This document shows positions 1 through 48,474 of a DNA stretch of 48,474 nucleotides, piece after piece. The notes under the pieces are model-generated. The model was not told the origin of the DNA, did no database searches, and was given only the letters and a program-made list of their open reading frames with translations. The position numbers and the translations under genes are program-made. The DNA comes from a virus. Taxonomy: Duplodnaviria > Caudoviricetes. The stretch is taken from IMG/VR virus record IMGVR_UViG_3300011443_000019, positions 1 to 48,474 of that record. The stretch is one strand, 5' to 3'. The first letter of the stretch is position 1. Every line of letters begins with the position of its first letter.

Positions 1-366
1 CATCCGTCCGCGCCGGTCGAGGACGACGAGGACGCGCCGCTTGAGAGCGTCGACCCGCCGGAGTCGTTGTCTGGGGAGGCGCGGGAGATCTGGATTCAGC
101 AAGCGCCCTTCGCGTGCGCGCAGCGGACGTTGACGAAGGCCACGGCACTGTCCTTTGAGCGTTATTGTAAGGCGGTCATATGGGAACGGAAGGAGTCGGA
201 GAGCTCGGCCCGCGGCGGGGCGAACCATCGTGGCCTCCTGAAGCAGATCAACGCCTACGAACTGCAATTCCTGTTGACGCCGTGCGGGAAGCCTATGCCG
301 GCCGCGCCGCGTGAGCAGGGGCAGTCGTCCACGAGTAAACTCGGACAGTTCCGCACGGCAGGATGA
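1..366 (+). CDS. terS: Terminase small subunit (5'-truncated)
   Basis: Frame open from base 1 (HPSAPV...PPESLSGEAREIW), P27-family-like PPxxLxxxAxxxW motif; ATGA overlap with terL. Confidence 0.8.
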   Translation, partial: HPSAPVEDDEDAPLESVDPPESLSGEAREIWIQQAPFACAQRTLTKATALSFERYCKAVIWERKESESSARGGANHRGLLKQINAYELQFLLTPCGKPMPAAPREQGQSSTSKLGQFRTAG

Positions 367-2129
367 CGGATCCCGTCACGGACTACGCGCGGGCGGTGCT
401 GGCGGGCGGTGTCATTGCGAGCCGCCTCGTCAAGCAGGCGTGTGCTCGGCATCTCCGGGATCTGCAGGAGGCGACGGCGCGGGGGCTCGTGTGGCGGGTG
501 GAGCGCGGGCAGCGGGCGATCGACTTCTTTTCGGAAGTGCTCTATCTGCCGGAGAACACGGACGCCGGGGACGTGGTCGATGACGGGGAGGACGCGCCGG
601 CCACTGACCCGCGGCCGTTCGTCCTCGAGCCGTGGCAGCAGTTCATCGTGGGGTCACTGTTCGGTTGGTATACGGACAAGGGGTTTCGACGGTTCCGTGA
701 GGCCTACATTGAGACGGCGAAAGGGTCGGGTAAGACCCCCTTGGGCGCCGGGATCATGCTGTATCTCTTGGTCGCCGATGGGCAGCGGGGCGCGCAAGTC
801 TTCCTCGCGGCGGTCGGGCGGGATCAGGCCGGGATCGCCTGGCGAGATGTGCTGGCGATGGTCGACGCCTCGCCGGAACTCAAGGCGTTTTTCCGGGACG
901 GGCGCCGGGCGAACGTGCTGAACGTGATCGAGGACGGGTCGTTTCTCAAGCCGGTCTCGTCGGAAAAGCGCGGCCTCGACGGCAAGCGCGTGCATGGGGC
1001 ACTGGTCGACGAACTGCACGAGCACGCGACCCCGATTGTCGTCAACAAGATGCGCGCCGGCACCAAGGGGCAGCGGAACGCCCTGATCGTCAAGACGACC
1101 AATTCAGGATTCGACCGGACGTCGGTGTGCTGGTATCACCACGAGCAGTCCCGCAAGGTGCTCGACGGGACGGTCACCAATGACGCCTGGTTCGCCTTCA
1201 TCTGCGGGTTGGACCCGTGCGAGGCGTGCGCAACCGCCGGTAAGTGGTTCCCGTCGGATGAGTGCTCGGATTGTGACTCGTGGGAACGCGAGGGGCCGCA
1301 TTGGCTCAAGGCGAATCCGAATCTCGGGGTGTCGCTTCCGTGGCAATACGTCCGAGAGCGGGTCACGCAGGCGGCGTCGATGCCGTCGGAAGTCTCGGAC
1401 GTCTTGCGGTTCAACTTCTGTGTCTGGACGCTGGCCATCTCGCGGGCGATCGACATGGGCCGCTGGCACGCCTGTCAGCCGATGCCGTCGGATGAAGAAC
1501 TCGTCGGGGTGGATTGTTTCGGGTGCTTGGACGTCGGGGAAACGGACGACTTCACGGCCTGGGGCCGGTTGTGGCTGTTCGACGATGGGCGGGTCGTGGT
1601 GAAGTTCCGCTACTGGATCCCGAGTATTGCGCTGGAGCGGTATCCGAACCGGCCGTATGAGGAATGGCGCCGGACGAAGATTCTCACGGTCACGGACGGA
1701 GACGCGACGGATTACAGCCTCGTGCGTGAGTCGATTCTGAAGGATTGCCACGCGGAAGGCATCCGCTCGGTCTACTTCGACCCTCGTGCGGCCCGTGAGA
1801 CGGCGCAACTCCTGATGGCCGAAGGGATCGACATGGTCCCGATTCCTGGCGGGTTCGCCCTGGCCGAAGCGATCAAGCGATGGAAGGCTCTGATCGTCAG
1901 TGGGCACCTCTGCCACGGCGACGAAAAGATCCTCTCGTGGATGGCGTCGAATACCGTGCTCCTGAAGGGCGCCAAGGGCGAGGAACGACTGGCCAAGGAA
2001 CGCTCACCCGAGAAGATCGACGGCATTGCGGCGTTGGTGACAGGTATCGAAGGCGCGATTGTGCGGCGGGAACGGAAGCCGGAACCGACGTATCCAATGT
2101 TCGTGTTAGGAGCACACCCAGGCGTATGA
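363..2129 (+). CDS. terL: Terminase large subunit
   Basis: LEPWQ adenine-binding motif, Walker A (AKGSGKT), Walker B (ALVDELHE), nuclease motifs LDVGETDD and KIDGIAA. Confidence 0.97.
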   Translation: MTDPVTDYARAVLAGGVIASRLVKQACARHLRDLQEATARGLVWRVERGQRAIDFFSEVLYLPENTDAGDVVDDGEDAPATDPRPFVLEPWQQFIVGSLFGWYTDKGFRRFREAYIETAKGSGKTPLGAGIMLYLLVADGQRGAQVFLAAVGRDQAGIAWRDVLAMVDASPELKAFFRDGRRANVLNVIEDGSFLKPVSSEKRGLDGKRVHGALVDELHEHATPIVVNKMRAGTKGQRNALIVKTTNSGFDRTSVCWYHHEQSRKVLDGTVTNDAWFAFICGLDPCEACATAGKWFPSDECSDCDSWEREGPHWLKANPNLGVSLPWQYVRERVTQAASMPSEVSDVLRFNFCVWTLAISRAIDMGRWHACQPMPSDEELVGVDCFGCLDVGETDDFTAWGRLWLFDDGRVVVKFRYWIPSIALERYPNRPYEEWRRTKILTVTDGDATDYSLVRESILKDCHAEGIRSVYFDPRAARETAQLLMAEGIDMVPIPGGFALAEAIKRWKALIVSGHLCHGDEKILSWMASNTVLLKGAKGEERLAKERSPEKIDGIAALVTGIEGAIVRRERKPEPTYPMFVLGAHPGV

Positions 2130-2305
2130 ACGAGGACACACAGCGGAAGCGCGGCAGACCACGGGCCCAGGAGCAAGGGTCGTCAGTTTCCGCATGGGTG
2201 CCGCAGACGTATCATGACCGTCTCGTGAAACTGGCGGACAAGCACGACGTGTCCGTGTCCTCGCTCGTGAAAACCTTGCTCGTGCTCCAACTCCGCAAGC
2301 CCTAA
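2126..2305 (+). CDS. Small ribbon-helix-helix DNA-binding protein with AT-hook-like RGRPR
   Basis: ATGA overlap with terL; MNEDTQRKRGRPR...VSAWVPQTYHDRLVKLADKHDVSVSSLVK fits an RHH pattern. Confidence 0.65.
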   Translation: MNEDTQRKRGRPRAQEQGSSVSAWVPQTYHDRLVKLADKHDVSVSSLVKTLLVLQLRKP

Positions 2306-2315
2306 CCCCCCTCTA

Positions 2316-2344
2316 TTGACGCGCGACTACTATCATAGTAGTAT
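2316..2344 (+). promoter_or_regulatory. Sigma70-type promoter with overlapping palindromic operator
   Basis: TTGACG(2316-2321)-N17-TAGTAT(2339-2344); perfect inverted repeat ACTACTAT-C-ATAGTAGT at 2326-2342; ATG at 2354 suggests a near-leaderless mRNA. Confidence 0.75.
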
Positions 2345-2353
2345 GCTGCAGGC

Positions 2354-2473
2354 ATGAAACAGATTACGTGTCCGCGCTGCCGGTATGAGTGGATTCCTCG
2401 CGTCCAGAATCCCAAAGCCTGTCCGGCCTGTAAGACACGCCTGGCTATGCCTAGGAAGAAAAGAAAGGCGTGA
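2354..2473 (+). CDS. 39-aa Zn-ribbon microprotein (absent from ORF track)
   Basis: MKQITCPRCRYEWIPRVQNPKACPACKTRLAMPRKKRKA; two CxxC pairs; GTGA overlap with next gene. Confidence 0.75.
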   Translation: MKQITCPRCRYEWIPRVQNPKACPACKTRLAMPRKKRKA

Positions 2474-3318
2474 TTGAGATGGCTACACTTCGAGCGCGCG
2501 CGGATGGTCTACCGCCGAACATTCTGGACCTGGACGTTGAGAAGCCGTATACCGGCCAAGTGAGCATTAGCCACGAGGCTGCTGCGCTGTTGTTGCCGGA
2601 ATATAACAAGGGTAACCGGCGGGTGCGCAAGGCTCTCGTGAATTATCTATTGCGCCAGATCCAGAACGGCGAATGGCAATCCGATCATCCGCAGCCGATC
2701 GTGTTCTCGGCGGACGGACGACTAATTGACGGGCAGCATCGCTTGTTCGCGATAGCAGAGAGTGGGCGCACCGTGCTAGCAATGGTTGTGACTGGTGTCA
2801 GAGATGCACTCAGGGAGTACATCGACACAGGTATCAGCCGTCAATTAGAAGATCGCGTGGAGTTTTCATCCGATCCCGGCCAGAACCAACGATTAGCACA
2901 ACTAGTGAATCAGTTCGCATCCCTACAGACCGGGCGTCCGCGCGGAACAAGCAAGCCGACGCCAAGCGAAGCACTAGATATATTTACTGCAAACAAAGAG
3001 GGTTTCATGTTCTCCGCCCATTACATGGGGAGGCGGATAGCTGGTCTATGCGCTGCTCCTGTTATGGTTGCTCTGGCGGAATACCATAGCCGAGATCGCG
3101 ATCGTGCCACGGCGTTCTGTGAATCATTGCTAGCAACCGACGGCGACATACAGCCGGCGCGAAGGCTGAGAGAGCATCTCATTCGCCGATCTGCCCAAGG
3201 CGCAACGGCTGGAGGTCAAGCGCGCCTGGACATCTACCTAAAGAGTGTCGGTGCCATGCGCGCGCACATGGAAGGCCGAATCATTTCCAGTCTCCGCAGT
3301 TCAACGTGGGCTGGATAA
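2470..3318 (+). CDS. ParB/Srx-like (DGQHR motif) protein
   Basis: NRRVRK...GEW...IVFS..GRLIDGQHRLFAI motif; lower GC than flanks. Confidence 0.7.
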   Translation: MIEMATLRARADGLPPNILDLDVEKPYTGQVSISHEAAALLLPEYNKGNRRVRKALVNYLLRQIQNGEWQSDHPQPIVFSADGRLIDGQHRLFAIAESGRTVLAMVVTGVRDALREYIDTGISRQLEDRVEFSSDPGQNQRLAQLVNQFASLQTGRPRGTSKPTPSEALDIFTANKEGFMFSAHYMGRRIAGLCAAPVMVALAEYHSRDRDRATAFCESLLATDGDIQPARRLREHLIRRSAQGATAGGQARLDIYLKSVGAMRAHMEGRIISSLRSSTWAG

Positions 3319-3509
3319 CAACCGTTCGCTGTCCGTGGCATGAGGAGAATACGCCTTCCTGCCAACTTCATAGCGTAAGGCGTGTCGTGTATTGCTTCGG
3401 CTGTGGACGACACGCCACTCCTGATGAACTGATCTCTGCCCTGAAGTCGGTTGGCCGAGTTGATGATGCCAACCGAGTCGAAACGGCTATTTCCCTACTA
3501 ATCAAATAG
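3306..3509 (+). CDS. Stand-alone CHC2 (primase-type) zinc finger protein
   Basis: CPWHEENTPSC...VYCFGCG matches the DnaG Zn-binding domain pattern. Confidence 0.7.
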   Translation: MGWITTVRCPWHEENTPSCQLHSVRRVVYCFGCGRHATPDELISALKSVGRVDDANRVETAISLLIK

Positions 3510-3545
3510 TCCTCCCTCTCTACGGCCGCAGCATGGTACCGCTCC

Positions 3546-5504
3546 ATGTTGAACAGCCGGGCCTATTCGACCCTCGACCACGTCAAAACGGTCGATGAGG
3601 ATCAACGAATCATCGAAGGTATTGCGAGCACGCCCGAGGTTGATAGGGCTGGCGATGTCGTCGTGCCTGAGGGTGCGACGTTCAATCTGCCCATGCCGCT
3701 GCTCTGGCAGCATCAAGCCGATCAACCAATCGGGAGCATTCTCAGTGCGACCGTCGGCAAGTCCGGCATCAAGATTCGTGCGCAGATCGCCAAGGACATA
3801 GGCCTCCCTGAAATTGAAAGAGCTTGGCGACTCATAAAGTCCGGCCTTGTGCGTGGGTTCAGTATCGGGTTCAAGGCCTTGGAAATGGAACCGCTGAACG
3901 CGAAGGATCCGTGGGGCGGTCAGAAGTTTACGAAGTGGCTGTGGTTGGAAACCTCTGCGGTCACGATTCCCGCGAATGGATCGGCCTCAATCTCGCTCAT
4001 CAAACAACTCGACACCCAACAGCGCGCCGCGACAGGCACCGCTGGACGTGTTCACTCGTCATCTTCGCCTACTGCCGTGGGCTCCAAGTCGAAAAAGGAG
4101 TCGCCAATGGCGACAGCATCAGAACAATTGACGTCGGCATTGGCCGAGCTCCGGACGAAGTCCGAACGACTCACGCAACTGAATGACCTCGAAGGCGCCG
4201 ACGGCAGTCTCGAGGACGCACAGGAGCAGGAAGCGACCCAGTTGGCCGGGCAGGTCAAGGCCTTGTCCGGAAAGATCGACCGGCTCAAGGCGATGGAAAT
4301 GGCCCTGGCCGCGCAAGCGCGCCCGGCCCTCGTCAAGCAGGCCACGGGCGATGTCCGCGACGTGCACACCCAGCACATCGAAATGGGCAAGGCACCGGAA
4401 CAGCAGTTGCCGCCCGGGATCGAACTGGCGAAGTATCTGATCTGCCGCGCGGCGGCGCTCCGCATGGGCGTCTCAGCGCTGGACCTGGCGAAGCATTACT
4501 ACCCCGGCCTGACGCGCATTCAGACGATGCTGAAGGAAGTCGTGCCGGCGGGCAGCACGCTCGACTCGACGTGGGCGGGCCCGCTCGTCTACCCGACGAA
4601 CCTCGTGAGCGAGTTCATCGAGTTCCTGCGACCGCAGACCATCATCGGCCGCATCGACGGCATGACGCGCGTCTCGTTCAATTCTCGCATCGGCGGGGAG
4701 ACGTCGGGCGGGGCGGGCTACTGGGTCGGGCAGGGCAAGGCGAAGCCGCTCACTAAGGGCGACTACAACGAGACGACCATCCCGTTCACGAAGGTCGCGA
4801 ACATCGCGGTCCTGACGGATGAGTTGGTGCGGTTCTCGAGTCCCTCGGCCGAAGCGCGGGTCCGCAGCTTGCTCGTGCGGGCGCTCCAGGAACGGCTCGA
4901 CATCGACTTCATCGATCCCGCGAAGACGGCCTCGGCGGGCGTCTCCCCGGCCTCGATTACCAACGGCATCGCGAACCTCAACGCCTCAGGCGTGACGCTC
5001 GACGCGGTCGACGTGGACGTGCAAGCCCTGATGAACTCCTTCATCACGGCGCACATCATGCCGACACACTGGATCATGCCGAACTCGGTCGCGCTGGCGC
5101 TCTCGCTCATGCGGACGTCGCTCGGGGCGTATGCCTTCCCGACGATCAACATGAACGGCGGCACGTTCTACGGGCTTCCCGTCGTGACGTCGCAGTATGC
5201 GATTCTCGGCACGCCCGCGAACAACCTCATCGTGCTCCTGTCGGCGCCGGAAATCTTCCTGGCGGACGATGGCGGGTTCTCGATGGAGATGAGCCGCGAG
5301 GCCTCGCTCGAGATGGACGACGCGCCGACGATGGATGCCGGGTCACTGGGCTCACCGGCCGGTGCCACGGGCTCGACGGTCGTCTCGATGTTCCAGACGA
5401 ACAGCGTGGCACTCCGCTGCGAGCGCTACATCTACTGGACGCGTCGGCGGAATGCTGGCGTGGCCTGGATGGATGACGTGCAGTGGGCCGCCGGCACGTC
5501 GTAG
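3546..5504 (+). CDS. Fused HK97-type prohead protease and major capsid protein
   Basis: N-terminal protease motifs (EGIAST..DRAGD, LLWQH, GFSIGF, ETSAVTIPAN), coiled-coil delta domain, HK97-fold capsid C-terminus (SMFQTNSVALRCER). Confidence 0.93.
   Translation: MLNSRAYSTLDHVKTVDEDQRIIEGIASTPEVDRAGDVVVPEGATFNLPMPLLWQHQADQPIGSILSATVGKSGIKIRAQIAKDIGLPEIERAWRLIKSGLVRGFSIGFKALEMEPLNAKDPWGGQKFTKWLWLETSAVTIPANGSASISLIKQLDTQQRAATGTAGRVHSSSSPTAVGSKSKKESPMATASEQLTSALAELRTKSERLTQLNDLEGADGSLEDAQEQEATQLAGQVKALSGKIDRLKAMEMALAAQARPALVKQATGDVRDVHTQHIEMGKAPEQQLPPGIELAKYLICRAAALRMGVSALDLAKHYYPGLTRIQTMLKEVVPAGSTLDSTWAGPLVYPTNLVSEFIEFLRPQTIIGRIDGMTRVSFNSRIGGETSGGAGYWVGQGKAKPLTKGDYNETTIPFTKVANIAVLTDELVRFSSPSAEARVRSLLVRALQERLDIDFIDPAKTASAGVSPASITNGIANLNASGVTLDAVDVDVQALMNSFITAHIMPTHWIMPNSVALALSLMRTSLGAYAFPTINMNGGTFYGLPVVTSQYAILGTPANNLIVLLSAPEIFLADDGGFSMEMSREASLEMDDAPTMDAGSLGSPAGATGSTVVSMFQTNSVALRCERYIYWTRRRNAGVAWMDDVQWAAGTS
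4095..4109 (+). promoter_or_regulatory. Internal RBS and in-frame start for a capsid-only product
   Basis: AAGGAG (4095-4100) followed 6 nt later by in-frame ATG (4107, codon 188) at the protease/delta-domain boundary. Confidence 0.65.
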
Positions 5505-5523
5505 GGCATAACCGGGTAGCAAT

Positions 5524-5563
5524 ACGAGCATCCGCCGGAGCATATCCGGCGGATGCTCGTTTC
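5524..5563 (+). terminator. Strong hairpin after the capsid gene (terminator or mRNA stabiliser)
   Basis: Perfect 16-bp stem ACGAGCATCCGCCGGA / TCCGGCGGATGCTCGT with 5-nt loop; only a short T run follows. Confidence 0.75.
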
Positions 5564-5576
5564 ATGTTGAGGGTGG

Positions 5577-5876
5577 ATGTTCAACGGGATATGGCTGGTC
5601 GCCTCTGAGTCGCTCATGCTTGAGGGCCTAGAGGTAGAACCCGGCGAACGGTTTCAGATTCCGCGCACCCTCGCGGGCGCGTATCTAGTCAGGCGACAGG
5701 CGACGATCGCGCCGAAGGTTGATCCGCAACCTGAGCCAGTGCCGGAAGCGCCGACACCGCGCAGGCGACGGCCACGCAAGACGACCACCGCCACCATTTC
5801 AGCAGAGACGCCAGAGCAATCCTCAGACGAGTCTCCGCGCCACTATCACCGCCGCGATCTTGAGGCGGAAGAGTGA
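5577..5876 (+). CDS. Hypothetical head-region protein
   Basis: ORF between capsid and portal, GTGA overlap with portal, Pro/Arg-rich tail. Confidence 0.7.
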   Translation: MFNGIWLVASESLMLEGLEVEPGERFQIPRTLAGAYLVRRQATIAPKVDPQPEPVPEAPTPRRRRPRKTTTATISAETPEQSSDESPRHYHRRDLEAEE

Positions 5877-7264
5877 ACTTATTCGGCCTGACGATCTCCC
5901 GAACCAAGGCAGCCGTGAGTGCGATGACGCCTGCGAACAGTGCCGGGCTCATGTCGGCCGGTGCTGGTTCGAACGGCTGGTATCCGATCGTCCGTGAAGG
6001 ATTCGCGAAGGCCTGGCAGTGCAACGTCGAGACGCCCCTCTGTGACGTCCTGAGTCATCCGACCGTCTTCGCGTGCATCACGCTGATCGCGGGTGACATT
6101 GCGAAGATGCGCCTCCAGTTGGTGCGCGAGGAAGAGAACGACGTCTGGGCGCCAACCGACAGCGGAGCCTTTTCGCCCGTGCTGCGTGAACCGAACCACT
6201 ACCAGGCGCCGTTTCAGTTTTTCGAGCAGTGGATGCTGTCGAAGCTCATCCATGGCAACACGTTTGTCCTGAAGCGTCGAGATAATCGCGGCGTGGTTGA
6301 TGCGCTCTATGTGCTCGATCCGACACGCGTGCGTCCGTTGATTGCTCGTGATGGAAGCGTGTTCTATGAACTAAACACGAACGACTTGGCGCCGATCAGC
6401 GAAGGCGTCGTCGTGCCGGCGCGGGAGATGATCCACGATCGGTTCAACTGCTTTTATCACCCCCTGGTCGGGATCTCGCCGCTCTATGCCTGCGGGATCG
6501 CGGCCATGCTCGGGATGAAGATCCAGACGAACTCGGCGCACTTCTTTGGCAACGGGTCACAACCTGGGGGCATCCTGACGGCACCTGGGGCCATCAGTGA
6601 ACCGACGGCCGCTCGACTCAAAGAAAACTGGGAAAAGAACTTCGGCGGGCAGAACCGCGGGCGCGTGGCGGTGGTTGGCGACGGCCTGAAATACGAAGCG
6701 ATGGCCGAGTCGGCGGACAAGTCCCAACTGAATGAGCAGTGGGATTCCGCCTCCCAGGCGATCGCCGTGGCGTTTCATGTGCCGTGGTATCTCGTCGGCG
6801 GCCCGATGCCGCCCTATAACAACATCCAGGCGCTCAACGTCCAGTATTACACCCAGTGCTTGCAGCCGTTGACGACGGCGCTCGAGCAGGTCATGGATAC
6901 CGGCCTCGGTCTGAGTCCGGACAAGATCAATGGCGTGCGTCTCGGGACGCAGTTCAACATTAATGACCTCCTGTGGATGGACTCGGCGACGATGATGGCC
7001 GTTATCGCGCAGGGCATCGGGGCCGGGGTGCTGTCGCCGAATGACGGCCGAGCCAGGATCAACCTCGGGCCGGTCAAGGGTGGGGATACGCCCTACCTGC
7101 AGCAGCAGAACTTTAGCCTTGAGGATCTCGCCGAGCGGTCGAAGAATCCGATCCTCACGCCTCAACCGGCGCCACCTGCGGCGGAGTCCGACGACATGCC
7201 GGACGACATGAGCGAAGCGGCCTTCCTGGTGAGCCTACGGAAAGAACTGGAGCTGCACGCGTGA
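5873..7264 (+). CDS. Portal protein (HK97 family)
   Basis: VFACITLIAGDIAK, LIHGNTF, GISPL, FGNGSQPGGIL, LSPNDGRARINLGPVKGGD motifs. Confidence 0.96.
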   Translation: MNLFGLTISRTKAAVSAMTPANSAGLMSAGAGSNGWYPIVREGFAKAWQCNVETPLCDVLSHPTVFACITLIAGDIAKMRLQLVREEENDVWAPTDSGAFSPVLREPNHYQAPFQFFEQWMLSKLIHGNTFVLKRRDNRGVVDALYVLDPTRVRPLIARDGSVFYELNTNDLAPISEGVVVPAREMIHDRFNCFYHPLVGISPLYACGIAAMLGMKIQTNSAHFFGNGSQPGGILTAPGAISEPTAARLKENWEKNFGGQNRGRVAVVGDGLKYEAMAESADKSQLNEQWDSASQAIAVAFHVPWYLVGGPMPPYNNIQALNVQYYTQCLQPLTTALEQVMDTGLGLSPDKINGVRLGTQFNINDLLWMDSATMMAVIAQGIGAGVLSPNDGRARINLGPVKGGDTPYLQQQNFSLEDLAERSKNPILTPQPAPPAAESDDMPDDMSEAAFLVSLRKELELHA

Positions 7265-8241
7265 AGCCTTCCGATCTGGCGATGATCACGCGCGTGATGG
7301 GGCCGGTAGTGCGGGAGTTCACGGCCAAGGCGGTTGCGGAAGCGGTCGCGGTTGAGCGCGAGCGTCACGCGGCACTCGAACTGCGGATCCTGGAACTCGA
7401 AACGCGTCCGGCGCCTCTCGCTGGCAAAGATGGCCTGAACGGGGAGAAGGGCGATCCGGGCGAGAAGGGCCTTGACGGGAAGGACGGTCTACCAGGGAAG
7501 GATGGCCGCGACGGGATCGACGGCAAGGACGGCGTTCCTGGCGTGGATGGGAAAGATGGCGCACCGGGTATGCACGGCAAGGACGGAGCACCTGGGACTG
7601 ACGGGAAAGATGGCGCTCCAGGGCTGAACGGGAAAGACGGAGCCGATGGCCTCGACGGCAAGGACGGGGCGCCCGGGCTGAACGGCAAAGATGGATCCGA
7701 CGGACTTCACGGCAAAGACGGAGCGGCCGGCCGTGACGGGAAGGACGGGGCTCCTGGAGATCGCGGGTTCCAAGGCGAGAAGGGCCTTGATGGTGCGCCC
7801 GGTGATGCTGGCCGTGATGGTCGCGATGGACTCCCTGGCGCGTCAGGAAAGCCGGGAGAAAAAGGGCTCGACGGACGCGACGGCGTGGATGGGCTCGGCT
7901 TCGATGACATCCAGGTGGCGCACGACGGCGAACGGTCCTTCGACATCAAGTTCGTGCGAGGGGATCGGGTGAAGTCGTGCGGCACGTTCACAATCCCCGC
8001 GCAGATCGATCGCGGCGTCTATCAGGCGGGCAAGACCTACGAGCGCGGCGACGGGGCCACGTGGGACGGACACTTCTGGATCGCCCAGACGAAGACGCAC
8101 GAGCCGCCGGGGGAAGGCTCATCCGCGTGGCGCTTGGCGGTTCGACGTGGTAAGCAAGGCCGCGAAGGGAAGAAGGGCGATCCCGGAGCGGATGGCCGCG
8201 ACCTCACGCAGATGGATCCGCAAACGGGGCGGAAATGGTAA
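7261..8241 (+). CDS. Collagen-like head-associated protein
   Basis: 53 uninterrupted Gly-X-Y triplets; C-terminal GVYQAGKTYERGDGATWDGHFWIA...WRLAVRRG domain. Confidence 0.85.
   Translation: MKPSDLAMITRVMGPVVREFTAKAVAEAVAVERERHAALELRILELETRPAPLAGKDGLNGEKGDPGEKGLDGKDGLPGKDGRDGIDGKDGVPGVDGKDGAPGMHGKDGAPGTDGKDGAPGLNGKDGADGLDGKDGAPGLNGKDGSDGLHGKDGAAGRDGKDGAPGDRGFQGEKGLDGAPGDAGRDGRDGLPGASGKPGEKGLDGRDGVDGLGFDDIQVAHDGERSFDIKFVRGDRVKSCGTFTIPAQIDRGVYQAGKTYERGDGATWDGHFWIAQTKTHEPPGEGSSAWRLAVRRGKQGREGKKGDPGADGRDLTQMDPQTGRKW
7423..7899 (+). repeat. Gly-X-Y collagen repeat with GKD-GAP-GLN-like periodicity
   Basis: 53 triplets counted directly from the translation. Confidence 0.95.
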
Positions 8242-8897
8242 AGCGCGCGATGACGTTCGCCTCAGTGCCCCGGCTCTTGCCTGATGGCGGGACGGTGCTC
8301 GTGATGGGCTCGGGCCCGTCACTCACTCAGTCCGACGTGGACCTCGCGCGGGCGCATGTCTCGGCCGTGATCGCAGTGAACGATAGCTACAAGTTGGCGC
8401 CAGACGCGGACGTGCTCTATGCGGCGGACGCCCGCTGGTGGGGCTGGCACAAAGGCGCGGTGGCCCACGTCACGGGCGGCGGGGTGAAGTATCCCGAGTT
8501 CACCGGCCGGTATAAGTATGCCCTCGCCGCCGTCCCCGGCTACCCCGACGTGCAGGTGCTGCGCCGTGGACCGCAGACCGGCCTGACGTTGGACCCTGGG
8601 CGCGTGGCGCTTGGGCTCAACGGGGCGTATCAGTCGATCAACGTCGCGGTGCATCTCGGGGCCTCGCGGGTGCTCTTGCTCGGCGTGGACATGCAAGGCG
8701 GGCACTTCTTCGGGCGGCACCCGAACAACAGCGGCCCACCGTTTTCCATGTGCCTGCAACGGTTCGCGACACTGGTCGATCCACTCAAGACGGCCGGGGT
8801 CGACGTGGTGAACTGCACGCCCAAGAGTGCGCTCAAGGCGTTTCCGCTGATGGATCTGAGCGAGGCGTTTCCGATGGCGCAGGCGGTGGCGTCGTGA
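8235..8897 (+). CDS. Maf/DUF115 (MptE-like) fold putative glycosyltransferase
   Basis: VLVMGSGPSL, VIAVND, DVLYAAD, NGAYQSINVAVHLGASRVLLLGVD motifs. Confidence 0.7.
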   Translation: MVKRAMTFASVPRLLPDGGTVLVMGSGPSLTQSDVDLARAHVSAVIAVNDSYKLAPDADVLYAADARWWGWHKGAVAHVTGGGVKYPEFTGRYKYALAAVPGYPDVQVLRRGPQTGLTLDPGRVALGLNGAYQSINVAVHLGASRVLLLGVDMQGGHFFGRHPNNSGPPFSMCLQRFATLVDPLKTAGVDVVNCTPKSALKAFPLMDLSEAFPMAQAVAS

Positions 8898-9589
8898 AGA
8901 TCCCACTGTCGACCACGTTTGATCCATCGCAGGTCGATCGCGTGCGCGATCTGCTCGACGGTCGCGCGTGTGTCGTCGTCGGGTCCGCGCCGTTGAAGGG
9001 TCCGCCGGACCTGTCCGAGACAGACGTGGTCATTGCGGTCAACGGCGGGATCTCCAGCGTGCCGCGGGCGGTCGATCTCTGGGTCGTCGCCAGCCGGCCA
9101 CAGGACAAGCCGGGGAGCGGGCAGATCAAGCCCTTGCACAAGACGATGCTCCACCAATTGCACAAGACGATGCTCCACCAAGCCAAGGGGCGCACAGCTG
9201 GACACGTCCTGTTTCTGCGTGGGCCAAAGCACGCGAGCGAGGGCGACACGTTGGCGATGCTCGACGTGTTGGGCTGTCGGTATGCCTCGTGGTCCGTGCT
9301 CGACAAGCCGACGAAGCAGGGCCTCGAGAACGATCTCTGCGCGCGGCCGGGGAGCAAGGATCCGTGCTCGTCGGGGATTCTCGCGACGGCGATTGCGGTC
9401 TATTGCGGCGCGGCGTCCGTGCGGCTGGTCGGGTTCTCGCTCAGTCCGGGCTACCACTACTTGCCGAAGGAACGGCCACAGTCGTGGTGGCGGAACCACG
9501 TCGCAGCGGATCGGCGGGCGCTCAAGGCGCTCCGGGCGCGCTATGGGGCGACGTTGTCGGGGTCGATCCTGGAGGCGGTCGGGGCGTGA
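8894..9589 (+). CDS. GT29 sialyltransferase-like protein
   Basis: GTG start overlapping upstream stop; CVVVGSAP..DVVIAVN (sialylmotif L-like), CSSGILATAIA..VRLVGFS (S-like), YHY, terminal HxxxxD. Confidence 0.65.
   Translation: MKIPLSTTFDPSQVDRVRDLLDGRACVVVGSAPLKGPPDLSETDVVIAVNGGISSVPRAVDLWVVASRPQDKPGSGQIKPLHKTMLHQLHKTMLHQAKGRTAGHVLFLRGPKHASEGDTLAMLDVLGCRYASWSVLDKPTKQGLENDLCARPGSKDPCSSGILATAIAVYCGAASVRLVGFSLSPGYHYLPKERPQSWWRNHVAADRRALKALRARYGATLSGSILEAVGA
9134..9181 (+). repeat. Perfect 24-bp in-frame tandem duplication (LHKTMLHQ x2)
   Basis: TTGCACAAGACGATGCTCCACCAA at 9134-9157 and 9158-9181. Confidence 0.97.
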
Positions 9590-10212
9590 AAACCGTCATC
9601 TTCCTCGGCAAGCGGACGGCGCCCGGGTCGCCACGCGAGCGGTGGCCGGAGGCGGAACTCTGGGGCACGACCAACAGCAACGTGAAGTATGCGCAGAAGC
9701 GCGACAAGGAACGTCGCGTCATCGGGACGGTCGACGACTGGACGGCCTGGTGGGAACTCCACCCGTTCGGGCCGGTGCCCGGCTATGAGGGCGTCAAGCG
9801 CAAGCGTCCGGCGGCGTATCGCTGGTATCAGACCTTGCCCGGGCCGAATCAGCCTGGCTACCGGCCGCTGTGGTTGGCCGAACTCGATCCGACGATCCCG
9901 GCCGGCGTGTTGTTTCCGAAGGCGCGCGTGCTCGACGCCTTCAAGATTCCCGGCGAGGGCCACGGGTGGTTTACCTGCCAGGTCGATCTAATGATGGCCT
10001 ACGCGATCCTGGAGGGTTACGAGCACATCATCCTGCACGGGCACGGGGTGAGCCGCGAACTCAAGCACATGATCGACCACGTCGGGATCGTCTACTGGAT
10101 CGCTCTGGCACGCGAGCGCGGGATCAAGGTGACGGTCGTTGCGCCCTCGTGGTATCTCGCGCCGAAGAACCCCTACGGGGTCTCGGCCGGGGACTGGGGG
10201 CTGCGACGGTGA
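9586..10212 (+). CDS. Putative glycosyltransferase, divergent GT29/Maf-like fold
   Basis: GTG start; TVIFLG...ELWGTTN...FTCQVDLMMAYAILEGYEHIILHG parallels the motif order of the two upstream genes. Confidence 0.5.
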   Translation: MKTVIFLGKRTAPGSPRERWPEAELWGTTNSNVKYAQKRDKERRVIGTVDDWTAWWELHPFGPVPGYEGVKRKRPAAYRWYQTLPGPNQPGYRPLWLAELDPTIPAGVLFPKARVLDAFKIPGEGHGWFTCQVDLMMAYAILEGYEHIILHGHGVSRELKHMIDHVGIVYWIALARERGIKVTVVAPSWYLAPKNPYGVSAGDWGLRR

Positions 10213-10889
10213 AGCACAAGATCGGCTCGGCGGCGCACCTGGCGCATCGCTTTCTTGATCGCGGGGATGCCGTACTCGACATCGGCGCGGCCGACGGTGC
10301 CTATACGCGCGTCTACGCGGATCGCGTCGGACGCACGGGGTCCGTGCTCGCTGTGGAGCCGAATGTGCGACATCTCGGGCAACTGCTCGACGCCTGCGAG
10401 CCGATGCCGTGGGTATCGATCTGGTATGGAGCGGTGGGTCGCGATCGGCTCGGGCTAGGGTGGCTGCACGAAGACGCCGACGATCCGAAGCGGAGTTCGC
10501 TGTGGGCGTCGAATGTCTCACGACCCGGGCACGGCTACCACGTCGCGGTCACGACGGTGGATGCCCTGATCGAGACAATGCCGCAGCAGCCAAAGTTGAT
10601 TCAAGTCGACGCCCAAGGGGCCGAGGCCGACATCGTTGCGGGGGCGGGGAAGGCTTTAACGGCGCCGATCGTGTGGGTGCTCGAGATCTGGCGGGAGGGC
10701 CTCGCGAATGCCGGCGCCACCGTCGATGACGTGCTCCTGCCATTCGAGGTGCACGGCTACACGGCGCGGTCGATTGCGGGCGCGCGGATCGAGTGGGACG
10801 ACCTTCGGGAACAAGTCAGGCCACATCTCGGCGTGACACATGCGGATGTCGTGTTGGTGCCGGATGCGCTGAAGGGGGCGGACTGGTGA
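10209..10889 (+). CDS. FkbM-family SAM methyltransferase
   Basis: VLDIGAADG, VLAVEPN, TVDAL, LIQVDAQGAE motifs. Confidence 0.85.
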   Translation: MKHKIGSAAHLAHRFLDRGDAVLDIGAADGAYTRVYADRVGRTGSVLAVEPNVRHLGQLLDACEPMPWVSIWYGAVGRDRLGLGWLHEDADDPKRSSLWASNVSRPGHGYHVAVTTVDALIETMPQQPKLIQVDAQGAEADIVAGAGKALTAPIVWVLEIWREGLANAGATVDDVLLPFEVHGYTARSIAGARIEWDDLREQVRPHLGVTHADVVLVPDALKGADW

Positions 10890-11503
10890 ATCGGAAATGG
10901 TTCGCCCAGTCCGGTGAGGATCGCACGATCGCGCGGATCTTCCGGGAGATCGGCGTGCTGAATCGGTTCGCGGTGGAGTTCGGCGCCGCCGATGGCCGGC
11001 GGAAGTCGAACACGGCCTACTTCCGGGATCGCGGCTGGTCCTCGCGGCTCTTCGATGTCGACCCGCTCGACCCCGAAGTGCAACACGCGGACATCACCGC
11101 GGAGAACGTCAACGACATCTTCCGCGCCGCGGGCGTGCCGCAGACGTTTGACTTGCTCTCGATCGACATCGACGGCAACGACTTGTGGGTGTGGAAGGCC
11201 TTGACGTTCCGGCCGCGGGTGGTCGTCATCGAATACAACCCGAAGTGGTCGGCGTCGAAGTCGCGGACGGTGCCCTATGACCCGCGCCGTCGATGGGACG
11301 GCACAAACTTCTATGGAGCCAGTGCGTTAGCCCTTCGAAGGGTCGGGATCGAGAAGGGTTACGACTTGGTCGCCGCGACCCGGTCAAATCTGATCTTCGT
11401 GACGAAGGGCCTCCTGCCGGCGATCTCGGCATCGGAGGTGCGCCGGCCGGTCAAGATGAAGCGGAAGGATCCCGAGAAGCGGGCCTGGGAGATCTACGCA
11501 TGA
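10886..11503 (+). CDS. FkbM-like SAM methyltransferase
   Basis: AQSGED, VEFGAADG..SNT, DLLSIDIDGND, PRVVVIEYN motifs. Confidence 0.85.
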   Translation: MNRKWFAQSGEDRTIARIFREIGVLNRFAVEFGAADGRRKSNTAYFRDRGWSSRLFDVDPLDPEVQHADITAENVNDIFRAAGVPQTFDLLSIDIDGNDLWVWKALTFRPRVVVIEYNPKWSASKSRTVPYDPRRRWDGTNFYGASALALRRVGIEKGYDLVAATRSNLIFVTKGLLPAISASEVRRPVKMKRKDPEKRAWEIYA

Positions 11504-12507
11504 TCCAGGGGGATCCGCCCATTGTGCGCGACACGCGGGATCGGCTCAAGGCGTTGGGCGCGGGTCGGGGTCCGATCATCGTGGGGCCGTGGCTGTCTGA
11601 GATTGGCTTCGAACTTCTCTACTGGATTCCGTTCCTCCGGTGGGCCTGTGCCTTCGCCAAGCTGCGCCGCGACGACCTGTGGATCGTCTCGCGGGGCGGC
11701 TGTCGCTCGTGGTATGCGGACATCGGCGCGCACTATGTCGACGTGTTCGACTTCTACACGCCTGAGCAGTTCCGCGCGGGGAATGCGCGACGGATCGCGG
11801 AACAGGCCCACCGGGCGCTGTCCTTGGGACTCCGGGAGGGGTTGACGTCGACCAAGCAACACACGCTGACGGCGTTCGACCGGGACATCCTCGGGCGCGT
11901 CAATCTGCCGAATGCGCGTGTCTTGCATCCGTCGACGATGTATGGCGTGTTCCGATCGTTCTGGCGGCGGCAAACCCCGTCACTCTACGACCAGATCACG
12001 GCACCTACCCGCTTGCGCACGGCGACCCGCGCCGAGGGCCTGCCGGCCGCCTACGTCGCCGCGAAGTTCTATGCCTCGGCCGCCTGCTCGCAATCTCCGC
12101 TCCATGCGCAGATGGTGAACGCCATCGTGCGTGCGACGGTCAAAACGACCGACGTCGTGCTCCTGCACACGGGGACGAAGTTCGACGAGCATGGGGAGTT
12201 CGCGATCGAGCCGCACCCGCGCGTGCATCGCGTGGCGATGGATCCGGCGACGAACCTCGAGACGCAGACGGCGGTCCTCGCGGGCGCGTCGGGGTTCGTG
12301 GGCACGTATGGCGGGTTCGCGTATCTCGCGCCGTTCCTCGGCGTGCCGACCCGGACGTTCTATGCGCAGGCGAATTTCAGGAAGGATCACCGCCGCGTGA
12401 TCGATCAGGTCTGCGCGACGAAGCTCCGGACCAAGTTCAGCGTCGAACTGATCGATGGCGGCCTCGCGCAGAAGGCCCAACGGCGGCGGGTGCGGTATGC
12501 GGCCTAA
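11500..12507 (+). CDS. Putative GT-B type glycosyltransferase
   Basis: ATG at 11500; GPWLSEIGFELLYWIPFLR N-terminus and GT9-like C-terminus (QTAVLAGASGFVGTYGGFAYLAPFLGVP). Confidence 0.55.
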   Translation: MIQGDPPIVRDTRDRLKALGAGRGPIIVGPWLSEIGFELLYWIPFLRWACAFAKLRRDDLWIVSRGGCRSWYADIGAHYVDVFDFYTPEQFRAGNARRIAEQAHRALSLGLREGLTSTKQHTLTAFDRDILGRVNLPNARVLHPSTMYGVFRSFWRRQTPSLYDQITAPTRLRTATRAEGLPAAYVAAKFYASAACSQSPLHAQMVNAIVRATVKTTDVVLLHTGTKFDEHGEFAIEPHPRVHRVAMDPATNLETQTAVLAGASGFVGTYGGFAYLAPFLGVPTRTFYAQANFRKDHRRVIDQVCATKLRTKFSVELIDGGLAQKAQRRRVRYAA

Positions 12508-13072
12508 TCTCTACGCGCCTGGGTCGCCGTATCACCAGAACCGTCGCTGGACGCATCCGCACTCGCTCCGGTGCCTGCAGGCGGCGATCGCGGTCCTGGG
12601 CAAGCCGGACAGCCTGATCGATGTCGGCTGTGCGGAAGGGGTGCATGTGGCGTGGGCAAAGGCGAACGGAATCGAGGCGATGGGGATCGATCTCGCCGTG
12701 CCGGAAGGGGATCCCGCACTGGTCCGCGCCGATCTCTGTCGCCCGATCGATGTGGGCGCGCGGTTCGACTGGGTGCTGTGTTGGGAAGTCGCGGAACATC
12801 TGCCCGCCGAGGCGGCCGTGACGCTCGTCGACACGCTCGTGCGGCACATGCGGCCGACGGGGCGGATCCTGTTCACGGCGGCCGGGCCGGGGCAACGGGG
12901 ACCGGGGCATGTGCATTGCGCGGAGCCGTGGTTCTGGCAAGACCTCTTCCGGTCGCACGGGTTGACGTTCGCGGAGGCGTTGACGGCGACCCTGCGGAAG
13001 CGATGGGCGACGTGCTCTCCGCTCACGCCGTGGTATGCGAAAAATGCGATGTTGTTCTGGAGGCAAGCGTGA
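12497..13072 (+). CDS. Class I SAM methyltransferase
   Basis: LIDVGCAEG, GIDL, FDWVLCWEVAEHL, ILFTAAGPGQRGPGHV motifs. Confidence 0.88.
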   Translation: MRPNLYAPGSPYHQNRRWTHPHSLRCLQAAIAVLGKPDSLIDVGCAEGVHVAWAKANGIEAMGIDLAVPEGDPALVRADLCRPIDVGARFDWVLCWEVAEHLPAEAAVTLVDTLVRHMRPTGRILFTAAGPGQRGPGHVHCAEPWFWQDLFRSHGLTFAEALTATLRKRWATCSPLTPWYAKNAMLFWRQA

Positions 13073-13782
13073 AGATTCTCTTCACGATGCGCACGGCTGA
13101 TAGGGCACCAAAGCCGAACTATCTGCGGGCGACGGTGGGGAGCCTCTATCACCACGGCGTGAGGGACATTCACGTCTTCCCGACCGATCCAGACATCACG
13201 TGGATGCGGCCTCATCCCTACGCGACGCTGCATCAACCGGACAAGCGGGTTCGGGCGAACGAGAACGGACTACGGCCGATCGCCTTGCTCGACACGATCG
13301 ACGCCGACTGGATCATCCTGAGCGAAGACGACCTGGAATGGTGCGCCGATCCGATCGGGAGTATGTCTCGATGGTTGGACGAGTTCAGCACGTCGGATGT
13401 CCTGATGTATCGGTTCTTCGCGTTCGACCAGTTGACGCAAGTGAGCGCCCACGCAGCGACGGCACCGCTCCGAGAGCAGAAGGGATCGCAAGCGGTCGCT
13501 CTCCGCGCGGACGATGCGCGCCGGTTCGCGGCCTGGGCTACGGCGCATCCGCTCGACTGGCGGCCCAAGGGAGCGCCGTTTCAGGACCGCCCGCACGACG
13601 GATTCGACAAGCTGCTCGGCTACTGGGCGCTCCAGGATCGGCCGGACGTGACGACCGGCCTCGTCTCGCGGCCGTTCTTCGTGCGACATATGGGCGTGCA
13701 CAGTAGCCTCCATATTCGCGGCCGAATGATGGATCGGCAGTTCACGGGCCGCGCGTATGAACCGGAGGCCGTATGGCGCTAG
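13069..13782 (+). CDS. Putative GT-A fold glycosyltransferase
   Basis: GTG start; RxxxPNYLRATV, WIILSEDD acidic motif, FDKLL, VRHMGVHSS. Confidence 0.65.
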   Translation: MKILFTMRTADRAPKPNYLRATVGSLYHHGVRDIHVFPTDPDITWMRPHPYATLHQPDKRVRANENGLRPIALLDTIDADWIILSEDDLEWCADPIGSMSRWLDEFSTSDVLMYRFFAFDQLTQVSAHAATAPLREQKGSQAVALRADDARRFAAWATAHPLDWRPKGAPFQDRPHDGFDKLLGYWALQDRPDVTTGLVSRPFFVRHMGVHSSLHIRGRMMDRQFTGRAYEPEAVWR

Positions 13783-14102
13783 TCACCTACGCTCAGGCGG
13801 TGCGGCATCTGAAGCAGAACGGCGTCATGGATGTAGGATCGCCGGTCGAAGAGGATACCGATCTGCTTCTGAAGATCGAGCAAGCCTCAGCCATCGTCCT
13901 GATCTATCTCAAGCGGCCGGGGGAATGGGACGTGGATTCCCTCATCTCGGACGATCCCGAGTTCGCGGTCGTGCAAGGGGCGGTGCTCAAGGTGCTCGGG
14001 AACCTCTATCGGTTCCGGGGCGATGACGAGAAGGCGAATGCGCCTATCTCGGAGGACATCGTCCAGATGTTGAGCATGTTACGTGATCCGGCATTGGCAT
14101 GA
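13773..14102 (+). CDS. Head-tail connector (HK97 gp6-like)
   Basis: LVTYAQAVRHLK...AVLKVLGNLYRFR...LRDPALA; position. Confidence 0.88.
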   Translation: MALVTYAQAVRHLKQNGVMDVGSPVEEDTDLLLKIEQASAIVLIYLKRPGEWDVDSLISDDPEFAVVQGAVLKVLGNLYRFRGDDEKANAPISEDIVQMLSMLRDPALA

Positions 14103-14446
14103 ATGGTTCCGGCACGCGCGATCGCTGGATCACGGTCCAGGGGATGACCGAGAGCGTCGGCGCGTCACGGCGTCCGGTGGAGTCCTGGGACACGCTATTC
14201 CAAGTCTGGGCGATGAAAACGGACGCCGGCGGGCGGGAACGGCTCGTCGCCGATCAGTTGTCGGCACCCTACGACACGCGATGGGAACTGCCCTATGCGG
14301 CGGCCCTCGACCCGGAACTCGTCGACGTGCGCAAGCATCGGCGGATCGTGGTGAACGGCCGCATACACGACATCGTCTCGGCGCAAGAGATCGGGCGGAA
14401 ACGGGGCGTCCAGGTGATGACGCTGGCGGGGGGCCTGCTCACATGA
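14099..14446 (+). CDS. Head closure/adaptor (SPP1 gp16-like)
   Basis: RDRWITVQ, VWA, GRE, RIVVNGRIHDI motifs. Confidence 0.88.
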   Translation: MNGSGTRDRWITVQGMTESVGASRRPVESWDTLFQVWAMKTDAGGRERLVADQLSAPYDTRWELPYAAALDPELVDVRKHRRIVVNGRIHDIVSAQEIGRKRGVQVMTLAGGLLT

Positions 14447-14544
14447 ACCTCTTCACGGCCTCGCCGGATGTGATGGTCGGGTTCGTGTTCGGCGTTCTGG
14501 CGACGTTGTTCATCATGGGCGCGTTGATTTGGTGGCATCTATGA
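14443..14544 (+). CDS. 33-aa single-TM membrane peptide
   Basis: MNLFTASPDVMVGFVFGVLATLFIMGALIWWHL; ATGA overlaps at both ends. Confidence 0.65.
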   Translation: MNLFTASPDVMVGFVFGVLATLFIMGALIWWHL

Positions 14545-15035
14545 GGCTGGCGCTGACACTCGACGGCACGGGCGATCTGCTCAAGCGCCTCCAGTCGTTG
14601 CCGGCCGCCACGTCCGCGTCCGTGCAACGGAAGGCCCTGCTCGCGGGCGCGGTGCCGATTCAGGAGCACGCGGCGTCGATTGCGCCTCGGGATGAGTCGT
14701 CGAGCGGGCCGCACCTGGCCGACAACATCGTGATCGGCGTGCAGTCGGCGCGCAAGCTGAAACAGTCTGGCCTCGGCGCGGCGGAACTCGACATTGCGCA
14801 ATCTGGCATGGTTGTCGAAGTCGGGCCGGCGTTGCAGCCGTCCGATCACTTCTACGGGTATTTCCAGGAGTTCGGGACGGTGCATCATGCGGCGCAGCCC
14901 TACATGCGGCCGGCGTTCGACACGCAGAAGCATCGCAGCCTGGCGGTGGTGATTGCGGCCATGTGGGAGGCGATCCGGAAGGCGTTGCCGCAATCGTTCC
15001 CGGGCGGTCGGAGCGCGACGGGCGGACACCTGTGA
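14541..15035 (+). CDS. HK97 gp10-like neck/tail completion protein
   Basis: FYGYFQEFGTVHHAAQPYMRPAFD motif. Confidence 0.92.
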   Translation: MRLALTLDGTGDLLKRLQSLPAATSASVQRKALLAGAVPIQEHAASIAPRDESSSGPHLADNIVIGVQSARKLKQSGLGAAELDIAQSGMVVEVGPALQPSDHFYGYFQEFGTVHHAAQPYMRPAFDTQKHRSLAVVIAAMWEAIRKALPQSFPGGRSATGGHL

Positions 15036-15481
15036 CCGAAGTCGACGTGATCGAACGGCTCGAGCAAGTGTCCGCCGTGACGAACGTCGTCAGCGATCGG
15101 CTGTATGCGGTCAATCCGCCACAGCAGCCGACGACGCCATACGTGCGTGTGCAGCGCATTTCGAGTCCACTCGATCAGCACTTGCGCGGGCCGGGGTATC
15201 CGGCGCAATGGCGGTTCCAGGTGGACTGTTGTGATGCCGACGGCGACGGCAAGGATCCGCTCGGCACAGTCGATGCCCTCGCGGCGGCGGTGATCGGCGA
15301 TGGTCTGGGGCCTGGGGCCAGTGGGTTATTCGGGTGGATGGGACAACTCGGGGGCAGCCCGGTGCGGTTCAACGTGCGGAACGTGGAACTCCTGCACGCG
15401 GGGGATCGCGAGTTCTTCCCGGAGGAAATGCGGATGGTGCGGGTGCGAACGGACTTTCTGTTCCATTGGAGCCCGGCCTAA
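15032..15481 (+). CDS. Tail terminator (DUF3168-like)
   Basis: GTG start; DRLYAVNPPQQPTTPYVRVQRIS, RFQVDC; position before tail tube. Confidence 0.82.
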   Translation: MTEVDVIERLEQVSAVTNVVSDRLYAVNPPQQPTTPYVRVQRISSPLDQHLRGPGYPAQWRFQVDCCDADGDGKDPLGTVDALAAAVIGDGLGPGASGLFGWMGQLGGSPVRFNVRNVELLHAGDREFFPEEMRMVRVRTDFLFHWSPA

Positions 15482-15554
15482 CAAGCGGCGAGCGCGCGTG
15501 GCGGTGAGCCCGCGCCAGTAGAGAGCGAACCACCGTCACACAGGAGAAGCAGCA

Positions 15555-16064
15555 ATGGCCGACAGAACCGATACTTTTTACGCCGCTGAAGAAGCCGTCA
15601 GCGGCTACGGATCGCAATTGATGGTGGGCGACGGCTCGAGCCCGGAGCAGTTCGAAGCCATCGCCACGATCACCACGATCACGCCTGGGTCCATGACCAC
15701 GGCGGACATCCTCCGGACGCATCTCCGTAGCCCGGACGCGCATCAGGAGCACATGCCCGGCCTCCGCGACTCGGCGGCCTTCACCTGTGAGGGGGTGTGG
15801 CTCCCGGAGGAACAGAGCCAGTCGAATGCGGGCGGCGGCACGGGGCCATTTGCGACGGGCGGCCTCGTGGCGCACTGGCGCGATCGGCAGGTGCGGAACT
15901 ACAAGATCGTCATCATGAAAGCGGCTGGCAGCCCGGCCAATATCGAGTGGCCGTTCCGCGCCTACGTCTCACAGTTCCAGCCTGGTTCGATCACGGGGAA
16001 CGACAAGGTGAACTTCACGGCCGGATTCCAGCCGACGGCGGCGTATGACGCGAGCCTGCCCTAA
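15555..16064 (+). CDS. Major tail (tube) protein
   Basis: AGGAG RBS; THLRSPDAHQEHMPGLRD, RNYKI, FRAYV, lambda-V-like pattern. Confidence 0.9.
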   Translation: MADRTDTFYAAEEAVSGYGSQLMVGDGSSPEQFEAIATITTITPGSMTTADILRTHLRSPDAHQEHMPGLRDSAAFTCEGVWLPEEQSQSNAGGGTGPFATGGLVAHWRDRQVRNYKIVIMKAAGSPANIEWPFRAYVSQFQPGSITGNDKVNFTAGFQPTAAYDASLP

Positions 16065-16074
16065 TAGGTAAGCC

Positions 16075-16470
16075 ATGGCGAATCCGGAAAAAGGGGAAGT
16101 CGGGATCGTGGTCGGGGGCAAGTCGTATATCTTGCGCCCGGCCTTCAACTCCGTCTGTGAACTCGAAGATCTCGTCGGGAAGCCGCACACCGTGATCGAA
16201 GCGGAGATCAAGTCGGGGCGGCTGTCCGGCCTGCGGGCGGTCGTCTGGTGCTTACTCCACGACGTGCATCGGCACGAGATCAGGACGCTTGAGGACGCGG
16301 CCAAGTGGATTATCGCGGCTGGTGGTCCTGGGGTCGTGATGGACCTGGTGACGCGGGTCTTCACGCTGAACGAACCCGAGACGCCACAGGAGCCCGCGGC
16401 GGACCCTCCGACGGCTCAGGCGGATGGAACTGGCGAGCCCTCATCGTCGGTGCTCGTCGGATCGGTCTGA
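16075..16470 (+). CDS. Tail assembly chaperone (G-like)
   Basis: MANPEKGEV..YILRPAFNSVCELE (GTA gp10-like); between tube and tape measure. Confidence 0.85.
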   Translation: MANPEKGEVGIVVGGKSYILRPAFNSVCELEDLVGKPHTVIEAEIKSGRLSGLRAVVWCLLHDVHRHEIRTLEDAAKWIIAAGGPGVVMDLVTRVFTLNEPETPQEPAADPPTAQADGTGEPSSSVLVGSV

Positions 16471-16787
16471 GCCAGGACCAGTTCTGGCGGATGACGCCGC
16501 GGGAGTATTACCGGGAAAGTGAGGCGGCCCGGGAGCGGTTCCGCCTGGAGGCCGATCGGGATCTCGCCACGTCGTGGTATGGCGCGGCGTTCTACGCGCA
16601 GGCGATGGTCGGGAAGTTGCCGAGTCTACGGGATGCACTCGCGCGGAGTCGAGGGGAGTCGGGACAGCAAACGGTGGAACAGCAACTCGCACAACTGACG
16701 ACCTTGAGCAAACTGACCGGATACAAACTCCGTCCGGCGAGCCCGGAGACGCTGGCGAAGCTGCGGCCCGTGAGGGTGCATGGCTAA
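16305..16787 (+). CDS. Tail assembly chaperone extension (T-like), probably made by -1 frameshift
   Basis: -1 frame relative to upstream gene; GLSQDQFWRMTPRE motif; true start uncertain. Confidence 0.75.
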   Translation: MDYRGWWSWGRDGPGDAGLHAERTRDATGARGGPSDGSGGWNWRALIVGARRIGLSQDQFWRMTPREYYRESEAARERFRLEADRDLATSWYGAAFYAQAMVGKLPSLRDALARSRGESGQQTVEQQLAQLTTLSKLTGYKLRPASPETLAKLRPVRVHG

Positions 16788-19700
16788 CAACGAAGTCGTC
16801 GGCATTCTCCGCGCGATGCTCACGATGGATACCGGCCAGTTTGAGGCCGGATCCAAGCGCGCGATTGCGTCCGAGAAGCAGCTCGAAACGCAGACCGCGG
16901 CGCTCGGGCAGAGCATCGCCAAACTGACGCCGCAAGCCGAACGCATGGTCAAGGCGTTCAGCGGCGACAAGCTCCTGTATTCCGCCAATAGCCTCGTCAG
17001 TGCGATCGCGAAGATCGGCGGGGCGACCAAACTCACCGAAGCCGAACAGGCGAAAGCCAACAAGACGCTGAGTGAGGCCTTGGCGAAGTATGCCCTCATG
17101 GGGCAGCAACCGCCTAAGGCGATGGTCGAACTCGAGAAGGCCACCCGCGGCGTCACGACGGCCACGAGCGCGATGACGGCCGGGATGAGTCTCGCGGCGA
17201 AGCAGTCGGCGGCGTCCATCAACATGATCGGCGGGATGAGCCAAGCCGGACGCCAGGCCGCGGCGTCGATGGTGTCCGTCGAGAAGCCGGTCTCCTTCCT
17301 CACGACACGGATGGTCGCCCTCGGGGCCGCGACTGGAACCTTCTTCGCGAACCTCGCCTTTCAAGGCGTGCGGACGCTTGTCAGTTTCGGGCGCGAGGCA
17401 TTCAGCACAGCCGGACGTCTCACGGATCTTGCCGACAAGACGGGCCTGAGCACTGAGACGATCCAGCGGATGGACTTCGTCGCCAAGCAGACGAGCACGT
17501 CCCTCGACTCGATGACGAATGCGGCCTTTCGGTTGGGCGTGCAGATCGCCGGAGGAAATACCAGCGTCGAGCGGGCCGTCGGGCGACTCGGATTGTCCTT
17601 CACCGAGATCCAGAAGATGCGCCCGGATCAGCAGTTCGAAACCATCGTCGGCGCCTTGTCGAAGATGGAGAACCAGCAGGAGCGCAACCGGATCGGCGTG
17701 CTCCTGTTTGGGCGACAGTTCGCCGAGATCGCTGCGTCAGTCGAACAAGGCTATGCGGACATCGCGAAAGGCGCGTCGGTCTCTTCTGATGCGCAACTGC
17801 GAGCCTTGGATAAGGCCGCGGATCGCTGGGGCAAATTCGTTTCCAATACGAAGACGAACATCACGGCGTTCTTGGGGAACGTCATCCTCCTGAACGATGA
17901 ACTCCGCCGGATCGAACAGGAGCAAGGCGGTAGACCGAACGAGCCTGGGCGGTCGTCGAAGGCGGCCCTGGAGGAATTAGAACGCCGTATGGCGCTGGGC
18001 CTCGTAGGGGCACGGCGGGAAGACATCAAACTCACGGAAGAACAGGCAGAGGCGAAGAAGAATTACGCCAAGCAATTAGCGGACGTCCAAAAAGAACTCG
18101 GCAAACTCAGCGCGGCAGACCGACAAGAGATCGCGGCGGCACAAGCTCTTGGTGTCGCCAACGACGAACTCGAATCCCAGTACGACCTGACAGCCGGGGC
18201 ACTCGGCGTCCTGAACACGCAGACGAAGGACTACGAGAAGAACCTGAAGAAGGTGCTCGATCAATTTAGCGGGTCCACGCTGCTGAAGGATGCCCGCGAA
18301 TATGAATCCGCCCTGAACTCGATCGGTGGTGCGCAAGCCTTGACGGCCGAAGAAGGCGAAACGTACCTGAAGATGATCGACGCCATCATCGGGAAATACA
18401 GCCGATTCGGTCCCGCCGGCGCGGAGGTAGTCGCGCACTTCACGACGGTTCGCGATCAACTCTCACAGACGGACGCGGCGGCCCTTCGGTATCTCGCCAA
18501 CGAAAAACTCACTGCCGACGGCGAAAGGGTCGTGATGGCCGCCCGCGACGACATGGCGCGGGCCTATCTAGAGAGCGAGCAACTCAAACTCAACATGATC
18601 GCGGCCATCGACGCGGCGGGTCTGACGCATCTCGAGAATGAGAAGCGAACGCTCGACGGCGAACGGCTCATCATGCAGGCGCGGGACGACATGGCGATCG
18701 AGTTTATGAAACTCGACCAGCAACGCATGGACGCGCTGAAAGGGACGAAGCTCGAGGATCCGTTCTCCAAGTGGGCCGAGCAGGGCAAGCAGCAACGCCA
18801 GCGCGTCATTCAGATGTGGAAGGGGATCGGGACGCAGATCGAATCCGCATCGATAAGCCGCATGGGGTCGCTGTTCTTCGGGCAGTTCGGCCACGACGTG
18901 ACCGGGGAACTCAAGGCGGCGGCCGACGAAGCGGAACTCGACTTCCTCAGGATTCAGCGGAGCGGCAAGGCCACGGCGCACGAACTCGAAACGGCCTTCA
19001 CCCGCTGGCGTGAGGCGCAAGATCGGGCGTCGTTCGACTTCAGTGAACGGTTCTCGCAATGGATGGGCGGGATCAAGCAAACCTTCGTGGGCGTGCTCGA
19101 CGACATGCTGCAACACTTCGTTCGGAACTTCCTCGGCGGTCTGATTAAAGGCCTGTCGAGCGCGAAGTTGTCGCAGGCCTTCGGGAACATCCTGGCCGGC
19201 GGCGGGGCCGGCGCGGCGCTTGGCGGCGGGGCGTCCTTCGCGGCATCGTCGGTCGCTGGCGTTGAGTCAGCGGCCTTGGGCGGCGGCGCCGGCATCGGCG
19301 GCGGTAGTCTTGCGGCGCTCGCGACGAATCCCTGGACGATTGGCGCGGCGGGCGCGGTGGCGCTCGGGTTGGCGATTGCGAAGGGCGGACTCTTCCGGGG
19401 TGGGCAAGAGGCGTTGAAAGTCAGCCCGCGACGCGATCAGTTCTTCGGGCAACTCCAAGCCATGTTCGGCGGGTCGCAGTTCGAAGCCGCACAGAAGGCC
19501 CTCGCGAAAGCCAAAGTCACTGGCCCTCCGGCGGAACGGCTCATCGGCGCGATTTATAAAGCCGACACCGAAAAGGCATACGACCCGGCGCAAGCGGCGT
19601 TCCTGTCGGCGCTCATGGCTGGCGGGGTGAAGAACGTCAGGCCGTTCAACATGGGCGGGTTCGTGCCTCCTGGGGTCGTGCAGCCGGCGATCCTGCACGG

Positions 19701-19917
19701 GGGCGCGTTCGGGGAAGACATCATTCCGCGCACGAGTCCGACGGCCTCGACCGCGCAGTCGCCGCGCATCCTGAACCTGAACATGAGCATCCAAGCCTGG
19801 GATTCAGCAGACGTGAAAAGGGCGTTACGACGGGATGCCCTGCCCGAGATCAAGCGGTGGCTCGAACTCAACACGGACGGCCTGCGCGTTGACGTGCAGA
19901 AGGCGGCGGCGACGTAA
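16780..19917 (+). CDS. Tape measure protein
   Basis: 1045 aa, Ala-rich and helical, follows chaperones; internal NEKxTxDGERxxMxARDDMA repeat. Confidence 0.95.
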   Translation: MANNEVVGILRAMLTMDTGQFEAGSKRAIASEKQLETQTAALGQSIAKLTPQAERMVKAFSGDKLLYSANSLVSAIAKIGGATKLTEAEQAKANKTLSEALAKYALMGQQPPKAMVELEKATRGVTTATSAMTAGMSLAAKQSAASINMIGGMSQAGRQAAASMVSVEKPVSFLTTRMVALGAATGTFFANLAFQGVRTLVSFGREAFSTAGRLTDLADKTGLSTETIQRMDFVAKQTSTSLDSMTNAAFRLGVQIAGGNTSVERAVGRLGLSFTEIQKMRPDQQFETIVGALSKMENQQERNRIGVLLFGRQFAEIAASVEQGYADIAKGASVSSDAQLRALDKAADRWGKFVSNTKTNITAFLGNVILLNDELRRIEQEQGGRPNEPGRSSKAALEELERRMALGLVGARREDIKLTEEQAEAKKNYAKQLADVQKELGKLSAADRQEIAAAQALGVANDELESQYDLTAGALGVLNTQTKDYEKNLKKVLDQFSGSTLLKDAREYESALNSIGGAQALTAEEGETYLKMIDAIIGKYSRFGPAGAEVVAHFTTVRDQLSQTDAAALRYLANEKLTADGERVVMAARDDMARAYLESEQLKLNMIAAIDAAGLTHLENEKRTLDGERLIMQARDDMAIEFMKLDQQRMDALKGTKLEDPFSKWAEQGKQQRQRVIQMWKGIGTQIESASISRMGSLFFGQFGHDVTGELKAAADEAELDFLRIQRSGKATAHELETAFTRWREAQDRASFDFSERFSQWMGGIKQTFVGVLDDMLQHFVRNFLGGLIKGLSSAKLSQAFGNILAGGGAGAALGGGASFAASSVAGVESAALGGGAGIGGGSLAALATNPWTIGAAGAVALGLAIAKGGLFRGGQEALKVSPRRDQFFGQLQAMFGGSQFEAAQKALAKAKVTGPPAERLIGAIYKADTEKAYDPAQAAFLSALMAGGVKNVRPFNMGGFVPPGVVQPAILHGGAFGEDIIPRTSPTASTAQSPRILNLNMSIQAWDSADVKRALRRDALPEIKRWLELNTDGLRVDVQKAAAT

Positions 19918-20750
19918 TGGCGGCGGGTCCGACCCTCTCACCTGGGGCCGCGTTCGGGAAGTATGCCCTCCCGACGGATGACGTCGCCGCCGAGGCCGCG
20001 TCGGTCGTGGGCAGTGCGGAGGATTCCGAGTATCCCGCCGAGAACCTGGTCGCGCCCACAAATACCGGGCATCTGAATCTGCCCTCGCGGCCGGCGAAGC
20101 TCACGACCACGAGCGGCTACTGGGATCTGGAGTTCAACGATCCGATCACGGTCGTCGGCGTGGCGCTCATCTACACCAACTTCGACTCCGGCCTGGACGT
20201 GACCATCGAGGCCGGGACCGGATCGCCGCTCACGTTCTCGCAAGCCGTCCCGGTCGGCAACGACTGGGAAAACGATTGGATGCCGAATCCGTTCGTGCTG
20301 TTCGACTCACCGGAAACACATACACACTGGCGGCTATCGATCAACGAGGCGAATACCTACCCGGTGCAGGTCGGGCGCCTGCTCTTGCTGACCGACATTC
20401 GCGACCTCGAGAACGACGTCCGGTGGGGCGTGGTCGAGGACGAGGAACAAGGGCAGATCGAGCACGCGACCGAGGCGCGCGTCGAGCTCCTGTATGAACT
20501 CTTCGGGCCGCGCCGATCGTTCGTTGGCGAACTGGCCTTAATGAACGACACGTCCTCTGAACTCATCACGCTCTATCGCACGGCGCGCAATCGAATCCTC
20601 CCGTGGCTGCTCATCCCGGACATCGACATCAACGATGCGTGGTTTGTGCGGTTCCAAGAGCCGAAGTGGTCACGGACCCGCGAGATGATCCAGCACAACA
20701 TCTTCCCGTTCCGTGTGACCGAACTGTCACGCGGCTTGCCCTGGCCCTAG
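19917..20750 (+). CDS. Distal tail (Dit-like) protein
   Basis: First gene after tape measure; beta-rich with jelly-roll-like N-terminus (YPAENL). Confidence 0.6.
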   Translation: MAAGPTLSPGAAFGKYALPTDDVAAEAASVVGSAEDSEYPAENLVAPTNTGHLNLPSRPAKLTTTSGYWDLEFNDPITVVGVALIYTNFDSGLDVTIEAGTGSPLTFSQAVPVGNDWENDWMPNPFVLFDSPETHTHWRLSINEANTYPVQVGRLLLLTDIRDLENDVRWGVVEDEEQGQIEHATEARVELLYELFGPRRSFVGELALMNDTSSELITLYRTARNRILPWLLIPDIDINDAWFVRFQEPKWSRTREMIQHNIFPFRVTELSRGLPWP

Positions 20751-20756
20751 GCCGAC

Positions 20757-22817
20757 ATGTCCGTTCGCTTCTATCTCCTGAATGAAGCCGCGCCCTACAC
20801 GCCGCCGTCCTGGGATGGCGGGTGGGACATCACGAACGGATCCGGCGTCAAGGCGTTCGATCCGCACAAGTTCGGCGGGGCCATAGGTAGTCCGACGTCC
20901 GTCGCGGACACCGTCACCACGAGTCCGTATCATATCGGCGTCCTGCAACTCGTCAGCCGACGTCTCAAGCCAGGGCAAACGATCAGTGGCACGGTCGACC
21001 TGATCGTGAGTGTGTTCGGCTCCGGTGGAGACGCCGAGTTCTTCACACGCGTGCATCTCTACGTGATCGATACGTCCGACGATTCGATCGTCGGGACGTT
21101 GCTCAACGAGTATCAGGAAAGCAGCGGCGGCGGGGCGACGGAATGGCCGCAGTTCAATACTGGGATCGCCTTGCAATCCGCGCAGGCCCTATCCTCCGTG
21201 GCGATCCCGAACGACAGCGGTGACTATCGCCTCGTCGCGGAACTCGGGTGCAACGCCGAGAACACGCACAGCACGAGTCGCCTGGCCGGTATGCGCTACG
21301 GGGCACGGACATCCAATTTCGCGCCACTCAACGATCTCACGGTCGGCGGGAGCACGTCGACGCTGGCGGGGTTCCTGGAGTTCTCCGACGACATCGAACT
21401 CGCCGACGACGTCGTCCCGAACGTCACCGTCGAAACGGCGATCGCCATCACGCCTGACGCGCCTGCGACGCAAGAGTTATACGACGCCGGCGTGACGTAT
21501 GAGGCCTGGTATAAATACACCGCCCCAGCCGGAGTCAAGTTTGTCTCGGTGTGGGGGTTTGGCGATCTTGCGGCATATAAGCCATTCGTCCGAATCTATC
21601 GCGCGGGCGGCGTGGCCCATGTCGACGAGATAGGCGATGAACGCCGCAATAAGCCGCTGGAGTTCGTCACCGTTCCGGGGACGACCTACTATCTCCTGTT
21701 TAGTCACTACATCGAATTTAGCCCCTACAACGGGAACCCGGATCCGTCTACGTTGTCCGTGACCCTTGAGCTTGCGCCAACCGGCGTGGCTCCAGCAGGG
21801 TCGTTGCTCGTTATTGACGATACGCCGGGCTATCCGGCCGTGCTCTTGAGCGCAGAGGATGGCGATGTAATTCGGTTTGTCTCACCGTTCGCTGCCAGCG
21901 AGGCCGGGTCGATGCTACCGAATGGAATCTCATGCTTCGTCGATCTGGATCCGGCGAGCAGCGAGATTGCAACCGTCTCATCAGTAAAGCTATACGATGC
22001 CTCGCTCAATCTGACCGTCACGTTACCGCTCAATGTCACGGCGCAAGGCCCGATGACGTCGAACAACCTCGATACGTTCTATGTGTCGAATGCAGATGAC
22101 GAAAATGGCGACATAGATCTCGGATCGATTCATAAGGTAACTAGTAGCGGCGTCTACCTCGGGAAAATCGCCTCCGTCACAGGCGTCTCGTCGCCGCGCG
22201 CACTCTTGGGCATGGCGGTGTCGCTGGACGAGTCGATCTTGTATTATTCGCGCTATCACATCCAGGATGGGATGGAAGTTGGTGCGATCTTCAGATGGGA
22301 TCTCACCACGGATACCACGATGCCAACGTTCGTGGCGTCCATTTCGAATTATCACATCTGTCGGGAAATTCTGTGTCTCGCCGACGGCACGATTCTCGCG
22401 AGTTACAACCACTTCAATAGCGTTGGATCGTTCGTGCAGCGATACGACACGTCAGGATCGGTGCTGAACACCTACACCCTAGAAGCATCAATTCGGGTCA
22501 GCGACGAGATCAGGCTCGCCCATGATCCAGACAATCCGTTGTCGTTCTGGGTCTGGACGAAGACCGGAACAGGGACGTCTATGTCGAAGTTTCGGCACAT
22601 CCTTGTCGATGACGGCTCGGATCTCGTTACGCCGATAGAAGTCCCGTTTTTTAATACCGGCCTGTATGGGCCTCCGGAAACCGCTACACCGGAGATGTTT
22701 GGACATAGCTTCTCCTGCCCGTTCGTGGTCATGCGCAGCGAGACTACTGGTGGCGGCGGCGACCCGGTAGGCGTCATTGGGCCGCTCGTCTGGGTGCATA
22801 TCCCGAGGCGCACCTGA
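20757..22817 (+). CDS. Minor tail protein with PPC-like and beta-propeller-like regions
   Basis: 686 aa; AWYKYTAP...GTTYYL segment; propeller-like repeats in a lower-GC 3' half. Confidence 0.6.
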   Translation: MSVRFYLLNEAAPYTPPSWDGGWDITNGSGVKAFDPHKFGGAIGSPTSVADTVTTSPYHIGVLQLVSRRLKPGQTISGTVDLIVSVFGSGGDAEFFTRVHLYVIDTSDDSIVGTLLNEYQESSGGGATEWPQFNTGIALQSAQALSSVAIPNDSGDYRLVAELGCNAENTHSTSRLAGMRYGARTSNFAPLNDLTVGGSTSTLAGFLEFSDDIELADDVVPNVTVETAIAITPDAPATQELYDAGVTYEAWYKYTAPAGVKFVSVWGFGDLAAYKPFVRIYRAGGVAHVDEIGDERRNKPLEFVTVPGTTYYLLFSHYIEFSPYNGNPDPSTLSVTLELAPTGVAPAGSLLVIDDTPGYPAVLLSAEDGDVIRFVSPFAASEAGSMLPNGISCFVDLDPASSEIATVSSVKLYDASLNLTVTLPLNVTAQGPMTSNNLDTFYVSNADDENGDIDLGSIHKVTSSGVYLGKIASVTGVSSPRALLGMAVSLDESILYYSRYHIQDGMEVGAIFRWDLTTDTTMPTFVASISNYHICREILCLADGTILASYNHFNSVGSFVQRYDTSGSVLNTYTLEASIRVSDEIRLAHDPDNPLSFWVWTKTGTGTSMSKFRHILVDDGSDLVTPIEVPFFNTGLYGPPETATPEMFGHSFSCPFVVMRSETTGGGGDPVGVIGPLVWVHIPRRT

Positions 22818-25714
22818 TGGCGGCCGTCTTCGATGTCTCCTCGGAAGGGCTGGTCCGGACAACCGGGATCGTCGCAGCCTCCAGCGACTATACGCTGATG
22901 GGCTGGTTCTACGTCGCGGACATCGCGCCCACGAACTATCAGACCTTTTTCTATGTGGGAAACGACCCGGCGACCTATACCGAGGGCGTCTGGGTCGGCC
23001 TGCAGACGCTCACCGGATTGGCGCAGATCTTCCTGAACTCCACAGCGACGACGGATCTCGGGTCGGCGCTCGCCGCGCCGGGTTGGTATCACGTGACGTA
23101 TGTCCGCGAGGGATCCGATCATCGGGTCTACGTGAACGCGATCGCACAGTGCGCGATGGTTGAGGATCAGTCCGCGCAGACGCACACGCATCTCTACGCC
23201 GGGACCGATACCTATGCGCCGGCCTGGTCGGCTGGCAAGGCCAAGCAGACGCGTGAGTGGTCGGTCGCGCTGGATGTGACGCAGATCGGCCTGGAGATGG
23301 TCGCCGCGGCGGCACAGGAGGCGACGGGCCTCGTTTCAGACGCGCCCTTGCTGGCCGACCTCTTGGATACATCCGGCAACGCGAACCACTGGGCGGCCGT
23401 CGACGCGGTGACGTTTGAGTCGGAAGACCGACCGCCCGCGAGCGAGATCGGCGGCGGCACGCCGACCATCGTCACTGATACCTACTCCGATCACGACATG
23501 CAGTGCCCGGCCGAGTGGGAGAACGGGTTCAAGGAAGGGATCGTCGAGCGGTTCGGCGACGGCGAACGCACGGGGTCGAATCCCTGGACGGGTGATTGGC
23601 AGGGCTCGACGTTCACGCTGGCGATCTCCGATCATCGGCGACGGTTCCGGCAACAACTCCGGAGCACAACCGATCGCTTCTGGGTGGAACCGTGGACGAT
23701 CCGGATGACGACACGAGCGAACCGAGCGATCCTCGGGACGCCCTATACGGTGTTCGTGGGGCCCCCGATCGAGATCACGCCCCGCGAACCGTTGATGCTC
23801 GACGTGACCTTGGGGGACATCGTCTCGCAGGGGATGTTGTCGGACCAGCATCAGATTCCCTATCGCAAGATCGGCGACGGGCCGCTGTCGTTGCTCGACG
23901 TCGTCTCCGAAGCCCTGGACCGGGAAGCGCCGGAGCCGATCATCTACGGGCACAACTTCCGGACGGCCGACGACGTGCCCTCACCGCAGGGTTTCGAATA
24001 TGTGCCGACGTATCTGGGCATCCGCACGTTGGGCGTTGACCAGTGGCACATGTGGATGGTGTGCGGTCATGCGTGTGCCGATGTCCTCGACCTGCAGACG
24101 ATCGCGTTCACAGGGGGATCCCCGTCCGGCTCGATTCATACGAGCGTCGTCGCAGACGAAGGCACCAAGTGGTTGATCCCACATCATGCCGGCTACCTCG
24201 CGCAGTTTGGAGCACCCTACGAAGACTTGCGCAGTGACACGTACGGGGTCGATCGACGCTACACCACGATCTACGGGAAAGTCGGGGAGGACGATCCGGA
24301 AGCGGTCGTCGCCGGGACGCTCACCCTGGCCGTGCACGTCGAAGGGGTTGAGCCGATCGGCGACGGGAGCGGGGCCGTCATCACGGATCGGATTCAGCAA
24401 TACAAGCACTTTCTGATCAACTACGTGGCCAACTTCGGGGCGGCGTCGTATCAATCCGGCGCGTGGCTGAGCAACCCGTCCTGGGATGTCTTCGGGGTGC
24501 TGAAGCCAATCATCGAAACGGCCACCTTCGACGCCTGCAGCGCGATTGCCGCGTCACGGTTGCCAGTCACGGAAGTAGCCGTCCAACCCTCCGGATATAT
24601 CGGGGCGGCCATCATCGGCGCTCGGTCAGGGGATCGGTCGTCTGTTCGACGCTGGATCGCGGACTGGAACCGCTCGTGTCAAGTGCAGTTTGGGGTGAAC
24701 CACTACGGGCAGATCCGGGTGTGGATGCTCCACCCGACTGAGGCGATCAAAGCGGCGGCGCCGCTCTATACGGACGCCTACGAAATCCTGAGGGACTCGT
24801 TCCGGACGTCGTTCAAGTGGGGCGACATGGTGAACCGTGTCCCGTTCAAAACGGACTACGACCACACCAACGGCGTCTGGAGAACCGTCGACATTGCCGA
24901 AGCGGCCGACGCGATCCAGAACTACGGGCGAGCCATCGCCAGCGAGGATCGGGAGTATCCCTTCGCGCCTGGGATTGCGATGGCCAATCATCTGGCCGTG
25001 CTCGAGACGCGGGTTCGCAAGGATCCGCCGAAGGTCGTCACGATCGAAGCGACGGTCGGGCCGGACTACATGAACCGATCCCTCGGGTATCTCGATCTCG
25101 GGGACTACATCCGCTACATACACTATGGCGCCATTGCGGAACCGGGCGAGATTCGCTTGGCGCAAGTCGTCCGCCACCAAGTGCAGGCCGGGAGCCGGAA
25201 GGTGCTCGTCGAGGCGTTCGACTGCGAGGAGTTGATCGGCTACGACGAGGCCGTCGAGACGCCTGTGAGCGAGGGCAGTCCGGCCGAGTTCAACGACACC
25301 TGTGCGAATGCGATGCTCATCACGCATGCACCCTGGACGCCTTACGCCATCACGATCGACACGACGGAGCACGCCAGGGACACGAGCGTCGAAGGCTCGC
25401 CGGCCCTGTTGCCGCCGCCGGCCGAAGCGCATCACGCGGCGTGGTTCAAGTTCACGCCGTGGGCCAACGGGACGCTGTTCCTGACGACGGTCCACTCCCT
25501 CTACGACACGCAGATGGCGGTGCTCTCCGGGTCGTGCGGTGGATCGCCCGCGTGGGAACTCCTGCAGTTCAACGACAATGACGGCGTGTTGCAGACGTCC
25601 GTGCTCGAGTTCGCCGTGACGGGCGGCGTCGAGCTCTACATCCTCGTCTACGGCTACGCGGCCGATGACGGCGGGTCGCTCACCTTCGGCCTCTACTTCA
25701 CGGAGCCGGAATGA
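22817..25714 (+). CDS. Tail hub/central tip protein with LamG-like N-terminus and PPC-like C-terminus
   Basis: YTLMGWF..GWYHVTYVR..VYVNA (LamG); PIIYG and LDLGDYI hub motifs; NDTCANA..WFKFT..YDTQMAV..NDND C-terminus. Confidence 0.72.
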   Translation: MAAVFDVSSEGLVRTTGIVAASSDYTLMGWFYVADIAPTNYQTFFYVGNDPATYTEGVWVGLQTLTGLAQIFLNSTATTDLGSALAAPGWYHVTYVREGSDHRVYVNAIAQCAMVEDQSAQTHTHLYAGTDTYAPAWSAGKAKQTREWSVALDVTQIGLEMVAAAAQEATGLVSDAPLLADLLDTSGNANHWAAVDAVTFESEDRPPASEIGGGTPTIVTDTYSDHDMQCPAEWENGFKEGIVERFGDGERTGSNPWTGDWQGSTFTLAISDHRRRFRQQLRSTTDRFWVEPWTIRMTTRANRAILGTPYTVFVGPPIEITPREPLMLDVTLGDIVSQGMLSDQHQIPYRKIGDGPLSLLDVVSEALDREAPEPIIYGHNFRTADDVPSPQGFEYVPTYLGIRTLGVDQWHMWMVCGHACADVLDLQTIAFTGGSPSGSIHTSVVADEGTKWLIPHHAGYLAQFGAPYEDLRSDTYGVDRRYTTIYGKVGEDDPEAVVAGTLTLAVHVEGVEPIGDGSGAVITDRIQQYKHFLINYVANFGAASYQSGAWLSNPSWDVFGVLKPIIETATFDACSAIAASRLPVTEVAVQPSGYIGAAIIGARSGDRSSVRRWIADWNRSCQVQFGVNHYGQIRVWMLHPTEAIKAAAPLYTDAYEILRDSFRTSFKWGDMVNRVPFKTDYDHTNGVWRTVDIAEAADAIQNYGRAIASEDREYPFAPGIAMANHLAVLETRVRKDPPKVVTIEATVGPDYMNRSLGYLDLGDYIRYIHYGAIAEPGEIRLAQVVRHQVQAGSRKVLVEAFDCEELIGYDEAVETPVSEGSPAEFNDTCANAMLITHAPWTPYAITIDTTEHARDTSVEGSPALLPPPAEAHHAAWFKFTPWANGTLFLTTVHSLYDTQMAVLSGSCGGSPAWELLQFNDNDGVLQTSVLEFAVTGGVELYILVYGYAADDGGSLTFGLYFTEPE

Positions 25715-26820
25715 GCCTCTACCTCTACACCCGACTGCGGGCGGAAGTCGCCGAACTTCGGCGGCGCATCGCCTCAACGGCGACCGGGGGCGGTGGCACT
25801 CCGTCGGCGCACGGCTCATCGCACGAAGACGGCGGGAGCGATGAACTCGACGTGACTGGTCTGACCGGCCTCTTGGCTACGCCCCAGACTCCCGCGACCC
25901 ATGCGACCAGTCACCAGAATGCCGGCGGCGACGAGATCAACGTCGGGGGACTCTCCGGGGTGCTCGCGGACGCGCAGACCGTCGGCGTCCGGAAGAACTC
26001 GGCCGGATCGACATTCACGCGCCCACGGCTCAATCTCATTGAAGGATCCAATGTCACGCTGACGGTCGCCGACGATGCCGTTGATGGGGAAGTCGACATC
26101 ACGGTCGCGGCGGCGACCAGCGCCGGGATCACGGAACTCACGGGCGACGTCACGGCGGGCCCTGGATCGGGATCGCAGGCCGCGACGATCGCCAATGACG
26201 CGGTCACGAATGCCAAAGCCGCGAACATGGTGCAGGCGACCCTCAAGGGCCGCGCGGACGGAGCCGGCACGGGCGACCCGACAGACCTCACCGCCAACCA
26301 AGCGTCGACCATCCTCGACACAGCGACGGACCCGTTTCTGCGGACATCTGCCGCCGCCGCTGGTGGAATTACCACGCTGACGGGCGATGTCACGGCCGGA
26401 CCTGGGAGCGGTTCGCAAGCGGCCACGATTCCTAATGGCACCGTGACCCCGGCGAAGTCGTCCACCGCGCTCAAGACACGGCAGATCACCGTGCCTATCC
26501 CTGGCAACGGCATTGACGACATCACGACAGGGGTCAAAGAGATCGACCTCACTGTGCCGTACAGCGGCACGATTACAGCCTGGCGGATCGTATCGCGGCA
26601 AACCGGCGACATCGTGATCGATGTCTTGAAGTCAACGTATGCGGCCTTCCCGACGATGGCCTCGATCACGGGCGGCGCTGAACCGGAACTGTCCGGCGCG
26701 CAGAAGGACGAAGATACCGTCTCGTGGGCTGTCACGGCTGGCGACCTGATCGACGTCGAAGTGCTGTCATGTAGCGGGATCATCCGCTGCACGCTGACCT
26801 TCACGGTGATGCTCAGCTAA
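25711..26820 (+). CDS. Tail fibre-like protein
   Basis: Repeated HxxSHxxxGxDE and duplicated GITxLTGDVTAGPGSGSQAATI; IANDAVTNAK fibre motif. Confidence 0.75.
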   Translation: MSLYLYTRLRAEVAELRRRIASTATGGGGTPSAHGSSHEDGGSDELDVTGLTGLLATPQTPATHATSHQNAGGDEINVGGLSGVLADAQTVGVRKNSAGSTFTRPRLNLIEGSNVTLTVADDAVDGEVDITVAAATSAGITELTGDVTAGPGSGSQAATIANDAVTNAKAANMVQATLKGRADGAGTGDPTDLTANQASTILDTATDPFLRTSAAAAGGITTLTGDVTAGPGSGSQAATIPNGTVTPAKSSTALKTRQITVPIPGNGIDDITTGVKEIDLTVPYSGTITAWRIVSRQTGDIVIDVLKSTYAAFPTMASITGGAEPELSGAQKDEDTVSWAVTAGDLIDVEVLSCSGIIRCTLTFTVMLS

Positions 26821-28217
26821 TGGCCCTCTCCGGCAGTACCGTCTTTGAAGTCCGCACGGCTGGTGCCGATACCAACGGGGGCGGCTTCGTGACGGGTGCG
26901 TCCGGGTCGGACTACTCGCAGCAGGACGCAAAGAACACGGTGGGGTCTGACATATCCACGACGGACGCGGTGGCGAACGGGACCACCACGTTGACCTCCG
27001 CGACGGCCAACTTCGGCACCACCATTGTCGGCAACATTATCTACCTACAAGGTGGGACCGGCAGCTTGGCGGCGGGCTGGTACCAAGTCACCGCGCGGGC
27101 CTCAACGACCTCGATCACGTTGGATCGGACGGTGGCGGCTGGCACCGGGATCACGATGAATATTGGCGGGGCGCTCGCCTCGATGGGGCGAGCGGCTACA
27201 CTGGCGATCGTCTCGGGTATGTACGTCTACCTTAAATCGGGCACTTACGCGATCACCTCCACGACGCAAAACGCCGACGCGGGCCGCGTCGTCGCCACGC
27301 AGAACACGGGCTACGAAGCCTACCAGACCACACGGGGCGACCTCGGGGCGCAAGCGATCATGCAGGCGAGCGGGATCGCGTCCACGACCATCATCAGCGG
27401 GAACGGCACGCCTGTGGTGTATCGAGGCATCACCGTTGACGGGGCCTCGCTCACGGCGATCAAGGGGTGGAGTTGTCCGGGCCTCATGTACAAGTGCGGG
27501 GCGATTAACTGCACCAATACGGGTTTCGATGATAACTCTACGACCGGAACCACGTGGAAGCAGTGCTACGCCACTGGCTGCACGACCGCCGGCGCGGCCT
27601 TTCTCATGGCAAACGCCATCGGCGTCAACTGTATCGACTGCATCGCCTACGACAACACGATCGTCGGCTTCAGCATGGACATCGGGGCGACCGCGATCCG
27701 GTGTATCTCCTACGGGAACTCTGGCGCCTCGTCGGACGGCTTCTACATGACTGGCTCAGGGGCCCATTGCTGTGAGTGCGTGGCCTATGACAACGGGCGG
27801 GACGGGTTCCGTATCGACGGCGGGGCCAATCTCATCCAGAACTGTCTCTCAGAAGGGCACGCGGCGGGGTGGGGATTCATCATCACGGGTGCGTCGGCAC
27901 GGAATAACCAACTGGCCAACTGTGGCAGCTACGACAACAACAGCGGTGACTTCTCGATCGCCAACACGGCTAGCAATCGCAATTATAGTTCCGTGACGGG
28001 CTCGAGCAGCTTCTTTGTTAACGCGGCTGGTGCCGATTTCGCCCTGAACAATACGGCCGGCGGCGGACTCGACGCGCAGGGGGTGGGGTATCCAGGCGCC
28101 CTTCCTGTCGGGGGCACGGGCTACATCGATCTGGGGGCGCTCCAGCATCAGGACGGTGGCGGTGGCAGTCCTGGCGGCGGTGGTGGGTCTGAAGTGGCCT
28201 ATGGGTTTATCGGATGA
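26820..28217 (+). CDS. Right-handed beta-helix (pectin-lyase-like) tailspike/structural protein
   Basis: Periodic CxAxxNxxxGF repeats; IDLGALQ C-terminal motif. Confidence 0.72.
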   Translation: MALSGSTVFEVRTAGADTNGGGFVTGASGSDYSQQDAKNTVGSDISTTDAVANGTTTLTSATANFGTTIVGNIIYLQGGTGSLAAGWYQVTARASTTSITLDRTVAAGTGITMNIGGALASMGRAATLAIVSGMYVYLKSGTYAITSTTQNADAGRVVATQNTGYEAYQTTRGDLGAQAIMQASGIASTTIISGNGTPVVYRGITVDGASLTAIKGWSCPGLMYKCGAINCTNTGFDDNSTTGTTWKQCYATGCTTAGAAFLMANAIGVNCIDCIAYDNTIVGFSMDIGATAIRCISYGNSGASSDGFYMTGSGAHCCECVAYDNGRDGFRIDGGANLIQNCLSEGHAAGWGFIITGASARNNQLANCGSYDNNSGDFSIANTASNRNYSSVTGSSSFFVNAAGADFALNNTAGGGLDAQGVGYPGALPVGGTGYIDLGALQHQDGGGGSPGGGGGSEVAYGFIG

Positions 28218-28429
28218 ACTTGACCCCTGAGATCCGGAACCTCCTGATCTTTACGTTCCTGGCGGTGCTCGCCGTCTTCGCGCTGCGGGGGTGCGAGAGC
28301 CCGGCGGCCGTGCCGTTCCCGAGGGCCGATCTCCTTGGGCCGATCGATTCGTTCACCACGCGTCGGGTACCGGCGCGGGCGCTACTCGACCGACCACAGG
28401 GGGGAGACAGGTATGGCACCAGACGATGA
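28214..28429 (+). CDS. Small putative lipoprotein
   Basis: Hydrophobic N-terminus ending in lipobox-like LRGC. Confidence 0.45.
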   Translation: MNLTPEIRNLLIFTFLAVLAVFALRGCESPAAVPFPRADLLGPIDSFTTRRVPARALLDRPQGGDRYGTRR

Positions 28430-28898
28430 GGCGCTCGCCGATGCGATCGCGGCACGGCTCGCGCATCGGCGATCGATCAAGAAGAACGGTGAGCCGTGGT
28501 CGGAATACTTTGGCAAACTCATCACGCCCGGTCGGCTGGCGTGGCTCGTGCTGTTCATCGTGCAGGGGATTCAATTGGCCTGGGGGGCGGGGCGACAGTT
28601 CCGCGACGTGCAGATCCGCTTGGAGTCCAGCGATCAGACGGCCGCAATCGTCAAGGGCCTGGAGGACAATACAGCCACGCAAGGCGCACTCACGGCTGAA
28701 CTTCGGGACACGGTCGACCGACTCATGCAAGAGAATGACGTGCTGGCGAAGACGACGCGTGGCCTCAACGAGCAAGTGCGGCTCACCGTCACCCGCGGGG
28801 AGTTTCAACGGGTCGTGCAACTCCAACTGATTCCGCGGCTCGAGAAGATCGAGAAGGCGCAAGCGACGGCGGCGACGTTCTCTGGAGAGAAACCCTAA
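28413..28898 (+). CDS. Membrane-anchored coiled-coil protein (lysis-region candidate)
   Basis: GGAG RBS, ATG 28413; one TM followed by heptad-rich region. Confidence 0.6.
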   Translation: MAPDDEALADAIAARLAHRRSIKKNGEPWSEYFGKLITPGRLAWLVLFIVQGIQLAWGAGRQFRDVQIRLESSDQTAAIVKGLEDNTATQGALTAELRDTVDRLMQENDVLAKTTRGLNEQVRLTVTRGEFQRVVQLQLIPRLEKIEKAQATAATFSGEKP

Positions 28899-28911
28899 AC
28901 AGGAGAATCCC

Positions 28912-29046
28912 ATGCATCTCATCCTGCTCGTCCTCGCGTTGTTTTGTTTCGTGGTGAGCGCGGTGCCCGTCGCCGCAAGCGTGTGGAGTTTGTTGATCTC
29001 GCTCGGGCTCGCGGCCCTGGTGGCATCAAAACTGCCCTGGCGATGA
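28912..29046 (+). CDS. 44-aa two-TM protein, holin candidate (absent from ORF track)
   Basis: AGGAG RBS; MHLILLVLALFCFVVSAVPVAASVWSLLISLGLAALVASKLPWR; ATGA overlap with next gene. Confidence 0.65.
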   Translation: MHLILLVLALFCFVVSAVPVAASVWSLLISLGLAALVASKLPWR

Positions 29047-29447
29047 CGGATCCGCCTGTCTCTGTGCGCGTGCATTTGGAAGCCCTGATCACGGCGAACG
29101 ATCAGAAGTATCAAGCGCAGTTCAACGCGCAACAAACCGCCGTGAGCACGGCGCTCGCGTCTGCGGCGGCCGCCGTCGCGAAAGCCGAGACGGCCGCGGA
29201 TAAGCGGTTTGAGAGCGTCAACGAGTTTCGGGCACTCGTGTCGGATCAGCAACGGACGCTGATGCCGCGGGTGGAGTCCGAAGTGCGACTCCATAGCTTG
29301 TCGGACAAGTTGTCGGTACTCGAGGCGAAGGTCGAGTCCATTCTCGCGGAGAAACGCGGCGTCTCCGGCGGATGGGGGTTTGCCGTCGGGATTGCGGGGT
29401 TTATCGCCGTGGTGCTGTCGCTCGTCAATGCGCTCGTGAGTCGATGA
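29043..29447 (+). CDS. Coiled-coil protein with C-terminal TM
   Basis: AVAKAETAADKRFESVNEFR helical region; hydrophobic C-terminus. Confidence 0.7.
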   Translation: MTDPPVSVRVHLEALITANDQKYQAQFNAQQTAVSTALASAAAAVAKAETAADKRFESVNEFRALVSDQQRTLMPRVESEVRLHSLSDKLSVLEAKVESILAEKRGVSGGWGFAVGIAGFIAVVLSLVNALVSR

Positions 29448-29716
29448 CTGGCGTCGGAGGGAGTCCCGCGCCGAAGGGGGTCGCGTTCATTCCGCCACCG
29501 ACGCCACTGCTGTCGGACGCCGTGCGGGTGATCGACCGGATGACGGCGCAACTCCCGCCGGACGCCGTCGGCGCGATCGTGAGCCTGTCGACAAAAGACG
29601 GCTGGAATGCGGCCGTCGTGCATCGGGTCGGGAGTCGGTTCGCCGTGGTCTGTTGGATCGGGAAGCACTGGGGCGGCGGGGTGACTGGAGCCGGAGCGAT
29701 CCGGGCGGTGTGGTAA
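29444..29716 (+). CDS. Hypothetical protein
   Basis: ATGA overlap; MTGVGGSPAPKG...; ends in beta strands with terminal Trp. Confidence 0.6.
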   Translation: MTGVGGSPAPKGVAFIPPPTPLLSDAVRVIDRMTAQLPPDAVGAIVSLSTKDGWNAAVVHRVGSRFAVVCWIGKHWGGGVTGAGAIRAVW

Positions 29717-29893
29717 ATGGCGGATCCCGCTACCTGCACCGGCTGTGGACGCGCCTTAGCACCCACCGTCCGCCGCATCGTGGACGCCACGCGAAAGATC
29801 GTGCGGTGCGATCTGTGCCCGAAAAAGAAGTACGCCCTGAGTTACAACGACCGGCAACTCCTGAGAGGGCTCCGGATCACACCGGACGACTGA
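29717..29893 (+). CDS. 58-aa Zn-finger microprotein (absent from ORF track)
   Basis: MADPATCTGC...VRCDLCPKKKY...; starts immediately after the upstream TAA. Confidence 0.6.
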   Translation: MADPATCTGCGRALAPTVRRIVDATRKIVRCDLCPKKKYALSYNDRQLLRGLRITPDD

Positions 29894-29942
29894 CGGACGT
29901 GTCCGGTCACGAAATCGAAGGGGACTATTGAAAGGACACGCT

Positions 29943-31949
29943 ATGCCGCCACAGAATCAAGCCCCGATCGGGAGCCTCAAGCTCGTCACGCCGATGCCGA
30001 TTCGCGTCGGGCAGATGTTCGCGGTCGATGTCTCAGGCAGCTACGACCCTGACGGACCGAACCACAAGATCAAGAACGTCATCGTCTGGGGCGAGGGCGA
30101 TGCAAAGTATTCCTTCACGGGCCAGGCGAGCACGCCGATCCCGTTCGGTGGCTACGCGGACACGGGCCCGCACGACATCACGCTCAAACTCACCGACCAC
30201 AAGGGCCGCGAGGGCGGGGCGAAGCTCACGATCGACGTGCAGCCAGCCGTCGTCGAGCCGCCGCCCGTGGACCCGCCGCCGGTCGATCCCGACTTGGTGC
30301 CGGCCGAGTGCCGCACGACCTGGGCGCCGGGCGTGAAGGGTGGGATTCCCTCGCGCACCACGATCTACACCACGATCTACGCAGACCATTTCGGCAACGG
30401 CACGGTCGAAGCGTCCGAATACATTCGATCCCAGATCCTTGCTTGCCCGCCAGAGCAGACCGTCCTGCTCTCCGCCGGCACCTTCCAGATCAACGACTAC
30501 GTCCTGCTCGACAAGGACATCACGCTGCGTGGCGCGGGGCCTGGGCAGACGCTCCTGCGGAAGACGAACGGCGCGGTCGAAGGCTCGCATCTCTCGGACG
30601 AGCAAGAGCCGCTGGTGATCATCGGCCCCGAGCGGTGGCCGAAGCTCGACGCCCCCACGAACCTGACGGCTGATGGGGTCAAGGGCAGCATGTCCGTCGT
30701 CGTGCAGGATGCGACCGCGTTCACGGCTGGCGACTTCGCGCTGCTCGACGAGGACCATTACGCGACCGGGGCCTGGCGCGACCTGCCGCCGCGGAACGGG
30801 CAACCGCACGACGTGAAGATCTGGGCGTCCGACCGGATCGTGTTCCCGCCCTACACGCCGGGCTACGTCGAGGGGGAGCCGTTCCCGCCGGAGTTGACGT
30901 GGTTCAGTCGGCCCGGGCGACCGCTCAACGAGATCAAGGAGATCGCGTCCGTGTCGGGCAACACGATCACATTCACGACGCCGCTGCACACGGACTATCA
31001 CCTGGCGCAAGCGGCCCAACTCACAAACTACGTGCATCCGCATGTGCGACGGGCCGGGCTTGAAGATCTCACCGTGTCCGGCGGGTCAGATGCGAATGTC
31101 GTCTTCGAAACCGCAGCCGAGTGCTGGTTGAAGAACGTCGACTCCACGTCCTGGCTCGGGCCTGGCGTGGCGGTGAATCAATCCTTCCGCGTCGAAGTGC
31201 GCGACTCCTACCTGCACGACGGGGTGCATCCGTATCCCGGCGGCGGCGGCTACTGCCTCAGTCTCTCGGGCGGGTCTGCTGAAGTGCTGATCGAGAACAA
31301 TGTCGTGCTGAACGCCAACAAGAACATGGTCGTGCGGTCGTCCGGCGCGGGGTCGGTCGTGGGCTACAACTACATGGATAACTCGTTCATCGGGAATTAT
31401 CACGAGTGGGTCGAGGTGGGCATCAACGGCTCGCACATGCTCGGCGGACATCACATCTTGTTCGAGGGTAACCAGTCGCACAACTACGACTCCGACAACA
31501 CGCACGGCGGCGCGATCTGCATGACCGTATTCCGGAATCATCTAGTCGGGCGGCGTCGAGACTTCCCTGGTCAAGTCAATGGCCGGTGCGCCGGGCTGAT
31601 GTTCGGCTCATGGTGGCATGCCTTCCTGGGGAACGTGCTCGGCGAAGATGGGCAGATGGACGGCTGGAGTTTCGAGACGTGGGCGGACAAGACCATCTGG
31701 AAACTCGGCTACGACCCGTCGAACTGGGGTCAGGCGGCTGACCCGAAGGTGCTGGAGACGGTCCTGCGCGATGGGAACTTCGACTACCTGACGAACACGG
31801 TCAAGTGGGACCGCGACCAGCAGCCGTTACCGGCCTCGCTCTATCTGACCGAGAAGCCCGCCTTTTTCGGGGCGCATCCGTGGCCGTGGGTGACGCCGGA
31901 GTCAGAGACGAAGTTGGCCGTCCTGCCGGCAAGGCTCCGGGCGACGTAG
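29943..31949 (+). CDS. PKD-like domain plus pectate-lyase-like beta-helix (putative depolymerase)
   Basis: VDVSGSYDPDG..WGEG (PKD), Pro linker, TVLLSAGTF..ITLRGAGPGQT, VLIENNV and ILFEGN beta-helix coils. Confidence 0.8.
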   Translation: MPPQNQAPIGSLKLVTPMPIRVGQMFAVDVSGSYDPDGPNHKIKNVIVWGEGDAKYSFTGQASTPIPFGGYADTGPHDITLKLTDHKGREGGAKLTIDVQPAVVEPPPVDPPPVDPDLVPAECRTTWAPGVKGGIPSRTTIYTTIYADHFGNGTVEASEYIRSQILACPPEQTVLLSAGTFQINDYVLLDKDITLRGAGPGQTLLRKTNGAVEGSHLSDEQEPLVIIGPERWPKLDAPTNLTADGVKGSMSVVVQDATAFTAGDFALLDEDHYATGAWRDLPPRNGQPHDVKIWASDRIVFPPYTPGYVEGEPFPPELTWFSRPGRPLNEIKEIASVSGNTITFTTPLHTDYHLAQAAQLTNYVHPHVRRAGLEDLTVSGGSDANVVFETAAECWLKNVDSTSWLGPGVAVNQSFRVEVRDSYLHDGVHPYPGGGGYCLSLSGGSAEVLIENNVVLNANKNMVVRSSGAGSVVGYNYMDNSFIGNYHEWVEVGINGSHMLGGHHILFEGNQSHNYDSDNTHGGAICMTVFRNHLVGRRRDFPGQVNGRCAGLMFGSWWHAFLGNVLGEDGQMDGWSFETWADKTIWKLGYDPSNWGQAADPKVLETVLRDGNFDYLTNTVKWDRDQQPLPASLYLTEKPAFFGAHPWPWVTPESETKLAVLPARLRAT

Positions 31950-31960
31950 GGAATCGAGAA

Positions 31961-32035
31961 GGCCGGCGAGTGAGCATCCGGCCGCTGGGAACCGGCGCTA
32001 CCCCGGCGCCGGAGGTCGGTGGCTCACTCCCGGCC
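31961..32035. other. Long imperfect stem-loop at the late/early boundary
   Basis: GGCCGG-C-GAGTGAGC pairs with GCTCACTC-CCGGCC; inner CCGGCGC/GCGCCGG stem; no U-tract. Confidence 0.6.
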
Positions 32036-32102
32036 GAGCGTATGTGATTTTCGCATAGGTTTACGGTCGTTCATACAATCTGCGCATGACGCAAGATTCC
32101 AC

Positions 32103-32132
32103 TTGACGTTGCAAGCGTATCGGCTAAATACT
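32103..32132 (+). promoter_or_regulatory. Early promoter, probably leaderless, for the cro-like gene
   Basis: TTGACG (32103) followed by TAAATACT (32125-32132); GTG start at 32140 has no SD. Confidence 0.55.
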
Positions 32133-32139
32133 CTCATTC

Positions 32140-32346
32140 GTGACGAAACAGACCGACGCGGTAACCGTGCTCCAGGCGTTCGTGGACCGGCACGGCAGTC
32201 AGAAGGCGGCGGCCGAAGCTCTCGGAGTGTCGAGCGTGTATATCCATGACTTGCTCCACGGGAAGCGCCGATTCTCGGATCGGATTCTGGAGGCCTTGGG
32301 CCTGCAGCGCATCGTCATTCAGCGGAAGGCGAGCCGTGTCGCTTGA
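32140..32346 (+). CDS. Cro-like HTH regulator
   Basis: SQKAAAEALGVSSVYIHDLLHGKR XRE-type HTH. Confidence 0.88.
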   Translation: MTKQTDAVTVLQAFVDRHGSQKAAAEALGVSSVYIHDLLHGKRRFSDRILEALGLQRIVIQRKASRVA

Positions 32347-32551
32347 GCCCTACGGCGCGGGTCTGGTCACGGAGTCCACACCGGACGGCGCGGACTTCTA
32401 TCGCTTCTGTGACATCCACCAATGGGCGAGTCACGAAGCGGCACGACCTGAGGACACGGGCCGGTGTCCGTTCTGTGCGGTCGACATGGATAACAGGCAT
32501 GGTCTAACTCGGTGGCTCAGACTTAAGGCACGGACAGAGGGGAAGCTATGA
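32336..32551 (+). CDS. Small Cys/His protein
   Basis: GTG start; CDIH...CPFC. Confidence 0.55.
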   Translation: MSLEPYGAGLVTESTPDGADFYRFCDIHQWASHEAARPEDTGRCPFCAVDMDNRHGLTRWLRLKARTEGKL

Positions 32552-32640
32552 ACATCAATCAAGGCGGCGTCTATCTCGGCTACGTTGGCACCGAAGCGGC
32601 CCTCGTGGCGTTCTGTCTACAGCGCAAACTGGCGGCGTAA
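32548..32640 (+). CDS. 30-aa microprotein
   Basis: GAGG RBS; ATGA and TAATG overlaps; MNINQGGVYLGYVGTEAALVAFCLQRKLAA. Confidence 0.5.
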   Translation: MNINQGGVYLGYVGTEAALVAFCLQRKLAA

Positions 32641-32846
32641 TGACCTTCGCAGAGGCGCAGGCCTTCGGCGCGACGGTGGCGAACGACCGACAGGCCGTGC
32701 TCTGGATCGCCGTCGCGTGTGCGGCCTGGGTGGTATTCCTGGTGGCCGGGTGGGACTACCTGAAGCACCGGAAACAGCGCGAGCGGGAGCGCGACACCCT
32801 CGCGTCCCTGCAGGCGTCGGCGGAGTTCTATGATGACGTGGCCTGA
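32640..32846 (+). CDS. Small single-TM protein
   Basis: AVLWIAVACAAWVVFLVAGW hydrophobic stretch. Confidence 0.6.
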   Translation: MTFAEAQAFGATVANDRQAVLWIAVACAAWVVFLVAGWDYLKHRKQRERERDTLASLQASAEFYDDVA

Positions 32847-32988
32847 AGCCCTCGTCTGGGTCGCGGTGGGCGTCGTGTTGCCCTCGGTGCCTCGTATGCT
32901 CCGGATGTTCTTTCGGCGACGTTCGGACTACTTGAAGATCAGCGGGAAAGAGCGCCGGCAGATGTGGGCGAAGGACGGGACGCTGTGA
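32830..32988 (+). CDS. 52-aa membrane microprotein
   Basis: GGAG RBS; MMTWPEALVWVAVGVVLP...; GTGA overlap with next gene. Confidence 0.5.
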   Translation: MMTWPEALVWVAVGVVLPSVPRMLRMFFRRRSDYLKISGKERRQMWAKDGTL

Positions 32989-33158
32989 CACCAGAAAAGA
33001 GACTCACCGACGAAGGCCGCATTGATATTTCGTGGGAACCACCGCAAGGCCCCATTGAGCTTGTCATTCTTTCAGGGCCGGACTTTCGCGAGGTATTCGA
33101 CCTGAGGCAAGAGCGCGGCGACGAAATTCCGATCCACATCGTGCTAAGTGAGAACTGA
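32985..33158 (+). CDS. Hypothetical protein
   Basis: Translationally coupled on both sides. Confidence 0.5.
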   Translation: MTPEKRLTDEGRIDISWEPPQGPIELVILSGPDFREVFDLRQERGDEIPIHIVLSEN

Positions 33159-33535
33159 TGAGCGCGTTGACGGCGGCGGCGGTGGTTCGTGACGGCGACG
33201 TGCATGTGCTCGACTCAGACTTCCCGGTGCGGCGGAAGAAGTTTGCGAAGAGGTGCGGCGACGGCACGGCGCTCAAGGTGCGGATCGAACCGGAACAGGA
33301 CGCGGTGAGATACGGACAATACAAGTATCTCTTCGGGCGCGTCTTTCGCCCGGTCGCGGAGTATGGGCACACCGAGGCCGAACTCTGCTTGATGGCGAAG
33401 ACGAAATTTATGCCGGATGACGGGCGGACGTCGCTGACCGAATTGACCCGCGACGAGATGGAAGCCTTCACGATGCTGGCCGAGCAGTGGTTACGCGACG
33501 AGTTCCCGGATGCGTTCTTTCTTTACGACAAATGA
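33158..33535 (+). CDS. NinB-like recombination accessory protein
   Basis: QYKYLFG.V...AE.GHTEAEL...K.KF....SLTELTRDEM pattern; next to ERF and exonuclease. Confidence 0.55.
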   Translation: MSALTAAAVVRDGDVHVLDSDFPVRRKKFAKRCGDGTALKVRIEPEQDAVRYGQYKYLFGRVFRPVAEYGHTEAELCLMAKTKFMPDDGRTSLTELTRDEMEAFTMLAEQWLRDEFPDAFFLYDK

Positions 33536-33559
33536 AAAAGCCCGCTGATCAGAGCGGGC
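33535..33559 (-). terminator. Intrinsic terminator-like hairpin on the minus strand
   Basis: AAAAA-GCCCGCT-GATCAG-AGCGGGC on + reads as hairpin plus U5 on -. Confidence 0.45.
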
Positions 33560-33591
33560 CGAGCAACACGCGGACAGGAGCCGCGCATCAC

Positions 33592-34362
33592 ATGGCCCAT
33601 AGTAGCACAGCCCCGTTACTCGACGAACCCCAGGACGGCGTTAAGGACGTCGCCCTCGTGCCCGCCTCGGACGCGCCCGATCCCGTTCTCATGTTCGAAC
33701 GGCTGGCGAAGGATCCGAGCGTCGACGTCGAGAAGCTGCAACGGCTGATCGACATGCAGAAGGACATCCTGCGGCACAATGCGGAGTCGGCATTCAATGT
33801 CGCGTTCTCCAAGATGCAAGCGGAGATCCCGACCATCGTCGAGCGGGCCCGGACGGACAAAACCTCCTACGCGCCGCTCGAGGACATCATCCAGCCCATC
33901 CGGCCGATCCTACAGCGGCACGGGTTCTCCCTGAGTTTCAAGACGGAATGGCCGGAGAAGGGAACCGTCAAGGTGGTCGGCATTCTGACGCACGACCACG
34001 GGCATTCCCGCACGTCGGAGTTCGTCGCGCTGGCGGACGCGAGCGGGAGTAAGAACGCGATTCAGGCGTTCGGGTCGTCCGTGTCGTATGGAAGAAGGTA
34101 TACGACTCGGGATCTTCTGTGTATCGTCACGCGGGAAGAGGACGACGACGCCGAGCAGGCCGGGCGGAAGGCACCGAGCGAAGCGCCGCCGGACGGCTAC
34201 GAGGCGTGGCTGGCGACCTTGGAAGGGGTCGCCAGTGAAGGCATGAAGGCCTTCTCGACCGCCTGGGACAAGTCGAATCCAGTCTTCCGGCAATACCTCG
34301 CGCGCACGGCGCCGAAACAACTCTTCGCGATCAAGGCCAAGGCCGGCAAGGTGAAGGCGTGA
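33592..34362 (+). CDS. erf: ERF-family ssDNA annealing protein
   Basis: YAPLEDI...PIL..HGFS, GHS, QAFGSSVSYGRRY motifs; AGGAG RBS. Confidence 0.9.
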   Translation: MAHSSTAPLLDEPQDGVKDVALVPASDAPDPVLMFERLAKDPSVDVEKLQRLIDMQKDILRHNAESAFNVAFSKMQAEIPTIVERARTDKTSYAPLEDIIQPIRPILQRHGFSLSFKTEWPEKGTVKVVGILTHDHGHSRTSEFVALADASGSKNAIQAFGSSVSYGRRYTTRDLLCIVTREEDDDAEQAGRKAPSEAPPDGYEAWLATLEGVASEGMKAFSTAWDKSNPVFRQYLARTAPKQLFAIKAKAGKVKA

Positions 34363-35027
34363 GACTGCACGACGTCGAGCAACGCACGGACGCCTGGCGG
34401 CTCCTGCGGGCCGGTAAGGTGACCGGCACGCGCGCGAAGGCCCTGCTCACGAAGATCGGCAAGGGGGAAGCCGCGGCCCGGCGTGACCTCCGGATGCTGG
34501 TCGTGTCCGAGCGGTTGACTGGACTGCCCCAGGAGAGCGATTACGTGAACGCAGACATGCAATGGGGCGTCGACCGGGAGCCGGACGCCATCGCCGCCTA
34601 TGAAGCCGTCACGGGGCATCTGGTGACGCTGGTCGGGTTCTGTGAGCACGATACCCTGTGCGGCGCAGGCACGAGTCCGGACGGGCTCGTCGGGGACCAC
34701 GGGATCGTCTCGATCAAGTGCCCGAAGACGGCGACCCATGTCCGCTACCTCCGCGAAGGGGTCGAGCCGAGCGAACACGCCGCGCAGAATACGCACGAAC
34801 TGTTCGTGACCGGCCGGCCGTGGCTCGACTTCGTGTCCTTCGATCCGCGTCTCCCGGAGAATCTGCGCCTGTTCGTGCGGCGGGTCACACGCACGGCGGC
34901 CGAGCTCGCCGCCTACGAAGCGGAACTCACGGCGTTCCTCGCCGAGTGCGATACCGAAGTCTCAGCCCTGCTCACCATGTCAAATATACGCGGCACCCTC
35001 GCGGCCGCCGTGGCGGTGGCGTCGTGA
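34359..35027 (+). CDS. YqaJ/lambda-exonuclease-family nuclease
   Basis: QRTDAW..LRAGKVTGT, MQWG..REP, SPDGLV, IKCPK, DFVSFDPR motifs. Confidence 0.92.
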   Translation: MRLHDVEQRTDAWRLLRAGKVTGTRAKALLTKIGKGEAAARRDLRMLVVSERLTGLPQESDYVNADMQWGVDREPDAIAAYEAVTGHLVTLVGFCEHDTLCGAGTSPDGLVGDHGIVSIKCPKTATHVRYLREGVEPSEHAAQNTHELFVTGRPWLDFVSFDPRLPENLRLFVRRVTRTAAELAAYEAELTAFLAECDTEVSALLTMSNIRGTLAAAVAVAS

Positions 35028-35239
35028 GTGGCCTAACCTGGCAGTCCCGGTGCCTCCGGTGTCAGCGGATGTTCACCGCGACCGAGGCCTACGTCGACCT
35101 CTGCCCACCCTGTCAGACCGACGAGGACGCGATGTATGGGCAGGAGCGGGACGCGATAGACGTCGACCGGGAGCCGCCGTCCTGGAGTCGAGCCGCGATG
35201 CGTGAACGTCTCGGCGTGACGGGGGATGTCGATGAGTGA
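35024..35239 (+). CDS. Small Zn-finger protein
   Basis: GTG start; CLRC...LCPPC. Confidence 0.55.
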   Translation: MSGLTWQSRCLRCQRMFTATEAYVDLCPPCQTDEDAMYGQERDAIDVDREPPSWSRAAMRERLGVTGDVDE

Positions 35240-35426
35240 AAACGGCGGACCAGCGCCGAGTCCGAAGGCTGAGCAGTTATTGGTCACGCTGCGGGACTAC
35301 TTCGCCGGGCAGGCCCTCGCCGGACTCCTGGCGGATGGCCTCCGGGACAAGCGGGACGACGACGACATTGCCGAAGTCGCCTACGGCATGGCGGACGCGA
35401 TGCTGAACGAGCGGGAGAGGCCGTGA
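35226..35426 (+). CDS. Conserved small phage protein
   Basis: TLRDYFAGQALAG...AYGMADAML.ER motif, common in phage early regions. Confidence 0.8.
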   Translation: MSMSENGGPAPSPKAEQLLVTLRDYFAGQALAGLLADGLRDKRDDDDIAEVAYGMADAMLNERERP

Positions 35427-35815
35427 TGGCTTTCCATGTTCCTGAAAGCGGCCGGGTAACGACTGGGCGCATGGGATCTGATGCGTCGTTCGGAAACAAT
35501 GGCGCATTCCTGTCGTTTAGCCCTGAGCCTGGTTGGCGGCTCTGGATCATCTGCAGCGACGGTGAAGGATGGGAGCACGTTAGCGTCAGAGCCGAGCGCA
35601 TCTCCAACGGACAGTCACGGATCCCGACGTGGAAAGAGATGTGCGCAGTCAAGGATGTCTGTTGGGACGACGAGGACGAAGTCGTGCAGTTTCACCCTCG
35701 CAAGTCTGAATACGTCAATAACCATCCCCATGTGCTCCACCTGTGGCGGTCGACGACCACAAGAATACCCACGCCTCACCATTCACTTGTAGGCATCATT
35801 ACGGAGCGGACGTGA
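35423..35815 (+). CDS. Conserved phage protein of unknown function
   Basis: GWEHVSV..PTWKEMC.VKD..W...VVQFHP.KSEYVNNHP..LHLWR motif. Confidence 0.8.
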   Translation: MMAFHVPESGRVTTGRMGSDASFGNNGAFLSFSPEPGWRLWIICSDGEGWEHVSVRAERISNGQSRIPTWKEMCAVKDVCWDDEDEVVQFHPRKSEYVNNHPHVLHLWRSTTTRIPTPHHSLVGIITERT

Positions 35816-36270
35816 TGTCCGGACTCCTGTTCCCTACCGATGAACAACTAGTCAGGTTTTGGTCACTGGTTCAGAAGACCGATACGTGTTGGTTGTGGAT
35901 GGGCCGGACAATGCGGAACGGCTATGGGTATTTCGAGTTCAAGCGCGATGGATATAGATCATGCATGGCGGCTCATCGACTAGTGTTCGTCTCAGAGCGG
36001 CGTGACATCCCAGAAGGATACGACCTCGATCATTTATGTCGTGTCCGTGCGTGCGTCAACCCTGACCATCTAGAGCCTGTCACTAGAGCCCAGAACCTAC
36101 AGCGCAGTTCGATTACTGGACCTGGTAAGAACATCAGGAAAACGCATTGCCTTCGAGGTCACGACTTGGCAGAAGCCTATGTGTATCGTGACCGGAATGG
36201 CGTGGTGCATAGGTTCTGTCGATTGTGCCAAAAAGTTGGGGACGCAAGGCGTCGAGCGATTGTCGCGTGA
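35815..36270 (+). CDS. HNH endonuclease
   Basis: CWLWMG..GYG..AHR..LDHLCRVRACVNPDHLEPVT..N; KTHCLRGH C-terminal domain. Confidence 0.92.
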   Translation: MSGLLFPTDEQLVRFWSLVQKTDTCWLWMGRTMRNGYGYFEFKRDGYRSCMAAHRLVFVSERRDIPEGYDLDHLCRVRACVNPDHLEPVTRAQNLQRSSITGPGKNIRKTHCLRGHDLAEAYVYRDRNGVVHRFCRLCQKVGDARRRAIVA

Positions 36271-36617
36271 TGGATACATCCAAACTTCCATTCGCCAAGC
36301 CGAGGCCGCGGGCGCTCGAGAAGGCGGATCGCCGGGAGGCCATCGAAGCCAGAGACAACTCCGAAAGCGACAAGGTGAAGGTGCGTAGCGGCGGGCGGTG
36401 TGAAGTGCAGGAATTACAGCCTCCAACGTATCGCTTGTGGTTACGCTGTCAACGTCGCGCATTTCATATACACCACAGACTGTCAGGTATCGGCGTTCGC
36501 GGTCGAGGGTTAAGCGCCTTGGCAGAAAACAAACTGCACCTTTGTGGTGAGTGCCACTCCAGTATCCATGCGCATGTGCTAGTGCCTGACGGGACGATGT
36601 TCAGGCGGTGCCTGTGA
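36270..36617 (+). CDS. HNH-like nuclease
   Basis: RSGGRCE...C...HIHHR...LCGECHSSIH. Confidence 0.7.
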   Translation: MDTSKLPFAKPRPRALEKADRREAIEARDNSESDKVKVRSGGRCEVQELQPPTYRLWLRCQRRAFHIHHRLSGIGVRGRGLSALAENKLHLCGECHSSIHAHVLVPDGTMFRRCL

Positions 36618-36736
36618 TGGCTTACGACCAGCGCCAAGTCGTCGACGCCGTCTATGTGACGTGCCTCGCGTGTCGGCGCTCGTGGTTTATGACGAAGGTG
36701 GTCCTACCCTGTATTGCCTGCGTCTGGGGGAAGTGA
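36617..36736 (+). CDS. 39-aa Zn-ribbon microprotein (absent from ORF track)
   Basis: MAYDQRQVVDAVYVTCLACRRSWFMTKVVLPCIACVWGK; TGATG coupling on both sides. Confidence 0.55.
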   Translation: MAYDQRQVVDAVYVTCLACRRSWFMTKVVLPCIACVWGK

Positions 36737-37026
36737 TGGCCTATCTCAACAGTGCGACTTACGAACTCCCCTTTGCGAGCGGGAGCGACACGTCCGAAGC
36801 GGCGGCCAGGCGTGCGGAGCGGTTCGTCGGCCCGCAAGGCGTCACGGTCTGGACGTGGCTGCAGCAGCAGGGGCCGCGAGGCGGCACACAGCGCGAGGCG
36901 AGCACCGCCTTAGGCGTGGGACGGCCGAGTATCTGCGCCAGGTTTCATGCACTCGAGCAGCGGGGCGAGATTCGAAAGCTGGCCGGCACGACGCGGGCGC
37001 ATTGTGCGGTATACGTCGCGGTGTGA
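36736..37026 (+). CDS. Winged-helix DNA-binding protein
   Basis: SDTSEAAA...GGTQREASTALG...SICARFHALEQRGEI. Confidence 0.78.
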   Translation: MAYLNSATYELPFASGSDTSEAAARRAERFVGPQGVTVWTWLQQQGPRGGTQREASTALGVGRPSICARFHALEQRGEIRKLAGTTRAHCAVYVAV

Positions 37027-37027
37027 G

Positions 37028-37073
37028 TCGCTATATCTAGTGGCTTGTAATGACCCGCAGGACCGGATATAAA
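37028..37073 (+). promoter_or_regulatory. NrdR-box-like site followed by a sigma70 promoter
   Basis: tcgCTATATCTAGTgg (37028-37043) resembles the NrdR consensus acaCwAtATaTwGtg; TTGTAA(37045)-N17-TATAAA(37068). Confidence 0.6.
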
Positions 37074-37076
37074 AAC

Positions 37077-37412
37077 GGGGCGCTTTCCAGCTTATCACTG
37101 GGCGGCGCCCCTAATGACCCCGAGCTGAGTGAGGCAGCGCGGCGGACTTCCCGCCATTCTACCAAACAGCCATCGTGCGTCAAGGGGATCGCTGAAGGTG
37201 TAGCGATTCACAAAGTAGGCACCTCGAGACAGGCGACACGCACGTTGCGCCGCGCTGATTGGCCGACTCTGAGCCACCAATCGAGTCACCGAAATCCAGG
37301 GCAGGGCCGCCGACACCTTCCCGCCTGGTCCCTCATACCCTTGGTAGGTATGAGTGAGCCGTTTTCCTTTGGCTTGGATACAAGCGTATGAGGGAAAAAA
37401 GGTGTCGGAGGT
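37077..37412 (+). ncRNA. Putative structured ncRNA or leader of unknown family
   Basis: Three perfect 10-bp long-range helices and several hairpins directly downstream of a promoter, in the largest gap between credible genes. Confidence 0.6.
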
Positions 37413-37423
37413 GTAACTGATCG

Positions 37424-37735
37424 GTGGAATTTCTCTGTGATGGCGGCGGCAGTTGGACCCTCGACGAGAAACGGTTGGGCATCTGGCGCGACCTGTATCC
37501 GGATCTCAATGTGGATCAGGAGTGCCGCAAGGCGTGGGCGTGGCTGGACGCCAATCCGATGAAGCGGAAGACGGCGCGCGGGATGCCGCGGTTCCTCGTG
37601 GCGTGGCTGAATCGGGCGCAACCGGCGCCGCCTGAGACAAGAGCGGATCGGTATGGACATTATCCGCGCTGTCGGACTATGCAGGAATGCACGCTGAAGG
37701 CGCTGGCCGAGGCGCGAGCGAAGAGGACGACATGA
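37424..37735 (+). CDS. Replication-protein C-terminal-domain-like protein
   Basis: W.DLYPDLNVDQECRKA.AWLDANP.KRKTARGMPRFL.AWLNRAQ resembles the C-terminal domain of lambdoid replication initiators. Confidence 0.65.
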   Translation: MEFLCDGGGSWTLDEKRLGIWRDLYPDLNVDQECRKAWAWLDANPMKRKTARGMPRFLVAWLNRAQPAPPETRADRYGHYPRCRTMQECTLKALAEARAKRTT

Positions 37736-38171
37736 GTGATAAGGGCGTGTTGTCGGTCTGTGCGACGTGTAGACATGCCGAGTGGAAGAAGACGGCGAAC
37801 GGTCGCCGGCATCCTGACGGCTCTGGCCGGTGCGGGTATGAGTTCCCTAATTCACCGTTGCCGAAGTGGGCACGGGATCGGTCGTATGGGCGCGATGAAG
37901 TGTCGCTGCGCGAAGTGCTTGAGCGTAAGATGACCCGGCGCTGGATTTACTGGGTGGACATTCATCGCGATGAGCCTGAACCGTGCGCGACATGGGAAGC
38001 CAAGCCATGAAGCGGAAGACGGCCAGGGGGATGCCGCGGTTCCTCGTGGCGTGGCTGAATCGGGCGCAACCTTCGCCACCTGAGACGAGAGCGGATCGGT
38101 ATGGACATTATCCGCGCTGTCGGACCATGCAGGAATGCACGCTGAAGGCGTTGGCTGAGGCGAGGGCGAAA
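37559..38171 (+). repeat. 165-bp imperfect direct repeat (37559-37723 and 38007-38171)
   Basis: 13 nucleotide differences by manual alignment, one amino-acid change. Confidence 0.95.
37732..38010 (+). CDS. Cys-containing hypothetical protein
   Basis: ATGA overlaps; CATCRHA...GRC...C. Confidence 0.65.
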   Translation: MSDKGVLSVCATCRHAEWKKTANGRRHPDGSGRCGYEFPNSPLPKWARDRSYGRDEVSLREVLERKMTRRWIYWVDIHRDEPEPCATWEAKP

Positions 38172-38177
38172 CGATGA
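38007..38177 (+). CDS. 56-aa duplicate of the C-terminal half of 37424..37735
   Basis: ATGA coupling on both sides; near-identical peptide. Confidence 0.6.
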   Translation: MKRKTARGMPRFLVAWLNRAQPSPPETRADRYGHYPRCRTMQECTLKALAEARAKR

Positions 38178-38389
38178 GTAAGGGTTGGGAGCAAGTGCAG
38201 TTCGTTGTCCGCTGTGCCTACGGGCACGAAATCAGACGCGGCGAGTGGGCCTGGTTCGGGAGACGTCCAATGGTGTGCTGTGAGGCACACGCGCAACAGT
38301 ATGGCATCGCCAGGAACACGGAAGAGTCGAAGCCCAAGCCCGAGGGCATGACGTCACTTGCGGAACTGGCAGCACGGTGGAAGCGATGA
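38174..38389 (+). CDS. Small Cys/His protein
   Basis: CAYGH...CCEAH; coupled overlaps. Confidence 0.6.
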   Translation: MSKGWEQVQFVVRCAYGHEIRRGEWAWFGRRPMVCCEAHAQQYGIARNTEESKPKPEGMTSLAELAARWKR

Positions 38390-38580
38390 AGCCGAAACCC
38401 ACGAAGGCCCAAGGCTTCCGACTGGCACCACGGCAAACTGCGCCGGTGTGTCTGGAGTCCTGGTGGACCCGCTATGCGACCGGACCACGGGAGGACGGGC
38501 AGTTGGAGGCGGAAGCGGTGACGCGGGCGCTCAAGTCGGCCTCGCCGGTGCTCCTGGCGGATTGGACGAGCACGGTCTGA
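38386..38580 (+). CDS. Hypothetical protein
   Basis: ATGA and TGATG coupling. Confidence 0.5.
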   Translation: MKPKPTKAQGFRLAPRQTAPVCLESWWTRYATGPREDGQLEAEAVTRALKSASPVLLADWTSTV

Positions 38581-39047
38581 TGGATAACGCGGCCATGTTC
38601 AGCAAGGCGTCTGACGAGTGGGCCACGCCTGACCGATTCTTCTCGGTGCTCGACGCGGAGTTTGCGTTCGACCTCGACGCGGCGGCGACACAGGAGAATG
38701 CGAAGTGCCGCGTCTGGTATGGCGATCGGATCGATGCCCTAACGCTGAAGTCGTGGGCCTCTGAGCCGTGCTCGATCTGGCTGAATCCTCCGTATTCACG
38801 GTGCCGGGAGTTCATCGCCAAGGCGGCGGAACAGGCGCGGCTCGGGCATACGGTCGTGTGCTTGGTGCCCTCCCGAACGGACACCCGATGGTGGTGGGAC
38901 CACGTCTGGAGCGGGGAGACGTTGACCTGGCGACCAGGGGTCGAAGTCCGCTTTGTCTGCGGCCGTCTCAAGTTCGGCAACAGCGAGAACAGCGCACCCT
39001 TTCCGAGTGTGCTGGTGATCTTTCGGCCACCGGAGGCCAGCGCATGA
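38580..39047 (+). CDS. Phage N6-adenine DNA methyltransferase (Dam-like)
   Basis: DEWATP, FDLDAAA..NAKC, WLNPPYS, PSRTDT.WW, GRLKF, APFPS motifs. Confidence 0.93.
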   Translation: MDNAAMFSKASDEWATPDRFFSVLDAEFAFDLDAAATQENAKCRVWYGDRIDALTLKSWASEPCSIWLNPPYSRCREFIAKAAEQARLGHTVVCLVPSRTDTRWWWDHVWSGETLTWRPGVEVRFVCGRLKFGNSENSAPFPSVLVIFRPPEASA

Positions 39048-39066
39048 CGGCGCAGGGGAAGGGCGC

Positions 39067-40143
39067 ATGAGCGGGGCTGAGTTGTACGGAGTGCTGGTTA
39101 TTTTGAGTGAGTTACTGACCGAGAGCGGCGCGCCGGTTTGTGTCCGGCGGACGCGAGACGCCGAACCATCGGATCGACAGGACAGCCCACGAAGGCTGAT
39201 CGAGCAGTTGAGGGATAAACAGCGAGCGAAGGCTGTTGAAGCTCGGCAGTGGGCAACGGAGTTGCCAGACTGGGACGGAGCAAACCGGCATGAGCTACGC
39301 AACCGAGCAGGCGTATACGACAACTGCGCGGACGATCTAGAGGCCCTGATCGCCGCCCTGCCGTCCAGTGAGGAGCCGACAGCGCAAGTTTACGACGTGT
39401 GTAGTCAATGCGGGGTGATGCGACCGTGCGGGGCACACCCGCAAGACAGGGGCGTTGGTGTAGATAGTGAGGGACGCACGTTTGATCCGGCGAGGGCCAC
39501 CCATACGACAAGCGATCCCGCCCGCCTGCGGACCCTGGCGGATGAAGCCGATGAGCGCGTGAAGGAATTGGAGCGCGAATGGGATCTAGTCCCTGGCTGC
39601 AATGGCTTTGCCAAGATCACGTTTGGCGATGGCACGAGTGTCTTTCAGTGTGCGATCTGCCAACATAAAGACCCGCCAAATCACAGCGATGCGTGTCTGT
39701 GGCTAGACGTGTCTCAGGCGCTCGTCCAGTTTCGTGCTGCATCCACGGCGCTCCGAGAGGCCGCAGCCTCCCTAGAGACGCTGAAGCTAGAGCGAGATAT
39801 GTTCGCGGAACTTGCCGAGCCTAAGCGATGTGCTGGTCATCCCGATAGTCCTCGTCTTGACGGCTGCGACGAGTGCGTCATGGGAAACATCTTCAAGGCT
39901 CGAGCCGCACAGGAAGTCGCCGAAGCCGAGCGAGACGCCGCCCTAAGCCTGTTGCCGGATATAGGCGGGGCACTTCTGGACGCAGGGACCGTCCCTGTGG
40001 GTGACATCTCGACCTATGTCGGGGCCATCCATGCGCTCATTGCCGAGCGAGACGCCGCCCTCGCCCAAGTGGCGCTCCTCACGCGCACGGTGACGATGCT
40101 GACGGAGACGATGGGGGAGAAGAAGGAGACTGCCAATGGATGA
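39067..40143 (+). CDS. Mosaic hypothetical protein with Cys clusters and coiled coils
   Basis: 358-aa ORF; CSQC, CAIC, CDEC; 20-bp direct repeat encoding AERDAAL (39925, 40042). Confidence 0.6.
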   Translation: MSGAELYGVLVILSELLTESGAPVCVRRTRDAEPSDRQDSPRRLIEQLRDKQRAKAVEARQWATELPDWDGANRHELRNRAGVYDNCADDLEALIAALPSSEEPTAQVYDVCSQCGVMRPCGAHPQDRGVGVDSEGRTFDPARATHTTSDPARLRTLADEADERVKELEREWDLVPGCNGFAKITFGDGTSVFQCAICQHKDPPNHSDACLWLDVSQALVQFRAASTALREAAASLETLKLERDMFAELAEPKRCAGHPDSPRLDGCDECVMGNIFKARAAQEVAEAERDAALSLLPDIGGALLDAGTVPVGDISTYVGAIHALIAERDAALAQVALLTRTVTMLTETMGEKKETANG

Positions 40144-40369
40144 ACAGACCGAGCGCGTGTTGTTTCAGTCAGCAGCATTCCTCACGATGATCGCCAACGG
40201 GACGTATCCCGTTCCGGTGCATGTGAAGAAGGAATCCGAAGAGTTGCTCGACAAGATCGGAGTGCTCATCGTGAAGGCACAAGAGCAGCCTGGATTCACG
40301 CTCTCGTGCGGGCATGTCGTGGAAGATGTCTGGTGTCCGACCTGCGGTGGTCATTGGGGGCCGAAGTGA
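40136..40369 (+). CDS. Small Zn-finger protein
   Basis: AAGGAG RBS; CGH...CPTC. Confidence 0.65.
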   Translation: MDEQTERVLFQSAAFLTMIANGTYPVPVHVKKESEELLDKIGVLIVKAQEQPGFTLSCGHVVEDVWCPTCGGHWGPK

Positions 40370-40557
40370 GCAAAGACGATGAACTCCTGACGGTGCAGGA
40401 ATACGCGGCCCGTCATCGCCTCCATGTGCAAACGGTCTACACCGCGATACGCTATGGCCGATTGAAGCGCCAAGTTATCAGGCCTACCGAGCGCACCATC
40501 CGGATCGTCGTTCCACGTGAAAGCATACTCACGCATACAAACGCGCACACACGCTGA
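40366..40557 (+). CDS. Excisionase/MerR-like HTH protein
   Basis: ELLTVQEYAARHRLHVQTVYTAIRYGRL; last gene before the late module. Confidence 0.8.
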   Translation: MSKDDELLTVQEYAARHRLHVQTVYTAIRYGRLKRQVIRPTERTIRIVVPRESILTHTNAHTR

Positions 40558-40680
40558 ATGACAACAGTGTAAGCACGGGCGCATTCTAGCGTCCAGCCTT
40601 CTCGCCATCTACAACCTATGGCGTACCCGCAGCCTGTTTCGTCGTGCATGGCGACCCGTCTATGTGGAGTCGCGTCCTAG

Positions 40681-42258
40681 GTGCCGCCTAAACCTCCCAT
40701 AGCGAAACTGAGCGCCCCGTCACAAGTGCGCCAGGGGGTCCCGTTTGAAGTAGATGCCTCGGCCTCGACAGATGGCCCTGGCGGCGGCGGGATCACCGGG
40801 TACGATTTCGAATTCGACGACGGCACCACGGAACACACAGACCAACCGCAGGCCACGCACACCTACCACCAGGCCGACGGGCCATACTCCGTCACGGTCA
40901 CGGTCACAAACAAGAAAGGCCGCAGTAGCAAGTCAGATCCGGCCATCATCGAGGTCATCGCGGAGCAGCCACCCGTGCCGGTGGATTGTGTGTTGTCGGA
41001 CTGGTCCGAATGGTCTGAGTGGGTCGATAACGGCGACGGCACCGAAACTCGGAGCCGGATCCGGACGATTGTGGTTGAACCGGCGAACGGGGGGCAGCCC
41101 TGCGAGCATCAGGAAGAAACCGAACGGCGGTACATCGCTCTGCCGGTTGATTGTGTGCTTGGGCCGGAGTTCATCACAGCCGAGACACCGCTCGAAGCCT
41201 GCCAGCCTGACGGATTTCAAGCCGTGGAAGTGGCCTGGAGCAAGACGATCCTCACGCCTCCGGCGAACGGCGGGCAGGCCTGTGGAGCGACCAGTGGGAC
41301 ACGGATCGAGAAGAGGGCGTGTGTGTATGTGCCGGCGACGGATGATCATGCGCGATTCGACACCTTGCGGGCGTTGCCGCAATGCCTCGTGTCGGAGTCG
41401 CTACGGGTGCAGTCAGAGATCGACGCGCTGACGGGTGCCGGGGTATCGACGGCCTATGTCGCCAAACAGGATGAGGCGGAACTGATCATCCCACCCGACC
41501 GGGCTAGCCTCGCCGGGAATCAGCAGCTCATCATTCCGATTCGGCAGACGACCGGACCCCTGCTCCTGACGTGGGATGTCTGGTACGGCCATGAGTGGCG
41601 CAAGGTGGAGCACGGCGGCTCCTACGACTACGCCTTTGACAAGTCCTACCAGCACAAAGAGTTTCAGTGCGGGTTCGACACGGATGGCGGCGGAGGGAAG
41701 GGCACCATCTTCTTTGAGACGCAGACGATGTATCAGCGCGGGACGGCCGATCACGTCGGCGCGGTGGGGCATCGACTGTATGGGGTCAAAGCGCCTGGGA
41801 CCACGATCGAAGCCGGAGAACCCAACGCTCACGGCTCTCCGTATGGCCCTGGTACCGAGCCCGATGGCGTGGCGATGATCCAGCACTCCACGTATTGCCG
41901 GCACGTGCTGGAGATCCGTCCCAACCAGCCCGCCAGCGCCTTCCCAGAGTGGGAAGCTCTCACAGGCGTCACGCTGCCACCGGACGAGGTCTACCACATG
42001 TATTCCTCGTGGTTCCTGACACCGACGCAGACGTATCGGCTGCTGTTCAGGATACCGGCGGGCCGCTACAAGGGTGCGACACCGGAGATCCTTAGAGACG
42101 GTCTATCGGCGTTCTGGTTCGAGCACAACACGAGCTCCAAGGTCGGAGTGATGACTGGTCCTGGCACGATTCGGTCGCGCGACTTTGTGTGCCTGAAGGG
42201 GTACGTGCTTCCGGACGTGCCAGAGGACGATGCGCTGATCTTCGAGAGGCCGTCGTAG
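40681..42258 (+). CDS. PKD plus two spondin-type TSP1-like repeats plus beta-rich C-terminal domain
   Basis: VDASASTD..FDDGT..HTY..YSVTVTV (PKD); PVDCVLSDWSEWSEW..RSRIRTIVVEPANGGQPC. Confidence 0.8.
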   Translation: MPPKPPIAKLSAPSQVRQGVPFEVDASASTDGPGGGGITGYDFEFDDGTTEHTDQPQATHTYHQADGPYSVTVTVTNKKGRSSKSDPAIIEVIAEQPPVPVDCVLSDWSEWSEWVDNGDGTETRSRIRTIVVEPANGGQPCEHQEETERRYIALPVDCVLGPEFITAETPLEACQPDGFQAVEVAWSKTILTPPANGGQACGATSGTRIEKRACVYVPATDDHARFDTLRALPQCLVSESLRVQSEIDALTGAGVSTAYVAKQDEAELIIPPDRASLAGNQQLIIPIRQTTGPLLLTWDVWYGHEWRKVEHGGSYDYAFDKSYQHKEFQCGFDTDGGGGKGTIFFETQTMYQRGTADHVGAVGHRLYGVKAPGTTIEAGEPNAHGSPYGPGTEPDGVAMIQHSTYCRHVLEIRPNQPASAFPEWEALTGVTLPPDEVYHMYSSWFLTPTQTYRLLFRIPAGRYKGATPEILRDGLSAFWFEHNTSSKVGVMTGPGTIRSRDFVCLKGYVLPDVPEDDALIFERPS

Positions 42259-42639
42259 ATGGCGCTGTCGTATATGCGCTGGCGGCCTGACACCTGCCGG
42301 TGCGTCATTCTCCAATCCCACGATCCATCTGATCCCGGTGTGCCGATTGCGCTGCATCAGGTGGAGTCGAAGTGTCCTGCGCATACGGCCCTGTCTGATG
42401 CCGATGTCTGGACGGCGGTCTGGCATCCGACAACAGGAGAGAACCGGGGGATCAAAAACCGGATTCGGAATCGCATTTTCGAGCAGTGGGGTGTCGAAAT
42501 CGTGTCCTTTAGCTTCAGCGGCACGGCTCCCAATCGCGTGGTGACGATTGTCACGCAAGGGTTGACCCAGAATCAGCGCACCACGGCGCAGTCGTGGGCT
42601 GATACGAACATCGGTGTCGGGCGGGTCATCATCCAGTGA
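42259..42639 (+). CDS. Hypothetical protein
   Basis: WRPDTCRC...CPAH; coupled to neighbours. Confidence 0.7.
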   Translation: MALSYMRWRPDTCRCVILQSHDPSDPGVPIALHQVESKCPAHTALSDADVWTAVWHPTTGENRGIKNRIRNRIFEQWGVEIVSFSFSGTAPNRVVTIVTQGLTQNQRTTAQSWADTNIGVGRVIIQ

Positions 42640-43883
42640 GTGCCGCGCAGATCCTCGCGTTCGGCGTGGTCAGCCAGAACGATAATCAGACCCGTTACTT
42701 TGCGATCGGGGGGGCGCTAAATGCAACCCCGACGGCGACCGAGGCGTCACGCCAAGTCACGATGCGCGTGGCGGGGACGTTTGCCAACCTCTATTGTCGC
42801 GTCACGTCGAACGCCTGCACGGTCTCGTCTACCGTAACGGTCCGCAAGAACGGCGCAGGCACCGCGCTCACGCTGACCATCGGGTCTGACGCGACCGGAG
42901 AGTTCGAGGACGCGACCCATTCAGACACGGTCGCGGCCGGAGACGAGGTCAATTACGAGGTCGCCATCCCCCCAGAAGCGGGCACCAACACGATGACGCT
43001 GTCGATGTTTGGCGTCACCTTCGCGGCGGCTACTGATACCGCGACGGTGCTGACCACGGCAGACTCGCTCAGCTTCTCGACGGCCAGCTCGACGCAGTAT
43101 ATGTCGCTCGTGAACAATGACGTAGCGACCACGGAAGCCAACGCGCAATGGACGGCGCAGGGCGGCTTTACCGGGACGCATTTATTTGTCAACGTGAGCT
43201 CAAACGCCCGCACCACGAACACGGTATTTCGATCCCGCAAGAACACAGCCGATGGCAACCTCACGCTCACGTTCGGCAGCGGTGAGACGGGTATCAAGGA
43301 AGACACAAGCAATACGGACACCCTGACCGCTGGCGATGTGTACGACGTGTCAGTGACGACTGGCTCAGGCACAGGCAGTATCTCCGTTCCGCAACGCGCT
43401 ATCACGCTCATCTCGACCAATCGGGCGTTCCCGGTGGTCGGGAGCGCGATCGGGGCAGTGTATTCCCCGACCGCTGGGACGACGGCGTATCTGCATGGGG
43501 GCTATCTCCCGGCAGCGAAGGCGACGGAATCTGAGGCGCAGCTCCTCTCGCGTATTACCTGCACCCTGAGCCACCTGACTGCGCACGTCTCGGCCAATAG
43601 CGTTGCCACAACTGCGACCACGTTCAAATCTCGGATCGGGGGCGCAGACGGCAATCAATTGTTGTCGTTTGCGGCAGCCGAAACAGGCACCAAAACAGAT
43701 GCGAGCAACACGGATGCCCTGACAGCAGGCAGCAGCCGCTATTGCGTGCAGGTGATTGTCCCGGCGACCTCGGGATCGATCACCTTGCGCAATGTCGGGC
43801 TAATGGGCGCGTCGGAGGCTGGCGTGATACGGGTGCCTTCGTTATATCTCAATCAATCTGTGAATCGAGCGGCGACTTACTAG
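42636..43883 (+). CDS. Thr/Ser-rich structural protein with three similar beta-sandwich domains
   Basis: Three repeats of TEA..Q....L...V.SN....T...R...ADG..L.....ETG...D...D.L.AG. Confidence 0.72.
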   Translation: MSAAQILAFGVVSQNDNQTRYFAIGGALNATPTATEASRQVTMRVAGTFANLYCRVTSNACTVSSTVTVRKNGAGTALTLTIGSDATGEFEDATHSDTVAAGDEVNYEVAIPPEAGTNTMTLSMFGVTFAAATDTATVLTTADSLSFSTASSTQYMSLVNNDVATTEANAQWTAQGGFTGTHLFVNVSSNARTTNTVFRSRKNTADGNLTLTFGSGETGIKEDTSNTDTLTAGDVYDVSVTTGSGTGSISVPQRAITLISTNRAFPVVGSAIGAVYSPTAGTTAYLHGGYLPAAKATESEAQLLSRITCTLSHLTAHVSANSVATTATTFKSRIGGADGNQLLSFAAAETGTKTDASNTDALTAGSSRYCVQVIVPATSGSITLRNVGLMGASEAGVIRVPSLYLNQSVNRAATY

Positions 43884-44389
43884 TGGACTACGCACGCACG
43901 TATCACCGGCTCATGGACCGAGCGAGAAGCCGAATGCTGAGCGGATATGTGGAGCGGCATCACGTTGTTCCGAGATGCCTGGGAGGCGACAACACTAAGG
44001 GCAACATCGTACGCATGACACCGGAAGAGCATTACGTAGCCCATCAGTTGCTCGTCAAGATGCATCCCGGAAACGACGGGCTTGTCAGTGCGGCTGTCTA
44101 CATGGCCTGCGGCACGTCGAAACAATCGCGTAACAACAAGCTGTACGGATGGTTGCGTCGTCGCCATGCAGAAAGGCAGCGCGCGAATCTGCTTGGTGCC
44201 AAGCGCGCACCGCATACGCAAGAGACAAAGGCCAAGATGTCGGCGGCGTCGTTGGGTCGTACTAAGTCAGATGCGCATCGTCAGGCGCTGAGCATGGCGA
44301 AGAAGTTGGCGTGGCAAAACCCCGCCTATAGAGATGCAATGGTGCAGCGTCAGCATGAGCGGCGCATTCGTGAAGGATTGAGAGGGTAG
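43883..44389 (+). CDS. HNH homing endonuclease with NUMOD3-like motifs
   Basis: YVERHHVVPRCLGGDN..NIVRMTPEEHYVAHQLL; HTQETKAKMS and KSDAHRQALS. Confidence 0.88.
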   Translation: MDYARTYHRLMDRARSRMLSGYVERHHVVPRCLGGDNTKGNIVRMTPEEHYVAHQLLVKMHPGNDGLVSAAVYMACGTSKQSRNNKLYGWLRRRHAERQRANLLGAKRAPHTQETKAKMSAASLGRTKSDAHRQALSMAKKLAWQNPAYRDAMVQRQHERRIREGLRG

Positions 44390-44393
44390 CTAT

Positions 44394-44840
44394 ACGGCCA
44401 CGTACAACAAGTTCGAGAGCTGGGTTCAGGTGCTCGCAAACAAAGAAGTGGACATCTTTGGCACAGCGGAAGTCATCAATGCGTATCTGAGCAACGCCAC
44501 GCCATCGGCCTCAGGAGACACGGTCAAGGCCGATCTCGCTGAGATTACCAACCAGAACGGCTACGCTGCGCCCGTGGATACGCAGAACGATTCCACGCGA
44601 ACAGGTGGCACGGTTACGTTGACGGGTGTGTCGTTCACGGTCACGGCCAGTAGCGGCACGGTGGGGCCGTTTCAGTACGTAGCCATCTACGACGACACGC
44701 CGACCGCTCCGAACGCGGATCCATTGATCGCCTGGTGGGATTACGCCTCTGCCTTGACGTTGCAGGACGGGGAATCGTTCTCAGTCAAGTTTAACAACGC
44801 CGCTGTGGGCGTGGCGGGAACCATCTTCACCCTGGCGTAA
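44394..44840 (+). CDS. Putative fibre subunit/structural protein; apparent ACG start
   Basis: Frame reads (ACG)ATYNKFESWV... after a GAGGG SD; EI...NGY, GPFQYVAIYDDT..DPLIAWWDY..LTL.DGE.F motif of phage structural proteins. Confidence 0.7.
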   Translation, partial: TATYNKFESWVQVLANKEVDIFGTAEVINAYLSNATPSASGDTVKADLAEITNQNGYAAPVDTQNDSTRTGGTVTLTGVSFTVTASSGTVGPFQYVAIYDDTPTAPNADPLIAWWDYASALTLQDGESFSVKFNNAAVGVAGTIFTLA

Positions 44841-45050
44841 ATGCGAGAGTCGCTGATCGATCCACGGTCGATGGTGAAGGGCATTCTGCGCTTGTGTTGT
44901 GCGGATACGCGCAACCTTCAGGCCCTCGCCACGAACAGCCCTGAGCATCGGCACGGCATGATCGTCCGACAGTGTCGGCAGTGTGGGCGGAAGCATTACG
45001 AGCTCGTGGCCGATCCCGGCCATTTCGGAGTACGAGGCACGGGCCTCTAG
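44841..45050 (+). CDS. Small Cys-rich protein
   Basis: LCC...CRQCGRKHY. Confidence 0.65.
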   Translation: MRESLIDPRSMVKGILRLCCADTRNLQALATNSPEHRHGMIVRQCRQCGRKHYELVADPGHFGVRGTGL

Positions 45051-45059
45051 GAGTCGGTC

Positions 45060-45581
45060 ATGGCGTTGTATCAGATATGGAATGCGGCGATGCCGACGAC
45101 GGCCAAGGTGGCGGCAGTCACGACGGGCACGAGTATCAAGACATTGCTCCAGGTCAAGGCGAGTGCCACAGTGCAAGCCAAGATCAAGGAATGGGGCTTC
45201 CTGTGCGATGCCCCGGCGAGTGCGGCGCTGTTGTCTGTGGAACTGCTTGAGACAGACGTGGCGGCGACGGTGACAGCGCATGTCGCGGCTGGCCTGCACA
45301 AGCTGGACGCTGGTGCCCTCGGTGGCGGTGACCCCAGCACCAACCTGATTCAAGTGGGCACCACATCAACTGGCTACACCAGCTCAGGCGAAGGATCGAT
45401 CACGGCCGTGAGGCTGTTCGATGCCGTGCTGAATACCATTCCTTCGAGCAATGGCTACGAGTTTAAGAAGCAATATCCCTTGGGCTGTGAGCCGGTGATT
45501 GCGGTGGGCTTGTTCGGGCGTATCAGGGTCCATGCCTCTGTCGCCATGAACGCGCTCTGCTACATGACGATCGAAGTTTGA
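45060..45581 (+). CDS. Hypothetical structural protein
   Basis: AGGAG RBS; Thr/Ala-rich beta protein. Confidence 0.7.
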   Translation: MALYQIWNAAMPTTAKVAAVTTGTSIKTLLQVKASATVQAKIKEWGFLCDAPASAALLSVELLETDVAATVTAHVAAGLHKLDAGALGGGDPSTNLIQVGTTSTGYTSSGEGSITAVRLFDAVLNTIPSSNGYEFKKQYPLGCEPVIAVGLFGRIRVHASVAMNALCYMTIEV

Positions 45582-45585
45582 TGCG

Positions 45586-46662
45586 ATGAGACTCGGACGA
45601 GCACAGCACTTTAAGCCGCACCGGAGCAAGTTCAGGACGCCGCCGGCGTCGTACAGCCTGAACTGCGAGCCGGGGAGTTATGCCGTGAGCGGAGCTGCGG
45701 CCCTAGTGGTCGCGGGTCATATGTTGCTCGCGGCCTCTGGTGCGTACGCGGCGACTGGGTCGGCTGCGTCGTTGTCCTGGGAGCGATCACTCAATGCGTC
45801 TGCGGGTAGTTACTCGATCTCAGGGTCAGCGACGACCCTCCTATCGGCTCGAGTGGTCAACGCATCGGCTGGATCCTATGCCATCACGGGGTCGGCGGCT
45901 CAGGTTGTAGCGGCGAAGGTCTTCACGGCCAGTCCTGGCAGTTACGCACTCACGGGCAGCGCGACCACGTTGTCGCTGGTCAGGTCTATTCTGGCGAGTC
46001 CAGGCAGTTACAGTCTCACAGGCTCATCGGCCACGCTGCTCTCAGCCAGGGTCATCACGGCAAGTCCAGGCGCCTATAGCCTGACCGGCTCGAGTGCCAG
46101 TCTGCTTCGGGCGGCCCTGCTCACGTGTTCGCCTGGTAGTTACGTCATCAACGGGATCGACGCCGATCTCACGACCGCGACCGGGATCTTTGCGCTCACG
46201 GCGGAACCGGGCCACTATGCCCTCTCCGGGTCTGCGGTCTCGCTGGTGGCGGCGCATGTCATCCGGGCCGAGAGTGGTACGTATGTCCTGACGGGCGCGG
46301 CGGGATCGCTCGTCGCAAGTCGACTACTCGCGGCCAGTCCCGGGAGTTATGCCCTCACAGGATCGGCGGCATCCTTCGTGTTACAGCGGGCACTGCTCGC
46401 GAATCCGGGCGCCTACGCCATCACTGGCGCCGCGACTAGCCTGAACGCCGCACGGGTCTTTAGCCTCTCGCCTGGGGTGTATCTCATCACGGGCGCGGAT
46501 GTGACGTTCTTCTTTGGCGAACTCCCAGACATGACTGGCGCTCGTGGCGTGCGCGTCCTGGCGCCGTCCTCTGCCGCCGATGTCGCTGTCCGAGTGGTAT
46601 CAACGGCGTCGGACGTGGATGTGTCGCTTCCCTCGCGTGCGGTTCGCGTCAAGGTGATCTAA
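45586..46662 (+). CDS. 22-aa repeat protein
   Basis: About 13 tandem repeats of A-S-P-G-S-Y-x-L-T-G-S-x-A-x-L... Confidence 0.8.
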   Translation: MRLGRAQHFKPHRSKFRTPPASYSLNCEPGSYAVSGAAALVVAGHMLLAASGAYAATGSAASLSWERSLNASAGSYSISGSATTLLSARVVNASAGSYAITGSAAQVVAAKVFTASPGSYALTGSATTLSLVRSILASPGSYSLTGSSATLLSARVITASPGAYSLTGSSASLLRAALLTCSPGSYVINGIDADLTTATGIFALTAEPGHYALSGSAVSLVAAHVIRAESGTYVLTGAAGSLVASRLLAASPGSYALTGSAASFVLQRALLANPGAYAITGAATSLNAARVFSLSPGVYLITGADVTFFFGELPDMTGARGVRVLAPSSAADVAVRVVSTASDVDVSLPSRAVRVKVI

Positions 46663-47106
46663 ATGCTTGAAGGCTGCACGGACATTAAAAAGCCCTTCCT
46701 CGCCGGAGGGACACGGCTGATCACATTCCAGATCACAGACAAAGTCACGGGTGAAGGCTTTCAGCCGGACACCCTCACCATGACCATCTACGACGTGAAT
46801 CCCACAGGGGCCGGCGCTCGCGCTACGGTCTATCTCGTCGGTGGACACAAAACAGGCCCGACGGTGCTCTCGGCGATTGTGAACGATCAGGATGGCGTTG
46901 ATGTGTCCGCGATGGTGGATGTGAGCGGAAACGTGGAAGTCGAACTCACGCCTGAGGATACGGCCCTCGAAGTGCCTGATATTATCGTGAACACGCCCTA
47001 CCAGCGGAGAGTCCTATTCACCTGGACATGGGGCAGTCCTGCTCGGACAGCCCTGCACCAGATCATCATGCGGATTCAGCCCAATCGGGCCACGGTGGCG
47101 AGTTAG
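46663..47106 (+). CDS. Hypothetical structural protein (Ig-like adaptor candidate)
   Basis: Beta-rich; ELTPEDT; last gene of the module. Confidence 0.6.
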   Translation: MLEGCTDIKKPFLAGGTRLITFQITDKVTGEGFQPDTLTMTIYDVNPTGAGARATVYLVGGHKTGPTVLSAIVNDQDGVDVSAMVDVSGNVEVELTPEDTALEVPDIIVNTPYQRRVLFTWTWGSPARTALHQIIMRIQPNRATVAS

Positions 47107-47112
47107 GGAACC

Positions 47113-47514
47113 ATGCCTCACGCTGCCATAGGCTTCTGTCCTGAGAAGGGCTGCACCGCACGGTCCAGAGGCCCTTGCCCTGCCCACACCAAGGCCCGCA
47201 GGAAGGACGTAGACGCTCGCAGGGGCAGTAGACACGCCCGAGGCTACGGGAACGACTGGGACGCCCTCAGCAAGCGATGGAAGGCCTTACACCCGCTCTG
47301 CGGCATGCGCGCAGACAAACACCTGCATCCAGAGCACAGTGAATGCACACGGTTAGGCCTGCTGAACCCTGGCAGCATAGAGAACCCGCTCTGCACCGAT
47401 CACATCCTCTCCAGAGACAACGGAGGGACAGACGACGAGGCGAACCTGCAATCGCTCTGCCGGCGGTGCAACAGCGTCAAGTCGTCGACGATCGACGGCG
47501 GTGGATGGAAATGA
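47113..47514 (+). CDS. Packaging-associated HNH endonuclease (HK97 gp74-like)
   Basis: C..GC....CPAH..RGSRHARGYGNDW..HPLC..DHI...GG....NLQSLCRRCN. Confidence 0.9.
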   Translation: MPHAAIGFCPEKGCTARSRGPCPAHTKARRKDVDARRGSRHARGYGNDWDALSKRWKALHPLCGMRADKHLHPEHSECTRLGLLNPGSIENPLCTDHILSRDNGGTDDEANLQSLCRRCNSVKSSTIDGGGWK

Positions 47515-48474
47515 GAGGCGGCGCCAGGATCGGCTCAGGCAGGAAACCTAACGGCGTTGTGGTGTTTCCTCCGGAGGCGTTTGTCTGTGCATGCGGAGCA
47601 CCGAAGTCAAAGGCGTGCCCTCAGTGCGGAATGATGTTTCGCCCCAGGGTCAGGAGTAGCAAGTTCTGCTCTTTGGCATGCGCTGGCGTTAGTTATGTTG
47701 AAGCAGGTAAACAGAGACGGCTTAGAACGTGTGTTGTCTGTAGCCGAGAATTTCACAAGAACATCTGCACCACCAAGGTGGCCGGATTGTGCTGTTCACG
47801 TACGTGCGGCTTCGCCTATCAGGCATGGCAAGGACTATTAGCAAGGCAGGCGAGCGAGCGGGACAGGGTAATCGCGCCCCCTCGACTGTGCCCTGAGTGT
47901 GGGGTAACTGAGTGTCCTAGTGGTCAACGGCTGTGCTCGCTAGCCTGTAGGGAGCAACGATCACAACGTCTATACACCGAATGGAAAGCATCAGAGAAAT
48001 ACTCGCAATGGCTCAAGTCCAGGACGGTCAAGCGGCTCAAGATTCGGGTGAGCCGAGCGCCGATCCCGTGTAAGTCATGCGGAACACTGTTCGTTCCTGT
48101 CAATGGTCAACGGCTGACATGCACAAACGCCTGTAGTCGCCGATTCAGGAGACGAATAGACAAGCGGATACGCAGGGCAAGGAAGGCCATGGTCCCTCGT
48201 GAGTCTATTGACCCGATCGCTGTCTTTCGACGTGACAACTGGACATGTCAACTATGTGGACGCAAGACGCCGAAGGCCCTACAGGGAACGAACGAGTCCC
48301 GCGCTCCTGAGTTAGACCACATCGTTCCACTATCCAAGGGCGGCCCGCACGTCTGGGACAACGTGCAATGCACCTGTAGGGGCTGCAACGGCGCAAAAGG
48401 GGCTGAGATCATCGGACAATTCAGATTGCCGATGGGGGGGACCGATCAAGTAAGTCTTACATACCTCTTAGGAC
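47511..48474 (+). CDS. Multi-Zn-finger HNH endonuclease, 3'-truncated (absent from ORF track)
   Basis: Open from ATG 47511 to window end; four CxxC...C(S/T)xxC fingers, then VFRRDNWTCQLCG..ELDHIVPLSKGGPHVWDNVQCTCRGCNGAKG. Confidence 0.9.
   Translation, partial: MRGGARIGSGRKPNGVVVFPPEAFVCACGAPKSKACPQCGMMFRPRVRSSKFCSLACAGVSYVEAGKQRRLRTCVVCSREFHKNICTTKVAGLCCSRTCGFAYQAWQGLLARQASERDRVIAPPRLCPECGVTECPSGQRLCSLACREQRSQRLYTEWKASEKYSQWLKSRTVKRLKIRVSRAPIPCKSCGTLFVPVNGQRLTCTNACSRRFRRRIDKRIRRARKAMVPRESIDPIAVFRRDNWTCQLCGRKTPKALQGTNESRAPELDHIVPLSKGGPHVWDNVQCTCRGCNGAKGAEIIGQFRLPMGGTDQVSLTYLLG

Follow-up and report, generated by a model that had tools for sequence, protein, structure and literature searches.

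Occurrence of Gly-Ser-Pro in the window

The 48,474-nt stretch of phage DNA analysed here, referred to as the window, raises the question of why the tripeptide Gly-Ser-Pro (GSP) recurs in its late proteins and whether it could serve, as a preliminary description had proposed, as an O-glycosylation acceptor read by the phage's own transferases. At each of the 14 late-gene sites named there, and at two sites in modification enzymes (9625 and 12521), a curated gene was confirmed to encode Gly-Ser-Pro in its reading frame. The total of 16 compares with 4.1-4.2 expected from per-protein shuffling of the 60 curated genes (14,451 aa), in agreement with the earlier rough estimate of about four, and the excess survives this composition correction (0 of 1000 shuffles reached 16; Poisson 6e-6). 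GSP ranks first among the tripeptides of the window proteome, and correction by a factor of 8000 leaves P ~0.05, which is borderline for one genome. A null model preserving the counts of the dipeptides GS and SP predicts 8.4 GSP (P 0.012), so that the window by itself is suggestive, not decisive.

Virion proteins contain 11 GSP versus 1.8 expected, enzymes of the cassette described below 2 versus 0.3, unassigned late ORFs 3 versus 1.15 (not significant), and early genes together with TerL and chaperones 0 versus 0.7. None was found in the window portal and tape measure, as stated previously, nor in the head-closure, neck and fibre proteins. The 16 sites are encoded by 13 different 9-mers, which bears out the earlier statement that GSP is not a DNA repeat. 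In virion genes GSP is not in excess in the shifted sense frames (3 versus 6.1 and 0 versus 2.4), while antisense frames yielded 17 versus 11.2. On the basis of 9-mer diversity and shifted sense frames, a DNA repeat or a frame-independent sequence bias was ruled out as the source. Chance alone would account for about two of the 11 virion sites, and several single sites in the window look fortuitous.

Location and conservation of individual sites

In sequence alignments, GSP sites fall in indel-rich loops, in termini and in a hairpin turn aligned to lambda gpV; all features given here and below are on the plus strand. In the protease-capsid fusion (3546-5504), Ser603 (5349..5357) is located in a hypervariable loop, one of three spots at which GSP recurs in the capsid, and is kept in 10 of 10 close relatives. 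The head-tail adaptor (13773-14102) carries the motif at Ser23 (13836..13844), where relatives either keep it or have it moved inside the same variable loop, and the tail terminator (15032-15481) at Ser109 (15353..15361), a site present in several cassette phages and lost in the close relative G001. The tail-tube alignment places Ser126 (15927..15935) of the tail tube protein (15555-16064) in a beta-hairpin turn, and a second site in this protein reads SSP at Ser29. Further downstream, proteins are called Dit, hub, minor tail and beta-helix by gene position only, as PHROGs provided no named family for them. Ser103 of the protein in Dit position (19917-20750; GSP at 20220..20228) is kept in G001 and aligned with GAP in the cassette-less phages L424 and L426. 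Four sites (24116, 25274, 25394 and 25541, spanning 24116..25549) reside in the protein in hub position (22817-25714), and its G001 homologue (71% identity) retains GSP at three of them and has ASP at the fourth. Protein 26820-28217 has a Gly-rich C-terminal tail with GSP at Ser450 (28164..28172), which is doubled in G001.

The proposal that all 14 late sites act as tags has to be narrowed. Ser45 (20886..20894) of the minor tail protein (20757-22817) is absent at this site in G001, and three sites are doubtful members, i.e., those in a 90-aa ORF without homologue among the fetched loci (29444-29716; GSP at 29459..29467), in a PKD/TSP1-domain protein where it is not conserved (40681-42258; 41833..41841) and in a 147-aa protein where it is lost in G001 (46663-47106; 47032..47040). 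At 41833, 47032, 20886 and 12521, GSP is missing from most or all aligned homologues.

A cassette with a predicted Maf-like enzyme

The cassette genes lie inside the head-neck operon, and their start and stop codons overlap. A single gene, 8235..8897 (hereafter 8235), is shared by all cassettes, and in L372, L377 and L381 it constitutes the minimal head-neck cassette on its own. Its product, a Maf/GT42-like single-domain enzyme (phrog_4603, weak PF01973) and candidate initiating protein-serine transferase, belongs to a family named alpha-2,3-sialyltransferase in PHROGs. It matches PF01973 (Maf_flag10/MptE-like) with E 0.0015 and 18.8 bits, below the gathering cut-off of 34.6, and many homologues have precomputed matches to this family. 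The predicted fold of the protein resembles that of the catalytic domain in Maf, an O-glycosyltransferase of flagellin. With the model (pLDDT 95.5), Maf 5MU5 was the sole Foldseek match at E<=0.001 (E 2.6e-5, TM 0.62), and structural comparison gave Z 14.4 for 5MU5 (rmsd 3.8, 186 residues aligned), Z 11.4 for CstII and Z 10.8 for MptE. The aligned part of 5MU5 comprises residues 257-513, the central domain with CstII-like fold; with 220 aa versus 632 residues in the Maf structure, the multi-domain architecture of Maf is not matched. GxGPS, NSG-like and LxGxD-like motifs of Maf are retained and, by spacing only, essential Maf residues correspond to Asp65, Ser130 and Asp152 in 35, 31 and 25 of 36 clade members, respectively. 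Flagellin was not found among 55 window ORFs scanned, 8235 being part of a phage head-neck operon. The 6-hydroxymethylpterin pyrophosphokinase MptE shares the fold, but its folate-pathway context is not matched, the neighbours of 8235 being virion genes, glycosyltransferases and methyltransferases.

Downstream follow a second, divergent Maf/sialyltransferase-like enzyme (8894..9589; hhalign to the 8235 family, probability 92%, E 7e-7), a protein without assigned family containing a conserved xSP (9586..10212; GSP at 9625), two FkbM-family methyltransferases (10209..10889, missing from G001, and 10886..11503, by family assignment), a predicted GT-B fold enzyme (11500..12507), a SAM methyltransferase containing the GSP at 12521 (12497..13072) and a predicted GT-A fold glycosyltransferase (13069..13782; AF2 pLDDT 91.9; Foldseek matches KfiA, SpsA and POMGnT1). 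The 11500 product is distantly GT9-like (TM 0.57-0.61 to GT9-bearing clusters), which is a lead, not an assignment; its structural neighbours in the Atlas are mostly from Acidobacteriota. PDB sequence searches with the 13069 and 8235 families returned nothing significant, so both fold assignments rest on predicted models. These downstream enzymes vary between phages.

GSP and the clade of the 8235 gene in related phages

The preliminary description had suggested comparing homologues from phages with and without the glycosyltransferase cluster. In 38 phages with an 8235 gene of one clade, termed clade A, the core head, neck and tube proteins contain 72 GSP versus 9.3 expected, with at least one in 35 of the 38. 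The corresponding numbers are 4 versus 3.4 in 11 phages of the same lineages without the gene, 9 versus 7.9 in 30 other gene-less phages and 9 versus 7.4 in 27 cassette-less phages of tail tube family 2. A replication set of 41 new loci, selected on the clade-A gene alone, yielded 62 versus 8.5, with 23 of 26 capsids positive. Overall, (G/A)-S-P in variable loops of particle proteins occurs at about seven times the chance level with the clade-A gene and at about chance level without it; the motif therefore likely acts as an address tag directing sugars onto the virion. In whole records, GSP counts are 99 versus 49.0 for 16 gene-positive and 32 versus 34.5 for 14 gene-negative phages, the latter mostly fragments (Mann-Whitney P 8.5e-4), and the proteome-wide excess is missing in the gene-positive phages G040 (2 versus 3.4), G053 (2 versus 2.4) and G059 (4 versus 3.7). 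No GSP was present in tape measure (3.1 expected) and portal proteins (4.1 expected).

With regard to the glycosyltransferase cluster itself, the earlier claim of a linkage stands for one clade of the Maf-like 8235 gene and not for such clusters in general. The latter were rejected as correlate because 30 phages whose 8235 gene belongs to other clades gave just 16 versus 8.3, and L242 and L098, which bear other glycosyltransferases, have no GSP in their core proteins. A search for an alternative tripeptide tag for these other clades gave no convincing candidate. Thr was rejected as equivalent acceptor, as GTP in core proteins is at chance level (10 versus 10.5) and Thr-Pro occurs in cassette-less tail tubes. 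Judged from these alignments, the putative tag is (G/A)-S-P, with Gly preferred and Thr no substitute for Ser.

Proposed function and alternative explanations

Based on enrichment, linkage and predicted folds, we infer glycosylation of the GSP serines. Capsid, neck and tail proteins carry (G/A)-Ser-Pro in variable loops and at C-termini, likely as an acceptor tag whose Ser is O-glycosylated by the clade-A 8235 product with its predicted Maf fold. During late expression, 8235 would transfer the first sugar to the tagged Ser in the cytoplasm. As donor, a CMP-activated ulosonic acid (Kdo or nonulosonic acid) is probable, and it is probably host-made, since no sugar-synthesis gene was recognised in the window. 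Extension and O-methylation of the glycan would then fall to the downstream cassette enzymes. We speculate that a variable surface coat may affect how the particle adsorbs, how long it persists in sediment or how readily it is attacked. The broader picture, in which a stand-alone Maf-domain enzyme, widespread in sediment and soil siphophages, reads (G/A)-S-P and primes virion serines with a Kdo- or sialic-acid-like sugar, to which interchangeable cassettes add strain-specific methylated glycans, may hold with about an even chance.

The strongest competitor, though an unlikely one, accepts a genuine, cassette-tied tag and denies 8235 the role of initiator: the enzyme could cap a host-placed sugar like CstII or add a non-sugar group. 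Glycans are the acceptors of CstII and GT29 enzymes, which share the fold, as does the kinase MptE; the PF01973 match lies under the gathering score, and the window protein has Gly in place of Ser130, the putative catalytic Ser as matched to Maf by spacing only. On the other hand, the best structural match, by three Z units, is Maf, a protein-acceptor enzyme, and the cassette neighbours belong to the GT2, GT8, GT9, GT-D and FkbM families. In addition, the peptide motif tracks one 8235 clade, which is explained most easily if 8235 reads the peptide.

Less probable still is recognition of Ser-Pro by a host enzyme (O-glycosyltransferase or Pro-directed kinase), the gene-bearing phages sharing hosts and the cassette acting elsewhere, e.g., on host surface glycans. 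The motif-rich phages represent few related high-GC lineages, and few independent contrasts have strong support. Against this stand the integration of the cassette into the head-neck operon, the presence of the motif in cassette phages whose capsid and tube families are unrelated, and the tail tube trees, on both of which phages with and without cassette interleave (4 and 6 label changes) and those without it lack the motif. In tail tube family 1, Ser-Pro in the two hairpins is found in 31 of 31 cassette phages versus 0 of 7 without cassette (GSP, 24 of 31 versus 0 of 7). In family 2, hairpin Ser-Pro is found in 14 of 15 versus 1 of 27, Thr-Pro occurring in 17 of the 27 cassette-less phages. 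Gene-less exceptions are L518 with hairpin VSP and G028 with GSP at the capsid C-terminus, the latter in a record that is 45% complete. Strongly supported branches provide two contrasts on each of the two trees, leaving the formal independent-pairs test, which is limited to supported branches, underpowered; the best trees regardless of support provide nine pairs, of which 7-9 agree and none oppose. Phylogenetic independence of the gene-motif link is thus limited.

That GSP is simply a favoured turn in Gly-rich loops, inherited and associated with the cassette by chance, is very improbable and already largely refuted. The dipeptide-preserving null for the window, a structural GSP conserved at one hairpin in 6 of 21 capsids from cassette-less phages and DDGSP as a GT2 motif fit this explanation, yet at these turns homologues without the cassette have GDP, GTP, TP or PD instead, the independently selected set replicates the excess, GTP is not in excess, and GSP occupies 16 distinct, non-homologous, mostly variable alignment positions, six of them with both TCN and AGY codons for Ser. 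A similarly slim chance is left to GSP as a docking epitope, free of covalent change, for a decoration or chaperone protein travelling with the cassette: variable loops and termini, where the sites lie, can bind accessory proteins, but the sole gene common to cassettes encodes an enzyme-fold protein, three residues at sites of very different symmetry make a poor binding surface, and Thr cannot replace Ser.

Comparison with known systems

In the literature searched, virion glycosylation by phage enzymes was established only for mycobacteriophages, and no paper tied a sequon or Kdo to phage virion glycosylation. According to the accessible text of the respective articles, mycobacteriophages Che8, Corndog and Myrna encode O-glycosylation of their virions (PMC13445384, PMC11256854, PMC12363180), and the window resembles them in phage-encoded glycosyltransferases, in capsid and tail tube as targets and in the presumed O-linkage. 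Its glycosyltransferase repertoire consists of predicted GT-A, GT-B and two Maf-like folds. It differs in that the candidate first enzyme is Maf/CstII-like and encoded within the head-neck operon, and in that many of its virion proteins share a short mobile motif, no such motif being mentioned in the accessible text of these three articles.

Maf transfers Neu5Ac or Kdo directly onto Ser/Thr of proteins, is thought to act in the cytoplasm, and its acceptor sequence requirements are an open question in the Discussion of the same study (bioRxiv 2020.06.03.131540). The predicted 8235 fold resembles the central domain of Maf (PDB 5MU5), key motifs included, while 8235 is a stand-alone, phage-encoded protein whose presumed acceptors are several virion proteins that have a tripeptide, but no homology, in common. 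The GT42/GT29 sialyltransferases (CstII 1RO7, ST6GalNAc2) and MptE (8SD5) have the same fold (Z 8-11) and score below Maf; in contrast to the role proposed for 8235, the former act on glycans and the latter on pterins.

Distant homologues (~30-34% identity), outside or far from clade A, occur in cultured phages, namely in the P1 pmgO/pmgP region, as PAJU2 gp10 and as gp126 of the Caulobacter phage CcrColossus; a function for them was not found in the literature searched, and pmgO and pmgP are non-essential according to the accessible part of PMC10695390. PAJU2 shares the layout capsid-portal-adaptor-cassette-tail with the window; unlike in the window, GSP is not in excess in the counted regions of PAJU2 (2 versus ~1.5) and CcrColossus (2 versus ~2.9).

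The analysis links a candidate acceptor motif to a candidate enzyme. If correct, it would provide a function for an unexplained phage 'sialyltransferase-like' gene family, of which one viral scan returned 579 relatives of 8235, and would bear on acceptor recognition by Maf-type enzymes. It would also offer a three-residue tag for site-specific protein glycosylation, i.e., a defined peptide tag for cytoplasmic ulosonic-acid O-glycosylation, and a programmable phage glycan coat. No tRNA genes were found in the window, and its nearest genome-bin matches are contigs of a Phycisphaerae and a Clostridia bin.

Gene Order and Enzyme Cassette

The window, an entire virus record of 48,474 bases, has the gene order of an HK97-type siphophage. 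Genes for TerL (starting at 363), a protease-capsid fusion (3546), the portal (5873) and a collagen-like protein (7261) precede a cassette of seven enzyme genes (8235-13782), which is followed by genes for adaptor, closure, neck, terminator, a lambda-like tail tube and chaperones and then by those for the 1045-aa tape measure and for distal tail proteins, the latter named by position only. Named by start coordinate, the cassette genes comprise the Maf-like 8235 (8235-8897), 8894, whose product is a second member of the 8235 fold, 11500, predicted to encode a GT-B enzyme with distant GT9 likeness, 13069, predicted to encode a GT-A enzyme, and three methyltransferase genes. The second Maf-like enzyme (8894-9589) carries an exact 8-residue tandem duplication, either a real insertion or an assembly slip, that is lacking in its homologues from G001, a complete relative that shares the cassette, and from the related locus L081. 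An insert of lower GC (~0.57) between terL and the capsid gene (2470-3509) contains a ParB-like and a small Cys-rich ORF.

Two further proteins of the window deserve mention. The first (40681-42258, 525 aa, relatives in G001 and G039) combines an N-terminal PKD domain with a spondin-like thrombospondin-1 domain (E 5e-11), i.e., a eukaryote-type module inside a phage protein. The second (45586-46662, 358 aa, homologues in G001 and G038) is rich in Ser, Ala and Gly with repeated PGSY-like units, and its gene is part of another block of late appearance (40681-47106), which lies upstream of HNH/terminase genes.

GSP in the Window

The preliminary description had proposed GSP in virion proteins as an O-glycosylation acceptor, and all 16 sites proved to be in frame in curated genes. 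Per-protein composition predicts 4.1 occurrences, in agreement with the earlier estimate of about 4, and GSP ranks first among tripeptides. The reported concentration was likewise confirmed, with 11 observed vs. 1.8 expected in virion proteins against 0 vs. 0.7 in early, packaging and chaperone genes. The excess thus survives composition correction but is borderline within this genome: correction for 8000 tripeptides leaves P ~0.05, and a null model with GS and SP dipeptides fixed predicts 8.4 sites (P 0.012), so that the window by itself is only suggestive. Alignments of homologues retain the sites in the capsid, the adaptor, the tube, the Dit-position protein, the C-terminal part of the beta-helix protein and three in the hub; those at 20886, 41833, 47032 and 12521 are mostly not retained, and the site at 29459 had no homologue for comparison.

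Linkage to Clade A of Gene 8235

Phylogenetic analysis of 77 homologues of 8235 placed the GSP-rich phages in one branch, termed clade A (40 rows, SH-aLRT 97). Loci were left out if their status could not be decided, if they contained only one core protein or none, or if they were redundant at 90%; the 109 of 239 that passed were compared, and homologues with and without the cassette differed as the earlier proposal implied: with expected counts based on composition and homologous sites not constituting independent counts, core proteins contain GSP 72 vs. 9.3 times in clade A (38 phages including the window), against 4 vs. 3.4 in the same lineage without the gene (11 phages), 16 vs. 8.3 in other clades of the gene (30 phages) and 9 vs. 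7.9 in other phages without it (30). GTP is not in excess in clade A core proteins (10 vs. 10.5).

Family 1 of the tail tubes was represented by 46 non-redundant rows, eight of which were dropped because their status was undecidable. Ser-Pro occurs in the two hairpins in 31/31 rows with cassette genes vs. 0/7 without, and GSP is found in 24/31 vs. 0/7; the 8235 homologue itself was seen in 18 of these 31 cassette loci, the others being fragments. The cassette-less rows, situated at four places on the tree, carry GDP, GTP, TP or PD instead, and the 8235 homologue is absent from all ten negative records, two of them complete. The smallest head-neck cassette consists of the 8235 homologue by itself, and the remainder of the cassette is highly variable (287 genes in 73 families, among them GT2, GT8, GT9, GT92, FkbM and radical SAM).

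With regard to phylogenetic independence, supported branches provide only two contrasts in each of the two trees tested; ignoring support, the two tube trees yield nine pairs, seven to nine of them concordant and none opposing. Three phages with the gene (G040, G053, G059) have no proteome-wide GSP excess, and the motif occurs without the gene in L518 and G028, both partial records.

Cassettes of relatives also encode B12 radical-SAM (L508:13647-15239) and SPASM radical-SAM proteins (L457:9937-11001), a PIG-L deacetylase (L363:5769-6509) and a nucleotide-sugar dehydratase (L493:14195-14926), pointing to a possibly diverse glycan chemistry. In L220 (7239-9953) a single 904-aa chain unites a GT, a methyltransferase, a 13069-like GT-A and a Maf-like domain; GSP occurs 11 vs. 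3.7 times in this phage (G042).

Position of the Motif

The motif moves between proteins and positions. In G001 (GSP 15-16 vs. 4.7) it is gained in collagen-like, fibre, beta-helix and PKD proteins and lost from terminator and minor tail protein. Within a non-redundant set, 36 of 148 capsids carry GSP, in up to three copies. In 34 of these 36 it lies in one of two loops or at the C-terminus, three spots rich in indels. Other phages with this cassette, whose capsids are of 35% identity and whose tubes and terminators belong to different families, contain GSP in those proteins too. Across the 38 gene-positive phages, GSP in core proteins is spread over 16 distinct positions of the alignments, and six of these show both TCN and AGY serine codons; GSP is absent from their tape measures (0 vs. 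3.1), portals (0 vs. 4.1) and chaperones (0 vs. 1.1) and occurs in TerL 2 vs. 1.6 times. The tube site aligns to a beta-hairpin turn of lambda gpV; judging from the general folds, we take this turn and the capsid loops to face outward.

Replication in Further Loci

A scan with clade A only (best 80 of 579 relatives) provided 41 new loci, in which the enzyme shares <85% identity with those already examined. Here GSP occurs 62 vs. 8.5 times in core proteins and is present in 23 of 26 capsids; the counts are 0 vs. 1.8 in tape measure, 0 vs. 1.5 in TerL and 2 vs. 4.4 in portal. A second tail tube family served as the query of another scan (best 80 of 531 loci), and an 8235 homologue was held by 3 of the 45 records that were checked. 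The 27 cassette-less loci with a portal-to-tube interval have GSP 9 vs. 7.4 times; six of the nine sites belong to a single conserved hairpin of the capsid, away from the three variable spots. Hairpin Ser-Pro occurs in 14/15 gene-positive members, several of them pooled from earlier sets and L445, L495 and L583 dropped, vs. 1/27 negatives, 17 of which have Thr-Pro. Since Ser-Pro is preceded by G in 29, A in 26 and other residues in 14 cases over both tube families, (G/A)-S-P describes the tag more accurately. Counted over whole records, GSP occurs 99 vs. 49.0 times in 16 positives without the window and 32 vs. 34.5 times in 14 negatives (P 8.5e-4). The GSP pattern is real, non-random and enzyme-linked: a Ser-specific, Pro-followed motif is under selection in virion loops, in linkage with clade A.

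Fold and Proposed Function of the 8235 Product

The 8235 model, built from the 77-sequence alignment (pLDDT 95.5), had Maf 5MU5 as its sole Foldseek match at E<=0.001; VIA-align superimposed 186 residues (Z 14.4, rmsd 3.8), followed by CstII (Z 11.4), MptE (Z 10.8) and ST6GalNAc2 (Z 9.1). According to one report, PF01973 is the central domain of Maf, Maf enzymes in E. coli attach Neu5Ac or Kdo directly to flagellin Ser/Thr and strictly require two acidic residues and a Ser, and sequence rules for acceptors are left open there (bioRxiv 2020.06.03.131540). Placed on 8235 by spacing alone, the essential residues correspond to Asp65 (35/36), Ser130 (31/36; clade members such as L372 and L291 retain it) and Asp152 (25/36); the window protein has Gly at the Ser130 position and, like two relatives, Ser134 instead.

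Given these predicted folds and the motif-enzyme link, virion glycosylation primed by 8235 is a likely explanation, with the motif and the 8235 product as a candidate sequon-enzyme pair. The 8235 product would prime the tagged Ser using CMP-ulosonate from the host, the remaining cassette enzymes would extend and methylate the glycan, and the tag would be kept out of interior proteins. One may speculate that a variable coat results, protective or modulating adsorption. Such a system would work like mycobacteriophage virion glycosylation as outlined in PMC13445384, PMC11256854 and PMC12363180. The enzyme would act like Maf, yet it is not a full Maf. Our literature search, with most subscription journals outside its scope, found neither a phage virion sequon nor Kdo-linked capsids.

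Distant 8235 homologues occur in P1, PAJU2 and Caulobacter phages, which have no GSP excess where counted. P1 pmgO/pmgP are non-essential according to a published table (PMC10695390). These genes and their PAJU2 counterpart (L437:7780-9723) are distant versions of the cassette in cultured phages, without assigned function, and may represent overlooked virion glycosylation in model phages.

Follow-up and report, generated by a model that had tools for sequence, protein, structure and literature searches.

In lambdoid O-type replication modules, the N-terminus of the initiator locates the origin and the C-terminus contacts host or phage loading proteins, with initiator C-terminal domains (CTDs) binding single-stranded DNA or the helicase loader. 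Such a module comprises a tO-oop-pO layout, an O gene with iterons and an AT-rich tract, and a gene for a loader or helicase. RNA-primed origins are also known. In ColE1, RNA I is antisense to the 5′ end of RNA II and damps initiation, and to our knowledge the plasmid encodes no initiator protein. Initiation through R-loops has been described for both ColE1 and T4 (PMC5333043), and ColE1-like plasmids are reported to use restart proteins (PMC5778457). Pseudoknot- and antisense-containing rep leaders are likewise established: those of the I-complex plasmids (ColIb-P9, IncB/K, IncL/M) are described as combining an antisense RNA, a pseudoknot and a nearby ribosome site upstream of the replication gene (PMC10724649). 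Finally, the ARRPOF, GEBRO and PAGEV motifs, structured elements of 223–349 nt, have been tied to plasmid replication, and ARRPOF lies within a region that replicates without rep, according to the account in PMC5737381.

The locus compared with these systems here lies in a 48,474-bp tailed-phage record, the whole of which was analysed and is called the window; it is linear, 67% complete according to CheckV, and has no terminal repeat. Its genes run in the order terminase, HK97-type protease-capsid, portal and tail genes, followed by ERF, YqaJ, HNH and Dam, all of them on the + strand. Among the other genes of the window, a weakly ParB-like phrog_5931 gene (2470–3318) sits between terminase and capsid, collagen-repeat and FkbM methyltransferase-like genes (7261–13782) follow the portal gene, and the right arm encodes a protein with PKD and thrombospondin-like parts (40681–42258). 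The non-coding region of interest follows a 96-aa ORF whose end is at 37026 and precedes a 103-aa ORF (37424–37735). The product of the latter is homologous to the C-terminus of lambdoid initiators, but, compared with the lambdoid module, the window lacks the N-terminal DNA-binding domain and the iterons, has no recognised adjacent loader, and carries in the place of the N-terminus and iterons a pseudoknotted non-coding region of ~270 nt. Our verdict is that this region is a real feature, that it belongs to a new RNA family, and that it points to RNA-linked replication initiation of a new form, in which RNA instead of protein would likely mark the start of genome copying.

By homology, the gene at 37424–37735 (+ strand) encodes a stand-alone CTD of an O-like initiator, ending in a His/Cys motif. 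A sequence-only reading of the window had claimed that this gene resembles only the C-terminus of initiators and that iterons are absent, and both observations were borne out: the protein matches near-C-terminal residues of the phiRgIBDN1 replisome organizer and of many proteins of 240–400 aa, and no iteron array occurs at the locus. Sequence comparison establishes it as an initiator CTD without N-terminus or iterons. An in-frame stop lies just upstream of the gene, which has its own ribosome site, and a frameshifted full-length initiator was rejected since no upstream frame is conserved. The CTD family counts 10,790 representatives at E ≤0.001 and has no Pfam model; many of its top matches (30 examined) are themselves stand-alone proteins of 103–137 aa with their own start. 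The core of the domain is basic and conserved, while the His/Cys tail characterizes the window’s subfamily and occurs in full-length initiators as well. Among 50 full-length homologues scanned, ten had a recognised initiator-type N-terminus (DUF1376 in four, HTH_36 in two, DUF6291 in two, Lin1244_N in one and Phage_rep_org_N in one). The genes that follow full-length homologues encode IstB-like loaders, DnaB helicases or G39P in 14 of 40 cases and were not recognised as such in the other 26; no loader or helicase was recognised next to the CTD gene of the window. A separate arrangement is seen at 3001–3732 of locus L083, where the CTD forms the N-terminus of a fusion with a helicase-loader-like domain (phrog_2289) and a non-coding gap lies farther upstream.

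The structure of the CTD was modelled confidently, with a pLDDT of 90.9, but could be assigned to no known fold. Foldseek and a PDB sequence search with the domain returned nothing, and the best hit in a fold comparison was VIA at Z 4.6. Like the CTD, the single-stranded DNA-binding domain of DnaT is small and helical, and an alignment of 63 residues spans that domain in full (6aep_A, Z 3.9, rmsd 4.0; 4ou6_A, Z 3.7). These weak scores are tied with those of many unrelated folds, and hhalign detected no profile similarity between the CTD and E. coli DnaT, which makes DnaT no more than a lead. Downstream, the 3′ part of the CTD gene is duplicated: 37559–37722 recur as a direct repeat at 38007–38170 (164 nt, 93% identical) around a 92-aa ORF (37732–38010, + strand) that has no Pfam or PHROG match, and the second copy contributes to a 56-aa product, P0002 (38007–38177, + strand). 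The repeat resembles the scar of a recent insertion or recombination event, and one contig of run X1, possibly the source sample, covers the insert together with both flanks.

The proposal that an RNA takes the place of the initiator N-terminus gained comparative support, as a long gap and the loss of N-terminus and iterons are strongly linked across many phages. The loci gathered comprised 32 stand-alone CTDs (duplicates included) and 73 long homologues. From these the gap test took 44 of the long loci and, besides the window, 20 non-redundant stand-alone ones, with one locus skipped for being too short; two broken full-length genes (L114, L121) look different and were excluded from the stand-alone set. 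In the first 1 kb upstream, 14/20 stand-alone versus 4/44 full-length loci had a gap of 250 nt or more, as counted with a crude codon-based gene caller that errs both ways and on related loci that are not independent. Repeat arrays were found inside six of six full-length genes, four of them with at least three iteron-like copies, and in none of six stand-alone loci. The upstream regions fall into family A (that of the window), family B (L034, L072), family C (L006, L082), an AT-rich family D (L069, L075, L081, L097, L103, L106, L112 and others) and further singletons. Sequence comparison establishes that, in these RNA families unrelated to one another, stand-alone CTDs are accompanied by long non-coding regions. 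One exception is L028, a stand-alone CTD whose longest gap is 82 nt in 1 kb, with none seen by eye in 2.2 kb. Repeated origin of the stand-alone form is suggested but not established by a quick tree (75 columns, 96 rows), which needs eight changes, yet whose well-supported branches force only one. Outside phages, an unannotated stand-alone CTD homologue lies directly after recT and ssb in Aeromonas plasmids (four records; L120, ~2947–3285), with ~50 nt upstream and no long gap; it may serve recombination-linked priming.

Within family A, comparison with three relatives establishes 37075–37415 as conserved and non-coding. The relatives were reached via protein searches; against the window’s non-coding region, L005 is 85% identical over 234 nt, L037 is 82% identical and L036 is distant, and their downstream proteins share 48–56% identity with that of the window. 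The sequence-only reading had counted protein-level conservation of the 113-aa ORF at 37050–37391 as evidence against its own proposal. The frame is not kept: its start and open frame are absent in L005, L037 and L036, and 21 substitutions are split 9/7/5 over codon positions 1, 2 and 3, so that the ORF was rejected as a gene. Covariation, which the same reading had put forward as a check, was found chiefly in a pseudoknot that it had overlooked; its claim of a structured region stands, with pseudoknots now added. This element, PK1, is an H-type pseudoknot at 37189–37224 (+ strand), in which the loop (37196–37201) of the stem 37189–93/37202–06 pairs with 37219–24. PK1 is paired in 44/44 cells of the alignment, three of its six pseudoknot pairs differ on both sides, and three versions occur in the four sequences, with compensation across all four. 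In shuffled alignments its covariation score was reached in 6/500 and its number of covarying pairs in 37/500; it is the sole such helix in the alignment, and only 5/2000 column shuffles give any. The alignment thereby establishes that PK1 covaries, with support that is real but thin because PK1 was found by eye on these same sequences and two of the four family members are 93% identical. A second predicted pseudoknot, PK2 (37260–37287, + strand), has a stem 37260–63/37273–76 crossing 37265–69/37283–87; the latter differs in sequence yet pairs in the window, L005 and L037, and is unrecognisable in L036.

Searches for relatives by other routes were negative. The Rfam check proposed earlier was run and gave no match for the window; the Rfam 15 covariance models, run on the window and on two sets of related loci (20 and 4), found none apart from a tRNA and a sub-threshold small-RNA match. 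Three of four matches of one motif scan for additional family members were chance, no further member came from another motif scan or from a protein scan of the subfamily, and blastn of the region against phages and plasmids was blank. A hammerhead-like core, judged by eye, was discarded as not kept in the window.

Folding energies are modest and about equal on the two strands, with z of −2.2 to −2.9 for the + strand and −2.7 to −3.6 for the − strand, and the GC-corrected energy was lower than that of the RNA region in 5/71 genome windows; thermodynamics alone being unremarkable, the case rests on comparison. That both strands fold well would suit an element acting as single-stranded DNA instead of RNA, as a primosome assembly site of the pas or sso kind, and covariation alone cannot separate such motifs from RNA, a point made in PMC5737381. 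Single-sided changes to G-U indicate the + strand and so favour one strand, though single-stranded DNA of that strand would fit as well, and promoter-like sites recur upstream. On this evidence a DNA structure is very unlikely.

The predicted + strand promoter, of sigma70 type, spans 37045–37073 (TTGTAA-17-TATAAA; boxes 37045–50 and 37068–73; 9/12 to consensus). It is present as first described, and L005 and L037 carry TTGACT-17-AAAAAT at the same place; L006 and L036 have no clear promoter, sense or antisense. A consensus promoter scan, which found three sites against 3.9 expected, missed the window’s promoter because its last T is missing. The region is likely to be transcribed from here into an RNA of ~340 nt. 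All seven stems listed in the sequence-only reading are present as written, with unequal comparative support. The first, P1 (37077–37111), is real and is kept with different sequence in L005 and L037, but it is poorly placed as the beginning of the RNA: a transcript from the + promoter, with an expected start at ~37080, would begin inside it, and P1 is therefore more likely the terminator of an antisense RNA. Helix P2 (37135–44/37248–57, + strand) encloses the conserved core and is kept in L005 and L037; in L036, aligned by hand, 9/10 of its pairs are kept, mostly changed and largely compensatory. The stem 37188–93/37202–07 is kept in 4/4 sequences, while 37174–80/37238–44, which overlaps the minus-strand −35 box, is not conserved in the family alignment.

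The 3′ domain (37296–37411, + strand) is predicted to form another crossed structure, in which 37296–300/37324–28 is crossed by 37307–19/37399–411. The latter helix, invariant in 3/3 sequences, would cover the Shine-Dalgarno sequence GGAGG at 37407–11; the shorter form listed earlier, 37310–19/37399–408, is likewise invariant in 3/3 and thus uninformative for covariation. Segment 37329–38 has two alternative partners, since the stem 37329–38/37386–95, where changes are solely to G-U, competes with a local hairpin at 37332–39/37347–54 that shows a compensatory change. In the stem 37372–76/37381–85, sequences of the L005 type have one compensatory and one broken pair. Two 3′ hairpins show compensation, and the 3′ tail is purine-rich, with a purine fraction of 0.70–0.76 in five hand-picked tails.

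On the − strand, a promoter-like site, TTGACG-16-TG-TAGAAT, lies at 37156–37183 (10/12, extended −10), and P1 together with an A-run at 37071–75 (37071–37111 in all) reads as a predicted terminator, with a U-tract behind a GC hairpin. Promoter and terminator predict an antisense RNA of ~80 nt (37070–37149, − strand) that would cover the 5′ end of the + RNA in a layout like that of oop or RNA I. The oop RNA of lambda, a self-terminating antisense RNA of 77 nt in the tO-oop-pO layout (PMC3349717), is matched here in predicted length, position and layout. Of 14 hand-delimited stand-alone regions, 10 have a site scoring 8/12 or better at the corresponding position (5/8 among GC-rich regions); in random 130-nt windows from this genome the rate is 4.9%, a null not matched to AT-rich loci. 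A stricter automatic test for promoter plus terminator was positive in 4/20 stand-alone and 1/44 full-length loci. Elsewhere, an 80-nt antisense unit of three hairpins with a terminator end lies 5′ of another CTD-linked non-coding region (L052, 315–394, − strand) and has a sub-threshold match to Rfam anti-hemB.

An antisense promoter and terminator in the tO-oop-pO position would also be expected of an operon leader that acts in cis, using the pseudoknot and the antisense RNA to govern translation or antitermination, with the origin elsewhere or replication primed by recombination. The Shine-Dalgarno sequence inside a predicted helix fits such translational control and counts against an RNA origin, the two alternative partners of 37329–38 fit it as well, and the window phage encodes the recombination proteins ERF and YqaJ. 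Moreover, control of rep by a pseudoknot and antisense RNA is known from the leaders described in PMC10724649, and the window would likewise group a predicted antisense RNA, a predicted pseudoknot and a ribosome site. The I-complex leaders, however, regulate a full Rep, whereas the window gene is a CTD fragment and its kind of RNA can be separated from it by other ORFs, as in L037 and family D. A leader would leave unexplained why N-terminus loss goes with long gaps (the 14/20 versus 4/44 above) and why the RNA is kept while the first downstream gene varies freely; in L037 the full 3′ pairing is kept although the next gene has its own ribosome site. We regard a leader function as unlikely, though it is to be reckoned with.

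The reading we lean towards, with considerable reserve, is a cis-acting, RNA-based origin that works through an R-loop or primer and to which the CTD brings the host helicase. A phage that retains only the CTD needs another way to mark and open its origin, and it is exactly there that a predicted promoter and a likely structured RNA regularly stand, which favours an RNA origin. Transcription from 37045–73 would yield the ~340-nt RNA, whose purine-rich 3′ part could invade the template to form an R-loop, or whose 3′ end could be offered to a host polymerase. The CTD might then bind the displaced strand and the host helicase or primosome as an adaptor that helps load the helicase, and sequence-specific recognition of DNA by protein would not be needed if it did so. 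The ~80-nt antisense RNA could damp initiation, as RNA I does on ColE1 RNA II. The RNA would thus specify the origin, and a minimal protein domain would couple it to the host replisome. The layout resembles that of ColE1 in its predicted promoter-driven structured RNA and short 5′ antisense RNA, and differs from it in keeping an initiator fragment and in its shorter RNA; neither Rfam nor plasmid blastn connected the window with RNA II or RNA I.

That near-complete relatives showed no alternative replication machinery also counts for an RNA origin. Among the ORFs scanned in the window, a linear record put at 67% completeness, there was no helicase, primase, polymerase or full initiator. In near-complete relatives, DnaB_C was found in 0/3 and 0/5, IstB in 0/3 and PolA in 0/5, and no primase or polymerase occurred in the 77 scanned of 111 long ORFs; no integrase was found in the five genomes considered (the window and four relatives). 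A large helicase-methylase fusion, encoded by the two genomes G001 and G002, could contribute to replication. The absence of IstB was rejected as a marker, being shared by 4/5 phages with full initiators.

The full-text literature searched, a body that largely excludes subscription papers, yielded no account in which truncated phage initiators are paired with structured RNAs. The plasmid-borne ARRPOF, GEBRO and PAGEV are not linked to an initiator CTD in the consulted text of PMC5737381, whereas the window RNA is phage-borne and CTD-linked and has no Rfam match. These motifs may stand unnamed in catalogues such as PMC10690425 or the supplement of PMC5737381; the supplementary files of PMC10690425 that were searched, part of the set, held no match. 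Recognisable replication genes are absent from many environmental tailed phages, and an RNA origin, if real, would explain how replication starts in a sizeable group of them. It would also represent a natural hybrid of protein/iteron origins, such as that of lambda, and RNA-primed origins, such as those of ColE1 and T4, bring at least five new structured RNA families, and give a testable role to an initiator CTD family of ~10,800 representatives.

Family D provides a view of the linkage that does not start from the protein. A motif scan blind to protein found its RNA at 45 loci (23 distinct at 97%), and in 42/45 a stand-alone CTD follows on the same strand 476–1123 nt downstream; of the three misses, one locus offers a flank of only 154 nt, and the other two are genuine within the flank available. 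In an alignment of 29 sequences, 25 of 41 pairs covary, pseudoknot included, and 0/500 shuffles scored as high, the structure having been derived from the same alignment on which it was tested. The interval between RNA and CTD holds unrelated ORFs (phrog_5931, HNH, winged helix) in L037, L034, L106 and L113. The phrog_5931 gene of L037 (2107–2955), lying between RNA and CTD gene there, is apparently mobile.

Cultured Vibrio phages extend the pattern. NF, 1.275.O and 1.122.A/B share ~340 non-coding nt at 75% identity, and this region precedes two CTD types: the lambda-O type in NF, whose protein corresponds to only the C-terminal part of lambda-O-like families (positions 181–283 of 298 in phrog_391), and the window’s CTD family in 1.275.O and 1.122.A/B. 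In NF (L187) the shared non-coding region and the CTD-only initiator lie at 2800–3349 and 4038–4595, and in 1.275.O (L004) at 567–1170 and 2333–2740; the two CTDs have a similar leader of ~40 aa in front. NF and 1.275.O are the best experimental models, and such cultured phages render the question directly testable. It is conceivable, with chances somewhat short of even, that the iteron-binding half of O-like initiators has repeatedly given way to structured RNAs of several unrelated folds, in what would be a widespread, undescribed class of phage replication module that includes NF, 1.275.O and 1.122.A/B.

The pairing of RNAs and CTDs also bears on another possibility, a ribonucleoprotein initiator: bound to the CTD as its specificity subunit, the RNA would direct the protein to the origin or tether it there. 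The RNA occupies the place of the DNA-binding domain and is rich in pseudoknots, and the CTD offers a basic conserved core and, in the window’s subfamily, a His/Cys tail. However, full-length initiators have that tail too, the closely related CTDs of L006, L034 and L036 each accompany an RNA of another kind, and a single RNA region is shared by two CTD types. Little thus suggests that RNA and CTD have co-evolved, and such a complex is improbable. Exchangeable RNAs and two CTD types behind one Vibrio region fit a self-sufficient cis element and a protein that is not sequence-specific, in keeping with the RNA origin.

Several unrelated RNA families, the duplicated 3′ part of the CTD gene in the window, and the finding of a piece of the Vibrio region elsewhere could alternatively suggest an unrelated phage non-coding RNA, for example one that is mobile or acts in counter-defence, behind a strong early promoter and beside a degenerate initiator remnant. 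The piece in question is in Vibrio phage K67, where part of the region (a 41-nt match and a second motif) lies ~29 kb from a full-length, iteron-bearing initiator. Stand-alone CTDs are, however, intact, numerous and equipped with their own Met, and the linkage at 42 of 45 loci would be hard to reconcile with a bystander, which leaves this explanation only the slightest chance of all those weighed here. Two motifs of the NF and 1.275.O region also occur in an optional head-gene segment of Vibrio phage 1.119.O (L188, ~3001–3115) and of K66–K75; among phages with that segment, at least K67 has a full initiator. Finally, the Vibrio intergenic region has at its 5′ end a separate structured element of ~130 nt (L004, ~608–742) that is present in ten or more further Vibrio phage records, in some of which it is annotated as an odd tRNA.
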